In this document: positions 1 to 64,000 of the stretch, piece by piece
Layout: each line of letters opens with the position of its first letter
Numbering within the stretch: position 1 is the first letter of the stretch
Assembly (NCBI GenBank): GCA_965655095.1
Contig: OZ296648.1
Coordinates: 23,064,001 to 23,128,000, forward strand
Origin: Haplodiscus bocki
Taxonomy: Eukaryota
Reading direction: 5' to 3'
Length of the DNA: 64,000 bases
Translations under genes and position numbers: made by a program
Notes under the pieces: model-generated
What the model saw: only the letters and a program-made list of their open reading frames with translations
Databases searched by the model: none
Told to the model about the DNA's origin: nothing

Positions 1-687
1 TGAAGCTATCGCTGGCTGAATACAGTTTAAAACAGCCACGTTTTAAAATACGAACGAACCAACATCAGACATTTAAACATGCGTATGTCCATTTTGAATA
101 TACTATGCATTTAATACCACTATCTGCGTGCAGTAGAGTAGTAATAAATTTTTAATCAGTTTTGAGATTATACATAGAGAAGCAAATTTGACAACTTATT
201 TTCCACCGTGTTCCAGTTTACGTCCAAAATACAAGTAGAAAAATCCCAAAAATTACCAAAGGGCTTCCGTTATTTCAAATTACACTACACAGGTAATAAA
301 TTTCAACGTTTTATTTCATGTAAACCTAACTAAATGACGGGCGAGTGTCATTTGCAGATTAGTTCCAAATACTTCGGCATAAACTCCAAATTTAAGGTTC
401 AGTTCTAATCAAAATGAAATCTAGGAACTCACTTAATACAGCATTAACGGAGCCAGCCCCTGGTTTGCAAACTGCAAACCTGAACACCGTAATTACATCA
501 AGCAACGTTAAACAAGACTCCTCCGGGAGCAGACATCCGAATTCCACTTTTTCAATTTGACAAAAACCATCTCTTCGATTTTCCGTAAACATCCACTTCA
601 GCGCAGCTTTTGAGCTGTAAACTTAAACATCACTCACTGTTCCTTACAGGCAGCTTTCAACATTGATGCGAAAAGCATTCAAGTATT

Positions 688-765
688 GTAATCAAGCAAA
701 CCTAACAATTCTAACAGCACACCAATATAGTAATCAAGAAAACCGAACAATTTTAACAGCACACC
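688..765. repeat. 42-bp tandem duplication upstream of CAPSL
   Basis: gtaatcaagcaaacctaacaattctaacagcacacc at 688 and gtaatcaagaaaaccgaacaattttaacagcacacc at 730. Confidence 0.75.
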
Positions 766-867
766 CACATACTACACGTACGAGCTCAAACAAGTCCAAA
801 AACCGTCCTTCACACAAGGACAAACGATCTCTACTGAAAGTGTTCTTTCATTTAGTAAAATTCCATA

Positions 868-1101
868 ATGGGTTCAACAACCAGACAAGAGCTGGAACTG
901 CAGAAGAAAGTGAAGGAGCAGTTAAAGACAGCGTCAGACCCAGTGGACAAGATCAGACTCACAGCTCTGTCTAGAGGGGCAGGGGGCATCAGAGACATTG
1001 CGAGGACTTTCAAAAACATGGATGACGACAACTCCATGAAAATCAGTTTCTCAGAATTCAAGAAGGGAGTTAGTGACATCGGATGCAGGTTAACCAAAGA
1101 G
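868..1101 (+). CDS. CAPSL: Calcyphosin-like EF-hand protein, coding exon 1 of 4 (join 868-1101,1732-1842,2442-2589,6844-7145; 264 aa)
   Basis: MGSTTRQELELQKKVKEQLKTASDPVDKIRLTALSRGAGGIRDIARTFKNMDDDNSMKISFSEFKKG resembles the CAPSL N-terminus and EF-hand 1; donor GTTAG at 1102, phase 0. Confidence 0.9.
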
Positions 1102-1731
1102 GTTAGCAGACGCCTTTTGCAAAGATTCATCATTTCACAAAGCCAAAATACGTGTCAACATTTGGTGTTTTGGTGGGTAACTTCAACACTTCATATGTCG
1201 AATTCTTAAACCAAATCGTCATGATGATGGGTAACTTGTTTAAACCGGGACAAAGTGAACTGCCACATTTTTAATAACGCCAAGAAACGAATTATTCGAT
1301 TATATTACAAGTTTAATTTTCGTTCCACTGCCAAAATTTTCTACCGTGCAACTAAAATGGCAACCACAACCCAGCTCATTCATACTCTTTCCGAAGAAAC
1401 CAAATAGCACGCTGTTCTCTACCCGAAAGGTCGATATAGCCTCGAAGCGGCGGTACTGAAATTGCGAAACAGGACGCTCGATGTCAGTGTGTCTCATCGG
1501 ACAAAAATGAAGGCTCGATAAGAAATCTTTCAAACGCGCCATCAGTCGTTTTTGAACAATGCATAGTTGGAAATCTTTAGTTTGAATTTTTCCCATTTTC
1601 TACCGGAAATTCACAAAATGGTCAAGTTTGTTGGGGCTAATTGCGATTAAATTAAGTCCCTTCATTGAGACTGAATTCCGCATGTTTTTCTGTTAGAGAT
1701 TTCAGATTTGTAGAGCTCTTTGTTTTGTCAG

Positions 1732-1842
1732 GAACTGGAAGAATCTTTCAAAGCATTTGATCAAGATCAGTCTGGGGAAGTTGACTATGATGAATTTCTG
1801 CTACGATTGAGATCAGATTGCATGAACGAGAAAAGACAATCG
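1732..1842 (+). CDS. CAPSL: Calcyphosin-like protein, coding exon 2 (not in ORF track)
   Basis: Acceptor tgttttgtcag; translates ELEESFKAFDQDQSGEVDYDEFLLRLRSDCMNEKRQS (EF-hand loop DQDQSGEVDYDE); donor GTTAGT at 1843. Confidence 0.9.
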
Positions 1843-2441
1843 GTTAGTTTTAATACCGTCAAAATCAACAAGCCGAAAACAGCACAAAGTTGACCCTGCC
1901 CGTCAGCCTGCAGCGAAAAATTGGGTAAATCAAAGAAGAGGTACCGCGGTTTTTTGTTGAATTTTTTTTTGTTGTTTCAATGCCCGAAACTTCGTAGAGG
2001 TACTATTTTAGTTATTCAATATTTTTGTTTTTAGTCGGTTTACTTTGGTGAAAAGCCGACTATTACATGGTCACTTTTTTTTACCGCTAAAGCGTCCAAA
2101 ATGTTTTGATGAAATTTTATGAACAACTCAAAATGACCGGTACTCTAGAGGGACCTGATGGTCTAGAAAGTAGGACAAAAAGGTCTTTAGGCCATAGAAA
2201 GGAGTTCGAGAGTAGGTAAATCCATTTCTTATTCGGTGGCAAAGTGGCCTAAATACATGATAAAAGGTTTTTGCGCCATAGATACGGTTCAAGACCAATT
2301 TTTTCAAGAAACATCTAATTTTAGTGTTTTGCTGTAAGTTTATTATAATGACTTGAATCACTGTCCAAACATTTCAGGATTAATTCCAAATAATAAATTT
2401 TTAGATGTCAACTAGTTTTGACCCTTTGAGTCCCGTTTCAG

Positions 2442-2589
2442 TATGTACACAAAGCTTTCCAGAAGTTGGATGCGGACAAAAGCGGAACAATCACAATAGA
2501 AGATTTGAGAGGAGTCTATGACGTGTCTCAACACCCCAAAGTGATGTCGGGAGAATGGAATGAAGACGAGGCCCTCGGAGTTTTTCTAG
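2442..2589 (+). CDS. CAPSL: Calcyphosin-like protein, coding exon 3
   Basis: Acceptor cccgtttcag; [49 protein letters not shown] (EF-hand plus HPK..GEW calcyphosin motif); donor GT at 2590, phase 1. Confidence 0.9.
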
Positions 2590-3319
2590 GTTCGAATCAC
2601 ACAGTATTTCTTTTCTTTCACTTGAACATAAGCTATTATAGGCTTCCTAATAAACAGCAGGGTTACAATAAATGGGCCCACTGACATTTCGCTAACAATA
2701 AAAGGGATTCCAAATTACGTTGTCAATAGATCTAGTTGACCTTCCAAAAATTTAAATTGTGAAAACTCGCCGCCTCAAAATCTTCAAAAATGCATACAGT
2801 AGATCATCTTTCTTTACGACAAGTTCAATTAAACAAGTCCAAAACTTTCAATTTGGTGCTGCATCTACGGCTCAAACCTAAGTCCTCAAAAACCCTTTTG
2901 TTCTATACCTTCTTGACTGACCACCAGGAGCCGGCTAGCAAAGGCATATTTTTCGTCAAATTACAAAATTTTTGATCAACTTTTGCATATAATTTGAAAA
3001 AAAAACGAGAATGGTGTTTTGAATCTAATTTTCAAAGGCTTTCTACAAATATCAATTCCACTTTTGATTTCTGCAATTCTTGGCACTATCGATTTATCAG
3101 GGCTCCGAAGCAAAGTACAAAGCCCTAGGTTTTTTTGAATCACCTTCTGAAAACTTGAAACTATCTTGGGAGATCTTGATAGCAAAAATCCAGCTAGTAC
3201 TTCTAATTTGACTAAAGAGAAAAGCTGCTACAAATTGCACTGCCAATTTCAGCCTATGAGGTTACGAATGCAGGGAACATCTTTCGGAATGAGTTTATTT
3301 AGTAACCTTATACACATAT

Positions 3320-5060
3320 AAAACTGTCCACTGAGACCTTCATGGAAGAAGTCCAGTCGGTGGTTTTGGAGACAAATGAGTTGGAATCTCAAGAAGAATA
3401 ACATGCTACGCAAATTTTTGAATTACCAGCCCAATAAGTTTCCGCTGAGAGCACTAAAACTTGATTTTTTTCATTCGATAACAATTTTTTTTGTTTTCAA
3501 ATTTTAAAACTTATGAATAGACATCCTGATAAAGAAATACAGACGGTGGCTTTAGAAAACGATTCTAATATACAAAGCATCATACAAATATATAAAACTT
3601 TTGGCAATTTAGGCCTTTCAAATTTTCGACGAAAGGGTAGAGAGAAGATATGGATAATGTATCATCAACGAAAACAAATTTGTGGAATGAGACCTGGGCG
3701 GAAGAAGTCTCGACAGTTGCTTAGAGGGAAACCGAGTTTGATTATCCAGAGTAATTATACGAATATTCAGTTTTTTGCTACTTTGGACTATCCGGTTGAA
3801 AGCAATGAAATGCATTGTCTGGCAATCAAATAACAATTCAGGAGTAGAAAAAAATCGATTGATACCCTGATGGATAAAATGCAGCCAGTAAACTTGAGAT
3901 CAAAAGGTTTGATTTTCAGGAAAAATCAAAAACTTCTGCACTTTCCAGATATTGCGGTTAAGAACGTTTCCGAAGAAAAGTTTCCCAAAAAATTACTATT
4001 GCGTGATGCTCTACGGTTACAAATTGGTTGCCTCAGACTTTGATATAAGAAATTCAGTGGGTCGTCTTGAAAAATCGAATTCGCATTATGTCATACGTAT
4101 AAGTAATTCTTGGCATTTTCCGCCAATAAAATTTGCTTTGCGAGGAACCAGAGGCAACAATTGTCACTCCCGTTTGATTTCAGAAGTATTGAGAAAGTCG
4201 ACTGATACCTTGGTGAATGAAATGCAGCCACTGGTTTTTGAGAAAGGCAGGTTTGTTTTACAGGAAAATCAGACCAATTTCACATTCTGACCAAATTGAT
4301 CCATAAAATTTGCGATGCATGGATATTTTCCAGGAACACTGTCAACGGACTATGTTCCTCAGATAGAGAAGACTTGATTGAGACCATGATAGAAGAAATC
4401 GATGTTGTTTTGGGAAAATCCAGTGTTTTTCGAGACGATTCATAGAAAGATGCAATTAACCCAATAAGCGTATCAGGTTTACATTTTAAGGAGCCAAACA
4501 CCATATTGGACAGCCAACTAGCATTTTGCAAGAAAAGTCGACTGATAGATTGATTGAAATGTAGCCGGTATTTTTGGAGTCATTTAGAATTGAATTTCGA
4601 GGAAAATCAATCAACTATGCACTTTTTGAGTAATTCCGTCAATTAAAGTTTCGATGCAAGAACCGGTATCAGATAGATGGTTGTTGAAGGATGTTCCGCA
4701 GGTAGCAAACTATCGATTGAGACGTTGACGGAAGCGTCATAGTTGGTAGTTTTGAAAAGACTTTATATTATCAAGGTTGATCAAAGATTTCTTACCAAAA
4801 ACCCCATTACATGGTGACAATGGTCGAGGGAGACATCGATGAATGAAAATCAGCAGGTAGTTCCGAACAAATTAGGTTTGAGTTTCGATTCAAAAAATTA
4901 CCAGTCTTCAAATTTCCAAGAGAACTGACGCTTGTTTCAGATGCCAAGTAATTAAACGGAAGTACTTCGATAAAAAATGACCTTCCATGAATGGAAAATT
5001 ATTGATTAAGGCCTTTATGTAAGAAGTCAATTCGGTCATTTTGAAGGAAAAAAGTTTTTG
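3320..5060. repeat. Highly degenerate ~170-bp tandem repeat, about 10-11 units
   Basis: Motif like gattga(g/t)acc..gat.gaagaa.t.cagc.ggtggttttg.ga recurs near 3325, 3520, 3685, 3858, 4030, 4198, 4373, 4538, 4714, 4840 and 5000; copies at 3858, 4198 and 4538 (340 bp apart) are the most alike. Confidence 0.55.
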
Positions 5061-6139
5061 AGAATAAACATACCATATTTTTTCAAGCCTGGTCCGACTC
5101 TAAGGACTCTACAACGTACACAACGACGTGTTCCAGGAAAAATGTGCATCAATTGTTTTTTGGTGTTTGAGGCTCAGTTAGGAAAGCAATATACAGGTAG
5201 TGGAGGATACTTTTCCGAAAAACAATTCGAATTGTTAAAACGGAATTCATTATATAAAAAGAAGATATAATTTTCGGATACTTGACAATTTTCAAAAGGT
5301 CCAAAATTTTTCGCAAATTATTTTGAATATTGACAGGTTGAGTTGATTCATTCATGTAGAAAAATCTTTCCGGATAACTGAAAAAACCTGAAGTATATCG
5401 AAAGAGACTATTGTGGGACAAAAGAAATCAAAAATGTAGAAATAAAAAGAGTTGGTACAAAAAATCAAATTAGCTGGTACAAGAGTTGGTGCGTTCTAAG
5501 TTGGGGCCACCTATCTGCTGTAATATCGCATATATGTATTATACAAGAGGCTAATAAATTTGCAACACGAAGTTTCCGTGACATTCGCAAGTTCTGGAAA
5601 GGGAAAAACTACAGTCCTGAATTGACTAAATTGCTTTTGAAAATTTATGGACGGAAACTAAAACTAGCTGAGAACAAGTCAAAGTCGACGCTGCTCATCT
5701 CCCCGGCGTGAAAGCTTCGGTGAACCATAGATGGGTATCACCAAGAAATGTCCAGAACGTTTTGTCTCACAGTATCACATTACCGAAAAATTAGTAAGGG
5801 GGCCCTTTTGGTGTTTCTGAAATTTTCTGGCACTGCCTATTTGTTGGGTGCGAAAATTTGGTGAAACATAGAGGGGGGTATCGGAAAAAATGCCGAAAAT
5901 CTTTTGTCTCGCGAGAAAAAAATCGCGAGGGGTACCTTCTGTGTTTGAAAGTTTCTGGTACCGAAAAACTATGCGTAATGGGGGTATCACAATTTTTCGT
6001 GGAACATTTTTTGTCTCACAGTACCGAAACATTTCGCAGAACACTTCTGTGTTTCAAAAATTCAGGTATTGGAAATTTTCATGCATAAGAGGGGGATCAC
6101 GATTTTCCGTCCTATCATTAAAGTTGAAAAATGTAGGTA

Positions 6140-6208
6140 AAGGCTAGGATTCGAACCCGTACCTACCGCTTCAGAGCCCTGTTCTCCTACCCACTGTGCC
6201 ATGGGAAC
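6140..6208 (-). pseudogene. tRNA-derived module (Gln-CTG-like) inside repeat
   Basis: Minus strand gttcccaTGGCACAGTGGgtaggagaacagggCTCTGAAgcggtaggtacgGGTTCGAATCC: A box, CTG loop and B box; acceptor stem does not pair. Confidence 0.55.
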
Positions 6209-6250
6209 AATTGAAAATTCTGACAATTTCAGTGAAATCATAAAAATTTA

Positions 6251-6320
6251 TGGCCCGGCAGGGATTCGAACCCGGACCTACTGCTTGAGAAATGTTTGTC
6301 CTCACTGCACTGCCGAGACC
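6251..6320 (-). pseudogene. tRNA-derived module (possibly Glu-CTC-like) inside repeat
   Basis: Minus strand ggtctcggcagtgcagtgaggacaaacatttCTCaagcagtaggtccGGGTTCGAATCCCtgccgggcca; intact T arm and B box, degenerate other arms. Confidence 0.5.
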
Positions 6321-6542
6321 ATTTATTTGAAAATAAAAACAATTGGCAAAAATACACTGGAAAAACAGAAAAACGACCCTGCTGAATGAATAATTTTCGT
6401 TACATATATTAAAATATGTGGCGAAATATAATAAGGTAATTTTCAGTCGTGGGCTGGGCCCTCGTTACACCAACTATCGAAGGAGGGGTAAACAAGTTTA
6501 GGTGTGAAACATTACCCGAGGTCTTCCTTATCGAGTCCTTAA

Positions 6543-7145
<603 letters not shown>

Positions 7146-7188
7146 ACAACTAGGCCCCTGATATATAAACGTCCATTTTAATTTGAGA

Positions 7189-7260
7189 AATAAAATTTAC
7201 CAAGCGTTCATCACTTGAAAATGTTTATGATTTGACACTATGTTTTTGTTTAAAAATAAA
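7189..7260 (+). promoter_or_regulatory. Candidate polyadenylation signals of the CAPSL-like gene
   Basis: AATAAA at 7189-7194 and 7255-7260, just downstream of the stop codon. Confidence 0.5.
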
Positions 7261-10200
7261 CTTATGGTTGCCACTATTTCAGTTTTCACGACTGAAAAAG
7301 AAAGCTCACAGACAAATTTGTCATTTATTTGCGTTTGTTACTGCTGTCAGCATTGAGGTTAAAACTCTTTATTATCACCAGATACTGAAACAGCTAACTT
7401 GAAAAGTAAGCAAAGTCGTTTGACGCCAAGATGCGAGACAAAATCGCCGATTTCAATTGAGACAAAGCGGCCCATTTTGAAAATGAGGCAAGACCGCCGA
7501 TTTTGAAATATCTTTTTTAGCTTTTGTAAAAGGCCAAGTGTAAAAATCTGCTCGGACAAGAGCAGCAAATTATGGAAATTAATAATTCCACAACCTGCAA
7601 AACTAAAATTTCTGTCATTTAATGAAATGCCAATGAAACTAAAATACCAGAAAATACTACAAAAACAACCTATATGAACTTTTGCGGAATATAATTTCTT
7701 CTGATTTTTTCTTGATACACCGAAAGTTTTTAATATTTTGGTAATGGTGTTTTAGTTTTTTCAGAAAGAAAATTTTTATTTATTCAGAGTTCTGTATACA
7801 AAAAAGAGTACTACAAATTTAGGTATATGGAGAAGAGGGTTCCATTAAAATCGTTGGTTTCGGCATTTTCAAAAAAACTTGCCGCAAAAAATGAAATGAA
7901 TTGATTAAGGTAGTGGTATTTCAGTTTATATTAGTAATTGACGCTTTCATGAGAGAAACAATTTTGATGGCAGTTTGTTCTCATTCATTTATGAAATCGG
8001 CTGTTTTGTACTTTCCCTGGACGCCAATTTTCAACACTGATTTGAATAAAAAATATGGATGAAACATTTTAAAATGAGCAGTTCAGCTATCGGCGAAAAA
8101 ATATGCGATTGCCAAATCCAGGCAAGTAGAAACGAAGATATAACGTCGGTAATGAAGCCCGAGTTTTCCATTTGCGAATCAGCGCTATATCAACCACTCT
8201 AGATTCTCTAAAATGGAATTCCGGAGAATCTTGGACGAGTTGTTGAACTGATAAAATACATAACAAATTTCAATAAAAATCCATCAGAAGCTGGATCTAT
8301 AACACTTATTTTGCATTTTATTTTGCAAAGTTATTACGAGACCACGACTCAAGCAGTTTTTAACGATTTAAAAATTCGAGTAATATTTCAAAAGTACTGT
8401 TTTGATTTTAATTCGAGAGCAAAAACTGAACAAGTTTGGAGGTCAAATTCTCAAAGCACGACAGTTTTACAAAATTAATGCAAACGTTTTTTCAAGATTT
8501 TATTAGCGTTTTTGTTTTGAAATTGGACTACTAGTTAAAAAGTTAGGTATACCGTCATTCTGGCCAAATTTCAGGTTTTTCTCAAAAATTTCATCATCTA
8601 CAAAATACAGAAAAATTTTTTAGATACAATTATTTAGTTTTGGACCTCGCCGAAATTATTTGCTTTTCGGAAAATTAATTACTTGCAAAGTTCACGATTA
8701 TAAAGCGAAGTGAAATCTTAATACCCTATCTTAATACATGTAAATCGCATCTTCGGCACCTAAAAACCGCGAATTTTCTAAAATGAAAAAAATTCCAAAA
8801 GAGAAATATTATGCCCTCAGGGGCTTCATTGTGGATGCAATTAGTTAAAAGAATTGAAGAAAATGTATTGTTGTAACTACTGAAAAACTGGAAAATGAAA
8901 AATGCTGAAAAATCTTCAAAAATGAAGGTCTCGAACTTTTTGACTAATGGTCAAATTTTCATCACTTAAAAGCTTCTGTAATCTTATCAAAATTCTAAGA
9001 AACTTTTGTTCTTGCATCTTTATGAACCTTTTGAAATTTTGAGCTTCAAAAATAACAGTTTTTGCTCTGGAGTTCACTCAATTACAGTACTGGAGCTCGC
9101 AGTTGGTCTCCGTTGAAATTAGAATGCTACATATCGTATTTATTCGAATTGTAGCCTCAGTAAAAGCTCTAAAACAGGTATCAAGCAACTGAATTACTTT
9201 ACAACTGAAAAGTTACATAGCATCCACTTAAAAAAAGTTAACTAATTTACTAAGCATCCAAAGAGCACGAAAGTAAATAGACGTTCTTTTGGAAAGTAGT
9301 AAAAGCCTGAGTGATATTCACATTCGAGAGGTTCGATAGACATACTTTAACTCGCATGGGAATGCAATCTTCCCCGAGTACACTGTTTTGAGGAGAGAAA
9401 TAAACAATAGGCCTTAAGCTTTCGCTTAATGCTGATACAAATTAAACCGGACCCGTATAGATTAAAAAGTAAGTAACACCCCGGTGCTTAATCTTGCTGA
9501 GATGGAAAATCTTGAAAAGACGAACAGACAACTCAACTGCTGCTTTTGCTGGATCATTCAAGTGACACTGGAAACCGTCTCGACGCAAAAGTCGCATATT
9601 AGTAATAGTAATTCGAAAACCACTGCGGAAACTTTTCACTGCTCGTATGCGAATTGAGGCCACAGAAAACAAACCTAAATAAACGTTATTGACCGCGGCG
9701 GCTACATTTCGATTGCATACAGTACTCTCCTTATAACTCTGTATGCGTTTGAAAAGATGCACATCTGTGTCCAAGCATCTGACGACGGAACTGAGTGGTC
9801 CATGCAAAACAGCTCGGTCGGAAGAACAATCAATTTGAATTGGAAAAATTAACTACAGCCTACAGGGAAAATTGATATTGCAAATGATATACAAAGCAGG
9901 CATTTTTCTAAACAATTAAAAGGAATCAAACTGTATATAATTTACAGCTAAAAACTTTCTTAGTTATGAAAAACTTCGCTGTCTGGTTTGACTTGAGCAC
10001 AAACTTTGTCTTTAGCCAGAATGTCATTTTTGTTCTTGTCGCAACTTGGGATGTAGAAGAAATGATGCCCAATATATTTCGAAGTTTCATATGGAGGTTC
10101 TGAGAAGAACTGCCGTTAGTACAAGAAGTATTCGGTACTTTTCAGAAGTTTTGAGCATTAAACTAAAAACGGCAACATGAAATGAAATTGTCTCAAAATT

Positions 10201-10383
10201 TTTGCATAAGATGACAAGTTTGGGCCAAGTTTCCTTCCAGTAATGAAACTGTGCAAAATTGTACTCGTTTATCAAATTTTTATTGGAGTTTTCTCATTTG
10301 TAGAAGACCTCGTTACTTTTCCCGAAAAATGATATTCCCATGATTACAAGTGTTAATTTTGATATGTGTTTTTTGTGAATACA

Positions 10384-12159
10384 TCACGAGAAGAAAGATG
10401 TATCTGTTATTGCAAAAACTCTACTACCGATAGCACAAAAATGTGTGATCGGTTCTTCTGTGGATATTTCATACTTCCACAACTTTTCCATAATCCAACT
10501 TCTGGAGGTGAAGTCAGCGAGAACAACTCGACATGTAAGTGAGACGCTCTTTGTGTAATCGAACAAGATCAGGCGTTCTTCTGAGTCTTGAAAGTTCAAG
10601 TTGTCGATTTGTGACATGCCATGGTGAATTGGTAGAACTTCAACTTTCAGTTTAGTTGCAATGTTGTATACCGTCAGCATTTTATCGCCACTCACGAAAG
10701 CATACGCAGATCCAAAACTTGCTAGTAATTTTGGACGTTTGAGACAAGGCAAAGCTTCGTACGTACCATCCTCCTTCGATAGCTCGACTTGCGACTTTAC
10801 AGAATTCCAGACAACCGAAGACCCATTGCACTCGAATTTCATTGGCTCAATGTTATCGAGGATTTTCCGACACCCAGTGTACTTCCCGGACTGAAGGTTA
10901 AAAACGCTTAGGAAGCTATCCGATTTGTAGAAAACCAAATAACAACCCGATCTGAAGACTGATTTCACACCATTTATATCGAAACAGTAATTGAAAACGT
11001 TCCAGTTATCGTTAAATGCTTTTCCACGTATATCTGGTTTCGACAATAGAACTGATAAATTTACTTTATCTTCAGAACACGATATGTTGAAAACTTCAGA
11101 GCAGGACGTGAAACCTGCAGAAGGTTTGAAACCCTTTTCTGGAAAAATTTCCGACAATGTTATGTATTGTTTGTCTTTACCAGATAAACCTTTTGATAAT
11201 TTGTAGATTTCGTAGATCCGACGATGCCCAAGAGGTTCCCTAAGCTGACGAAGAACTGTTTCAATTGCATTAGCCATGTAGTCATCCAGGGTAGGGTCCC
11301 ATCGCAAACTCACGTGGGTTTCAAACTCCACATTTTGCATGTTAAGAGACGCATCAAACAATTCGAGGTTGTCAAGATATGTTTTAATACAACGTCCATC
11401 CGACATTTGAAGTACATCACGTAATTGTAGAACCATTTCGTCAGCAACGTTAGAAACTGCGCATATTGCATCATAGCAGTTGGTTCTTATGCAATTTTCA
11501 CCACTAAATTCAGGGTCGCTTTTTGTTGCTTCCGAAAAAAGTTTGGACCATTTGGCAGCGTTGATTTCAGCAACTTGTTTAAACGATTTTAATAAAGTTG
11601 TTGTCAAGTGCTCTTGATCCAAAGACTTAGCAAACTTTTCTCGCTCATCCAAAATATCTTTCACAGCACGCACACGGTTTTTCAAAGGTTTTGCCATTTC
11701 CTCAAAATTGTTCAAATACTCAAAGACGAATTCGCGTAACTCTGTTGCTTTTTCATGAGCAGGTTTGAATACATGATTGCAATGAGAGCCCAAACATTTG
11801 AAGCAAAACATAACCGAACAGTCGCAGCAGAACATAAGACTAAGCATCGTGTGGAGGTCGCAGATCACGGGTTCGTGTCCTCGCCAGTCTAAAACTTTGT
11901 GCTTCTGTTTGATATGCAAAACCCAAATACACCCTTCGCACAGTACACTTTTGGCGCCATTTGATGAATTTGAGTCATCGCCAGCTGCCTCAGTGCAAGT
12001 TGCACAGCGGTAGGAGTTAATTTGATCGATTTTCTCAGAGCAGAAGTTGCACGAAATTGGGTGGAGAGTATCCTCGTGTATCTCCTTGTCATAACTTTTT
12101 TCGGAAACCGCCGTTACCGCCGTGCCTCCAATGGCAATGCACTCATTGATATTAGTCAT
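10384..12159 (-). CDS. Intronless RING-less TRIM-like protein (B-box1-like, B-box2, coiled coil, divergent beta-rich C-terminus), ~591 aa
   Basis: Long ORF; first in-frame ATG at 12159 (MTNINE; the ORF track starts at a TTG). CNFC..CATC..LCEGC..H..H followed by CDLHTMLSLMFCCDCSVMFCFKCLGSHCNH (B-box2 pattern), then a helical region and a possible beta-propeller. Confidence 0.8.
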   Translation of the reverse strand: MTNINECIAIGGTAVTAVSEKSYDKEIHEDTLHPISCNFCSEKIDQINSYRCATCTEAAGDDSNSSNGAKSVLCEGCIWVLHIKQKHKVLDWRGHEPVICDLHTMLSLMFCCDCSVMFCFKCLGSHCNHVFKPAHEKATELREFVFEYLNNFEEMAKPLKNRVRAVKDILDEREKFAKSLDQEHLTTTLLKSFKQVAEINAAKWSKLFSEATKSDPEFSGENCIRTNCYDAICAVSNVADEMVLQLRDVLQMSDGRCIKTYLDNLELFDASLNMQNVEFETHVSLRWDPTLDDYMANAIETVLRQLREPLGHRRIYEIYKLSKGLSGKDKQYITLSEIFPEKGFKPSAGFTSCSEVFNISCSEDKVNLSVLLSKPDIRGKAFNDNWNVFNYCFDINGVKSVFRSGCYLVFYKSDSFLSVFNLQSGKYTGCRKILDNIEPMKFECNGSSVVWNSVKSQVELSKEDGTYEALPCLKRPKLLASFGSAYAFVSGDKMLTVYNIATKLKVEVLPIHHGMSQIDNLNFQDSEERLILFDYTKSVSLTCRVVLADFTSRSWIMEKLWKYEISTEEPITHFCAIGSRVFAITDTSFFS

Positions 12160-12767
12160 GCATGCAAAATACTGAAAATGTCTTCCAGCGTAACATTCCA
12201 AAACCTGCAACTTCTTCGTATCAAAAAATCATTTCATTTCACAAATTTGGGCCTTCTATTTACTAAGTTCGAGCTGTGAAATGTACAGTAAGGTCAAAAG
12301 AAATCGTTTTACTCGGCATTCTACAGCGTTAATTAGCCAATAGCAAATTGTTAAATGCTTTATTTGAATTTTAATTGGTTGACAATCGCAAAATTTGATT
12401 AGTTTTCGGGTTGAAATGATTTCGGAAAATCACGTGGCCGAAAACTTACGTGAATCTCCTGATCCAATTGAAATAATTAGAGTGCGAAAATTATTTCCCA
12501 ATTACAAAAGTATCAGCATTTCAAAACTTGAAGATCCGTAAATCCTATTTTAAAACAAGTAAATGCAAAATTTTCAACAATAAAAAATCGATAATTTTCT
12601 TATTTCAATTTTTTTATTGAAATCAAACTACATCAGTAGCTTTGAGAGATTCTGGGCAAGCGTTCGAATGGAAAACGTTTCGAAAACTATCCTAAAACTC
12701 CTATATATAATCTAAAATTGTCCAAAAAATATTTTTAAGTTCTACAACATTGGTCGGAAGAATTTCA

Positions 12768-13549
12768 AACAAGACCACCGGTTAGCACCGGCATATTTTT
12801 CGCCCAATTACAAATATACTGATCAACTTTTGCACACAGTTAAAAACGACACAACTGTTTTGAATCTAAATTTCAAAGCTTTTCTACAAACATCTATTCC
12901 ATCACTGATATTTTATGCAAAAGAGGGAAAACCTTCGGTGTTTCAGTAAATTTCCGGTATCGAAAAACTTTATGCATAAGAGGGGGATATCACGATTTTC
13001 TCTTGGAATTTTTTTGTCTCACGGTGCCAAAAAAATTAGTAGGGGAGCCCTTCGGTGTTTCAAAAGAGTTCTGGTATCAAAAAAAATTATGCATAAGAGG
13101 GGATCACGATTTTCTGTCGAAAATTTTTTGTCTCACAGTACCCAAATTTTTTGGAGGGGAACCTTTGTGTTTCAGAAAAACTCTGGTATCGAAAACTCTC
13201 ATGCATAAGAGGGGGCTATCACGATTTTCCGTCGTATTAATAAAGTCAAAAAAATTAGGTGAAAACTGGGATTCGAACCCCTACCCAGAGCTTCAGAATC
13301 CTGTTGTCCTACCCAGTGTGCCATGGGAACAGGTGGAATTTCTGACAAATGTCAGTGAAATCATAGAAAATTATGGCCCCACAAAGATTCGAACCCGCAC
13401 CTACTGCTTGAGAAATGCTCAACCTAAACCCACAGCTGAAATTTACTTTTGAATGAACAGTTGGCGAAAATACACTGAGAAAAAATGCGACCGTACTGTT
13501 CTGAACAATTTTTCTTGCATATTTGTAAATATGCGGCGAAAAATAACAA
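12768..13549 (-). mobile_element. Non-autonomous Helentron/DINE-1-like element with ~115-bp internal tandem repeats and two tRNA-derived modules
   Basis: Plus-strand AACAAG, hairpin CCGGT-tagc-ACCGG and TATTTTTCGCC at one end; perfect inverted GGCGAAAAATA(acaa) at 13535; atgcataagagggg at 12972, 13089, 13201; tRNA-like modules at ~13262-13330 and ~13375-13440. Confidence 0.65.
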
Positions 13550-13639
13550 AACTTGTAAACTAAAGCAAAATTCAAGAAACCTTTCTGACTAAAGTTCTTT
13601 ACACAGAGACGAAGCTGTGCTTTGCAAAACCTGCTCCGA

Positions 13640-13900
13640 CGCAATAATGTTGAACAAATCGGACAACTTTTATTGATTTTTGCAGTGGACACGGTACTAC
13701 AAAAACTACTGAGTAAACAATTAAACAGAAATTTAATTAACTCAGTTAATTCTCATAAAAACTATATACACGGAGGAAACTATGCTTCGCAACACTTGAG
13801 TCAACGGAGCACTAATGAACAAATCGAACAAGTATAAGAGATTTTTACAGGGGCCACGGTACTACAAAAACTACTGATTAAATAGAAATTTAATTAACTA
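13640..13900. repeat. ~165-bp degenerate tandem duplication
   Basis: acggtactacaaaaactactga...agaaatttaattaact at ~13691 and ~13857; tgaacaaatcg.acaa at ~13651 and ~13816. Confidence 0.65.
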
Positions 13901-14722
13901 ATTGTAACAATTAAACAAGTGTAACAAGTACAAACAACTATAGCAGTTAATTAGCCTTACGTTTAATTAAAACAAACGCGCATTTTGGAAAATCGGCAAC
14001 GAACAAACTTCTGCAACTGAGCGAGAACGAATTAATAAATTTTTTCAAGAAAGCGAGAGCCCATAACCAGAAACTAGGCAACATTGGAATGTAGACACAA
14101 ATGGGAGTGGTGAACGGATCAAAAAAATTCCGCAAAAGCCTCTGATTTAACACGCTTGCACAAGTGTAATAAAATAACTAGTGTGCTTTAAGAAATTGAT
14201 CTCTCAATATGCTCAAGTGGACACTTCTTTTTTAACAGCTACATTTTCATTCTTAGAAATCTTAATACCAAGTGTTAATTTCGGGAAAGAATTAGAATGA
14301 CATCGCAATTCTTTCAGTTCTAAATTCCATAAGCTGCAATGATCGAGAGAGACCGTTTTCAAAAGATGAAGAATTTAGTTCGGCTTTCGGATTGAACAAA
14401 CATATTGCCCAGTTTTGGATTTAGCAAATGACATGGAAATGCCTTACGGGTCTGTTAAAAAACGAAACTTGAATATAGGCATCAAAGATGCAAGGTAGTA
14501 AGCGCAAACTGTGAAAAAAATGGAAATGAGCCAAATTCAAGATAATTGACTGATACTTTCGAAAAATCAGAAAATATCGCGCGAATAGAATTGTAAAATT
14601 TCAAATTTGTAAAATAACAAATGAAATTGCATACAATGCAGCAAAGTGAAGTGAATTAATTTTTGTCCACCTATGATCGACGCAAAAGGACGGATTTAAA
14701 TAGTAATGAACGGGAAAATATT

Positions 14723-15207
14723 AACAAGACGGCCGGCTACCACCAGCATACTTTCCGCCTTGCTATTTTGGTAAAGATGCCTTTTTAAGAGATGAAAGCG
14801 TTTTTTTTCCAGAATACTCTGTTTCTTGTTCATATTAAAAAAATTTGTCTTATTTTGAAAATTTCTTGATTTTTCGGCAAAAAATCTCACATATAAGGTG
14901 GAAAAGAGATTTTGAAGAAATAACACCATTTGATACGCATTCTACGGAAAGTTTGTCACTTTTAGAGATTTTTCAATTCAAGTTTTTTTCGAATACACCC
15001 ATCTATTTTTTCAAAAAGGCCAAATTTTTTTCGTTTTCAGAAATCTTAGTATTTCACTCGCATTTTACGGCAAATGTGCTACAATTTGGTTTTTAAAAAG
15101 TTCACGTTCAGAAACGTGAACGCAATTGGCAAACATCGGTTAAAAAAACGTTCAATTTGAGAGGAAGATTTGCTTCCATATTTTATAAACATGGCAGAAA
15201 ATAATAA
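14723..15207 (-). mobile_element. Non-autonomous Helentron/DINE-1-like element (~485 bp)
   Basis: AACAAGACGGCCGGCTACCACCAGCATACTTTCCGCC at 14723; other end atggcagaaaataataa at 15191-15207. Confidence 0.6.
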
Positions 15208-17198
15208 TTCTTGTCCTTTGCTTCATTCCTTCATCGCTCACTCAACAGGTCACGTATCGATTACCGAAATGGCGCCAAAAAATGAAGACAGTAAAACGTA
15301 TAGGCCGCAAGCCCAATTTTTTAATTCCGACAAAAAACTTTCTATCATGAAACATTTGAAGTTTGCAACTTTCAGCAATGATGGTTACCTTAAAAAGCAG
15401 ATCTAGAACATTTCTCAAACATCAAACTATGAGTAGGAATTTCTGCCAGTTTCATAACTTTCGGATAGTTAAAAAATAGTTTCGTCAAATGTGGAATTTT
15501 CAAAAAAATATATTGGAAAATTGCGATTTTATGTGCTTCAAAGATATAGCTGATTTATGATCTGTTTGCAAATTAAACAGAAACGTCAATACTTTTTGCT
15601 TTCACTTCAAATTTCTAATTCGAACAAACGTCACAAACCAAAAGCTGCTCTCGCATTGATTTGCTATGCTTTTCAACTTCTCAAAATACTGAGCAAGCCG
15701 AAAACGGCCAAAATCAGCGCCGCCCGTAAGGTTCAAAATATCAACGGTGACTCCTTTTTTTGGAAAATTTTAGCTTTATTATTTTAGGCGAATTTTCAAT
15801 GTTGTACCCAATTTCAATAACAATGATTCATGAGACAGGTTATCTGTAAAAATGTTGACCCCAAGATCCGATACTTTTTAAATATTGTTAGATTTGGTGA
15901 TCAATTGTTGAAATTTTGGTCGGACTGTTATATGGTATCTGAGATGCTTTTTGGTAGTTTCTATAGCTCTAGGGCACGCCAGCAGTCAATCCTTGAAATT
16001 GTGGTTAAAAGAAACTTCTTCCATCACAAAAAATAAACAAGCCGAGAATGGCCAAGTCTGCCCCACCCATACGGCTCAAATACTCATAGATGACAGCTGT
16101 TGAATACTTTCTATTTTCGGAAAATTTTGTAACCAAGCAATGGCTATAATAAAAAAAGCAAAGGAGGGCGTTTCCTAAAACTTTTGGTATTTTTCTCTTG
16201 AAAGTTTTCGTATTACTCAAATGGGAAGTTATCGCAAAAAAATATGGAATTGAATGTTCCCAAAGTTGTTGGGAAATTATATTAAAAAAAACTCATGATA
16301 TTTGCCTCGGCGAAAAAAAAATACTTCCGTACAAAGTTTTTCGTGTTGGTAACATTCTATTGATGAAAATAAGTCTGGCAATTATTATGTGGGCAGCGTG
16401 AGGTAAAACAATGCAAGGTTAATAAAAACGTCTAACACAGAGCGAGTTCTGTCATCTCAAAAAGCGAAGTACTACTATAGTCGAGAATTTAGTCATAACT
16501 GAAGCGCCGATTAAAGTCTTAAGTGCAGTAATCGTTGGGCTTTTTCAGTAAAATTACCAAAGCGTCGACTAAAAATGCTGCTATTGGATGACCGCTGAAC
16601 AAAGAAAGGTATCACCAGAACGCTAGGTGAATGAATAAGGACTCAGTTAATGGCCATTAGGAAACCTTCAAAATTTTGCAAAATCCATAGCCAGTTTCCA
16701 ATAAGTCCTTCGAAAAATAAAATAATTGGTTGCCAAATAATGAAAAGAATTGTTTTCAATTTTCATTTTAGCTTTTAAAATTGATTCGGAGCTAAGTAGA
16801 TAAGAAACACACTTCTCTCAAGTCTGAAAAAACTCAGAATCAAAATATTTTAAGAGCCATTATTGCATGAAAATTTGAACACATTCTATAATCAAAGGGA
16901 TCATTCAAATCGCTCCGGTGAAGGGAGATTTGCTTCGGTTGTGTTTCTATCAAAACCCATTCAAAATCATTAATGCAATTTTTCAAGTTTTTCTAATTTG
17001 ATGAACAGCAACACTTCACAAAAGCGATCTCACCTATATCTTTTAAGACTTCAAACACTTCGAAAAATTACTTCAAGTCATTATTTTTCAAGAAAAACAA
17101 AATTTTCTTTCTTTTCCACATGAGGATATTTTTCTGCACTCCATGTCACGCAAGAAACCTTTCTCTGGGAGACAGACTTGAGATACACTCCAACCCTT

Positions 17199-17542
17199 TT
17201 AGGCTTTGTAGTCAGGGTTCTTTTCGAGAATGACAAAACCCTCCAAAAACGGAGTTAGAGCCCGGTACTCATCTGTAGCAAGTTCAGCCCGCTCGCCAAT
17301 GTTGAGGAGCACAGGTGTTGTGTGCGTCTGGAATCCTGTGATTGTTTTGGGTTTTCCCGCCTGACCCACAACGTCCACAGCTTGACCCACTCTGACCGAT
17401 ACAGGAAGAGGGTTCAAGTATTCGTCGACTGTGGTCAACATTCTGGGTTGGATTGCAGGTACTATGCTGTAGAGTAAGTAATGGGCATGGCCCAAAATAG
17501 TTTCTTTCACGTTCAAACAAGACGTCAACAGAGTTATAAGAC
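17199..17542 (-). CDS. PSMD2: 26S proteasome non-ATPase regulatory subunit 2 (RPN1), terminal coding exon 5
   Basis: Acceptor cttgtag; ...[52 protein letters not shown] is the conserved RPN1 C-terminus. Confidence 0.97.
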
Positions 17543-17809
17543 CTACAAGGGAAATGAAACTAAGTTCAAGTTGATAGGTTCGAAATAAAATTAGGTTAAA
17601 AAATGAATTAAAAATCTTTCAATACCAATCATTTTGCTCAAAATAAGCACGTCAACATTTTTTGTTCACAGATTCTCTAAACTACGGTATAAAGGAAAGC
17701 AAAGGGAAATATTTTGCTGCCAAATTTAAGACAATACATCATTTAGGAAATCTTAATTTACGTGCAGTAAACTGGCACGGTTTACTTCGAATAATCCATT
17801 GAATTGGTT

Positions 17810-18195
17810 AACACGACCTCCGGCTACCACAAAGATATTTTCGGCCTTTTATAAAATCCGTGTGAGACTCGAACTCTTCAACTTTTTGCTACGACCGGGT
17901 CTTACTATCACAAATGCATTAACCGCTAAGCTACCAGGCCTTCCCTGAGAGTTCAAATCAAAATTCAAATACTCGATCCCCATTGGTCGAGAGCCATGGG
18001 AAGAGAAGTCATTCTATTTATAATAACAAATTGCCCGCGCTTTTTCGTCTCGTCCAAACAGAGTCGAGTATTTGCTGACGTCATGCTATTAATAGTAAAA
18101 GTGCACATTCGCGTAATTGGTAGAATATATGTAAACAAACCTCAAATTTGAAAGAATGATTTTCCTCCCAAATATGAAAAATTGGGCGGAAAATA
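17810..18195 (-). mobile_element. Helentron/DINE-1-like element with a tRNA-derived module, in the last PSMD2 intron
   Basis: AACACGACCTCCGGCTACCACAAAGATATTTTCGGCC ... GGCGGAAAATA; minus-strand A box TAGCTTAGCGG and B box GAGTTCGAGTC within 17860-17940. Confidence 0.5.
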
Positions 18196-18236
18196 TTTCA
18201 GGGCTCTGAAAATTTTGAACCAAATTTGACACTAAC

Positions 18237-19267
18237 CTGCTAAAGCAGTATTGCTGCAGAGAAATCTGTCACAATGAAAAGCGTTAATAGTCAACGTTCC
18301 CTTGCCCATATGAGTAAGGCCTTGGCTGATTCTCGTCATGAACAAATTACTGGCATCTTTGGCGTAATACTGCGCCAGTTGACGCAACATTAGAGCCAAA
18401 CGTGCATTGTTGGTTCCACATCCCAAAATACCCATGGCAAGAATCGAATTAGCCGAAACCTCAGCGTCAGAGTCGTGTGAAAACTTGCTGAGTGTATCCA
18501 AAATTGGCAGCTGGGGATTACTAGGGGACAACATCGCAAGGGCCAATGGGACCGCTTTTTTGATCGAGGTCTCCCCGTACCTCAGAAGATGCCCAAATGT
18601 ACGGAAGGCCATCTCGGATCCGATGTCTTCTCCGTTAGCAATGATTGCTAAACCAAATGTCGCGATTGAATAGTAAAGACCTGGATCTATTTTTGCCCCA
18701 GAATCTGCTTCATCTTTGTCTTTCTTATCCTTGTCTTTAGAAGTTGAAGCCGTTTCCGTTTTCTTGTCCTCCTTCTTCGAAACGTCAGCTTGGGGTTTCG
18801 CTGCTTTTTCACCAGAAGATGACGAAGCGGTTGTTTCTTCAGGTGGCGAAGCCGATTCGGAACAGATGTGAAGCAACTTTTGAATTTTCAAGACATTTCC
18901 CGTCGTGGCGTAGGAACAAATTTCCAGAATCAACTGCGAAATTTTTAAGAAAGTTTCACTTTGGTACTTCAAAACCTCCAGAGCTGCAATGGCGGCTTCT
19001 GAAGCTTCTTGCAATCCCAGATAATTCAAGCCCAGCGCCATAGGAAGAAAGAGCATGAAAGAATTGGCAAGTTCGCTCTCGGATTTCTCCATGAGGAGCG
19101 CGAGAAGTGCTTCCGAAACGGAAGCGTTGGCATGGCCCACAGAAATCATGCCAAGTGAGACCGCTGCGATGCCAACAACTTCAGGGGTACTTTTCTTGTC
19201 AGTAAGAACTGGCTTGATCAGGTCAATAACGTCTTCGCGGTTAGATCCACAGTACGCCAACCCAAGT
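18237..19267 (-). CDS. PSMD2: PSMD2/RPN1 coding exon 4
   Basis: [13 protein letters not shown]...[13 protein letters not shown]...[21 protein letters not shown]...[11 protein letters not shown]...GTNNARLA (PC repeats); acceptor ttgtttag, donor GTTAGT; phases consistent. Confidence 0.97.
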
Positions 19268-19269
19268 CT

Positions 19270-19724
19270 AAACAAGACGACGGCAAACTTCGGGGCACTT
19301 CCCGCCTACCAAATTACGGAAGAAACGTTAAAAACCCGTAATTCAAAAAATGTCTGGAAAAAGAGCAAAATTGCATTTAAACTCGAAAAAAAATTATTTT
19401 TTCAAAGAAAACTTCAATTTTGGCAGGAAATACCTTTTCTTGAAAAACTCTATTAGACAGGTTCTACGACAAATTTGGCAAAATTAAGATTTTGATCGTC
19501 CAATTTTTGCCTATTCGTAAAGAAAAATCTAAGCTTTTATCATGAATAGCAAACATTTCACTTCCTATTCTTTAAATCAAGAGCTTTTTATATTTTGCTT
19601 GGTTCATTTGATGTTGTTGCAAAACTGCATGCTTAACGTAACCTTGCACGCAAATTTCATCCAAAAAACCTGATTGCTGAATAAATGATTTTCCTTCCTA
19701 TGCAATATGAGCGGAAAATAACAA
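19270..19724 (-). mobile_element. Diverged Helentron/DINE-1-like element abutting the PSMD2 exon 4 acceptor
   Basis: AAACAAGACGACGGC...CACTTCCCGCC at 19270; atgaGCGGAAAATAACAA at 19707-19724. Confidence 0.45.
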
Positions 19725-20051
19725 AATAACATAATATTGGTACTTATATGTTAACAGAACTAACAATGCAAAGCTGGCTCATTGGCTGGTTACACTTTTG
19801 AACGTATGGATTAAAAGATTGAACATTAAATATCGTGAAAAAACAATAATCCTGTTAAGTCTCAAAGTATGAGTCACCCAGTAGGGGATCTGATAATTAC
19901 TTTAAAAATACCTTGCTCGCAAACAGATAAAATGTTTTTTTTCTTTGAAAACAATTGAATTTGACCCCTGATAAAATGGTCGTGTCTCAATACATAAACA
20001 TTACAGGATTCTGAATTTTCGATATTTTGGTATTCAATGGCGAAGACTTAC

Positions 20052-20259
20052 CCAAAACAAGAGCATATTCTCATCTGCATGGTATTGTGCAGCACATAAT
20101 CAGCCAAGAGAGCCAACGCAGGTTCACACTCGTTCATGATTCCAGAACTGACTATTCCACAGGCGAGAAGAGCACCTGACTTGATGTGGTCATCAGTGGA
20201 ATAGAGATATTTGTCTATTTTTGTAAGACCTCCATCCACGTCCCACAACAACAGACATC
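20052..20259 (-). CDS. PSMD2: PSMD2/RPN1 coding exon 3
   Basis: [36 protein letters not shown]...[11 protein letters not shown]; acceptor ttgtag, donor GTAAGT. Confidence 0.96.
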
Positions 20260-21138
20260 CTACAAGTCATTCAATAATGTTATAGATTCGCAAAATTTCA
20301 CGGATAGCAATATAGGATACAAAATATCATGCTAACCAAAAATCCTCGACAAAAAAAAAACTGTCAATGGTTGAATATTTGAAATTTCTCCCATTTAAAC
20401 CCTTCATTGCCCGATACGTTTTAGGGATTTTCGAAAACTTGAGGAAAGGAAGTTTAAACTCAATTTTCTCAAAAACTATAGGGAGTTGAAAAACTACCTA
20501 CAGCTGGTTTGAAAGGTTTATCATTAAGCTTTTATTTTGTTTCGGTGGACCCCAGTCGACGCTTTCATGAAAACTTTAGTTTCTTTTTCTGGTACCGCCG
20601 CTTCGGGCCACCGGCTGTGCAGGGGCTTGTAGCAGTATGGGAATTTTATTGGATGCTTAATGCATTGGAGTGGTGGTTAACACGTAGTGCAGGTGAAATC
20701 AGTTACTTGAGGACATGACAGGATTGAGTGAGCGAAATTTTTGGATAGATGAGTGAAATTTGGTAATTTTCAACTCAACTCAGACCTACCACAAAACACG
20801 TATATGACATCACTGTCCAAATACTCTTTCAATTTGCAGTAAGCGGAAACAACACAGTAAAACGGGGCTCCGGAGGTTTTTTCAGCCCGAAAATACCAAA
20901 TCAAAGTTGAAATCATCACGTTCCATACAGTGGACAATGGCCAATAAAGGGTTAAGCATGGTTTACAACTCTTTATCAGCAAGTGACAATTGGACTATCG
21001 TATTTCTTACCCGCCGATCTCAACTAACTCATTTTTACCTTTATCGAAATTGAAACTACACAAGGTTCACTTTTGCGCGTCCTCTCACTTTTTCTGCATT
21101 TCTATAGAATTATTTCAACCAGAATTATATACACTAAC

Positions 21139-21308
21139 CCAAACTTGCAGTTGCGCTCATCATGCCATGGTCTTTATTTTTGTAGATCCATTTGTTGCCG
21201 GCATCATCTGGGAGGAGCATTTTATCGGAGCCAAATCCACAGTTCACGAAGCCATTCACAAAAGAGGAAGCCAAATTTTGCCTAGCAGAATCAGGCTGTG
21301 TATTGGAC
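21139..21308 (-). CDS. PSMD2: PSMD2/RPN1 coding exon 2 (not in ORF track)
   Basis: [57 protein letters not shown]; acceptor tttttgaag, donor GTTAGT. Confidence 0.95.
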
Positions 21309-21364
21309 CTTCAAAAACAAATTGGCGTGCATCATTCAGAAAGAACGTTTTCAAACGCTTTTGA

Positions 21365-22285
21365 AATAAGACGCCCGGTTACCACCGGAATACTTTCCGA
21401 CCTCTAATTTTGTTTAAACTGCGTTTTAGATGAAAGACAGCAGCCCAAGGCGGATAGGATTTCGGAAAATTTTAATTTTTTTGCGCGCTCTCACCGCTAC
21501 TATAATGCGTGTGGCCACTCCTGTACTCTCATGCAGCTTTGCTGCGTTTTTGGGAAAAATGATTTTTTCAGAAAGTCGCACGCAAATCTAAGTACATTGA
21601 CTGGGGAACAAGGAAAGAATTCCAAAAGTTTTTGACTTCCGCACTCTCACCGCTACTATGATGATCTGTATGGTCCCTCCTTTACCCACACGAAATTCCT
21701 TATTTTGGACGAGGTCGCAAAATTTCGACCAAAAAAGCGTCAAAGAAAACAAAATCCTAGTAACACTATTAGTACTTCATAAAATTGGAATTTTCCGAAG
21801 TTCTAAAGAAAAGTATTCTACAGGAAAATTGCAGTTTTTTCTGAGTTGAAAATTTCATTTCGAAAACCCTTAAAATTCGGTCGGAAAAGTCATTATTTAG
21901 AATTAATACTCTTCTGTAAGCATTCTACATCAAGTTCCTCCTTTTCCCCGATTTAAAATTTTTTCAAAAAAATCAGGTTCCGGAATTTTTGGAATTTCGG
22001 CATTTTCAAGAAATATTACCATTTTATCCATGTTCCAAATCAAATTTGTTGCTTCTTCCCAATTTTTTTAAAAAAAATTTTGTAGTTTTTTCAAAAAAAC
22101 TTTCAATAAATCCTATTTTGGTGCATTTTATAGAAACTCCACTAGACCGTTTGCATTCTAGGGCGAATTTGCCATAATTTGGTGATAAAAATTCAAACTT
22201 TTGCAATCATGAATTGGCAAGTAAAAAACGCACGCGTTGAGTGCATGATATTCCACGCATATTGATACATGGCGGAAAATAATAA
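21365..22285 (-). mobile_element. Helentron/DINE-1-like element (~920 bp) filling most of the intron between PSMD2 coding exons 1 and 2
   Basis: AATAAGACGCCCGGTTACCACCGGAATACTTTCCG (hairpin CCGGT/ACCGG) ... ATGGCGGAAAATAATAA; internal repeat ctctcaccgctactat at ~21488 and ~21643. Confidence 0.6.
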
Positions 22286-22406
22286 ACGAAAAATGTACCA
22301 GCTGCAGTTAATTCTGAAAAAAAGCATGATGCTAACTAAGACCGAAGATAAGACATTACCATAAATTGAAAAAAATACTCAAAAACAATCAAAAAAAATT
22401 CCTTAC

Positions 22407-23473
22407 GTCAAAAACTTGTTCTGATCTAAATGGCTCTTGTAAATATCAGCGGGAAGTTTGGGTTCCATGATATCTAATTCTCTAGCAAGAGCCAAAAAGT
22501 TTCCATTCAGCTTTCCATTAGTCATGATTTCTTTCAGTTCGTCAACGTCAGCATCTTCTTCAGAAACATTCATAGCTTCAAGTTCCAAGTAGATCTGTTG
22601 TCGTCCCAACATGAAAGACAATTGCTTCTGTAATTGACTGGTTTGGGATGATTCAAAAACGTCGACCATCAAAGTTGTATCGTTCAAACACATAGCGAGA
22701 CGCATGGCATCCGGCAATTTATCGAATTTACGGTAAATTTTATAAGCACATTTCAACAAGTTAGTATTCTCGGGTTCAGCGACATACTTCACACAACTAA
22801 TCAAGTACAGACAAACTCGACTGTACGTGTTGATATCACAATACTCAACAAGCGCGTCCAAATTCTCGATCTCCATGAGAATATCACATGCATCGGATTC
22901 AGCGTTGTGCTGCATAAAATAGGGAACAATTTCTTTTACTATATTCTGTAGTTCATCTCGTTTATCGTTCACATCAGCAGCTTCGACATCAAGAGAGTTC
23001 CACACAGTGCCTATTTCGTTTGATACATGTAAAACGTACTCATGGCCCCATGATCCTATGGCTTCACGAGACCCAAGTTTTCGGTAATTCAAACAATCAT
23101 TATCTTCTGAGCAAACCATCGCCAACACTGACAAAATATCAGCGCACAGCTTTCGATTTTCCTGCGAATCTAACTTGAAGTATACCTCTTCTTTCAAAAG
23201 TTTATAATGGGGCATTAAAAACTTCAAAGGTTTAGGAACAGATGTCATTGAATTCGTTGATTCACGTAGCTTAGACCGGAGCAGTTCAAGAGCATCTTTC
23301 TGCTCCACTTGAGAAGCATTCTGTAATTTTTCGACAGTGGTATTCAACTCTTCCTGTAAAGCTTTATCCTCCTCAGAAAGTTCTGGGGGCGCATCTTTTT
23401 TCAATGCGGTTTTCTCCGAATCGCCAGAACTTTTTTCTTGTTGTGAAGTAGATTTAGATTCAAGAGGAGCCAT
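22407..23473 (-). CDS. PSMD2: PSMD2/RPN1 coding exon 1 (spliced CDS 2820 nt, 939 aa)
   Basis: ELSEEDKALQEEL...STNSMTSVPKPLKFL...WGHEYV...HNAESDACDILMEIE...ARELDIMEPKLPADIYKSHL; donor GTAAGG at 22406. ATG at 23473 preferred because acceptor ttcttttttcag lies 5 nt upstream. Confidence 0.95.
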
Positions 23474-24379
23474 CAGGTCTGAAAAAAGAACTGCAATCAT
23501 TTAAAGTTCGTTCTAGTTCATATCGGCTGTTATATTTAGTCAACACTTCCACGAGAAAAGCTCCCGACCATTACAATTTTCTTTATTGTAAAAACACAGA
23601 ACTCTTTTCATGGAAAACAATTTTCTTCCGGAATTGCCCATGTCCACCTCATTATGACCAGTGATCAGCATCGATTTATTGGCAATATTATTTCATTGGA
23701 GCTACCTGCAATGATAGAATTGTGATTGCCACACAATGATCAGAGAAGAATCATTGATGAGGAAAAATCAAAAGGCATTGCCATCAATTGGCAGGTCAAA
23801 AATCACAAAATTCAGTTGTACAGTCTGCAGAGAACTTTATCGAGAGAAGAACTATCTCAGAGGTCATTGCATTATAGGCTCTGAGATACAATCATCCTAT
23901 GACTGCAAAATATCCAGAAAAATTTTTTACGCTCACCATCAGATCTGAAACAAGACTACTCGCTACGAACTTTGTTGTAGATTTTTCACCTGGAGCGTAC
24001 TTTTTTGGAAACCTTTTAATCAAATTTGGCATTTTTGGAACTTAAAAATTGCTGATTTCTTGCAAAGACCTCTAATTCTGGTGGAAAAGATATTGCAAGT
24101 AAAAAATTATATAACTACCGTACGCTTGTACTACGCTTGTTCTATTCATGACCTCGAACGATGATAGGAACTGACAGATGTAAGGACATGTGAGCCTGGA
24201 TATATGTTCTTCAAATCCCATGTACTTGCGGGATACTCTCCACAGTTTCTTCAGCCAGAGTTCTCCACCGTTGTGTAGTCGGCAGTTTTTGGGGTTGGTC
24301 GTTGATTCAGGACTCGAGGATTTTGGAATCTCCATTGAAGTTGATCAGTTCTACGATTCGATCTTCGTCGTAAATGTCA

Positions 24380-24545
24380 GGGTACAATTATTTGTCTGAT
24401 CTGTGCTCGATGTCTCTCACCCTAAAAAAGGAAGTGTCGCGAAGTTTCTTCCCCTTTTTGGCCTATGCAATTTCGTGACAGCACTAAGCTGCAATTGTAA
24501 CCGGTTTGCAAGGCTCTGACACCTATAGAGTAGTAACCTGTGGAT
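24380..24545 (-). mobile_element. 3' remnant of the founder non-LTR retrotransposon ORF2 (degenerate CCHC zinc knuckle)
   Basis: Minus translation YNCSLVLSRNCIGQKGEETSRHFLF*GERHRAQIR; GGC and GGT are each one substitution from Cys, giving C-x-C-x8-H-x4-C with the typical ETxxHxL. Confidence 0.65.
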
Positions 24546-27500
24546 TGGTCTTAAAACGCCAAGCGCTTGCTTGACAAGTTTGCTCTTGGTCGTGTAAAGG
24601 AAGCAAAACTTGTTCCGTGGAAGACATGAAAGTGGAGTCTGATCAAAGTTTTAGGGCACAAATCCCACTCGAAGTCCAAGTGCTTAGCTCTTGACTGAGA
24701 AGGATGTTGGGTGGACATTTCATGTTTTTTCCACGGGATTTGAATGACAACCTGGAGTCAAACTTTATGCCTGGAATCCTGTAGCTATCTGAACTTAAAA
24801 AATAATAAACAGCCAATTTTTTTGCGATATCACATTTATGTCTAGAGAGCCGATTGGAACAAGTACAGTTTTCTTTATGCCCATAATGCGCCGCCGCTTG
24901 GTGCAGAAAAGAGAAATTTCATGAGGGCTGTTCTTGTTCGTCCGTCTAATTCGACATTGGTGTTTGTACTGATCAAGAGTCTGCCATCATTCGAACATTC
25001 GAACTTCTCCACTTCTATTCTGCAAAACATTTCCGAAACAAAAACAGCAGACAATACAGGTGAAAGAACTGCACCCTGTAGCGTTCCGATGTTGGTTTTG
25101 AACGTTTCACTTTTCGTGGTCGCCAATTCCAAAGTATGAACTACGGTTGTTGAGGAACTCCCGAAGGAAGTCAAAGAGGTGGCCAGAAATTCCGATGTTG
25201 TTACGCTTCCACAGTAGTCCATTCACCCAGACAGCGTCGAGGGCATTTTAAAGGTCCATTGATATAAAAGCGCCAAATAGATTTCTCGTTGTCAAGATTT
25301 TGCAATCAGTCATCATTCGGTACAAAACTTGTAGGGTGCTCTTGTGTTCTTCGGATCCAGATCCAAACGATTTTTTTGTTCTGCAAAGTCTCTGACCAAT
25401 CAATCTAGCGCAATTTTGAAAATTTTTCCAACATCGCTGGATGCTGTGATGGAGCGGTATGACGAAAGTCTGGAGTATTTCGTTTTCCTTGGTTTCCAAA
25501 GAAGTACGACTTTGCGGCTTTCCCGTGGACAGGTTTTTGTTCAATCCTTTTTTGATCTGTTGAATCTTGAGTTCGGTGAATTTAGGTCCAGTCCTCTCCA
25601 GCATTTTTCCCTGAACATTGTTCGTGTCAAAGACTGTGGGCAGTTGTTTGGTTGCGTAGTTTTCTCCTTGCCAGCTCAGAGGTCGTTGCACCCGTGGGTT
25701 TCATCCCTTCTTGTACAGTTTTTCCACTTTTTGGCTTATGCAGTTTCGTGAGGGCACTAAGCTGCAATTGTAACCACAGTTTGCAAGGCTCTGATACCTA
25801 TAGAGCTTTAACCTGTGGATTGTTTTTGTAAAATCAGAGTGCAAGACAGGCGAAGCCATAGGTTTCAGTTCCGATTCTTGGATTGGCACTGGTGTTGAAA
25901 TACTCTGCTCAATTCTTCTTCGTCTTAAGGTCCGTTTGTGGTCAAAAAATGTACTACACCTGCACGGTTGTCGTTCTACTCATTGCAAATTGTGACTTTT
26001 TCGGGGTCTTTAAAATCCTGCATCCTTGCTTCACAGTCTTGCCTTGGTACTCCATTACACAGCTTTTCACGTTGTCGTTTGATAGCATTTTTGGGGAACC
26101 TTGCTTTCAGTCTCTCGCAGTGTGGGTCTAGCGGGGGCGGGGGGTCTCGGCTAAAACAACCCACTGCAGTTGCTACTCGATATTAAAACGCCTGGCGCTT
26201 GCTTGACAATTTCGCTCCTGGTAGTGTAAAGGAAGCAAAATTTTTTCCGTGCTCACAGTGGCGCTTCGTATAATTTTTTTGCCATGAAGTCATGAAAGTG
26301 GAGTCTGCTCAGTGTTTTAGGGCACAATACCCACTCGAATTCTAAGCGCTTAGTTCTTGCCTGAGAGTGATGTTAGGTGGACATTTCATGTTTTTTCCAA
26401 GGGATTTGAATGACAACCTGGAGTCAAACTTCATGCCTGGAATCTTGTAGCTATCGGAACTTAAAAAATGTTAAACAGCCAATTTTTTTGCGGAATTACG
26501 TTTATGTCTAGAGAGCTGGTTGGAACAATTACAGTTTTCTCTATGCTCAAATTGAGCCGCCGCTTGGTGCAGAAAGGAGAAATTTCTTGACGGCTGTTCT
26601 GGTTCGTCCGTCTAATTCGACATTGGTGTTTGCACTGATCAAGATTCTGCCATCATTCGAACATTCGAACTTCTCCACTTCTATTCTGCAAAACATTTCC
26701 GAAACAAAGTCAGCAGACAATACAGGTGAGAGAACTGCACCCTGTAGCGTTCCGATGTTGGTTTTGAACGTTTCACTTTTCGTGGTCGCCAATTCCAAAG
26801 TATGAACTACGGTTGTTGAGGAACTTCCGAAAGAAGCCAAAGAAGTGGCCAGAAATTCCAATGTTGTTACGCTTCCACAGTAGTCCATTCACCCAGACAG
26901 CGTCGACGGCTTTTTAAATTTCCATTGATATCAAAGCGCCAAGTAAATTTCTCGTTGTCAAGAATTTGCATTCAATCACCATTCGGTACAAAATTTGTAG
27001 GATGCTCTTGTGTTCTTCTGATCCAGATCCGAACGATTCTTTTGTTCTGCAAAGGCTCTGATCAATCAATCTAGCGCATTTTTGAATAATTTTCCAACAT
27101 CGCTGGATACTGTGATGGAGCGGTATGACGAAAGTCTGGAGTATTTGGTCTTCCCTGGTTTCCAAAGAAGTACGATTTTGCGGTTTTCCCGTGGACAGAT
27201 TTTTGTTCAACCCACTTTTGATCTGTTGAAGCATGAGTTCGCTGAAATTAGGTCCAGCCCTCCCCAGTATTTTTGCCTGAACAATGTTTGTGCCCAAGAC
27301 GGTGGGGAATTGTTTGATTGCCTAGTTTTCTTGCCAGCTCAAGGGTCGTTGCACCTGTGGGTTTCATCCCTGCTTGTACAGCTTCTTCCCCTTTTTGGCC
27401 TATGCATATTCATGAGGGCACTGAGCTGCAATTGTAAACGCAGTTTGCAAGGCTCTGACACCTACAGAGTAGTAGCCTGTGGATTGTTTATGTAAAATCA

Positions 27501-30500
27501 GAGTACAAGACAGGCGAAGCCATAGGTTTCAGTTTCGATTTTTGGATTGGTACTGGTGTTGAAATACTCTGCTCAATTTTCCTTCGTCTTCCGGTCCATT
27601 TGTTGTCAAAAAAGATAATACACCTGCACGGTTGTCGTTATCTTCACTGCAAATTGTGACTTCTTCGAAGTCTTCAAAATCTTGAATCCTTGCTTCACAG
27701 TCTTGCCTTGGGACTCCACTACACAGCTTTTCAATTTGTCGTTTGATAGCATTTTTTGGGGAACCTTGCTTTCTGTCTCTCGCAGTGTGGGTCTAGCGGG
27801 GCGGGGGGTCTCGGCTAAAACAACCCACTGCAGTTGCTACTCGATATTAAAACGCCTGGCGCTTGCTTGACAAGTTCGCTCCTGGTAGTGTAAAGGAAGC
27901 AAAATTTTTTCCGTGCTCACAGTGGCGCTTCGTATAAGTTTTTTGTCAGGAAGTCATGAAAGTGGAGTCTGCTCAGTGTTTTAGGGCACAATACCCACTC
28001 GAATTGTAAGCGCTTAGTTCTTGCATGAGATTGATATTAGGTGGACATTTCATATTTTTTCCAAGGGATTTGAATGACAACCTGGAGTCAAACTTCATGC
28101 CTGGAATCTTGTAGCTATCGGAACTTAAGAAACGTTAAACAGCCGATTTTTTTGCGGAATTACGTTTATGTCTAGAGAGCTGGTTGGAACAATCACAGTT
28201 TTCTCCATGCTCATATTGAGCCGCCGCTTGGTGCAGAAAGGAGAAATTTCATGAGGGCCGATCTTGTTCGTCCGTCTAATTCGACATTGGTGTTTGCACT
28301 GATCAAGAGTATGCCATCATCCGAACATTCGAACTTCTCCACTTCTATTCTGCAAAACATTTCCGAAACAAAATCAGCAGACAATACAGGTGAGAGAACT
28401 GCACCCTGCAGCGTTCCGATGTTGGTTTTGAACGTTTCACTTTTCGTGGTCGCCGCTTGCAAAGTATGAACTGCGGTTGTTGAGGAACTTCCGAAAGAAG
28501 CCAAAGAAGTGGCCAGAAATTCCGATGTTGTTACGCTTCCACAGTATTCCATTCAACCAGACAGCGTCGAAGGCTTTTTAAATGTTCATTGATATCAAAG
28601 CGCCAAGTAGATTTCTCGTTGTCAAGAAATTGCAGTCAATCATCATTTGGTACAAAACTTGTAGGGGGCTCTTGTGTTCTTCGGATCCAGATCCAAACGA
28701 TTCTTTTGTTCTGCAAAGGCTCTGATCAATCAATCTAGCGCATTTTTGAATAGTTTTCCAACATCGCCGGATACTGTGATGGAGTGGTATGATGAAAGTC
28801 TGGAGTATTTGGTCTTCCCTGGTTTCCAAGGAAGTACGTTTTTGCGGTTTTCCCGTGGACAGATTTTTGTTCAACCCACTTTTGATCTGTTGAAGCATGA
28901 GTTCGCTGAAATTAGGTCCAGCCCTCCCCAGTATTTTTGCCTGAACAATGTTTGTGCCCAAGACGGTGGGGAATTGTTTGATTGCCTAGTTTTCTCCTTG
29001 CCAGCTCAGGGGTCGTTGCACCTGTGGGTTTCATCCCTGCTTGTACAGCTTCTTCCCCTTTTTGGCCTATGCATATTCGTGAGGGCACTGAGCTGCAATT
29101 GTAAACGCAGTTTGCAAGGCTCTGACACCTATAGAGTAGAAGCCTGTGGGTTGTTTATGTAAAATCAGAGTGCAAGACAAGCGAAGCCATAGGTTTCAGT
29201 TTCGATTTTTGGATTGGTACTGGTGTTGAAATACTCTGCTCAATTTTCCTTCGTCTCCCGGTCCATTTGTGGTCAAAAAAGATAATACACCTGCACGGTT
29301 GTCGTTCTCTTCAATGCAAATTGTGACTTCTTCGAAGTCTTCAAAATCCTGAATCCTTGCTTCCAGTCTTGCCTTGGGCCTCCACTACACAGCTTTTCAC
29401 GTTGTCGTTTGATAGCATTTTTTGGGGAACCTTGCTTTCAGTCTCTCGCAGTGTGGGTCTAGCGGGGGCGGGGGGTCTCGGCTAAAACAACCCACTGCAG
29501 TTGCTACTCGATATTAAAACGCCTGGCGCTTGCTTGACAATTTCGCTCCTGGTAGTGTAAAGGAAGCAAAATTTTTTCCGTGCTCACAGTGGCGCTTCGT
29601 ATAAGTTTTTTGTCAGGAAGACATGAATGTGGAGTCTGCTCAGTGTTTTAGGGCATAATACCCACTCGAATTCTAAGCGCTTAGTTCTTGCCTGAGAGTG
29701 ATGTTAGGTGGACATTTCATGTTTTTTCCAAGGGATTTGAATGACAACCTGGTGTCAAACTTCATGCCTGGAATCTTGTAGCTATCGGAACTTAAGAAAC
29801 GTTAAACAGCCGATTTTTTTGCGGAATTACGTTTATGTCTAGAGAGCTGGTTGGAACAATTACAGTTTTCTCTATGCTCAAATTGAGCCGCCGCTTGGTG
29901 CAGAAAGGAGAAATTTCATGAGGGCTGTTCTTGTTCGTCCGTCTAATTCGACATTGGTGTTTGCACTGATCAAGAGTATGCCATCATCCGAACATTCGAA
30001 CTTCTCCACTTCTATTCTGCAAAACATTTCCGAAACAAAATCAGCAGACAATACAGTTGAGAGAACTGCACCCTGCAGCGTTCCGATGTTGGCTTTGAAC
30101 GTTTCACTTTTCGTGGTCGCCGCTTCCAAGGTATGAACTGCGGTTGTTGAGGAACTTCCGAAAGAAGCCAAAGAAGTGGCCAGAAATTCCGATGTTGTTA
30201 CGCTTCCACAGTAGTCCATTCACCCAGACAGCGTCGAAAGCTTTTTAAATGTTCATTGATATCAAAGCGCCAAGTAGACTTCTCGTTGTCAAGAATTTGC
30301 AGTCAATCGTCATTCGGTACAAAACTTGTAGGATGCTCTTGTGTTCTTCGGATCCAGATCCAAACGATTCTTTTGTTCTGCAAAGGCTCTGATCAATCAA
30401 TCTAACGCATTTTTGAATAATTTTCCAACATCGCTGGATACTGTGATGGAGCGGTATGACGAAGGCATTGAGTAATTCGTTTTCCCTGGTTTCCAAAGAA

Positions 30501-33500
30501 GTACGACATTGCAGTTTTCACATGGACAGATTTTTTTCTATCCAATTTTGAACTGTTGAAGCCTGAGTTCGCTGAAACTAGGTCCAGCCCTCTCCAGCAT
30601 TTTGGCCTGAACAATGTTTGTGTCAAAGACTGTGGGAAGTTGTTTGATTGCGTAGTTTTCTCCTTGCCAGCTCAGAGGTCGTTGCACCCGTGGGTTTCAT
30701 CCCTGCTTGTACAGCTTCTTCCACTTTTTGGTCTATGCATATTCGTGAGGGCACTGAGCTGCAATTGTAAACGCAGTTTGCAAGGCTCTGACACCTATAG
30801 AGCAGTGGCCTGTGGATTGTTTATGTAAAATCAGAGTGCAAGACAGGCGAAGCCATAGGTTTCAGTTTCGATTTTTGGATTGGTACCGGTGTTGAAATAC
30901 TCTGCTCAATTTTCCTTCGTCTTCGCGTCCATTTGTGGTCAAAAAAGGTAATACACCTGCACGGTTGTCGTTCTCTTCACTGCAAATTGTGACTTCTTCG
31001 AAGTCTTCAAAACCCTGAATCCGTGCTTCACAGTCTTGCCTTGGGACTCCACTACACAGCTTTTCACGTCGTTTGATAGCATTTTTTGGGGAACCTTGCT
31101 TTCAGTCTCTCGCAGTGTGGGTCTAGCGGGGGCGGGGGGTCTCGGCTAAAACAACCCACTGCAGTTGCTACTCAATATTAAAACGCCTGACGCTTGCTTG
31201 ACAAGTTCGCTCCTGGTAGTGTAAAGGAAGCAAAATTTTTTCCGTGCTCACAGTGGCGCTTCGTATAAGTTTTTTGTCAGGAAGTCATGAAAGTGGAGTC
31301 TCCTCAGTGTTTTAGGGCACAATACCCACTCGAATTCTAAGCGCTTAGTTCTTGCCTGAGAGTGTTGTTATGTTGACATTTCATGTTTTTCCAAGGGATT
31401 TGAATGACAACCTGGAGTCAAACTTCATGCCTGGAATCTTGTAGCTATCGGAACATAAAAAATGTTAAACAGCCAAAATTTTTGCGGAATTACGTTTATG
31501 TCTAGAGAGCTGGTTGGAACAATTACAGTTTTCTCTATGCTCAAATTGAGCCGCCGCTTGGTGCAGAAAGGAGAAATTTCTTGAGGGCTGTTCTGGTTCG
31601 TCCGTCTAATTCGACATTGGTGTTTGCACTGATCTGCCATCATTCGAACATTCGAACTTCTCCACTTCTATTCTGCAAAACATTTCCGAAACAAAATCAG
31701 CAGACAATACAGGTGAGAGAACTGCACCCTGCAGCGTTCCGATGTTGGTTTTGAACGTTTCACTTTTCGTGGTCGCCGCTTGCAAGGTATGAAATGCGGT
31801 TGTTGAGGAACTTCCGAAAGAAGCCAAAGAAGTGGCCGGAAGTTCCGATGTTGTTACGCTTCCACAGTAGTCCATTCACCCAGACATCGTCGAAGGGTTT
31901 TTAAATGTTCATTGATATCAAAGCGCCAAGTAGATTTCTCGTTGTCAAGAAATTGCAGTCAATGATCATTCGGTACAAAACTTGTAGGGTGCTCTTGTGT
32001 TCTTCGGATCCAGATCCAAACGATCCTTTTGTTCTGCAAAAGCTCTGAGCAATGCATCTAGCGCACTACTGAATAATTTTCCAACATCGGTGGATAATGT
32101 GATGGAGCGGTATGACGAAGGCATTGAGTAATTCGTTTTCCCTGGTTTCCAAAGGAGTACGACTTTGCAGTTTTCACATGGACAGATTTTTTGCTCTGTC
32201 CATTTTTGATTTGTTGAAGCCTGAGTTCGCTGAAACTAGGTCCAGCCCTCTCCAGCATTTTGGCCTGAACAATGTTTGTGTCAAAGACTGTGGGAAGTTG
32301 TTTGATTGCGTAGCTTTCTCCTTGCCAGCTCAGAGGTCGTTGCACCCGTGGGTTTCATCCCTGCTTGTACAGCTTCTTCCCCTTTCTGGTCTATGCATAT
32401 TCGTGAGGGCACTGAGCTGCAATTGTAAACGCAGTTTGCAAGGCTCTGACACCTATAGAGCAGTGGCCTGTGGATTGTTTATGTAAAATCAGAGTGCAAG
32501 ACAGGCGAAGCCATAGGTTTCAGTTTCGATTTTTGGATTGGTACCGGTGTTGAAATACTCTGCTCAATTTTCCTTCGTCTTCGCGTCCATTTGTGGTCAA
32601 AAAAGGTAATACACCTGCACGGTTGTCGTTCTCTTCACTGCAAATTGTGACTTCTTCGAAGTCTTCAAAACCCTGAATCCGTGCTTCACAGTCTTGCCTT
32701 GGGACTCCACTACACAGCTTTTCACGTCGTTTGATAGCATTTTTTGGGGAACCTTGCTTTCAGTCTCTCGCAGTGTGGGTCTAGCGGGGGCGGGGGGTCT
32801 CGGCTAAAACAACCCACTGCAGTTGCTACTCGATATTAAAACGCCTGGCGCTTGCTTGACAAGTTCGCTCCTGGTAGTGTAAAGGAAGCAAAATTTTTTC
32901 CGTGCTCACAGTGGCGCTTCGTATTAGTTTTTTGTCAGGAAGTCATGAAAGTGGAGTCTGCTCAGTGTTTTAGGGCACAATACCCACTCGAATTCTAAGC
33001 GCTTAGTTCCTGCCTGAGAGTGATGTTAGGTGGACATTTCATGTTTTTCCAAGGGATTTGAATGACAACCTGGAGTCAAACTTCATGCCTGGAATCTTGT
33101 AGCTATCGGAACTTAAGAAACGTTAAACAGCCGATTTTTTTGCGGAATTACGTTTATGTCTAGAGAGCTGGTTGGAACAATTACAGTTTTCTCTATGCTC
33201 AAATTGAGCCGCCCCTTGGTGCAGAAAGGAGAAATTTCATGAGGGCTGTTCTTGTTCGTCCGTCTAATTCGACATTGGTGTTTGCACTGATCAAGATTCT
33301 GCCATCATTAGAACATTCGAACTTCTCCACTTCTATTCTGCAAAACATTTCCGAAACAAAATCAGCAGACAATACATGTGAGAGAACTGCACCCTGCAGC
33401 GTTCCGATGTTGGTTTTGAACGTTTCACTTTTCGTGGTCGCCGCTTGCAAAGTATGAACTGCGGTTGTTGAGGAACTTCCGAAAGAAGCCAAAGAAGTGG

Positions 33501-36500
33501 CCAGAACTTCCGATGTTGTTACGCTTCCACAGTAGTCCATTCAACCAGACAGCGTCGAAGGCTTTTTACATGTTCATTGATATCAAAGCGCCAAGTAGAT
33601 TCCTCGTTGTCAAGAAATTGCAGTCAATCATCATTCGGTACAAAACTTGTAGGGTGCTCTTGTGTTCTTCGGATCCAGATCCAAACGATCCTTTTCTTCT
33701 GCAAAGGCTCTAAGCAATCAATCTAGCGCACTTTTGAATAATTTTCCAACATTCGTGGATAATGTGATGGAGCGGCATGACGAAGGCATCGAGTAATTCG
33801 TTTATCTGGTTTCCAAAGAAGTACGACTTTGCAGTTTTCACATGGACAGATTTTTTTCCATCCAATTTTGAACTGTTGAAGACTGAGTTCGCTGAAACTA
33901 GGTCCAGCCCTCTCCAGCATTTTGGCCTGAACAATGTTTGCGTCAAAGACTGTGGGAAGTTGTTTGATTGCGTAGTTTTCTCCTTGCCAGCTCAGAGGTC
34001 GTTGCACCGGTGGGTTCCATCCCTGCCTGTACAGTTTTTCCACTTTTTGGCTTATGCAGTTTCGTGAGGGCACTAAGTTGCAATTGTAACCACAGTTTGC
34101 AAGGCTCTGACACCTATAGAGCAGTGGCCTGTGGATTGTTTATGTAAAATCAGAGTGCAAGACAGGCGAAGCCATAGGTTTCAGTTTCGATTTTTGGATT
34201 GGTACCGGTGTTGAAATACTCTGCTCAATTTTCCTTCGTCTTCGCGTCCATTTGTGGTCAAAAAAGGTAATACACCTGCACGGTTGTCGTTCTCTTCACT
34301 GCAAATTGTGACTTCTTCAAAGTCTTCAAAATCCTGAATCCTTGCTTCACAGTCTTGCCTTGGGTCTCCACTACACAGCTTTTCACGTTTTCGTTTGATA
34401 GCATTTTTTGGGGAATCTTGCTTTCAGTCTCTCGCAGTGTGGGTCTAGCGGGGGCGGGGGGTCTCGGCTAAAACAACCCACTGCAGTTGCTACTCGATAT
34501 TAAAACGCCTGGCGCTTGCTTGACAAGTTCGCTCCTGGTAGTGTAAAGGAAGCAAAATTTTTTCCGTGCTCACAGTGGCGCTTCGTATTAGTTTTTTGTC
34601 AGGAAGTCATGAAAGTGGAGTCTGCTCAGTGTTTTAGGGCACAATACCCACTCGAATTCTAAGCGCTTAGTTCCTGCCTGAGAGTGATGTTAGGTGGACA
34701 TTTCATGTTTTTTCCAAGGGATATGAATGACAACCTGGAGTCAAACTTCATGCCTGGAATCTTGTAGCTATCGGAACTTAAAAAATGTTAAACAGCCAAT
34801 TTTTTTGCGGAATTACGTTTATGTCTAGAGAGCTGGTTGTAACAATTACAGTTTTCTCTATGCTCAAATTGAGCCGCCGCTTGGTGCAGAAAGGAGAAAT
34901 TTCATGAGGGCTGTTCTTGTTCGTCCGTCTAATTCGACATTGGTGTTTGCACTGATCAAGAGTATGCCATCATCCGAACATTCGAACTTCTCCACTTCTA
35001 TTCTGCAAAACATTTCCGAAAAAAAAATCAGCAGACAATACAGGTGAGAGAACTGCACCCTGCAGCGTTCCGATGTTGGTTTTGAACGTTTCACTTTTCG
35101 TGGTCGCCGCTTGCAAAGTATGAACTGCGGTTGTTGAGGAACTTCCGAAAGAAGCCAAAGAAGTGGCCAGAAATTCCGATGTTGTTACGCTTCCACAGTA
35201 GTCCATTCAACCAGACAGCGTCGAAGGCTTTTTACATGTTCATTGATATCAAAGCGCCAAGTAGATTCCTCGTTGTCAAGAAATTGCAGTCAATCATCAT
35301 TCGGTACAAAACTTGTAGGGTGCTGTTGTGTTCTTCGGATCCAGATCCAAACGATCCTTTTCTTCTGCAAAGGCTCTAAGCAATCAATCTAGCGCATTTT
35401 TGAATATTTTTCCAACATCGGTGGATAATGTGATGGAGCGGTATGACGAAGGCATTGAGTAATTCGTTTTCCCTGGTTTCCAAAGAAGTACGACTTTGCA
35501 GTTTTCACATGGACAGATTTTTTTTCTATCCAATTTTGAACTGCTGAAGCCTGAGTTCGCTGAAACTAGGTCCAGCCTTCTCCAGCATTTTGGCCTGAAC
35601 AATGTTTGTGTCAAAGACTGTGGGAAATTGTTTGATTGCTTAGTTTTCTCCTTGCCAGCTCAGAGGTCGTTGCACCCGTGGGTTTCATCCCTGCTTGTAC
35701 AGCTTCTTCCCCTTTTTGGCCTATGCATATTCGTGAGGGCACTGAGCTGCAATTGTAAACGCAGTTTGCAAGGCTCTGACACCTATAGAGTAGTGGCCTG
35801 TGGATTGTTTATGTAAAATCAGAGTGCAAGACAAGCGAAGCCATAGGTTTCAGTTTCGATTTTTGGATTGGTACTGGTGTTGAAATACTCTGCTCAATTT
35901 TCCTTCGTCTTCCGGTCCATTTGCGGTCGAAAAAGATAATACACATGCACGGTTGTCAATCTCTTCACTGCAAATTGTGACTTCTTCGAAGTCTTCAAAA
36001 TCCTGAATCCTTGCTTCACAGTCTTGCCTTGGGCCTCCACTACACAGCTTTTCACGTTGTCGTTTGATAGCATTTTTTGGGGAACCTTGCTTTCAGTCTG
36101 TCGCAGTGTGGGTCTAGCGGGGCGGGGGGTCTCGGCTAAAACAACCCACTGCAGTTGCTACTCGGTATTAAAACGCCTGGCGCTTGCTTGACAAGTTCGC
36201 TCCTGGTAGTGTAAAGGAAGCAAAATTTTTTCCGTGCTCACAGTGGCGCTTCGTATAAGTCTTTTGTCAGGAAGACATGAAAGTGGAGTCTGCTCACTGT
36301 TTTAGGGCACAAAACCCACTCGAATTCCAAGCGCTTAGTTCTTGCTTGAGAGTGATGTTAGGTGGACATTTCATGTTTTTTCCAAGGGAGTTGAATGACA
36401 ACCTGGACTCAAACTTCATGCCTGGAATCTTGTAGCTATCGGAACTTAAAAAATGTTAAACAGCCAATTTCTTTGCGGAATTACGTTTATGTCTAGAGAG

Positions 36501-39500
36501 CTGTTTGGAACAATTTTAGTTTTCTCTATGCTCAAAATGAGCCGCCGCTTGGTGAAGAAAGGAGAAGTTTTGTGAGGGCTTTTCTTGTTCGTCCGTCTAA
36601 TTCAACATTGGTGTTTGCACTGATCACGAGTATGCCATCATCCGAACATTCGAACTTCTCCACTTCTATTCTGCAAAACATTTCCGAAACAAAATCAGCA
36701 GACAATACAGGTGAGAGAACTGCACCCTGCAGCGTTCCGATGTTGGTTTTGAACGTTTCACTTTTCGTGGTCGCCGCTTGCAAAGTATGAAATGCGGTTG
36801 TTGACGAACTTCCGAAAAAAGCCAAAGAAGTGGCCAGAAATTCCGATGTTGTTACGCTTCCACAGTAGTCCATTCACCCAGACAGCGTCGAAGGCTTTTT
36901 AAATGTTCATTGATATCAAAGCGCCAAGAAGAGTTCTCGTTGTCAAGAAATTGCAGTCAATCATCATTCGGTACCAAACTTGTAGGGTGCTCTTGTGTTC
37001 TTCGGATCCAGATCCAAACGATCCTTTTGTTCTGCAAAGGCTCTGAGCAATCAATCTAGCGCACTTTTGAATAACTTTCCAACATCGGTGGATAATGTGG
37101 TGGAGCGGTATGACGAAGACATTGAGTAATTCGTTTTCCCTGGTTTCCAAAGAAGGACGACTTTGCAGTTTTCACATGGACAGATTTTTTTCTATCCAAT
37201 TTTGAACTGTTGAAGCCTGAGTTCGCTGAAACTAGGTCCAGCCCTCTCCAGCATTTTGGCCTGAACAATGTTTGTGTCAAAGACTGTGGGAAGTTGTTTG
37301 ATTGCGTAGTTTTCTCCTTGCCAGCTCAGAGGTCGTTGCACCCGTGGGTTTCATCCCTGCTTGTACAGCTTCTTCCCCTTTTTGGCCTATACATGTTCGT
37401 GAGGGCACTGAGCTGCAATTGTAAACGCAGTTTGCAAGGCTCTGACACCTATAGAGTAGTGGCCTGTGGATTGTTTATGTAAAATCAGAGTGCAAGACAG
37501 GCGAAGCCATAGGTTTCAGTTTCTATTTTTGGATTGGTACTGGTGTTGAAATACTCTGCTCAATTTTCCTTCGTCTTCCGGTACATTTGCGGTCGAAAAA
37601 GATAATACACATGCACGGTTGTCAATCTCTTCACTGCAAATTGTGACTTCTTCGAAGTCTTCAAAATCCTGAATCCTTGCTTCACAGTCTTGCCTTGGGC
37701 CTCCACTACACAGCTTTTCACGTTGTCGTTTGATAACATTTTTTGGGGACCCTTGCTTTCAGTCTCTCGCAGTGTGGGTCTAGCGGGGCGGGGGGTCTCG
37801 GCTAAAACAACCCACTGCAGTTGCTACTCGGTATTAAAACGCCTGGCGCTTGCTTGACAAGTTCGCTCCTGGTTGTGTAAAGGAAGCAAAATTTTTTCCG
37901 TGCTCACAGTGGCGCTTCGTATAAGTCTTTTGTCAGGAAGACATGAAAGTGGAGTCTGCTCAGTGTTTTAGGGCACAATACCCACTTGAATTCTAAGCGC
38001 TTAGTTCTTGCCTGAGAGTGATGTTAGGTGGACATTTCATGTTTTTTCCAAGGGATTTGAATGACAACCTGGACTCAAACTTCATGCCTGGAATCTTGTA
38101 GCTATCGGAACTTAAAAAATGTTAAACAGCCAATTTCTTTGCGGAATTACGTTTATGTCTAGAGAGCTGTTTGGAACAATTTTAGTTTTCTCTATGCTCA
38201 AAATGAGCCGCCGCTTGGTGAAGAAAGGAGAAATTTTGTGAGGGCTTTTCTTGTTCGTCCGTCTAATTCAACATTGGTGTTTGCACTGATCACGAGTATG
38301 CCATCATCCGAACATTCGAACTTCTCCACTTCTATTCTGCAAAACATTTCCGAAACAAAATCAGCAGACAATACAGGTGAGAGAACTGCACCCTGCAGCG
38401 TTCCGATGTTGGTTTTGAACGTTTCACTTTTCGTGGTCGCCGCTTGCAAAGTATGAATTGCGGTTGTTGACGAACTTCCGGAAAAAGCCAAAGAAGTGGC
38501 CAGAAATTCCGATGTTGTTACGCTTCCACAGTAGTCCATTCACCCAGACAGCGTCGAAGGCTTTTTAAATGTTCATTGATATCAAAGCGCCAAGAAGAGT
38601 TCTCGTTGTCAAGAAATTGCAGTCAATCATCATTCGGTACAAAACTTGTAGGGTGCTCTTGTGTTCTTCGGATCCAGATCCAAACGATCCTTTTGTTCTG
38701 CAAAGGCTCTGAGCAATCAATCTAGCGCACTTTTGAATAACTTTCCAACATCGGTGGATAATGTGGTGGAGCGGTATGACGAAGACATTGAGTAATTCGT
38801 TTTCCCTGGTTTCCAAAGAAGGACGACTTTGCAGTTTTCACATGGACAGATTTTTTTCTATCCAATTTTGAACTGTTGAAGCCTGAGTTCGCTGAAACTA
38901 GGTCCAGCCCTCTCCAGCATTTTGGCCTGAACAATGTTTGTGTCAAAGACTGTGGGAAGTTGTTTGATTGCGTAGTTTTCTCCTTGCCAGCTCAGAGGTC
39001 GTTGCACCCGTGGGTTTCATCCCTGCTTGTACAGCTTCTTCCCCTTTTTGGCCTATACATGTTCGTGAGGGCACTGAGCTGCAATTGTAAACGCAGTTTG
39101 CAAGGCTCTGACACCTATAGAGTAGTGGCCTGTGGATTGTTTATGTAAAATCAGAGTGCAAGACAGGCGAAGCCATAGGTTTCAGTTTCTATTTTTAGAT
39201 TGGTACCACTGTTGAAATACTCTGCTCAATTTTCCTTCGTCTTCCGGTCCATTTGTGGTCAAAAAAGATAATACACCTGCACGGTTGTCGTTCTCTTCAC
39301 TGCAAATTGTGACTTCTTCGAAGTCTTCAAAATCCTGAATCCTTGCTTCACAGTCTTGCCTTGGGCCTCCACTACACAGCTTTTCACGTTGTCGTTTGAT
39401 AACATTTTTTGGGGACCCTTGCTTTCAGTCTCTCGCAGTGTGGGTCTAGCGGGGCGGGGGGTCTCGGCTAAAACAACCCACTGCAGTTGCTACTCGGTAT

Positions 39501-42500
39501 TAAAACGCCTGGCGCTTGCTTGACAAGTTCGCTCCTGGTTGTGTAAAGGAAGCAAAATTTTTTCCGTGCTCACAGTGGCGCTTCCTATAAGTCTTTTGTC
39601 AGGAAGACATGAAAGTGGAGTCTGCTCAGTGTTTTAGGGCACAAAACCCACTCGAATTCTAAGCGCTTAGTTCTTGCTTGAGATTGATGTTAGGTGGACA
39701 TTTCATGTTTTTTCCAAGGGATTTGACTGACAACCTGGAGTCAAACTTCATGCCTGGAATCTTGTACCTATCGGAACTTAAAAAATGTTAAACAGCCACT
39801 TTCTTTGCGGAAGTACGTTTATGTCTAGAGAGCTGTTTGGAACAATTTTAGTTTTCTCTATGCTCAAAATGAGCCGCCGCTTGGTGAAGAAAGGAGAAAT
39901 TTTGTGAGGGCTTTTCTTGTTCGTCCGTCTAATTCAACATTGGTGTTTGCACTGATCACGAGTATGCCATCATCCGAACATTCGAACTTCTCCACTTCTA
40001 TTCTGCAAAACATTTCCGAAACAAAATCAGCAGACAATACAGGGGAGAGAACTGCACCCTGCAGCGTTCCGATGTTGGTTTTGAACGTTTCACTTTTCGT
40101 GGTCGCCGCTTGCAAAGTATGAACTGCGGTTGTTGAGGAACTTCCGAAAGAAGCCAAAGAAGTGGCCAGAAACTCCGATGTTGTTACGCTTCCACAGTAG
40201 TCCATTCACCCAGACAGCGTCGAAGGCTTTTTAAATATTCATTGATATCAAAGCGCCAAGTAGATTTCTCGTTGTCGAGAATTTGCATTCAATCATCATT
40301 CGGTACAAAATTTGTAGGGTGCTCTTGTGTTCTTCGGATTCAGATCCAAACAATTTTTTTGTTCTGCAAAGTCTCTGACCAATCTTCCTAGCGGACTTTT
40401 AAATAATTTTCCAACATAGCTGGATACTGTGATTGGGCGGTATGACGAAGGTCTGGAGTAATTCTTTTTCCCTGATTTCCAAAGAAGGACGACTTTGCAG
40501 TTTTCACATGGACAGATTTTTTGCTCTGTCCATTTTTGATTTGTTGAAGCCTGAGTTCGCTGAAACTAGGTCCAGTCTTCTCCAGCATTTTGGCCTGAAC
40601 AATGTTTGTGTCAAAGACTGTGGGAAATTGTTTGATTGCTTAGTTTTCTCCTTGCCAGCTCAGAGGTCGTTGCACCCGTGGGTTTCATCCCTGCTGGTAC
40701 AGCTTCTTCCCTTTTTTGGCCTATGCATATTCGTGAGGTCACTGAGCTGCAATTGTAAACGCAGTTTGCAAGGCTCTGACACCTATAGAGTAGAAGCCTG
40801 TGGGTTGTTTATGTAAAATCAGAGTGCAAGACAAGCGAAGCCATAGGTTTCAGTTTCGATTTTTGGATTGGTACTGGTGTTGAAATACTCTGCTCAATTT
40901 TCCTTCGTCTCCCGGTCCATTTGTGGTCAAAAAAGATAATACACCTGCACGGTTGTCGTTCTCTTCACTGCAAATTGTGACTTCTTCGAAGTCTTCAAAA
41001 TCCTGAATCCTTGCTTCACAGTCTTGCCTTGGGTCTCCACTACACAGCTTTTCACGTTGTCGTTTGATAGCATTCTTTGGGGAACCTTGCTTTCAGTCTC
41101 TCGCAGTGTGGGTCTAGCGGGGGCGGGGGGTCTCGGCTAAAACAACCCACTGCAGTTGCTACTCGATATTAAAACGCCTGGCGCTTGCTTGACAAGTTCG
41201 CTCCTGGTAGTCTAAAGGAAGCAAAATTTTTTCCGTGCTCACAGTGGCGCTTCGTATAGGTTTTTTGTCAGGAAGACATGAAAGTGGAGTCTGCTCAGTG
41301 TTCTAGGGCACAATACCCACACGAATTCTAAGCGCTTAGTTCTTGCCTGAGATTGATGTTAGGTGGACATTTCATGTTTTTTCCAAGTGAATTGAATGAC
41401 AACCTGGAGTCAAACTTCATGCCTGGAATCTTGTAGCTATCGGAACTTAAAAAATGATAAACAGCAACTTTTTTTGCGGAATTACGTTTATGTCTAGAGA
41501 GATGCTTGGACAAATTACAGTTTTCTCTATGCTCAAATTGAGCCGCCGCTTGGTGCAGAAAGGAGAAATTTCATGAGGGCTGTTCTTGTTCCTCCGTCTA
41601 ATTCGGCATTGGTGTTTGCACAGATCAAGAGTATGCCATCATCCGAATATTCGAACTTCTCCACTTCTATTCTGCAAAACATTTCCGAAACAAAATCAGC
41701 AGACAATACAGGTGAGAGAACTGCACCCTGCAGCGTTCCGATGTTGGTTTTGAACGTTTCACTTTTCATGGTCGCCGCTTGCAAGGTATGAGCTGCGGTT
41801 GTTGACGAACTTCTGAAAGAAGCCAAAGAAGTGGCCAGAAATTCCGATGTTGTTACGCTTCCACAGTAGTCCATTCAACCAGACAGCGTCGATGGCTTTT
41901 TACATGTTCATTGATATCAAAGCGCCAAGTAGATTTCTCGTTGTCAAGAAATTGCAGTCAATCATCATTCGGTACAAAACTTGTAGGGTGCTGTTGTGTT
42001 CTTTGGATCCAGATCCAAACGATCCTTTTCTTCTGCAAAGGCTCTAAGCAATCAATCTAGCGCACTTTTGAATATTTTTCCAACATCGGTGGATAATGTG
42101 ATGGAGCGGTATGACGAAGGCATTGAGTAATTCGTTTTCCTTGGTTTCCAAAGAAGTACGACTTTGCAGTTTTCACATGGACAGATATTTTTTCTATCCA
42201 ATTTTGAACTGTTGAAGCCTGAGTTCGCTGAAACTAGGTCCAGCCCTCTCCAGCATTTTGGCCTGAACAATGTTTGTGTCAAAGACTGTGGGAAGTTGTT
42301 TGATTGCGTAGTTTTCTCCTTGCCAGCTCAGGGGTCGTTGCAGCCGTGGGTTTCATCCCTGCTTGTAGAGCTTCTTCCCTTTTTTGGCCTATGCATATTC
42401 GTGAGGGCACTGAGCTGCAATTGTAAACGCAGTTTGCAAGGCTCTGACACCTATAGAGTAGTAGCCTGTGGATTGTTTATGTAAAATCAGAGTGCAAGAC

Positions 42501-45500
42501 AGGCGAAGCCATAGGTTTCAGGTTCGATTTTTGGATTGGTGTTGGTGTTGAAATTCTCTGCTCAATTGTTTTTCGTCTTCCGGTCCATTTGTGTTCAAAA
42601 AAGATAATACACCTGCATGGTTGTTGTTATCTTCACTGCAAATTGTGACTTTTTTTGAAGTCTTTAAAATCTTCAATCCTTGTTTCACAGTCTTGCCTTG
42701 GGACTCCACTACACAGCTTTTCACGTTGGCGTTTGATATCCTTTTTTGGCGAAACTTGCTTTCAGTCTCTCGCAGTGTGGGTCTAGTGGGGGCGGGGGGT
42801 CTCGGCTAAAACAACCCAATGCAGTTGCTACTCGATATCAAAACGCCTAGCGCTTGCTTGAGAAGTTTGCTCGTGGTGGTGTAAAGGAAGCAAAACTTTT
42901 TCCGTGCTCGCAGTGCCGCTTCGTATGATTTTTTTTGTCAAGAAGACGTGAATATGGAGTCTGATCAATGTTTTGAGGCAAAATTCCCACTCGGTATCTA
43001 AGTGTTTAGCTCTTGCCTGAGAGTGATGTTGGGTGGACATTTCATGTTTTTTCCAAGGGATTTGAATGAAAACCTGGAGTCAAACTTCATGCCTGGAATC
43101 TTGTAGCTATCGGAACTTAAAAAAAGTTAAACAGCCAATTTTTTTGCGGAATTACGTTTATGTCTAGAGAGCTGGTTGGAACAATCACAGTTTTCTCCAT
43201 GCTCATATTGAGCCGCCGCTTGGTGCAGAAAGGAGAAATTTCATGAGGGCTGATCTTGTTCGTCCGTCTAATTCGACATTGGTGTTTGCACTGATCAAGA
43301 GTATGCCATCATCCGAACATTCGAACTTCTCCACTTCTATTCTGCAAAACATTTCCGAAACAAAATCAGCAGACAATACAGGGGAGAGAACTGCACCCTG
43401 CAGCGTTCCGATGTTGGTTTTGAACGTTTCACTTTTCGTGGTCGCCGCTTGCAAAGTATGAACTGCGGTTGTTGAGGAACTTCCGAAAGAAGCCAAAGAA
43501 GTGGCCAGAAACTCCGATGTTGTTACGCTTCCACAGTAGTCCATTCACCCAGACAGCGTCGAAGGCTTTTTAAATGTTCATTGATATCAAAGCGCCAAGT
43601 AGATTTCTCGTTGTCGAGAATTTGCATTCAATCATCATTCGGTACAAAATTTGTAGGGTGCTCTTGTGTTCTTCGGATTCAGATCCAAACAATTTTTTTG
43701 TTCTGCAAAGTCTCTGACCAATCAATCTAGCGGACTTTTAAATAATTTTCCAACATAGCTGGATACTGTGATTGGGCGGTATGACGAAGGTCTGGAGTAA
43801 TTCTTTTTCCCTGATTTCCAAAGAAGGACGACTTTGCAGTTTTCACATGGACAGATTTTTTTCTATCCAATTTTGAACTGTTGAAGCCTGAGTTCGCTGA
43901 AACCAGGTCCAGCCCTCTCCAGCATTTTGGCCTGAACAATGTTTGTGTCAAAGACTGTGGGAAGTTGTTTGTTTGCGTAGTTTTCTCCTTGCCAGCTCAG
44001 GGGTCGTTGCAGCCGTGGGTTTCATCCCTCCTCGTAGAGCTTCTTCCCCTTTTTGGCCTATGCATATTCGTGAGAGCACTGAGCTGCAATTGTAAGCGCA
44101 GTTTGCAAGGCTCTGACACCTATAGAGTAGAAGCCTGTGGGTTGTTTATGTAAAATTAGAGTGCAAGACAAGCGAAGCCATAGGTTTCAGTTTCGATTTT
44201 TGGATTGGTACTGGTGTTGAAATACTCTGCTCAATTTTCCTTCGTCTCCCGGTCCATTTGTGGTCAAAAAAGATAATACACCTGCACGGTTGTCGTTCTC
44301 TTCACTGCAAATTGTGACTTCTTCGAAGTCTTCAAAATCCTGAAACCTTGCTTCACAGTCTTGCCTTGGGCCTCCACTACACAGCTTTTCACGTTGTCGT
44401 TTGATAGCATTTTTTGGGGAACCTTGCTTTCAGTCTCTCGCAGTGTGGGTCTAGCGGGGGCGGGGGGTCTCGGCTAAAACAACCCACTGCAGTTGCTACT
44501 CGATATTAAAACGCCTGGCGCTTGCTTGACAATTTCGCTCCTGGTAGTGTAAAGGAAGCAAAATTTTTTCCGTGCTCACATTGGCGCTTCGTATAAGTTT
44601 TTTGTCAGGAAGACATGAACGTGGAGTCTCCTCAGTGTTTTAGGGCACAATACCCACTCGAATTCTAAGCGCTTAGTTCTTGCCTGAGAGTGTTGTTATG
44701 TTGACATTTCATGTTTTTTCCGAGGGATTTGAAAGACAACCTGGAGTCAAACTTCATGCCTGGAACCTTGTAGCTATCGGAACTTAAAAAATGATAAACA
44801 GCAAATTTTTTTGCGGAATTACGTTTATGCCTAGAGAGCTGCTTGGACAAATTACAGTTTTCTCTATGCTCAAATTGAGCCGCCGTTTGGTGCAGAAAGG
44901 AGAAATTTCGTGAGGGCTGTTCTTGTTCGTCCGTCTAATTCGACATTGGTGTTTGCACTGATCAAGAGTATGCCATCATCCGAACGTTCGAACTTCTCCA
45001 CTTCTATTCTGCAAAACATTTCCGAAACAAAATCAGCAGACAATACATGTGAGAGAACTGCACCCTGCAGCGTTCCGATGTTGGCTTTGAACGTTTCACT
45101 TTTCGTGGTCCCCGCTTCCAAAGTATGAACTGCGGTTGTTCGGGAACTTCCGAAAGAAGCCAAAGAAGTGGCCAGAATTTCCGATGTTGTTACGCTTCGA
45201 CAGTGGTCCATTCACCCAGACAGCGTCGAAGGCTTTTTAAATGTTCATTGATATCAAAGCGCCAAGTAGATTTCTCGTTGTCGAGAATTTGCAGTCAATC
45301 GTCATTCGGTACAAAACTTTTAGGGTGCTCTTGTGTTCTTCGGATCCAGATCCAAACGATCCTTTTGTTCTGCAAAAGCTCTGAGCAATGAATCTAGCGC
45401 ACTACTGAATAATTTTCCAACATCGGTGGATAATGTGATGGAGCGGTATGACGAAGGCATTGAGTAATTCGTTTTCCGTGGTTTCCAAAGAAGTACGACT

Positions 45501-48500
45501 TTGCAGTTTTCACATGGACAGATTTTTTTTCTATCCATTTTTGACCTGTTGAAGCCTGAGTTCGCTGAAACTAGGTCCAGCCCTCTCCACCATTTTGGCC
45601 TGAACAATGTTTGTGTCAAAGACTGTGGGAAGTTGTTTGTTTGCGTAGTTTTCTCCTTGCCAGCTCAGGGGTCGTTGCAGCCGTGGGTTTCATCCCTCCT
45701 TGTAGAGCTTCTTCCCCTTTTTGGCCTATGCATATTCGTGAGAGCACTGAGCTGCAATTGTAAGCGCAGTTTGCAAGGCTCTGACACCTATAGAGTAGAA
45801 GCCTGTGGGTTGTTTATGTAAAATCAGAGTGCAAGACAAGCGAAGCCATAGGTTTCAGTTTCGATTTTTGGATTGGTACTGGTGTTGAAATACTCTGCTC
45901 AATTTTCCTTCGTCTCCCGGTCCATTTGTGGTCAAAAAAGATAATACACCTGCACGGTTGTCGTTCTCTTCACTGCAAATTGTGACTTCTTCGAAGTCTC
46001 CAAAATCCTGAAACCTTGCTTCACAGTCTTGCCTTGGGCCTCCACTACACAGCTTTTCACGTTGTCGTTTGATAGCATTTTTTGGGGAACCTTGCTTTCA
46101 GTCTCTCGCAGTGTGGGTCTAGCGGGGGCGGGGGGTCTCGGCTAAAACAACCCACTGCAGTTGCTACTCGATATTAAAACGCCTGGCGCTTGCTTGACAA
46201 TTTCGCTCCTGGTAGTGTAAAGGAAGCAAAATTTTTTCCGTGCTCACATTGGCGCTTCGTATAAGTTTTTTGTCAGGAAGACATGAACGTGGAGTCTCCT
46301 CAGTGTTTTAGGGCACAATACCCACTCGAATTCTAAGCGCTTAGTTCTTGCCTGAGAGTGTTGTTAGGTTGACATTTCATGTTTTTTCCAAGGGATTTGA
46401 AAGACAACCTGGAGTCAAACTTCATGCCTGGAACCTTGTAGCTATCGGAACTTAAAAAATGATAAACAACAAATTTTTTCGCGGAATTACGTTTATGCCT
46501 AGAGAGCTGCTTGGACAAATTACAGTTTTCTCTATGCTCAAATTGAGCCGCCGCTTGGTGCAGAAAGGAGAAATTTCATGAGGGCTGTTCTTGTTCGTCC
46601 GTCTAATTCGACATTGGTGTTTGCACTGATCAAGAGTATGCCATCATCCGAACGTTCGAACTTCTCCACTTCTATTCTGCAAAACATTTCCGAAACAAAA
46701 TCAGCAGACAATACATGTGAGAGAACTGCACCCTGCAGCGTTCCGATGTTGGCTTTGAACGTTTCACTTTTCGTGGTCCCCGCTTCCAAAGTATGAACTG
46801 CGGTTGTTCGGGAACTTCCGAAAGAAGCCAAAGAAGTGGCCAGAATTTCCGATGTTGTTACGCTTCGACAGTGGTCCATTCACCCAGACAGCGTCGAAGG
46901 CTTTTTAAATGTTCATTGATATCAAAGCGCCAAGTAGATTTCTCGTTGTCGAGAATTTGCAGTCAATCGTCATTCGGTACAAAACTTTTAGGGTGCTCTT
47001 GTGTTCTTCGGATCCAGATCCAAACGATCCTTTTGTTCTGCAAAAGCTCTGAGCAATGAATCTAGCGCACTACTGAATAATTTTCCAACATCGGTGGATA
47101 ATGTGATGGAGCGGTATGACGAAGGCATTGAGTAATTCGTTTTCCGTGGTTTCCAAAGAAGTACGACTTTGCAGTTTTCACATGGACAGATTTTTTTTCT
47201 ATCCATTTTTGACCTGTTGAAGCCTGAGTTCGCTGAAACTAGGTCCAGCCCTCTCCACCATTTTGGCCTGAACAATGTTTGTGTCAAAGACTGTGGGAAG
47301 TTGTTTGTTTGCGTAGTTTTCTCCTTGCCAGCTCAGGGGTCGTTGCAGCCGTGGGTTTCATCCCTCCTTGTAGAGCTTCTTCCCCTTTTTGGCCTATGCA
47401 TATTCGTGAGAGCACTGAGCTGCAATTGTAAGCGCAGTTTGCAAGGCTCTGACACCTATAGAGTAGAAGCCTGTGGGTTGTTTATGTAAAATCAGAGTGC
47501 AAGACAAGCGAAGCCATAGGTTTCAGTTTCGATTTTTGGATTGGTACTGGTGTTGAAATACTCTGCTCAATTTTCCTTCGTCTCCCGGTCCATTTGTGGT
47601 CAAAAAAGATAATACACCTGCACGGTTGTCGTTCTCTTCACTGCAAATTGTGACTTCTTCGAAGTCTCCAAAATCCTGAAACCTTGCTTCACAGTCTTGC
47701 CTTGGGCCTCCACTACACAGCTTTTCACGTTGTCGTTTGATAGCATTTTTTGGGGAACCTTGCTTTCAGTCTCTCGCAGTGTGGGTCTAGCGGGGGCGGG
47801 GGGTCTCGGCTAAAACAACCCACTGCAGTTGCTACTCGATATTAAAACGCCTGGCGCTTGCTTGACAATTTCGCTCCTGGTAGTGTAAAGGAAGCAAAAT
47901 TTTTTCCGTGCTCACATTGGCGCTTCGTATAAGTTTTTTGTCAGGAAGACATGAACGTGGAGTCTCCTCAGTGTTTTAGGGCACAATACCCACTCGAATT
48001 CTAAGCGCTTAGTTCTTGCCTGAGAGTGTTGTTAGGTTGACATTTCATGTTTTTTCCAAGGGATTTGAAAGACAACCTGGAGTCAAACTTCATGCCTGGA
48101 ACCTTGTAGCTATCGGAACTTAAAAAATGATAAACAACAAATTTTTTCGCGGAATTACGTTTATGCCTAGAGAGCTGCTTGGACAAATTACAGTTTTCTC
48201 TATGCTCAAATTGAGCCGCCGCTTGGTGCAGAAAGGAGAAATTTCATGAGGGCTGTTCTTGTTCGTCCGTCTAATTCGACATTGGTGTTTGCACTGATCA
48301 AGAGTATGCCATCATCCGAACATTCGAACTTCTTCACTTCTATTCTGCAAAACATTTCCGAAACAAAATCAGCAGACAATACAGGTGAGAGAACTGCACC
48401 GTGCAGCGTTCCGATGTTGGCTTTGAACGTTTCACTTTTCGTGGTCCCCGCTTCCAAAGTATGAACTGCGGTTGTTCGGGAACTTCCGAAAGAAGCCAAA

Positions 48501-51500
48501 GAAGTGGCCAGAATTTCCGATGTTGTTACGCTTCGACAGTGGTCCATTCACCCAGACAGCGTCGAAGGCTTTTTAAATGTTCATTGATATCAAAGCGCCA
48601 AGTAGATTTCTCGTTGTCGAGAATTTGCAGTCAATCGTCATTCGGTACAAAACTTGTAGGGTGCTCTTGTGTTCTTCGGATCCAGATCCAAACGATCCTT
48701 TTGTTCTGCAAAAGCTCTGAGCAATGAATCTAGCGCACTACTGAATAATTTTCCAACATCGGTGGATAATGTGATGGAGCGGTATGACGAAGGCATTGAG
48801 TAATTCGTTTTCCGTGGTTTCCAAAGAAGTACGACTTTGCAGTTTTCACATGGACAGATTTTTTTTCCATCCATTTTTGACCTGTTGAAGCCTGAGTTCG
48901 CTGAAACTAGGTCCAGCCCTCTCCACCATTTTGGCCTGAACAATGTTTGTGTCAAAGACTGTGGGAAGTTGTTTGTTTGCGTAGTTTTCTCCTTGCCAGC
49001 TCAGGGGTCGTTGCAGCCGTGGGTTTCATCCCTCCTTGTAGAGCTTCTTCCCCTTTTTGGCCTATGCATATTCGTGAGAGCACTGAGCTGCAATTGTAAA
49101 CGCAGTTTGCAAGGCTCTGACACCTATAGAGTAGAAGCCTGTGGGTTGTTTATGTAAAATCAGAGTGCAAGACAAGCGAAGCCATAGGTTTCAGTTTCGA
49201 TTTTTGGATTGGTACTGGTGTTGAAATACTCTGCTCAATTTTCCTTCGTCTCCCGGTCCATTTGTGGTCAAAAAAGATAATACACCTGCACGGTTGTCGT
49301 TCTCTTCACTGCAAATTGTGACTTCTTCGAAGTCTTCAAAATCCTGAAACCTTGCTTCACAGTCTTGCCTTGGGCCTCCACTACACAGCTTTTCACGTTG
49401 TCGTTTGATAGCATTTTTTGGGGAACCTTGCTTTGAGTCTCTCGCAGTGTGGGTCTAGCGGGGGCGGGGGGTCTCGGCTAAAACAACCCACTGCAGTTGC
49501 TACTCGATATTAAAACGCCTGGCGCTTGCTTGACAATTTCGCTCCTGGTAGTGTAAAGGAAGCAAAATTTTTTCCGTGCTCACATTGGCGCTTCGTATAA
49601 GTTTTTTGTCAGGAAGACATGAACGTGGAGTCTCCTCAGTGTTTTAGGGCACAATACCCACTCGAATTCTAAGCGCTTAGTTCTTGCCTGAGAGTGTTGT
49701 TAGGTTGACATTTCATGTTTTTTCCAAGGGATTTGAAAGACAACCTGGAGTCAAACTTCATGCCTGGAACCTTGTAGCTATCGGAACTTAAAAAATGATA
49801 AACAGCAAATTTTTTTGCGGAATTACGTTTATGCCTAGAGAGCTGCTTGGACAAATTACAGTTTTCTCTATGCTCAAATTGAGCCGCCGCTTGGTGCAGA
49901 AAGGAGAAATTTCATGAGGGCTGTTCTTGTTCGTCCGTCTAATTCGACATTGGTGTTTGCACTGATCAAGAGTACGCCATCATCCGAACATTCGAACTTC
50001 TCCACTTCTATTCTGCAAAACATTTCCGAAACAAAATCAGCAGACAATACAGGTGAGAGAACTGCACCCTGCAGCGTTCCGATGTTGGCTTTGAACGTTT
50101 CACTTTTCGTGGTCCCCGCTTCCAAAGTATGAACTGCGGTTGTTCGGGAACTTCCGAAAGAAGCCAAAGAAGTGGCCAGAAATTCCGATGTTGTTACGCT
50201 TCCACAGTAGTCCATTCACCCAGACAGCGTCGAAGGCTTTTTAAATGTTCATTGATATCAAAGCGCCAAGTAGATTTCTCGTTGTCGAGAATTTGCAGTC
50301 AATCGTCATTCGGTACAAAACTTGTAGGGTGCTCTTGTGTTCTTCGGATCCAGATCCAAACGATCCTTTTGTTCTGCAAAAGCTCTGAGCAATGAATCTA
50401 GCGCACTACTGAATAATTTTCCAACATCGGTGGATAATGTGATGGAGCGGTATGACGAAGGCATTGAGTAATTCTTTTTCCCTGATTTCCAAAGAAGGAC
50501 GACTTTGCAGTTTTCACATGGACAGATTTTTTTCTATCCAATTTTGAACTGTTGAAGCCTGAGTTCGCTGAAACCAGGTCCAGCCCTCTTCAGCATTTTG
50601 GCCTGAACAATGTTTGTGTCAAAGACTGTGGGAAGTTGTTTGTTTGCGTAGTTTTCTCCTTGCCAGCTCAGGGGTCGTTGCAGCCGTGGGTTTCATCCCT
50701 CCTTGTAGAGCTTCTTCCCCTTTTTGGCCTATGCATATTCGTGAGAGCACTGAGCTGCAATTGTAAACGCAGTTTGCAAGGCTCTGACACCTATAGAGTA
50801 GAGGCCTGTGGGTTGTTTATGTAAAATCAGAGTGCAAGACAAGCGAAGCCATAGGTTTCAGTTTCGATTTTTGGATTGGTACTGGTGTTGAAATACTCTG
50901 CTCAATTTTCCTTCGTCTCCCGGTCCATTTGTGGTCAAAAAAGATAATACACCTGCACGGTTGTCGTTCTCTTCACTGCAAATTGTGACTTCTTCGAAGT
51001 CCTCAAAATCCTGAATCCTTGCTTCACAGTCTTGCCTTGGGTCTCCACTACACAGCTTTTCACGTTGTCGTTTGATAGCATTCTTTGGGGAACCTTGCTT
51101 TCAGTCTCTCGCAGTGTGGGTCTAGCGGGGGCGGGGGGTCTCGGCTAAAACAACCCACTGCAGTTGCTACTCGATATTAAAACGCCTGGCGCTTGCTTGA
51201 CAATTTCGCTCCTGGTAGTGTAAAGGAAGCAAAATTTTTTCCGTGCTCACATTGGCGCTTCGTATAAGTTTTTTGTCAGGAAGACATGAACGTGGAGTCT
51301 CCTCAGTGTTTTAGGGCACAATACCCACTCGAATTCTAAGCGCTTAGTTCTTGCCTGAGAGTGTTGTTAGGTTGACATTTCATGTTTTTTCCAAGGGATT
51401 TGAAAGACAACCTGGAGTCAAACTTCATGCCTGGAACCTTGTAGCTATCGGAACTTAAAAAATGTTAAACAGCCAATTTTTTTGCGGAATTACGTTTATG

Positions 51501-54500
51501 TCTAGAGAGCTGGTTGGAACAATCACAGTTTTCTCCATGCTCATATTGAGCCGCCGCTTGGTGCAGAAAGGAGAAATTTCATGAGGGCTGATCTTGTTCG
51601 TCCGTCTAATTCGACATTGGTGTTTGCACTGATCAAGAGTATGCCATCATCCGAACATTCGAACTTCTCCACTTCTATTCTGCAAAACATTTCCGAAACA
51701 AAATCAGCAGACAATACAGGGGAGAGAACTGCACCCTGCAGCGTTCCGATGTTGGTTTTGAACGTTTCACTTTTCGTGGTCGCCGCTTGCAAAGTATGAA
51801 CTGCGGTTGTTGAGGAACTTCCGAAAGAAGCCAAAGAAGTGGCCAGAAACTCCGATGTTGTTACGCTTCCACAGTAGTCCATTCACCCAGACAGCGTCGA
51901 AGGCTTTTTAAATGTTCATTGATATCAAAGCGCCAAGTAGATTTCTCGTTGTCGAGAATTTGCATTCAATCATCATTCGGTACAAAATTTGTAGGGTGCT
52001 CTTGTGTTCTTCGGATTCAGATCCAAACAATTTTTTTGTTCTGCAAAGTCTCTGACCAATCAATCTAGCGGACTTTTAAATGATTTTCCAACATAGCTGG
52101 ATACTGTGATTGGGCGGTATGACGAAGGTCTCGAGTAATTCTTTTCCCCTGATTTCCAAAGAAGGACGACTTTGCAGTTTTCACATGGACAGATTTTTTT
52201 CTATCCAATTTTGAACTGTTGAAGCCTGAGTTCGCTGAAACCAGGTCCAGCCCTCTCCAGCATTTTGGCCTGAACAATGTTTGTGTCAAAGACTGTGGGA
52301 AGTTGTTTGTTTGCGCAGTTTTCTCCTTGCCAGCTCAGGGGTCGTTGCAGCCGTGGGTTTCATCCCTCCTTGTGGAGCTTCTTCCCCTTTTTGGCCTATG
52401 CATATTCGTGAGAGCACTGAGCTGCAATTGTAAACGCAGTTTGCAAGGCTCTGACACCTATAGAGTAGAAGCCTGTGGGTTGTTTATGTAAAATCAGAGT
52501 GCAAGACAAGCGAAGCCATAGGTTTCAGTTTCGATTTTTGGATTGGTAATGGTGTTGAAATACTCTGCTCAATTTTCCTTCGTCTCCCGGTCCATTTGTG
52601 GTCAAAAAAGATAATACACCTGCACGGTTGTCGTTCTCTTCACTGCAAATTGTGACTTCTTCGAAGTCTCCAAAATCCTGAAACCTTGCTTCACAGTCTT
52701 GCCTTGGGCCTCCACTACACAGCTTTTCACGTTGTCGTTTGATAGCATTTTTTGGGGAACCTTGCTTTCAGTCTCTCGCAGTGTGGGTCTAGCGGGGGCG
52801 GGGGGTCTCGGCTAAAACAACCCACTGCAGTTGCTACTCGATATTAAAACGCCTGGCGCTTGCTTGACAATTTCGCTCCTGGTAGTGTAAAGGAAGCAAA
52901 ATTTTTTCCGTGCTCACATTGGCGCTTCGTATAAGTTTTTTGTCAGGAAGACATGAACGTGGAGTCTCCTCAGTGTTTTAGGGCACAATACCCACTCGAA
53001 TTCTAAGCGCTTAGTTCTTGCCTGAGAGTGTTGTTAGGTTGACATTTCATGTTTTTTCCAAGGGATTTGAAAGACAACCTGGAGTCAAACTTCATGCCTG
53101 GAACCTTGTAGCTATCGGAACTTAAAAAATGATAAACAGCAAATTTTTTTGCGGAATTACGTTTATGCCTAGAGAGCTGCTTGGACAAATTACAGTTTTC
53201 TCTATGCTCAAATTGAGCCGCCGCTTGGTGCAGAAAGGAGAAATTTCATGAGGGCTGTTCTTGTTCGTCCGTCTAATTCGACATTGGTGTTTGCACTGAT
53301 CAAGAGTATGCCATCATCCGAACATTCGAACTTCTCCACTTCTATTCTGCAAAACATTTCCGAAACAAAATCAGCAGACAATACAGGTGAGAGAACTGCA
53401 CCGTGCAGCGTTCCGATGTTGGCTTTGAACGTTTCACTTTTCGTGGTCCCCGCTTCCAAAGTATGAACTGCGGTTGTTCGGGAACTTCCGAAAGAAGCCA
53501 AAGAAGTGGCCAGAATTTCCGATGTTGTTACGCTTCCACAGTAGTCCATTCACCCAGACAGCGTCGAAGGCTTTTTAAATGTTCATTGATATCAAAGCGC
53601 CAAGTAGATTTCTCGTTGTCGAGAATTTGCAGTCAATCGTCATTCGGTACAAAACTTGTAGGGTGCTCTTGTGTTCTTCGGATCCAGATCCAAACGATCC
53701 TTTTGTTCTGCAAAAGCTCTGAGCAATGAATCTAGCGCACTACTGAATAATTTTCCAACATCGGTGGATAATGTGATGGAGCGGTATGACGAAGGCATTG
53801 AGTAATTCGTTTTCCGTGGTTTCCAAAGAAGTACGACTTTGCAGTTTTCACATGGACAGATTTTTTTTCTATCCATTTTTGACCTGTTGAAGCCTGAGTT
53901 CGCTGAAACTAGGTCCAGCCCTCTCCAGCATTTTGGCCTGAACAATGTTTGTGTCAAAGACTGTGGGAAGTTGTTTGATTGCGTAGTTTTCTCCTTGCCA
54001 GCTCAGAGGTCGTTGCACCCGTGGGTTTCATCCCTGCTTGTACAGCTTCTTCCCTTTTTTGGCCTATGCATATTCGTGAGGGCACTGAGCTGCAATTGTA
54101 AACGCAGTTTGCAAGGCTCTGACACCTATAGAGTAGTAGCCTGTGGATTGTTTATGTCAAATCAGAGTGCAAGACAGGCGAAGCCATAGGTTTCAGTTTC
54201 GATTTTTGGAATGGTATTGGTGCTGAAATTCTCTGCTCAATTTTTCTTCGTCTTCCGGTCCATTTGTGGTCAAAAAAGATAATACACCTGCATGGTTGTC
54301 GTTCTCTTCACTGCAAATTGTGACATCTTCCAAGTCTTCAAAATCCTGAATCCGTGCTTCACAGTCTTGCATTGGGACTCCACTACACAGATTTTCACGT
54401 TGTCGTTTGATAGCATTTTTTGGGGAACGTTGCTTTCAGTCTCTCGCAGTGTGGGTCTAGCGGGGGCGGGGGGTCTCGGCTAAAACAACCCACTGCAGTT

Positions 54501-57500
54501 GCTACTCGATATTAAAACGCCTGGCGCTTGCTTGACAATTTCGCTCCTGGTAGTGTAAAGGAAGCAAAATTTTTTCCGTGCTCACAGTGGCGCTTCGTAT
54601 AAGTTTTTTGTCAGGAAGACATGAATGTGGAGTCTGCTCAGTGTTTTAGGGCATAATACCCACTCGAATTCTAAGCGCTTAGTTCTTGCCTGAGAGTGAT
54701 GTTAGGTGGACATTTCATGTTTTTCCAAGGGATTTGAATGACAACCTGGTGTCAAACTTCATGCCTGGAATCTTGTAGCTATCGGAACTTAAAAAATGTT
54801 AAACAGCCAATTTTTTTGCGGAATTACGTTTATGTCTAGAGAGCTGGTTGGAACAATTACAGTTTTCTCTATGCTCAAATTGAGCCGCCGCTTGGTGCAG
54901 AAAGGAGAAATTTCATGAGGGCTGTTCTTGTTCGTCCGTCTAATTCGACATTGGTGTTTGCACTGATCAAGAGTATGCCATCATCCGAACATTCGAACTT
55001 CTCCACTTCTATTCTGCAAAACATTTCCGAAACAAAATCAGCAGACAATACAGGTGAGAGAACTGCACCCTGCAGCGTTCCGATGTTGGCTTTGAACGTT
55101 TCATTTTTCGTGGTCGCCGCTTCCAAAGTATGAACTGCGGTTGTTGGGGAACTTCCGAAAGAAGCCAAAGAAGTGGCCAGAAATTCCGATGTTGTTACGC
55201 TTCCACAGTAGTCCATTCACCCAAACAGCGTCGAAGGCTTTTTAAATGTTCATTGATATCAAGGCGCCAAGTAGATTTCTCGTTGTCGAGAATTTGCAGT
55301 CAATCGTCATTCGGTACAAAACTTGTAGGGTGCTCTTGTGTTCTTCGGATCCAGATCCAAACGATCCTTTTGTTCTGCAAAAGCTCTGAGCAATGAATCT
55401 AGCGCACTACTGAATAATTTTCCAACATCGGTGGATAATGTGATGGAGCGGTATGACGAAGGCATTGAGTAATTCGTTTTCCGTGGTTTCCAAAGAAGTA
55501 CGACTTTGCAGTTTTCACATGGACAGATTTTTTTTCTATCCATTTTTGACCTGTTGAAGCCTGAGTTCGCTGAAACTAGGTCCAGCCCTCTCCAGCATTT
55601 TGGCCTGAACAATGTTTGTGTCAAAGACTGTGGGAAGTTGTTTGATTGCGTAGTTTTCTCCTTGCCAGCTCAGAGGTCGTTGCACCCGTGGGTTTCATCC
55701 CTGCTTGTACAGCTTCTTCCCTTTTTTGGCCTATGCATATTCGTGAGGGCACTGAGCTGCAATTGTAAACGCAGTTTGCAAGGCTCTGACACCTATAGAG
55801 TAGTAGCCTGTGGATTGTTTATGTAAAATCAGAGTGCAAGACAGGCGAAGCCATAGGTTTCAGTTTCGATTTTTGGATTGGTATTGGTGTTGAAATTCTC
55901 TGCTCAATTGTTCTTCGTCTTCCGGTCCATTTGCGGTCAAAAAAAGATAATATACCTGCATGGTTGTTGTTCTCTTCACTGCAAATTGTGACTTTTTTCG
56001 AAGTCTTTAAAATCTTCAATCCTTGTTTCACAGTCTTGCCTTGGGACTCCACTACACAGTTTTTCACGTTGTCGTTTGATAGCATTTTTTGGGGAACCTT
56101 GCTTTCACTCTCTCGCAGTCTGGGTCTAGCGGGGGCGGGAGGTCTCGGCTAAAACAACCCAGTGCAGTTGCTACTCGATATTAAAACGCCTGGCGCTTGC
56201 TTGACAATTTCGCTCCTGGTAGTGTAAAGGAAGCAAAATTATTTCCGTGCTCACAGTGGCGCTTCGTATAAGTTTTTTGTCAGGAAGACATGAATGTGGA
56301 GTCTGCTCAGTGTTTTAGGGCACAATACCCACTCGAATTCTAAGCGCTTAGTTCTTGTCTGAGAGTGATGTTAGCTGGACATTTCATGTTTTTTCCAAGG
56401 GATTTGAATGACAACCTGGAGTCAAACTTCATGCCTGGAATCTTGTAGCTATCGGAACTTAAAAAATGTTAAACAGCCAATTTTTTTGCGGAATTACGTT
56501 TATGTCTAGAGAGCTGGTTGGAACAATTACAGTTTTCTCTATGCTGAAATTGAGCCACAGCTTGGTGCAGAAAGGAGAAATTTCATGAGGGCTGTTCTTG
56601 TTCGTCCGTCTAATTCGACATTGGTGTTTGCACTGATCAAGAGTATGCCATTATCCGAACATTCGACCTTCTCCTCTTCTATTCTGCAAAATATTTCCGA
56701 AAAAAAAATCAGCAGACAATACAGGTGAGAGAACTGCACCCTGCAGCGTTCCGATGTTGGCTTTGAACGTTTCACTTTTCGTGGTCGCCGCTTCCAAGGT
56801 ATGAACTGCGGTTGTTGAGGAACTTCCGAAAGAAGCCAAAGAAGTGGCCAGAAATTCCGATGTTGTTACGCTTCCACAGTAGTCCATTCACCCAGACAGC
56901 GTCGAAAGCTTTTTAAATGTTCATTGATATCAAAGCGCCAAGTAGACTTCTCGTTGTCGAGAATTTGCAGTCAATCGTCATTCGGTACAAAACTTGTAGG
57001 GTGCTCTTGTGTTCTTCGGATCCAGATCCAAACGATCCTTTTGTTCTGCAAAAGCTCTGAGCAATGAATCTAGCGCACTACTGAATAATTTTCCAACATC
57101 GGTGGATAATGTGCTGGAGCGGTATGACGAAGGCATTGAGTAATTCGTTTTCCGTGGTTTCCAAAGAAGTACGACTTTGCAGTTTTCACATGGACAGATT
57201 TTTTGCTCTGTCCATTTTTGATTTGTTGAAGCCTGAGTTCGCTGAAACTAGGTCCAGCCCTCTCCAGCATTTTGGCCTGAACAATGTTTGTGTCAAAGAC
57301 TGTGGGAAGTTGTTTGATTGCGTAGTTTTCTCCTTGCCAGCTCAGAGGTCGTTGCACCCGTGGGTATCATCCCTGCTTGTACAGCTTCTTCCCTTTTGGC
57401 CTATGCATATTCGTGAGGGCACTGAGCTGCAATTGTAAACGCAGTTTGCAAGGCTCTGACACCTATAGAGTAGTAGCCTGTGGATTGTTTATGTCAAATC

Positions 57501-60500
57501 AGAGTGCAAGACAGGCGAAGCCATAGGTTTCAGTTTCGATTTTTGGAATGGTATTGGTGCTGAAATTCTCTGCTCAATTTTTCTTCGTCTTCCGGTCCAT
57601 TTGTGGTCAAAAAAGATAATACACCTGCATGGTTGTCGTTCTCTTCACTGCAAATTGTGACATCTTCGAAGTCTTCAAAATCCTGAATCCGTGCTTCACA
57701 GTCTTGCATTGGGACTCCACTACACAGCTTTTCACGTTGTCGTTTGATAGCATTTTTTGGGGAACGTTGCTTTCAGTCTCTCGCAGTGTGGGTCTAGCGG
57801 GGGCGGGGGGTCTCGGCTAAAACAACCCACTGCAGTTGCTACTCGATATTAAAACGCCTGGCGCTTGCTTGACAATTTCGCTCCTGGTAGTGTACAGGAA
57901 GCAAAATTTTTTCCGTGCTCACAGTGGCGCTTCGTATAAGTTTTTTGTCCGGAAGACATGAACGTGGAGTCTGCTCAGTGTTTTAGGGCACAATACCCAC
58001 TCGAATTCTAAGCGCTTAGTTCTTGCCTGAGAGTGTTGTTAGGTGGACATTTCATGTTTTTTCCAAGGGATATGAATGACAACCTGGAGTCAAACTTCAT
58101 GCCTGGAATCTTGTAGCTATCGGAACTTAAAAAATGTTAAACAGCCAATTTTTTTGCGGAATTACGTTTATGTCTAGAGAGCTGGTTGGAACAATTACAG
58201 TTTTCTCTATGCTCAAATTGAGCCGCCGCTTGGTGCAGAAAGGAGAAATTTCATGAGGGCTGTTCTTGTTCGTCCGTCTAATTCGACATTGGTGTTTGCA
58301 CTGATCAAGAGTATGCCATCATCCGAACATTCGAACTTCTCCACTTCTATTCTGCAAAACATTTCCGAAAAAAAAATCAGCAGACAATACAGGTGAGAGA
58401 ACTGCACCCTGCAGCGTTCCGATGTTGGCTTTGAACGTTTCACTTTTCGTGGTCGCCGCTTCCAAGGTATGAACTGCGGTTGTTGAGGAACTTCCGAAAG
58501 AAGCCAAAGAAGTGGCCAGAAATTCCGATGTTGTTACGCTTCCACAGTAGTCCATTCACCCAGACAGCGTCGAAGGCTTTTTAAATGTTCATTGATATCA
58601 AAGCGCCAAGTAGACTTCTCGTTGTCAAGAATTTGCAGTCAATCATCATTCGGTACAAAACTCGTAGGGTGCTCTTGTGTTCTTCGGATCCAGATGCAAA
58701 CGATCCTTTTGTTCTGCAAAAGCTCTGAGCAATGAATCTAGCGCACTACTGAATAATTTTCCAACATCGGTGGATAATGTGATGGAGCGGTATGACGAAG
58801 GCATTGAGTAATTCGTTTTCCCTGGTTTCCAAAGAAGTACGACTTTGCAGTTTTCACATGGACAGATTTTTTGCTCTGTCCATTTTTGATTTGTTGAAGC
58901 CTGAGTTCGCTGAAACTAGGTCCAGCCCTCTCCAGCATTTTGGCCTGAACAATGTTTGTGTCAAAGTCTGTGGGAAGTTGTTTGATTGCGTAGTTTTCTC
59001 CTTGCCAGCTCAGAGGTCGTTGCACCCGTGGGTTTCAACCCTGCTTGTACAGCTTCTTCCCTTTTGGCCTATGCATATTCGTGAGGGCACTGAGCTGCAA
59101 TTGTAAACGCAGTTTGCAAGGCTCTGACACCTATAGAGTAGTAGCCTGTGGATTGTTTATGTCAAATCAGAGTGCAAGACAGGCGAAGCCATAGGTTTCA
59201 GTTTCGATTTTTGGAATGGTATTGGTGCTGAAATTCTCTGCTCAATTTTTCTTCGTCTTCCGGTCCATTTGTGGTCAAAAAAGATAATACACCTGCATGG
59301 TTGTCGTTCTCTTCACTGCAAATTGTGACATCTTCGAAGTCTTCAAAATCCTGAATCCGTGCTTCACAGTCTTGCATTGGGACTCCACTACACAGCTTTT
59401 CACGTTGTCGTTTGATAGCATTTTTTGGGGAACGTTGCTTTCAGTCTCTCGCAGTGTGGGTCTAGCGGGGGCGGGGGGTCTCGGCTAAAACAACCCACTG
59501 CAGTTGCTACTCGATATTAAAACGCCTGGCGCTTGCTTGACAATTTCGCTCCTGGTAGTGTACAGGAAGCAAAATTTTTTCCGTGCTCACAGTGGCGCTT
59601 CGTATAAGTTTTTTGTCCGGAAGACATGAACGTGGAGTCTGCTCAGTGTTTTAGGGCACAATACCCACTCGAATTCTAAGCGCTTAGTTCTTGCCTGAGA
59701 GTGTTGTTAGGTGGACATTTCATGTTTTTTCCAAGGGATATGAATGACAACCTGGAGTCAAACTTCATGCCTGGAATCTTGTAGCTATCGGAACTTAAAA
59801 AATGTTAAACAGCCAATTTTTTTGCGGAATTACGTTTATGTCTAGAGAGCTGGTTGGAACAATTACAGTTTTCTCTATGCTCAAATTGAGCCGCCGCTTG
59901 GTGCAGAAAGGAGAAATTTCATGAGGGCTGTTCTTGTTCGTCCGTCTAATTCGACATTGGTGTTTGCACTGATCAAGAGTATGCCATCATCCGAACATTC
60001 GAACTTCTCCACTTCTATTCTGCAAAACATTTCCGAAAAAAAAATCAGCAGACAATACAGGTGAGAGAACTGCACCCTGCAGCGTTCCGATGTTGGCTTT
60101 GAACGTTTCACTTTTCGTGGTCGCCGCTTCCAAGGTATGAACTGCGGTTGTTGAGGAACTTCCGAAAGAAGCCAAAGAAGTGGCCAGAAATTCCGATGTT
60201 GTTACGCTTCCACAGTAGTCCATTCACCCAGACAGCGTCGAAGGCTTTTTAAATGTTCATTGATATCAAAGCGCCAAGTAGACTTCTCGTTGTCAAGAAT
60301 TTGCAGTCAATCATCATTCGGTACAAAACTCGTAGGGTGCTCTTGTGTTCTTCGGATCCAGATGCAAACGATCCTTTTGTTCTGCAAAAGCTCTGAGCAA
60401 TGAATCTAGCGCACTACTGAATAATTTTCCAACATCGGTGGATAATGTGATGGAGCGGTATGACGAAGGCATTGAGTAATTCGTTTTCCCTGGTTTCCAA

Positions 60501-63500
60501 AGAAGTACGACTTTGCAGTTTTCACATGGACAGATTTTTTGCTCTGTCCATTTTTGATTTGTTGAAGCCTGAGTTCGCTGAAACTAGGTCCAGCCCTCTC
60601 CAGCATTTTGGCCTGAACAATGTTTGTGTCAAAGTCTGTGGGAAGTTGTTTGATTGCGTAGTTTTCTCCTTGCCAGCTCAGAGGTCGTTGCACCCGTGGG
60701 TTTCAACCCTGCTTGTACAGCTTCTTCCCTTTTGGCCTATGCATATTCGTGAGGGCACTGAGCTGCAATTGTAAACGCAGTTTGCAAGGCTCTGACACCT
60801 ATAGAGTAGTAGCCTGTGGATTGTTTATGTCAAATCAGAGTGCAAGACAGGCGAAGCCATAGGTTTCAGTTTCGATTTTTGGAATGGTATTGGTGCTGAA
60901 ATTCTCTGCTCAATTTTTCTTCGTCTTCCGGTCCATTTGTGGTCAAAAAAGATAATACACCTGCATGGTTGTCGTTCTCTTCACTGCAAATTGTGACATC
61001 TTCGAAGTCTTCAAAATCCTGAATCCGTGCTTCACAGTCTTGCATTGGGACTCCACTACACAGCTTTTCACGTTGTCGTTTGATAGCATTTTTTGGGGAA
61101 CGTTGCTTTCAGTCTCTCGCAGTGTGGGTCTAGCGGGGGCGGGGGGTCTCGGCTAAAACAACCCACTGCAGTTGCTACTCGATATTAAAACGCCTGGCGC
61201 TTGCTTGACAATTTCGCTCCTGGTAGTCTACAGGAAGCACAATTTTTTCCGTGCTCACAGTGGCGCTTCGTATAAGTTTTTTGTCCGGAAGACATGAACG
61301 TGGAGTCTGCTCAGTGTTTTAGGGCACAATACCCACTCGAATTCTAAGCGCTTAGTTCTTGCCTGAGAGTGTTGATAGGTGGACATTTCATGTTTTTTCC
61401 AAGGGATATGAATGACAACCTGGAGTCAAACTTCATGCCTGGAATCTTGTAGCTATCGGAACTTAAAAAATGTTAAACAGCCAATTTTTTTGCGGAATTA
61501 CGTTTATGTCTAGAGAGCTGGTTGTAACAATTACAGTTTTCTCTATGCTCAAATTGAGCCGCCGCTTGGTGCAGAAAGGAGAAATTTCATGAGGGCTGTT
61601 CTTGTTCGTCCGTCTAATTCGACATTGGTGTTTGCACTGATCAAGAGTATGCCATCATCCGAACATTCGAACTTCTCCACTTCTATTCTGCAAAACATTT
61701 CCGAAAAAAAAATCAGCAGACAATACAGGTGAGAGAACTGCACCCTGCAGCGTTCCGATGTTGGCTTTGAACGTTTCACTTTTCGTGGTCGCCGCTTCCA
61801 AGGTATGAACTGCGGTTGTTGAGGAACTTCCGAAAGAAGCCAAAGAAGTGGCCAGAAATTCCGATGTTGTTACGCTTCCACAGTAGTCCATTCACCCAGA
61901 CAGCGTCGAAGGCTTTTTAAATGTTCATTGATATCAAAGCGCCAAGTAGACTTCTCGTTGTCAAGAATTTGCAGTCAATCATCATTCGGTACAAAACTCG
62001 TAGGGTGCTCTTGTGTTCTTCGGATCCAGATGCAAACGATCCTTTTGTTCTGCAAAAGCTCTGAGCAATGAATCTAGCGCACTACTGAATAATTTTCCAA
62101 CATCGGTGGATAATGTGATGGAGCGGTATGACGAAGGCATTGAGTAATTCGTTTTCCCTGGTTTCCAAAGAAGTACGACTTTGCAGTTTTCACATGGACA
62201 GATTTTTTGCTCTGTCCATTTTTGATTTGTTGAAGCCTGAGTTCGCTGAAACTAGGTCCAGCCCTCTCCAGCATTTTGGCCTGAACAATGTTTGTGTCAA
62301 AGACTGGGAAGTTGTTTGATTGCGTAGTTTCCTCCTTGCCAGCTCAGAGGTCGTTGCACCCGTGGGTTTCATCCCTGCTTGTACAGCTTCTTCCCTTTTT
62401 TGGCCTATGCATATTCGTGAGGGCACTGAGCTGCAATTGTAAGCGCAGTTTGCAAAGCTCTGACACCTATAGAGTAGTAGCCTGTGGATTGTTTATGTAA
62501 AATCAGAGTGCAAGACAGGCGAAGCCATAGTTTTCAGTTTCGATTTTTGGATTGGTATTGGTGCTGAAATTCTATGCTCAATTGTTCTTCGCCTTCCGGT
62601 CCCTTTGCGGTCAAAAAAAGATAATACACCTGCATGGTTGTTGTTCTCTTCACTGCAAATTGTGACTTTTTTCGAAGTCTTTAAAATCTTCAATCCTTGT
62701 TTCACAGTCTTGCCTTGGGACTCCACTACACAGTTTTTCACGTTGTCGTTTGATAGCCTTTTTTGGGAACCTTGCTTTCAGTCTCTCGCAGTGTGGGTGT
62801 AGTGGGGGCGGGGGGTCTTGGCTAAAACAACCCGCTGCAGGTGCTACTCGATATTAAAACGCCTGGCGCTTGCTTGACAATTTCGCTCCTGGTAGTGTAG
62901 AGGAAGCAAAATTTTTTCCGTGCTCACAGTGGCGCTTCGTATAAGTTTTTTGTCAGGAAGACATGAATGTGGAGTCTGCTCAGTGTTTTAGGGCACAATA
63001 CCCACTCGAATTCTAAGCGCTTAGTTCTTGCCTGAGAGTGATGTTTGGTGGACATTTCATGTTTTTTCCAAGGGATTTGAATGACAACCTGGAGTCAAAC
63101 TTCATGCCTGGAATCTTGTAGCTATCGGAACTTAAAAAATGTTAAACAGCCAATTTTTTTGCGGAATTACGTTTATGTCTAGAGAGCTGGTTGGAACAAT
63201 TACAGTTTTCTCTATGCTCAAATTGAGCCGCCGCTTGGTGCAGAAAGGAGAAATTTCATGAGGGCTGTTCTTGTTCGTCCGTCTAAGTCGACATTGGTGT
63301 TTGCACTGATCAAGAGTATGCCATCATCCGAACATTCGAACTTCTCCACTTCTATTCTGCAAAACATTTCCGAAAAAAAATCAGCAGACAATACAGGTGA
63401 GAGAACTGCACCCTGCAGCGTTCCGATGTTGGCTTTGAACGTTTCACTTTTCGTGGTCGCCGCTTCCAAGGTATGAACTGCGGTTGTTGAGGAACTTCCG

Positions 63501-64000
63501 AAAGAAGCCAAAGAAGTGGCCAGAAATTCCGATGTTGTTACGCTTCCACAGTAGTCCATTCACCCAGACAGCGTCGAAGGCTTCTTAAAAGTTCATTGAT
63601 ATCAAAGCGCCAAGTAGACTTCTCGTTGTCAAGAATTTGCAGTCAATCATCATTCGGTACAAAACTTGTAGGGTGCTCTTGTGTTCTTCGGATCCAGATC
63701 CAAACGATCCTTTTGTTTTGCAAAAGCTCTGAGCAATGAATCTAGCGCACTACTGAATAGTTTTCCAACATCGGTGGATAATGTGATGGAGCGGTATGAC
63801 GAAGGCATTGAGTAATTCGTTTTCCCTGGTTTCGAAAGAAGTACGACTTTGCAGTTTTCACATGGACAGATTTTTTGCTCTGTCCATTTTTGATTTGTTG
63901 AAGCCTGAGTTCGCTGAAACTAGGTCCAGTCCTCTCCAGCATTTTGGCCTGAACAATGTTTGTGTCAAAGACTGTGGGAAATTGTTTGATTGCTTAGTTT
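24443..64000 (-). repeat. Tandem macrosatellite: 24 head-to-tail copies of a ~1667-bp LINE ORF2-derived unit (first copy ~390 bp shorter, last cut by the window end)
   Basis: Marker ORF M(D/E)(Y/H)C starts at 25222, 26888, 28552 ... 61891, 63559 with spacing 1656-1671; copies are highly similar with no spacers. Confidence 0.98.
27383..29049 (-). pseudogene. Representative unit: decayed non-LTR reverse transcriptase (pre-RT linker, RT, thumb, start of CCHC)
   Basis: RT motifs in colinear order across frames, pieced from several copies: NIVQAKMLERAGP; KVVLLWKPGKTNYSMPSSYRSITLSTDVGKLF; FGSGS; LISMNI*KAFDAVWVNGLLWK; GTLQGAVLSPVL; F(E)CSDD (YADD site); LNLSIEKT; YKIPGMKFDSRLSF. Many stops and frameshifts. 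Confidence 0.9.

What the first reader, a model, noticed from the sequence alone, without database searches (positions are those of the whole stretch)
24443..64000. At least 39.5 kb macrosatellite built from the RT-to-CCHC segment of one dead LINE
Seen: 24 direct copies of ~1667 bp, each with colinear degenerate non-LTR RT motifs, and no endonuclease, ORF1, poly(A) tail or target-site duplication between copies. Known: retrotransposition gives variably 5'-truncated copies with an intact 3' end, so fixed-length internal units must arise at the DNA level (unequal crossover or rolling-circle/eccDNA reintegration). The KPGKxxYxxPxSYRxIxL motif resembles I-group (Tad1/R1/LOA-like) elements; only ~300 codons separate the catalytic site from the CCHC, leaving little room for RNase H. 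Inference: a young satellite born in place from TE coding sequence that may act as heterochromatin, centromeric DNA or a piRNA/siRNA source against the parent LINE family.
Basis: partly seen in the sequence, partly recalled or inferred. Interest (0 to 1): 0.85.

Follow-up and report, generated by a model that had tools for sequence, protein, structure and literature searches.

The report
Tandem array from a dead LINE
A 41 kb block of 25 head-to-tail copies of a 1.67 kb piece of one dead jumping gene (a LINE) grew in place by DNA duplication and unequal exchange just upstream of a proteasome gene; it is a clear example of a known way that satellite DNA arises, not a new kind of element.

Summary
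A 1,668-bp unit repeats head to tail from window 24443 past the window edge to position 65744 (25 whole units, 41.3 kb). The RT reading sense is on the minus strand. Units are colinear with the RT-to-C-terminus region of an old, decayed ~5.3 kb APE-type LINE family (65-76% DNA identity; tblastn E 1e-25 to 1e-54; relatives pass Pfam RVT_1).

"Born in place" is supported: the same LINE copy continues beyond both array edges. Each junction is a clean join at a short imperfect direct repeat (GAAGAAACT / GAACAACT) and cuts the C-terminal zinc knuckle in half.

Growth by unequal exchange is supported. Edge units are the most diverged (84-93%), interior blocks are 99-100% identical, and a second public assembly record has 24 units rather than 25.

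"Young" is only half right: the edge units differ by K2P 0.19, but turnover is recent. The I-group assignment is unresolved. Centromere, heterochromatin and piRNA roles have no support: the array is at a single locus, evolves neutrally (pN/pS ~1.5), has ordinary CpG content, and lies ~0.9 kb (its host LINE's 3' end ~0.7 kb) from the PSMD2/RPN1 start codon.

LINE-ORF2-derived satellites are already described. The scan's notes list about 100 macrosatellite observations in this genome; I confirmed kb-scale tandem periodicity at two of them.

The parts
24200..24442 (-). 3' terminal 243 bp of the host LINE, present once just outside the array. It holds the H-x4-C half of the ORF2 C-terminal zinc knuckle, the 3' UTR and the family's tail-less 3' end (...GGGATTTGAAGAACATATAT).
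   Evidence: Colinear with the 3' ends of dispersed copies at 74-82% identity. The family 3' end is conserved in 5 copies and has no poly(A).
24443..25717 (-). Edge unit U01 (1,275 bp), the last unit in RT sense. It carries a 361-bp internal deletion and is the most diverged unit (84-86% to all others).
25718..64000 (-). Units U02 to U24 (U24 is cut by the window edge), each 1,658-1,672 bp. U24 ends at position 64055 and U25, the first unit in RT sense (89-93% identity), ends at 65744.
   Evidence: Unit boundaries and identity matrix; continuation read in L013.
44039..50709 (-). Homogenised block U13-U16, 99-100% identical to each other and to U18. The pairs U12/U13 and U17/U18 show a duplication in a 5-unit register.
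   Evidence: Identity matrix; secondary 16-mer offset peak at 8,338 bp.
57384..62385 (-). Homogenised block U21-U23 (~100% identical). It lies in the zone (window ~52-62 kb) where the second assembly record has one unit fewer.
40682..40721 (-). A representative unit junction. In RT sense it reads ...GGGAAGAAGC|TGTACCAGCAGG... in this copy (most junctions read TGTACAAGCAGG), joining the unit's 3' site (inside the C-x-C..E-E|T..H....C knuckle) directly to its 5' site ~75 codons upstream of RVT_1, with no filler, tail or TSD.
   Evidence: Junctions of all units printed. The native 3' site (CAGAAGAAACT|TC) and native 5' site (GGAACAACTCTCA|GTACAAGC) are seen in dispersed copies. The 34-mer junction signature is found 22 times, only in this array.
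60317..60583 (-). Example in U22 of the RT N-terminal motifs (..KPGKTNYSMPSSYRSITLSTDVGKLF..).
   Evidence: Stop-free piece listed; aligned to the parental RT ORF.
59990..60223 (-). Example in U22 of the central RT motif (..GTLQGAVLSPVLS..). It is followed by the decayed catalytic box (CSDD/CSND, where a dispersed copy has FADD).
   Evidence: the equivalent piece of another unit (28214-28552) hits RVT_1 at E=0.0046.
22403..23500 (-). Context: the first coding exon of the 26S proteasome subunit RPN1/PSMD2, in the same orientation as the LINE. Its ATG is ~700 bp from the LINE 3' end and ~940 bp from the array.
   Evidence: Pfam RPN1_RPN2_N, E=1e-112.

Best explanation
One 5'-truncated copy of an old APE-type LINE inserted on the minus strand about 0.7 kb upstream of the PSMD2/RPN1 start codon and decayed. 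A 1,668-bp internal segment was then duplicated in tandem at the DNA level. That segment runs from ~75 codons upstream of the RT domain to the middle of the ORF2 C-terminal zinc knuckle. The join lies at a short imperfect direct repeat present at both ends of the segment (GAAGAAACT at the 3' site, GAACAACT at the 5' site), which points to a microhomology-mediated event such as replication slippage or template switching, or end-joining between sister chromatids. Once two copies existed, repeated unequal sister-chromatid or homologue exchange and gene conversion expanded the array to ~25 units. These processes keep homogenising the interior while the two edge units, which cannot pair out of register, drift apart. 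A later microhomology deletion trimmed the 5' edge, and a 361-bp deletion hit the 3' edge unit. The array is most likely non-functional and neutrally evolving. Shown directly: the anatomy, the in-place origin, the clean junction, the identity gradient, single-locus status and the lack of coding constraint. Inferred: the molecular pathway of the first duplication and the neutrality of the array as a whole.
For: Periodicity and tiling. Units are homologous to the RT region of a ~5.3 kb dispersed family, whose members hit RVT_1 at E=3.8e-7 above the cut-off and at E=1.4e-6 and 4.2e-6 just below it. tblastn of the parental RT ORF against units gives E 1e-25 to 1e-54, with frameshifts and stops. 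The host LINE continues colinearly 3' of the array (24442->24200) and 5' of it (65745->66120), and its 5' part resumes at 83275->85131. All junctions are identical clean joins at the short repeat. The identity matrix has diverged edges, 99-100% interior blocks and a 5-unit register duplication. K2P is 0.19 between the edge units, 0.047 on average in the interior, and 0.004 at minimum. The junction signature occurs only here in 1.5 Gb. A second public record (ENA ERZ26859043) has identical flanks but 24 units, and the difference lies in the homogenised zone. pN/pS is 1.46 for the only recurrent ORF. No Rfam family matches. The model matches published ones: a first duplication between 5-10 bp flanking repeats followed by unequal crossing-over (PMC6947457), and microhomology-mediated joining between sister chromatids (PMC9659126, PMC12628747).
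Against: The 5' edge is not simply colinear with the parent. About 170 bp of LINE is missing there, and a 16-nt junction-type remnant sits between the upstream LINE and the first full unit, so an extra deletion event must be assumed. The two short repeats are imperfect in the dispersed copies, and the founder's own 5' site is no longer preserved. The second assembly record may derive from the same reads, so it gives limited independent support, and the 24-versus-25 difference could be assembly uncertainty rather than polymorphism. Neutrality is inferred from sequence alone; no expression, small-RNA or chromatin data were available.
Confidence: 0.8

Rival explanations
1. Rolling-circle or eccDNA origin: the 1,668-bp segment was excised as a circle by recombination at the short direct repeat, amplified as a concatemer, and reintegrated into its parent LINE copy.
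For: A circle formed at the same short repeat would give the same junction. The non-colinear 5' edge, with a junction-type 16-nt remnant and ~170 bp of LINE missing, could be a non-homologous integration scar, while the 3' edge is homologous. The scan's notes describe many kb-unit arrays in this genome, and I confirmed kb-scale periodicity at two of them, which could point to a general amplification route.
Against: A concatemer made in one step would begin as identical units. The observed gradient (edges 84-93%, interior 94-100%, nested blocks) needs long-term unequal exchange anyway, so the circle step adds nothing the simpler model lacks. No solo circle-junction copies exist elsewhere in the genome.
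Confidence: 0.12
2. RT-mediated origin: repeated template jumps of the LINE reverse transcriptase during a single retrotransposition event, or serial insertion of LINE copies into each other's ends, produced the tandem units.
For: Head-to-tail LINE arrays made by retrotransposition exist (double-insertion model, PMC5932611). The template jump needs only microhomology like that seen at the junction.
Against: Every unit has identical internal boundaries and lacks the family's terminal 243 bp, which target-primed reverse transcription starts from. There are no variable 5' truncations, tails or TSDs between units. Unit divergence ranges from 0 to 19%, so the units were not made in one event. The units' RT is dead.
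Confidence: 0.03
3. Assembly artefact: a much shorter repeat was expanded by the assembler.
For: Several neighbouring units are 99.6-100% identical, and two records differ by one unit exactly in that zone.
Against: Most units carry private substitutions and indels and form a structured identity gradient that an artefact would not create. There are no gaps (no N in positions 1-93000). A separate contig-level record reproduces the flanks, the first ~11 units and the last ~2 units base for base, and has a total of 24 units.
Confidence: 0.03
4. Functional array: the repeat is kept because it acts as a small-RNA source against the parent LINE, a heterochromatin or insulator block upstream of PSMD2, or centromeric DNA.
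For: This rests only on analogy with TE-derived satellites that have such roles (PMC9659126, PMC6471113) and on the array's position directly upstream of a gene.
Against: The parent family is long dead: every close copy is riddled with stops and is only 65-76% identical to the units, so there is no active target. The array is at a single locus, which does not fit a shared centromeric satellite. CpG o/e is 0.79, like the dispersed copies (0.82-0.85) and the surrounding DNA. There is no conserved ORF or Rfam hit. It abuts the start of an essential housekeeping gene, an odd place for silent chromatin.
Confidence: 0.05

Closest known systems
LINE-ORF2-derived satellite DNAs (PROsat of Phodopus roborovskii, Pvc20 of harbour seal, chicken HinfI/SCR1 from CR1 3'UTR plus partial ORF2, common cetacean satellite from L1), as tabulated in PMC9659126
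   Same: The monomer is a non-terminal or partial coding segment of a LINE, tandemised at the DNA level and no longer coding.
   Different: Those satellites are abundant, often multi-locus and heterochromatic. This array is a single 41 kb locus with 25 units, and the founder LINE copy is still visible on both sides, so its birth site and breakpoints can be read directly.
Two-step model of minisatellite and satellite birth (Haber and Louis 1998, as summarised in PMC6947457): a first duplication between 5-10 bp direct repeats, then unequal crossing-over
   Same: A short imperfect direct repeat sits at both ends of the amplified segment, the junction is clean, and the array shows edge-diverged, centre-homogenised structure.
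   Different: The review notes that the model is thought hard to apply to long units because of the distance involved. Here the two sites are 1,668 bp apart, comparable to the >700 bp maize centromeric case cited there.
Human macrosatellites such as D4Z4 and DXZ4 (PMC5687341, PMC3081327)
   Same: Kilobase-sized units, arrays of tens of units at a single locus, and possible copy-number variation.
   Different: Those arrays have documented chromatin roles and transcripts. No function is shown here, and the unit is derived from a LINE RT.
Tandem TE arrays from double insertion (McGurk and Barbash 2018, PMC5932611)
   Same: A TE is the seed of a tandem array that later expands by unequal exchange.
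   Different: Double insertion gives units bounded by element termini. Here the units are internal fragments with identical breakpoints and no termini.

Membership tests
TE-derived macrosatellite (tandemised internal TE segment) | Head-to-tail array with a uniform kilobase period | tested here: met
   25 units of 1,658-1,689 bp, apart from one unit with a deletion.
TE-derived macrosatellite (tandemised internal TE segment) | Monomer homologous to part of a transposable element | tested here: met
   65-76% DNA identity over the whole unit to dispersed ~5.3 kb LINE copies; protein-level colinearity with an RVT_1-positive ORF.
TE-derived macrosatellite (tandemised internal TE segment) | Junctions lack element termini, tails and TSDs (DNA-level amplification) | tested here: met
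   Identical clean joins, and units lack the family's last 243 bp.
TE-derived macrosatellite (tandemised internal TE segment) | Concerted evolution: interior homogenised, edges diverged | tested here: met
   Identity matrix and K2P distances.
Satellite DNA in the strict sense | High copy number, usually at several loci or in heterochromatic blocks | tested here: not met
   The junction signature is found only in this one array in the 1.5 Gb assembly, and no other copy above 80% identity was found.
TE-derived macrosatellite (tandemised internal TE segment) | Copy-number polymorphism | tested here: inconclusive
   24 versus 25 units in two assembly records with identical flanks; this could be haplotype variation or assembly uncertainty.
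APE-type non-LTR retrotransposon (parent element) | Reverse transcriptase domain with the LINE-type motifs | tested here: met
   RVT_1 at E=3.8e-7 above the cut-off and at E=1.4e-6, 4.2e-6 and 2e-4 just below it in pieces of two other copies; FADD box present.
APE-type non-LTR retrotransposon (parent element) | N-terminal apurinic-type endonuclease in ORF2 | tested here: inconclusive
   No Pfam hit in the decayed pieces. There is a weak tblastn match of a relative's endonuclease region (E=1e-4). Remote relatives carry PF03372/PF14529.
APE-type non-LTR retrotransposon (parent element) | Copies share a common 3' end and have variable 5' truncation | tested here: met
   A conserved 3' terminus is readable in 5 of the 7 copies shown. 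The copies in L016, L018 and L022 and the host copy are truncated at different points.
APE-type non-LTR retrotransposon (parent element) | Target-site duplication flanking the host copy | tested here: not met
   No shared word of 7 nt or more between the two flanks. The insertion is old and its 5' boundary is imprecise, so this is weak negative evidence.
   No RNase H hit in any piece downstream of RT. Only ~310 codons lie between the catalytic box and the zinc knuckle.
   One zf-CCHC hit above the cut-off in one copy that does not recur in others. A sub-threshold PHD hit plus coiled-coil-type hits would equally fit the type IC ORF1 of CR1/L2 lineages (PMC4120745).
   No Repbase or RTclass1 reference set was available. 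Database relatives are unnamed and share only 24-28% identity over about half the query. There is no PDB hit.
Twin-priming 5' inversion (considered for the inverted LINE segment right of the array) | The inverted 5' segment directly abuts the direct 3' segment, and no direct-orientation 5' part exists | tested here: not met
   A foreign 155-bp fragment lies at the joint. The true 5' part lies in direct orientation 17 kb away, with breakpoints that abut (parent 2928 / 2924).

The most novel reading that the evidence does not exclude
This array is one instance of a genome-wide habit. The scan's notes describe about 100 macrosatellites in this animal's genome, 30-60 kb long with 1.7-3.3 kb monomers made of dead mobile-element or viral gene fragments. 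That could reflect a dedicated or unusually active amplification pathway (for example circle-based, or replication template-switching at TE sequences), or a TE-fragment 'trap' system that feeds small-RNA defence, rather than independent accidents of unequal exchange.
Probability: 0.12. Interest if true: 0.7.

Novelty: new member of a known kind. Interest (0 to 1): 0.3.

Why it matters
This is a well-preserved example of how a satellite can arise from transposon coding sequence. The founder LINE copy, both recombination sites, the clean junction, the edge-to-centre homogenisation gradient and a possible one-unit copy-number difference can all be read in one locus. That makes it a useful teaching or benchmark case, and a marker for unequal-exchange rates if population data exist. 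It does not change current understanding: LINE-ORF2-derived satellites and the two-step birth model are already published. The broader question worth following is why this genome appears to hold so many kb-unit macrosatellites made from mobile-element fragments.

Tried and rejected
- TRF found nothing because its period limit is 500 bp; I replaced it with k-mer offsets and BLAST.
- Single stop-free pieces of array units gave only a sub-threshold RVT_1 hit (E=0.0046), so RT identity was established through the parent family instead.
- I first read the inverted LINE segment at 66318-68035 as a twin-priming inversion. I rejected this after finding the foreign filler at the joint, a 96.7% identical direct-orientation copy 15 kb further on, and abutting breakpoints.
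- A "twin priming into repeat X" variant was rejected because the left flank is not X.
- Clade assignment failed: PHD and CCHC did not recur in other copies, the 5.8-billion-protein search gave only unnamed remote relatives, and the PDB gave no hit.
- No TSD was found. Rfam gave nothing. ORFs in the 17 kb insert and the right flank had no Pfam hits.
- One ORF look-up in other assemblies found nothing.
- The organism could not be named. Earlier notes suggest a coral; I did not test this. The sequence is not human: the genome is 1.5 Gb, and the RPN1 coding sequence lies in 347- and 365-codon open stretches.
- No consensus of the LINE or the units was printed or saved. A majority string was used only inside one script, to classify CpG columns.
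Full report
**Observation.** The composition of the window changes sharply at ~24 kb, from 34-40% to 42-45% GC with a negative AT skew. TRF reported nothing because its period limit is 500 bp. A 16-mer offset histogram peaks at 1,666-1,669 bp, with secondary peaks at 2, 3, 4 and 5 units. BLAST of one unit tiles window 24443-64000 continuously; each copy is 91-97% identical to the reference unit 40001-41668, and the truncated leftmost copy 82-87%. The window is G000:C1:23,064,001-23,128,000 of a 1.5 Gb eukaryotic assembly. Reading on in L013 shows that the array ends at window-equivalent 65744. After re-phasing at the true junction there are 25 units of 1,658-1,689 bp. The leftmost unit is 1,275 bp because of a 361-bp deletion.

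**Coding content.** All RT-like motifs are on the minus strand (KPGKTNYSMPSSYRSITL, GTLQGAVLSPVLS). No unit has an ORF longer than 165 codons. Single pieces give only a sub-threshold RVT_1 hit (E=0.0046). The unit is, however, 65-76% identical at the DNA level over its whole length to dispersed copies of a ~5.3 kb element. One copy of that element retains a 454-codon ORF that passes Pfam's RVT_1 cut-off (E=3.8e-7), and pieces of other copies reach E=1.4e-6 and 4.2e-6, just below it. tblastn of that ORF against individual units gives E 1e-25 to 1e-54 but requires frameshifts and read-through of stops. The catalytic box is FADD in a dispersed copy and CSDD/CSND in the units. Remote database relatives (24-28% identity over about half the query) carry RVT_1 plus APE-type endonuclease domains. 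The monomer is therefore a dead RT segment of an APE-type LINE.

**Parent family.** Every close copy is full of stops. The family's 3' end is conserved (...GGGATTTGAAGAACATATATA) and has no poly(A), so the missing A-tail is normal for it. No RNase H was found, and only ~310 codons separate the catalytic box from the C-terminal knuckle. ORF1 gave one zf-CCHC hit above the cut-off and one sub-threshold PHD hit with coiled-coil-type hits. Neither recurred in other copies. This could fit a type I ORF1 (I, Jockey, R1, Tad1 and related clades) or the PHD-CC-RRM-CCHC "type IC" ORF1 of CR1/L2 lineages (PMC4120745). The clade is unresolved, and the I-group suggestion is neither confirmed nor excluded, except that the I clade in the strict sense would need RNase H.

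**Born in place.** Full-length dispersed copies align to the DNA outside the array on both sides. The last unit runs colinearly into the LINE's terminal 243 bp (24442->24200). Upstream of the first unit, LINE sequence continues from 65745 to 66120 (parent ~2924-3300). I first took an oppositely oriented LINE segment at 66318-68035 (parent 1171-2892) for a twin-priming inversion. Further work rejected that reading. A 155-bp fragment of another repeat sits at the joint. A 96.7% identical copy of the segment lies at 83291-84934 in the same orientation as the array's LINE. LINE homology there runs from parent ~1020 to 2928 (85131->83275), abutting the 2924 breakpoint at 66120. So a single 5'-truncated LINE copy spans 24200 to 85131 in present coordinates. 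It has been altered twice: by the 41.3 kb tandem amplification, and by a 17.15 kb insertion or rearrangement (66121-83274) whose left end carries an inverted duplicate of the adjacent 1.7 kb of LINE. No TSD could be recovered.

**Junction anatomy.** Every internal junction reads, in RT sense...GGCCAAAAAGGGGAAGAAGC|TGTACAAGCAGGGATGAAAC.... The left half is the native 3' site of the family (CAGAAGAAACT|TCxCGACAC), which lies inside the ORF2 C-terminal knuckle C-x-C-x5-E-T-x2-H-x4-C. Each unit therefore keeps only the C-x-C half, and the H...C half occurs once at the array's 3' edge. The right half is the native 5' site (GGAACAACTCTCA|GTACAAGC), ~75 codons upstream of the Pfam RT start. The two sites share a short imperfect direct repeat, GAAGAAACT versus GAACAACT. 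The 5' edge of the array is not simply colinear with the parent: the LINE runs to ...GGAGAAGTTGGGTAA, then a 16-nt junction-type remnant (AAAACAGGAAGAAAC) follows, and then full units begin. About 170 bp of parent sequence is missing there. This is most simply explained by a later deletion between A-rich microhomologies.

**Growth and age.** The identity matrix has the classic shape for unequal exchange. The edge units are 84-86% (U01) and 89-93% (U25) identical to the rest, and U02-U03 are 90-95%. The interior is 94-97%, with nested blocks at 99-100% (U8-9; U13-16 with U18; U21-23) and a duplication in a 5-unit register (U12/13 to U17/18). K2P is 0.186 between the two edge units, 0.047 on average in the interior, and 0.004 at minimum. 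The array is therefore old in origin and recently active in turnover, not simply "young".

**Second assembly record.** A second public record (ENA ERZ26859043, a 485 kb contig) carries the same locus. Its left 20 kb is 99.99% identical to the window, with two mismatches that both lie outside the array. Its right flank and last ~2 units are identical. Two marker ORFs are 30,019 bp apart rather than 31,684 bp, which is one unit fewer, and the difference lies in the homogenised zone at ~52-62 kb. This reproduces the ~40 kb scale and argues against gross assembly expansion. The one-unit difference may be haplotype variation or assembly uncertainty.

**Function.** The junction 34-mer occurs 22 times within three mismatches. 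All hits are in this array, with none elsewhere in 1.5 Gb and none for the control pattern. No other locus exceeds ~76% identity to the unit. The only recurrent ORF (113 codons, intact in 16 units) has pN/pS 1.46. No Rfam family matches. CpG o/e is 0.79, similar to dispersed copies (0.82-0.85) and to neighbouring DNA (0.77-0.96). The array lies ~940 bp, and the LINE's 3' end ~700 bp, upstream of the ATG of the first coding exon of RPN1/PSMD2, in the same orientation. Nothing here supports a centromeric, heterochromatic or small-RNA role. The parent family has no intact copies left to defend against. These roles cannot be excluded without expression and chromatin data.

**Comparison with the literature.** Satellites derived from LINE ORF2 or 3' regions are documented: PROsat, Pvc20, chicken HinfI/SCR1 and the cetacean common satellite (PMC9659126). 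Tandemisation of TE sub-segments is a recognised route (PMC12628747). So is the two-step model of a first duplication between very short flanking repeats followed by unequal crossing-over, although it is considered harder to apply to long units (PMC6947457). Units bounded by element termini, as in the double-insertion model (PMC5932611), are not what is seen here. This array is a new member of a known kind. Its merit is that the birth site is preserved.

**Wider context.** The scan's notes list about 100 "macrosatellite" observations in this genome, many said to be built from mobile-element or viral gene fragments. I tested two that lie on the same chromosome and confirmed kilobase-scale tandem periodicity only: ~3.29 kb at C1:54.37 Mb and ~6.7-8.8 kb at C1:8.62 Mb. 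I did not check their content. Whether this abundance reflects a special mechanism is the most interesting open reading, and it remains untested.

**Limits.** The organism was not identified. Earlier notes guess a coral, which I did not test, and the sequence is not human. No reads, RNA or chromatin data were available.

Noticed in passing
outside the window: window-equivalent 66121-83274 (G000:C1:23130121-23147274; L013, L040, L041): A 17.15 kb insertion or rearrangement splits the host LINE at parent position ~2924/2928. Its left end carries a 155-bp fragment of another repeat and a 96.7% identical inverted duplicate (66314-68054) of the adjacent LINE 5' part (83291-84934). This gives 1.7 kb inverted repeats around ~15 kb of DNA with no Pfam hits. 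It looks like a replication-based inverted duplication.
   Followed up: partly
outside the window: window-equivalent 68050-68905 (L013:5050-5905): A ~890-bp dispersed repeat with more than 25 copies at 72-74% identity across the genome. It has sharp common ends (query 1962-2840) and is unclassified.
   Followed up: no
G000:C7:57913232-57973756: Six matches to a LINE RT (27-29% identity to the parent ORF), most spaced about 9.4-9.6 kb apart. This may be another tandem array whose ~9.5 kb unit contains a LINE.
   Followed up: no
G000:C1:54374001-54394000 (L042, L043) and G000:C1:8620001-8640000 (L044, L045): Two other kilobase-period tandem arrays on the same chromosome: a strong ~3.29 kb period, and a weaker ~6.7-8.8 kb one. 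Only the periodicity of these arrays from the scan's notes was confirmed.
   Followed up: partly
window 10384-12210 (-): A 608-codon open reading frame with no Pfam hit, lying downstream of the RPN1/PSMD2 exons on the same strand. Its nature is unknown.
   Followed up: no
L018 (G000:C2:150932500-150942499), RT-sense 4537-6406: A dispersed 5'-truncated copy of the LINE family begins within ~17 bp of the array unit's 5' boundary and is among the best-matching dispersed copies (73-75% identity). This is probably coincidence, but it could mark a preferred truncation or break point.
   Followed up: no
L019 (G000:C1:182648000-182657999), positions ~5815-6816: A second partial copy of the same LINE family's 5' region starts ~170 bp after a 3'-truncated copy, giving a head-to-tail LINE pair at another locus.
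   Followed up: no

What the first reader, a model, noticed from the sequence alone, without database searches (positions are those of the whole stretch)
24380..24500. Array edge preserves the founder's CCHC knuckle and reveals the amplification breakpoint
Inside the array the minus strand reads ...GGGGAAGAAGCT|GTACAAG (CIGQKGEE, then a jump to the pre-RT region). At the left edge it reads ...GGGGAAGAAACT|TCGCGACACTTCCTTTTT = CIGQKGEETSRHFLF*G, completing a degenerate C-x-C-x8-H-x4-C knuckle typical of non-LTR ORF2 C-termini. Each unit junction therefore cuts the knuckle in half and only the terminal copy keeps the native continuation. Inference: the array grew in place from this insertion, and its far end should continue into the upstream, endonuclease-side part of the same element.
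Basis: partly seen in the sequence, partly recalled or inferred. Interest (0 to 1): 0.7.

Follow-up and report, generated by a model that had tools for sequence, protein, structure and literature searches.

The report
LINE-derived tandem array, founder preserved
A 1.67-kb internal piece of an old, dead LINE retrotransposon was copied head to tail about 25 times in place, and the copy at the array's edge still runs into the element's normal tail; this is a well-preserved but ordinary example of how mobile elements give rise to satellite-like repeats.

Summary
On the minus strand, every internal unit junction joins the first half of the ORF2 C-terminal zinc knuckle to a site just upstream of the RT domain. 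Only the left-edge copy reads on past window position 24442/24443 into the second half of the knuckle.

27 of 29 dispersed relatives run straight through this breakpoint. All end at window 24200 with the family's usual 3' terminus and a short AT tail. The native continuation is therefore 243 nt (24200-24442), not only 24380-24442.

The array has 25 units and ends 1.7 kb beyond the window. The junction occurs nowhere else in the 1.5-Gb assembly. Edge units are the most diverged (85-93%) and central units are 93-100% identical, as expected for growth in place by unequal exchange.

The far end does continue into the same element, but not seamlessly:
- A 17-18-nt junction remnant replaces about 190 nt of the element.
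- About 380 nt of collinear element follow.
- A 17-kb Polinton-like insertion interrupts it.
- The endonuclease and the 3' part of ORF1 follow.
- A second insertion of about 30 kb interrupts it again.
- The 5' part follows.

Microhomology at the founding junction is at most 2 nt. This is a new member of a known kind (LINE-ORF2-derived tandem repeats) and of modest interest.

The parts
24200..24442 (-). Native 3' continuation of the founder LINE, kept only by the edge copy. It holds the second half of the ORF2 C-terminal knuckle (TSRHFLF, then a stop and Gly where relatives have Glu-Cys), the rest of the ORF2 C-terminus, the 3' UTR and the family's 3' terminus at 24200.
   Evidence: Dispersed copies match 24200-24547 contiguously. 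27 of 29 cross the breakpoint, and all end at the same terminus, often followed by an AT run. Protein alignment A4.
24443..24460 (-). Downstream breakpoint site P3: the last letters shared by all units, encoding ...KGEE. At the edge they are followed by native sequence; in all other units they are followed by GTACAAG (site P2).
   Evidence: Array units match the edge only from 24443 upward.
24443..25716 (-). Terminal unit u25, 1274 nt. It is the most diverged unit (85-88% to the others) and has an internal deletion of about 390 nt, corresponding to reference copy L064 positions 8137-8506.
25717..64000 (-). Units u24 to u03 (1658-1672 nt each) and most of u02. Each runs from the pre-RT site P2 through the degenerate RT core to the first half of the knuckle (P3). 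The array continues beyond the window to C1:23129727, the start of u01.
   Evidence: RT homology: a unit ORF against an RVT_1 protein gives E 1e-22; RVT_1 hits within units are sub-threshold.

Best explanation
A near-full-length copy of an old non-LTR retrotransposon inserted here on the minus strand. The element has an ORF1 with a PHD finger, a coiled coil and CCHC knuckles, and an ORF2 with an AP endonuclease, RT and a C-terminal knuckle.

Later, one illegitimate joint formed between a site inside the C-terminal knuckle codons (P3) and a site about 1.67 kb upstream, just before RT motif 0 (P2). This produced a tandem duplication of the intervening segment.

Once two 1.67-kb repeats existed, unequal sister-chromatid exchange or replication slippage expanded them to 25 units and keeps homogenising the centre. 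Some neighbouring units are 99-100% identical, while the edge units drifted.

Because the duplication was internal, the 3'-most unit stays fused to the founder's own last 243 nt, and the 5' side stays next to the founder's upstream sequence. The units are full of stops and frameshifts and the RT active-site box is mutated, so the array is non-coding DNA with no demonstrated function.

Shown: the anatomy, the native edges, the uniqueness of the junction and the identity gradient.
Inferred: the order of events and the recombination mechanisms.
For: - Identical internal junction in all units, and a unique native continuation at the left edge.
- Dispersed relatives are contiguous through P3 and end at 24200.
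- They match either side of the junction but never across it, and the junction-spanning form is found only at the 24 internal junctions of this locus.
- Collinear founder pieces lie in the same orientation beyond the far end. In coordinates of reference copy L064: 6811-7790 is adjacent to the array, 4871-6803 lies after a 17.1-kb insertion, and 3938-4874 lies after a second insertion.
- Edge units are 85-93% identical to the rest and central units 93-100%.
- Both edges keep the ancestral letter A in GAAGAAACT, while most internal junctions have G.
- Domain content: Exo_endo_phos_2 at 2e-6 in a relative; unit ORF against an RVT_1 protein at 1e-22; knuckle conserved in relatives.
- Short-read contigs of two samples bridge the left edge, and array pieces lie at many-fold the flank depth.
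Against: - The far end is not the seamless native edge that a simple internal duplication predicts. 17-18 nt of P3-side sequence sit between upstream site P1 and P2, and about 190 nt between P1 and P2 are missing. An extra event is needed, either before or after the duplication.
- Copy number rests on one assembly. Contig depth is only roughly consistent with it.
- The founder's target-site duplication could not be examined, because its 5' end lies beyond the DNA I could fetch.
Confidence: 0.88

Rival explanations
1. Seeding by a template switch. The first event was a microhomology-mediated repair or replication error at the far end. It replaced the 190 nt between P1 and P2 by a 17-18-nt copy of the P3 site, creating two short direct repeats 1.67 kb apart. 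Slippage or exchange between these repeats then made the first duplication. In this reading the far-end remnant is the original lesion, not a later deletion. This is a variant of the first step of the best explanation, not of the in-place growth.
For: The far end reads native P1, then 17-18 nt nearly identical to the knuckle-side end of a unit including the exact 10-mer GGAAGAAACT, then P2. Dispersed copies show this 10-mer is native only to P3, and that the native P2 site is preceded by different letters. A later random deletion would end within about 20 nt of a junction only about 1% of the time (inference from the 1667-nt unit length).
Against: Templated insertions usually copy from very near the break, not from 1.9 kb away. 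Seventeen nucleotides is short for unequal exchange. An A-run microhomology at both P1 and P3 could equally have guided a later deletion. No intermediate state has been observed.
Confidence: 0.35
2. Rolling-circle or extrachromosomal-circle origin. A circle closed at P3|P2 was amplified as a concatemer and re-integrated into the founder element.
For: There is a single identical junction in all units. The far end starts at an off-register point of the unit and is joined non-homologously to P1.
Against: The left edge is seamless and in register with the founder's own 3' end. The identity gradient from edges to centre, and blocks of near-identical neighbouring units, fit stepwise unequal exchange. 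No other integration site carries the junction.
Confidence: 0.07
3. Repeated independent retrotranspositions into the same spot (tandem insertions), or an assembly artefact.
For: Some non-LTR elements do form tandem arrays by repeated insertion (general knowledge). Long arrays are hard to assemble.
Against: Units lack the last 243 nt and the tail that every true insertion of this family carries, and all share one internal junction. Contigs built from short reads of two samples contain the left edge and the junction form, with array pieces at many-fold depth. Units differ by up to 15%, so they are not collapsed or duplicated reads.
Confidence: 0.03

Closest known systems
Satellite or tandem repeats derived from LINE ORF2 fragments: chicken HinfI/SCR1 from CR1, PROsat of Phodopus and Pvc20 of seal from L1 ORF2 (reviewed in PMC9659126)
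   Same: Tandem units are made of an internal coding part of a non-LTR element. Expansion and homogenisation are attributed to unequal exchange.
   Different: Here there is one locus only, 25 units with a long 1.67-kb monomer. The array is still embedded in its founder copy with both parental flanks identifiable, so the breakpoints can be read directly.
Tandem TE dimers as seeds of satellites
   Same: A first tandem pair of a TE sequence is the substrate for later expansion.
   Different: The junction here is internal-to-internal (knuckle to pre-RT). It is not 3' end to 5' end of two insertions.
Non-LTR retrotransposons with AP endonuclease, RT and a C-terminal CCHC motif, and an ORF1 with PHD and CCHC knuckles (clade not determined)
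   Same: Exo_endo_phos_2, RVT_1, a C-terminal C-x-C-x8-H-x4-C motif, ORF1 zf-CCHC and PHD, a common 3' terminus with a short AT tail, and many degraded dispersed copies.
   Different: No intact copy was seen in this genome; all examined copies have stops. Clade assignment (CR1, L2, Jockey or I-like) was not tested.
L1 5' inversion by twin priming
   Same: An inverted upstream segment of the element lies next to the direct 3' part.
   Different: Rejected. The inverted piece lies inside a TIR-bounded insertion. The founder's own upstream part is present in direct orientation beyond that insertion and abuts the direct part exactly at the insertion site.
Polinton/Maverick elements (for the two nested insertions)
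   Same: Size of 17 to about 30 kb, long terminal inverted repeats starting AG, 6-bp target duplications, and remnants resembling protein-primed DNA polymerase B.
   Different: The polymerase assignment rests on one language-model look-alike search only, and Pfam found nothing in the fragments. Integrase, ATPase and capsid genes were not sought.

Membership tests
Non-LTR (LINE) retrotransposon | Reverse transcriptase domain in ORF2 | tested here: met
   The unit ORF aligns to the RVT_1 region of P0004 at 53% identity, E 1e-22. P0004 matches RVT_1 at 6.6e-23. RVT_1 hits in unit ORFs themselves are sub-threshold, 0.0016-0.009. The active-site box is mutated in the units.
Non-LTR (LINE) retrotransposon | AP-type endonuclease upstream of RT | tested here: met
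   L067:6629-6994 matches Exo_endo_phos_2 at 2.1e-6, 28.0 bits against a cut-off of 27.4. The founder's corresponding part was identified by DNA homology at C1:23147310-23149131.
Non-LTR (LINE) retrotransposon | Dispersed copies sharing one 3' terminus with a simple tail | tested here: met
   More than 20 loci end at the same terminus, several followed by AT runs.
Non-LTR (LINE) retrotransposon | Target-site duplication flanking this insertion | not testable with these tools
ORF2 C-terminal CCHC knuckle | Conserved Cys/His spacing in relatives at the position cut by the junction | tested here: met
   P0004, L064 and L070 read C-x-C-x8-H-x4-C, and the window copy aligns with 2 of 4 ligands left. 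Metal binding was not tested.
TE-derived tandem array grown in place by unequal exchange | One identical head-to-tail junction, unique to the locus | tested here: met
   24 junction-spanning matches, all inside C1:23089637-23128134. Dispersed copies match one side only.
TE-derived tandem array grown in place by unequal exchange | Parental sequence continues natively at both edges | tested here: inconclusive
   The left edge is seamless. The far edge is collinear but has a 17-18-nt junction remnant and lacks about 190 nt.
TE-derived tandem array grown in place by unequal exchange | Edge units more diverged than central units | tested here: met
   u01 is 89-93% and u25 85-88% identical to the rest, the centre is 93-100%, and u03-u05 are identical.
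Polinton/Maverick (nested insertions T and T2) | Long TIRs and a 6-bp target-site duplication | tested here: met
   T: 160-nt TIRs at 74% identity, score 109 against a shuffle maximum of 30, and flanks sharing 4 of 6 letters. T2: TIRs of at least 457 nt at 86% identity, and a perfect AAAGTA duplication.
Polinton/Maverick (nested insertions T and T2) | Protein-primed DNA polymerase B, integrase, packaging ATPase and capsid genes | tested here: inconclusive
   The Atlas look-alike search gave DNA_pol_B_2 at score 0.95 for one 215-aa fragment. Pfam found nothing in 10 fragments. The other genes were not sought.

The most novel reading that the evidence does not exclude
The locus may preserve the complete birth record of a LINE-derived satellite, including the seeding lesion. 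In this reading a microhomology-mediated template switch copied 17-18 nt of the knuckle site next to the pre-RT site. That created the short direct repeats that started the first duplication of an array which is still expanding (identical neighbouring units), 0.7 kb upstream of a proteasome RPN1 gene.
Probability: 0.3. Interest if true: 0.45.

Novelty: new member of a known kind. Interest (0 to 1): 0.25.

Why it matters
Tandem repeats born from transposable elements are known, but the first step is rarely visible because founders decay or arrays spread. Here both parental flanks survive, so the founding breakpoints can be read to the nucleotide: at most 2 nt of microhomology, plus an odd 17-nt remnant at the far end. 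The identity gradient also shows how the array has evolved. This makes the locus a useful worked example for models of satellite birth, and a candidate copy-number-variable marker. It is not a new kind of system, and no function is indicated.

Tried and rejected
- TRF found no array because the period exceeds its limit. The repeat finder and my own scripts were used instead.
- Twin-priming 5' inversion was considered for the inverted endonuclease/ORF1 segment beyond the far end. It was rejected once the segment proved to lie inside a TIR-bounded insertion and the founder's own upstream part was found in direct orientation.
- Simple 5' truncation of the founder at L064 position 4871 was rejected. 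A second TIR element with a perfect 6-bp duplication sits there, and the element resumes in L036.
- Inversion by recombination between the TIR-like repeats, and a staggered-break inversion, were thought through and do not fit the order of the pieces.
- Microhomology of the type GAA(G/A)CT at both founding breakpoints is not supported by the dispersed copies.
- Pfam on short stop-free pieces gave nothing for most LINE pieces and for all pieces of the large insertion.
- The word-based protein search returned only five proteins, which did not help with clade or taxon.
- The scan's earlier findings had nothing for this place or topic.
- No RNA run holds the stretch, so expression is untested.
- N runs in L004, L023 and L036 were left as they are.

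Full report
**Coordinates**

The window is G000:C1:23064001-23128000 of a 1.5-Gb assembly. "Extended coordinates" below continue the window numbering beyond 64000, that is, C1 coordinate minus 23064000. The element reads on the minus strand.

**1. The observation**

From about 24443 to the window end the sequence is a head-to-tail array of units of about 1667 bp. TRF missed it because its longest period is 500.

All 23 internal junctions in the window read, on the minus strand, the first half of the knuckle (..CIGQKGEE) followed at once by GTACAAG and pre-RT sequence. Only the left-edge copy reads GAAGAAACT followed by TCGCGACACTTCC.

**2. Is the edge sequence the native continuation?**

A search of the whole genome with 24100-24560 found dozens of dispersed, 70-88% identical copies. 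They match 24200-24547 in one piece, whereas the array's own units match only from 24443 upward.

Re-alignment of 29 fetched loci shows that 27 cross the breakpoint. All that reach the end stop at the same terminus (..GAAGAACATATAT), often followed by an AT run. The window copy stops there too, at 24200.

In the window's own copy the second and fourth ligands are lost, and the Glu before the last Cys is now a stop.

Short-read contigs from two samples bridge flank, 3' end and breakpoint. Array pieces lie at many-fold the flank depth.

**3. What the unit is**

The unit runs from a site about 10 codons before RT motif 0 (P2), through a degenerate RT core, to the knuckle (P3).
- A unit ORF aligns to the RVT_1 domain of P0004 at 53% identity, E 1e-22. 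The unit has CSND where P0004 has FADD.
- Pfam hits inside the units are consistent but sub-threshold.
- Dispersed copies show the full element: an ORF1 with a PHD finger, a coiled coil and CCHC knuckles, then an AP endonuclease (Exo_endo_phos_2, 2e-6), RT and the C-terminal region.
- Every copy examined is broken by stops. The family is old.

**4. Array structure**

The array has 25 units and ends only 1.7 kb beyond the window, at extended coordinate 65727, the start of u01.
- Edge units are the most diverged: u01 is 89-93% and u25 85-88% identical to the rest.
- Central units are 93-100% identical. u03-u05 are identical and u10-u13 are 99-100% identical.
- u25 has an internal deletion of about 390 nt.
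- Both edges carry A in GAAGAAACT, where most internal junctions carry G.
- A 160-nt junction-spanning probe matches in full only the 24 internal junctions of this locus. Dispersed copies match one half or the other, with ends meeting within 2 nt.

**5. The founding breakpoints**

In dispersed copies the knuckle site reads ..GAAGAAACT followed by TCNCGACAC. The upstream site reads ..AACTCTCA, or ..TGTCT in L011, followed by GTACAAGC. The two sites therefore share at most CT. The founding joint was illegitimate, not homology-driven.

**6. The far end**

Upstream of u01 the sequence reads native element (..GGGTAAAA, site P1), then 17-18 nt nearly identical to the knuckle-side end of a unit, including the exact GGAAGAAACT, then GTACAAG. 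About 190 nt that four of five relatives carry between P1 and P2 are missing.

There are two readings. Either a later deletion ran from P1 into the first unit, or a primary template-switch event created a short direct repeat that seeded the duplication. I cannot decide between them.

**7. The element beyond the far end**

Positions below are in coordinates of reference copy L064.
- Collinear element sequence continues for about 380 nt, to position about 6811.
- A 17.1-kb element (T, extended 66122-83274) follows. It has 160-nt inverted termini (score 109 against a shuffle maximum of 30), flanks compatible with a 6-bp duplication, and an ORF fragment resembling protein-primed polymerase B.
- The founder then resumes exactly where it left off, with the endonuclease and the 3' part of ORF1 (6803-4871, extended 83276-85135).
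- A second, related element follows (T2, about 29.8 kb including an assembly gap). Its termini are at least 457 nt long and 86% identical, and it has a perfect AAAGTA duplication.
- The founder's 5' part follows (4874-3938, in L036).

**8. Verdict**

This is an in-place tandem amplification of an internal ORF2 segment of a resident, dead LINE. It was started by one illegitimate joint and expanded by unequal exchange. No function is indicated: the units are riddled with stops, and no RNA run holds the stretch.

Tandem repeats derived from LINE ORF2 fragments are already documented (PMC9659126). This is a new member of a known kind. Its value is that both parental flanks are preserved.

**Limits**

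Copy number rests on one assembly. The founder's target duplication and the LINE clade were not determined.

Noticed in passing
L051:3314-5054 (C1:23130314-23132054) and L069:291-1934 (C1:23147291-23148934): A 1.7-kb inverted copy of the founder LINE's endonuclease/ORF1 part lies just inside the left terminal repeat of the 17-kb nested element. It is 96.6% identical to the founder's own part 15 kb away. That is much younger than the nested element's own terminal repeats, which are 74% identical. The mechanism is unexplained.
   Followed up: partly
C1:23130122-23147274 (L051:3122 to L069:274), and C1:23149133 to about 23178957 (L069:2133 to L036:957): Two large TIR-bounded, Polinton/Maverick-like insertions are nested in the founder LINE. 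They are 17.1 kb and about 29.8 kb; the second contains a 200-N assembly gap. They have related termini starting AGTAG and 6-bp target duplications. One 215-aa fragment (L068:8291-8935) resembles protein-primed DNA polymerase B. Observed only.
   Followed up: partly
window 18232-19275 and 22403-23500, minus strand: Large exons of a proteasome RPN1/PSMD2-type gene (RPN1_RPN2_N at 1e-112; PC_rep). The first coding exon starts only about 700 bp from the LINE's 3' end, so the 41-kb array lies directly upstream of this gene.
   Followed up: partly
window 10384-12210, minus strand: A 608-aa open frame, Cys/His-rich at its N-terminus, with no Pfam match.
   Followed up: no
G000:C3:130778979-130781063: Two matches to the knuckle-side part of the same LINE family lie 1734 nt apart. 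This may be another small local duplication, but it does not carry this array's junction.
   Followed up: no
L064:121-226, and C1:23147110-23147226 (L069:110-226): The terminal-repeat sequence of the nested elements also occurs next to an unrelated LINE copy on another chromosome (73% identity), so this TIR family is dispersed in the genome.
   Followed up: no
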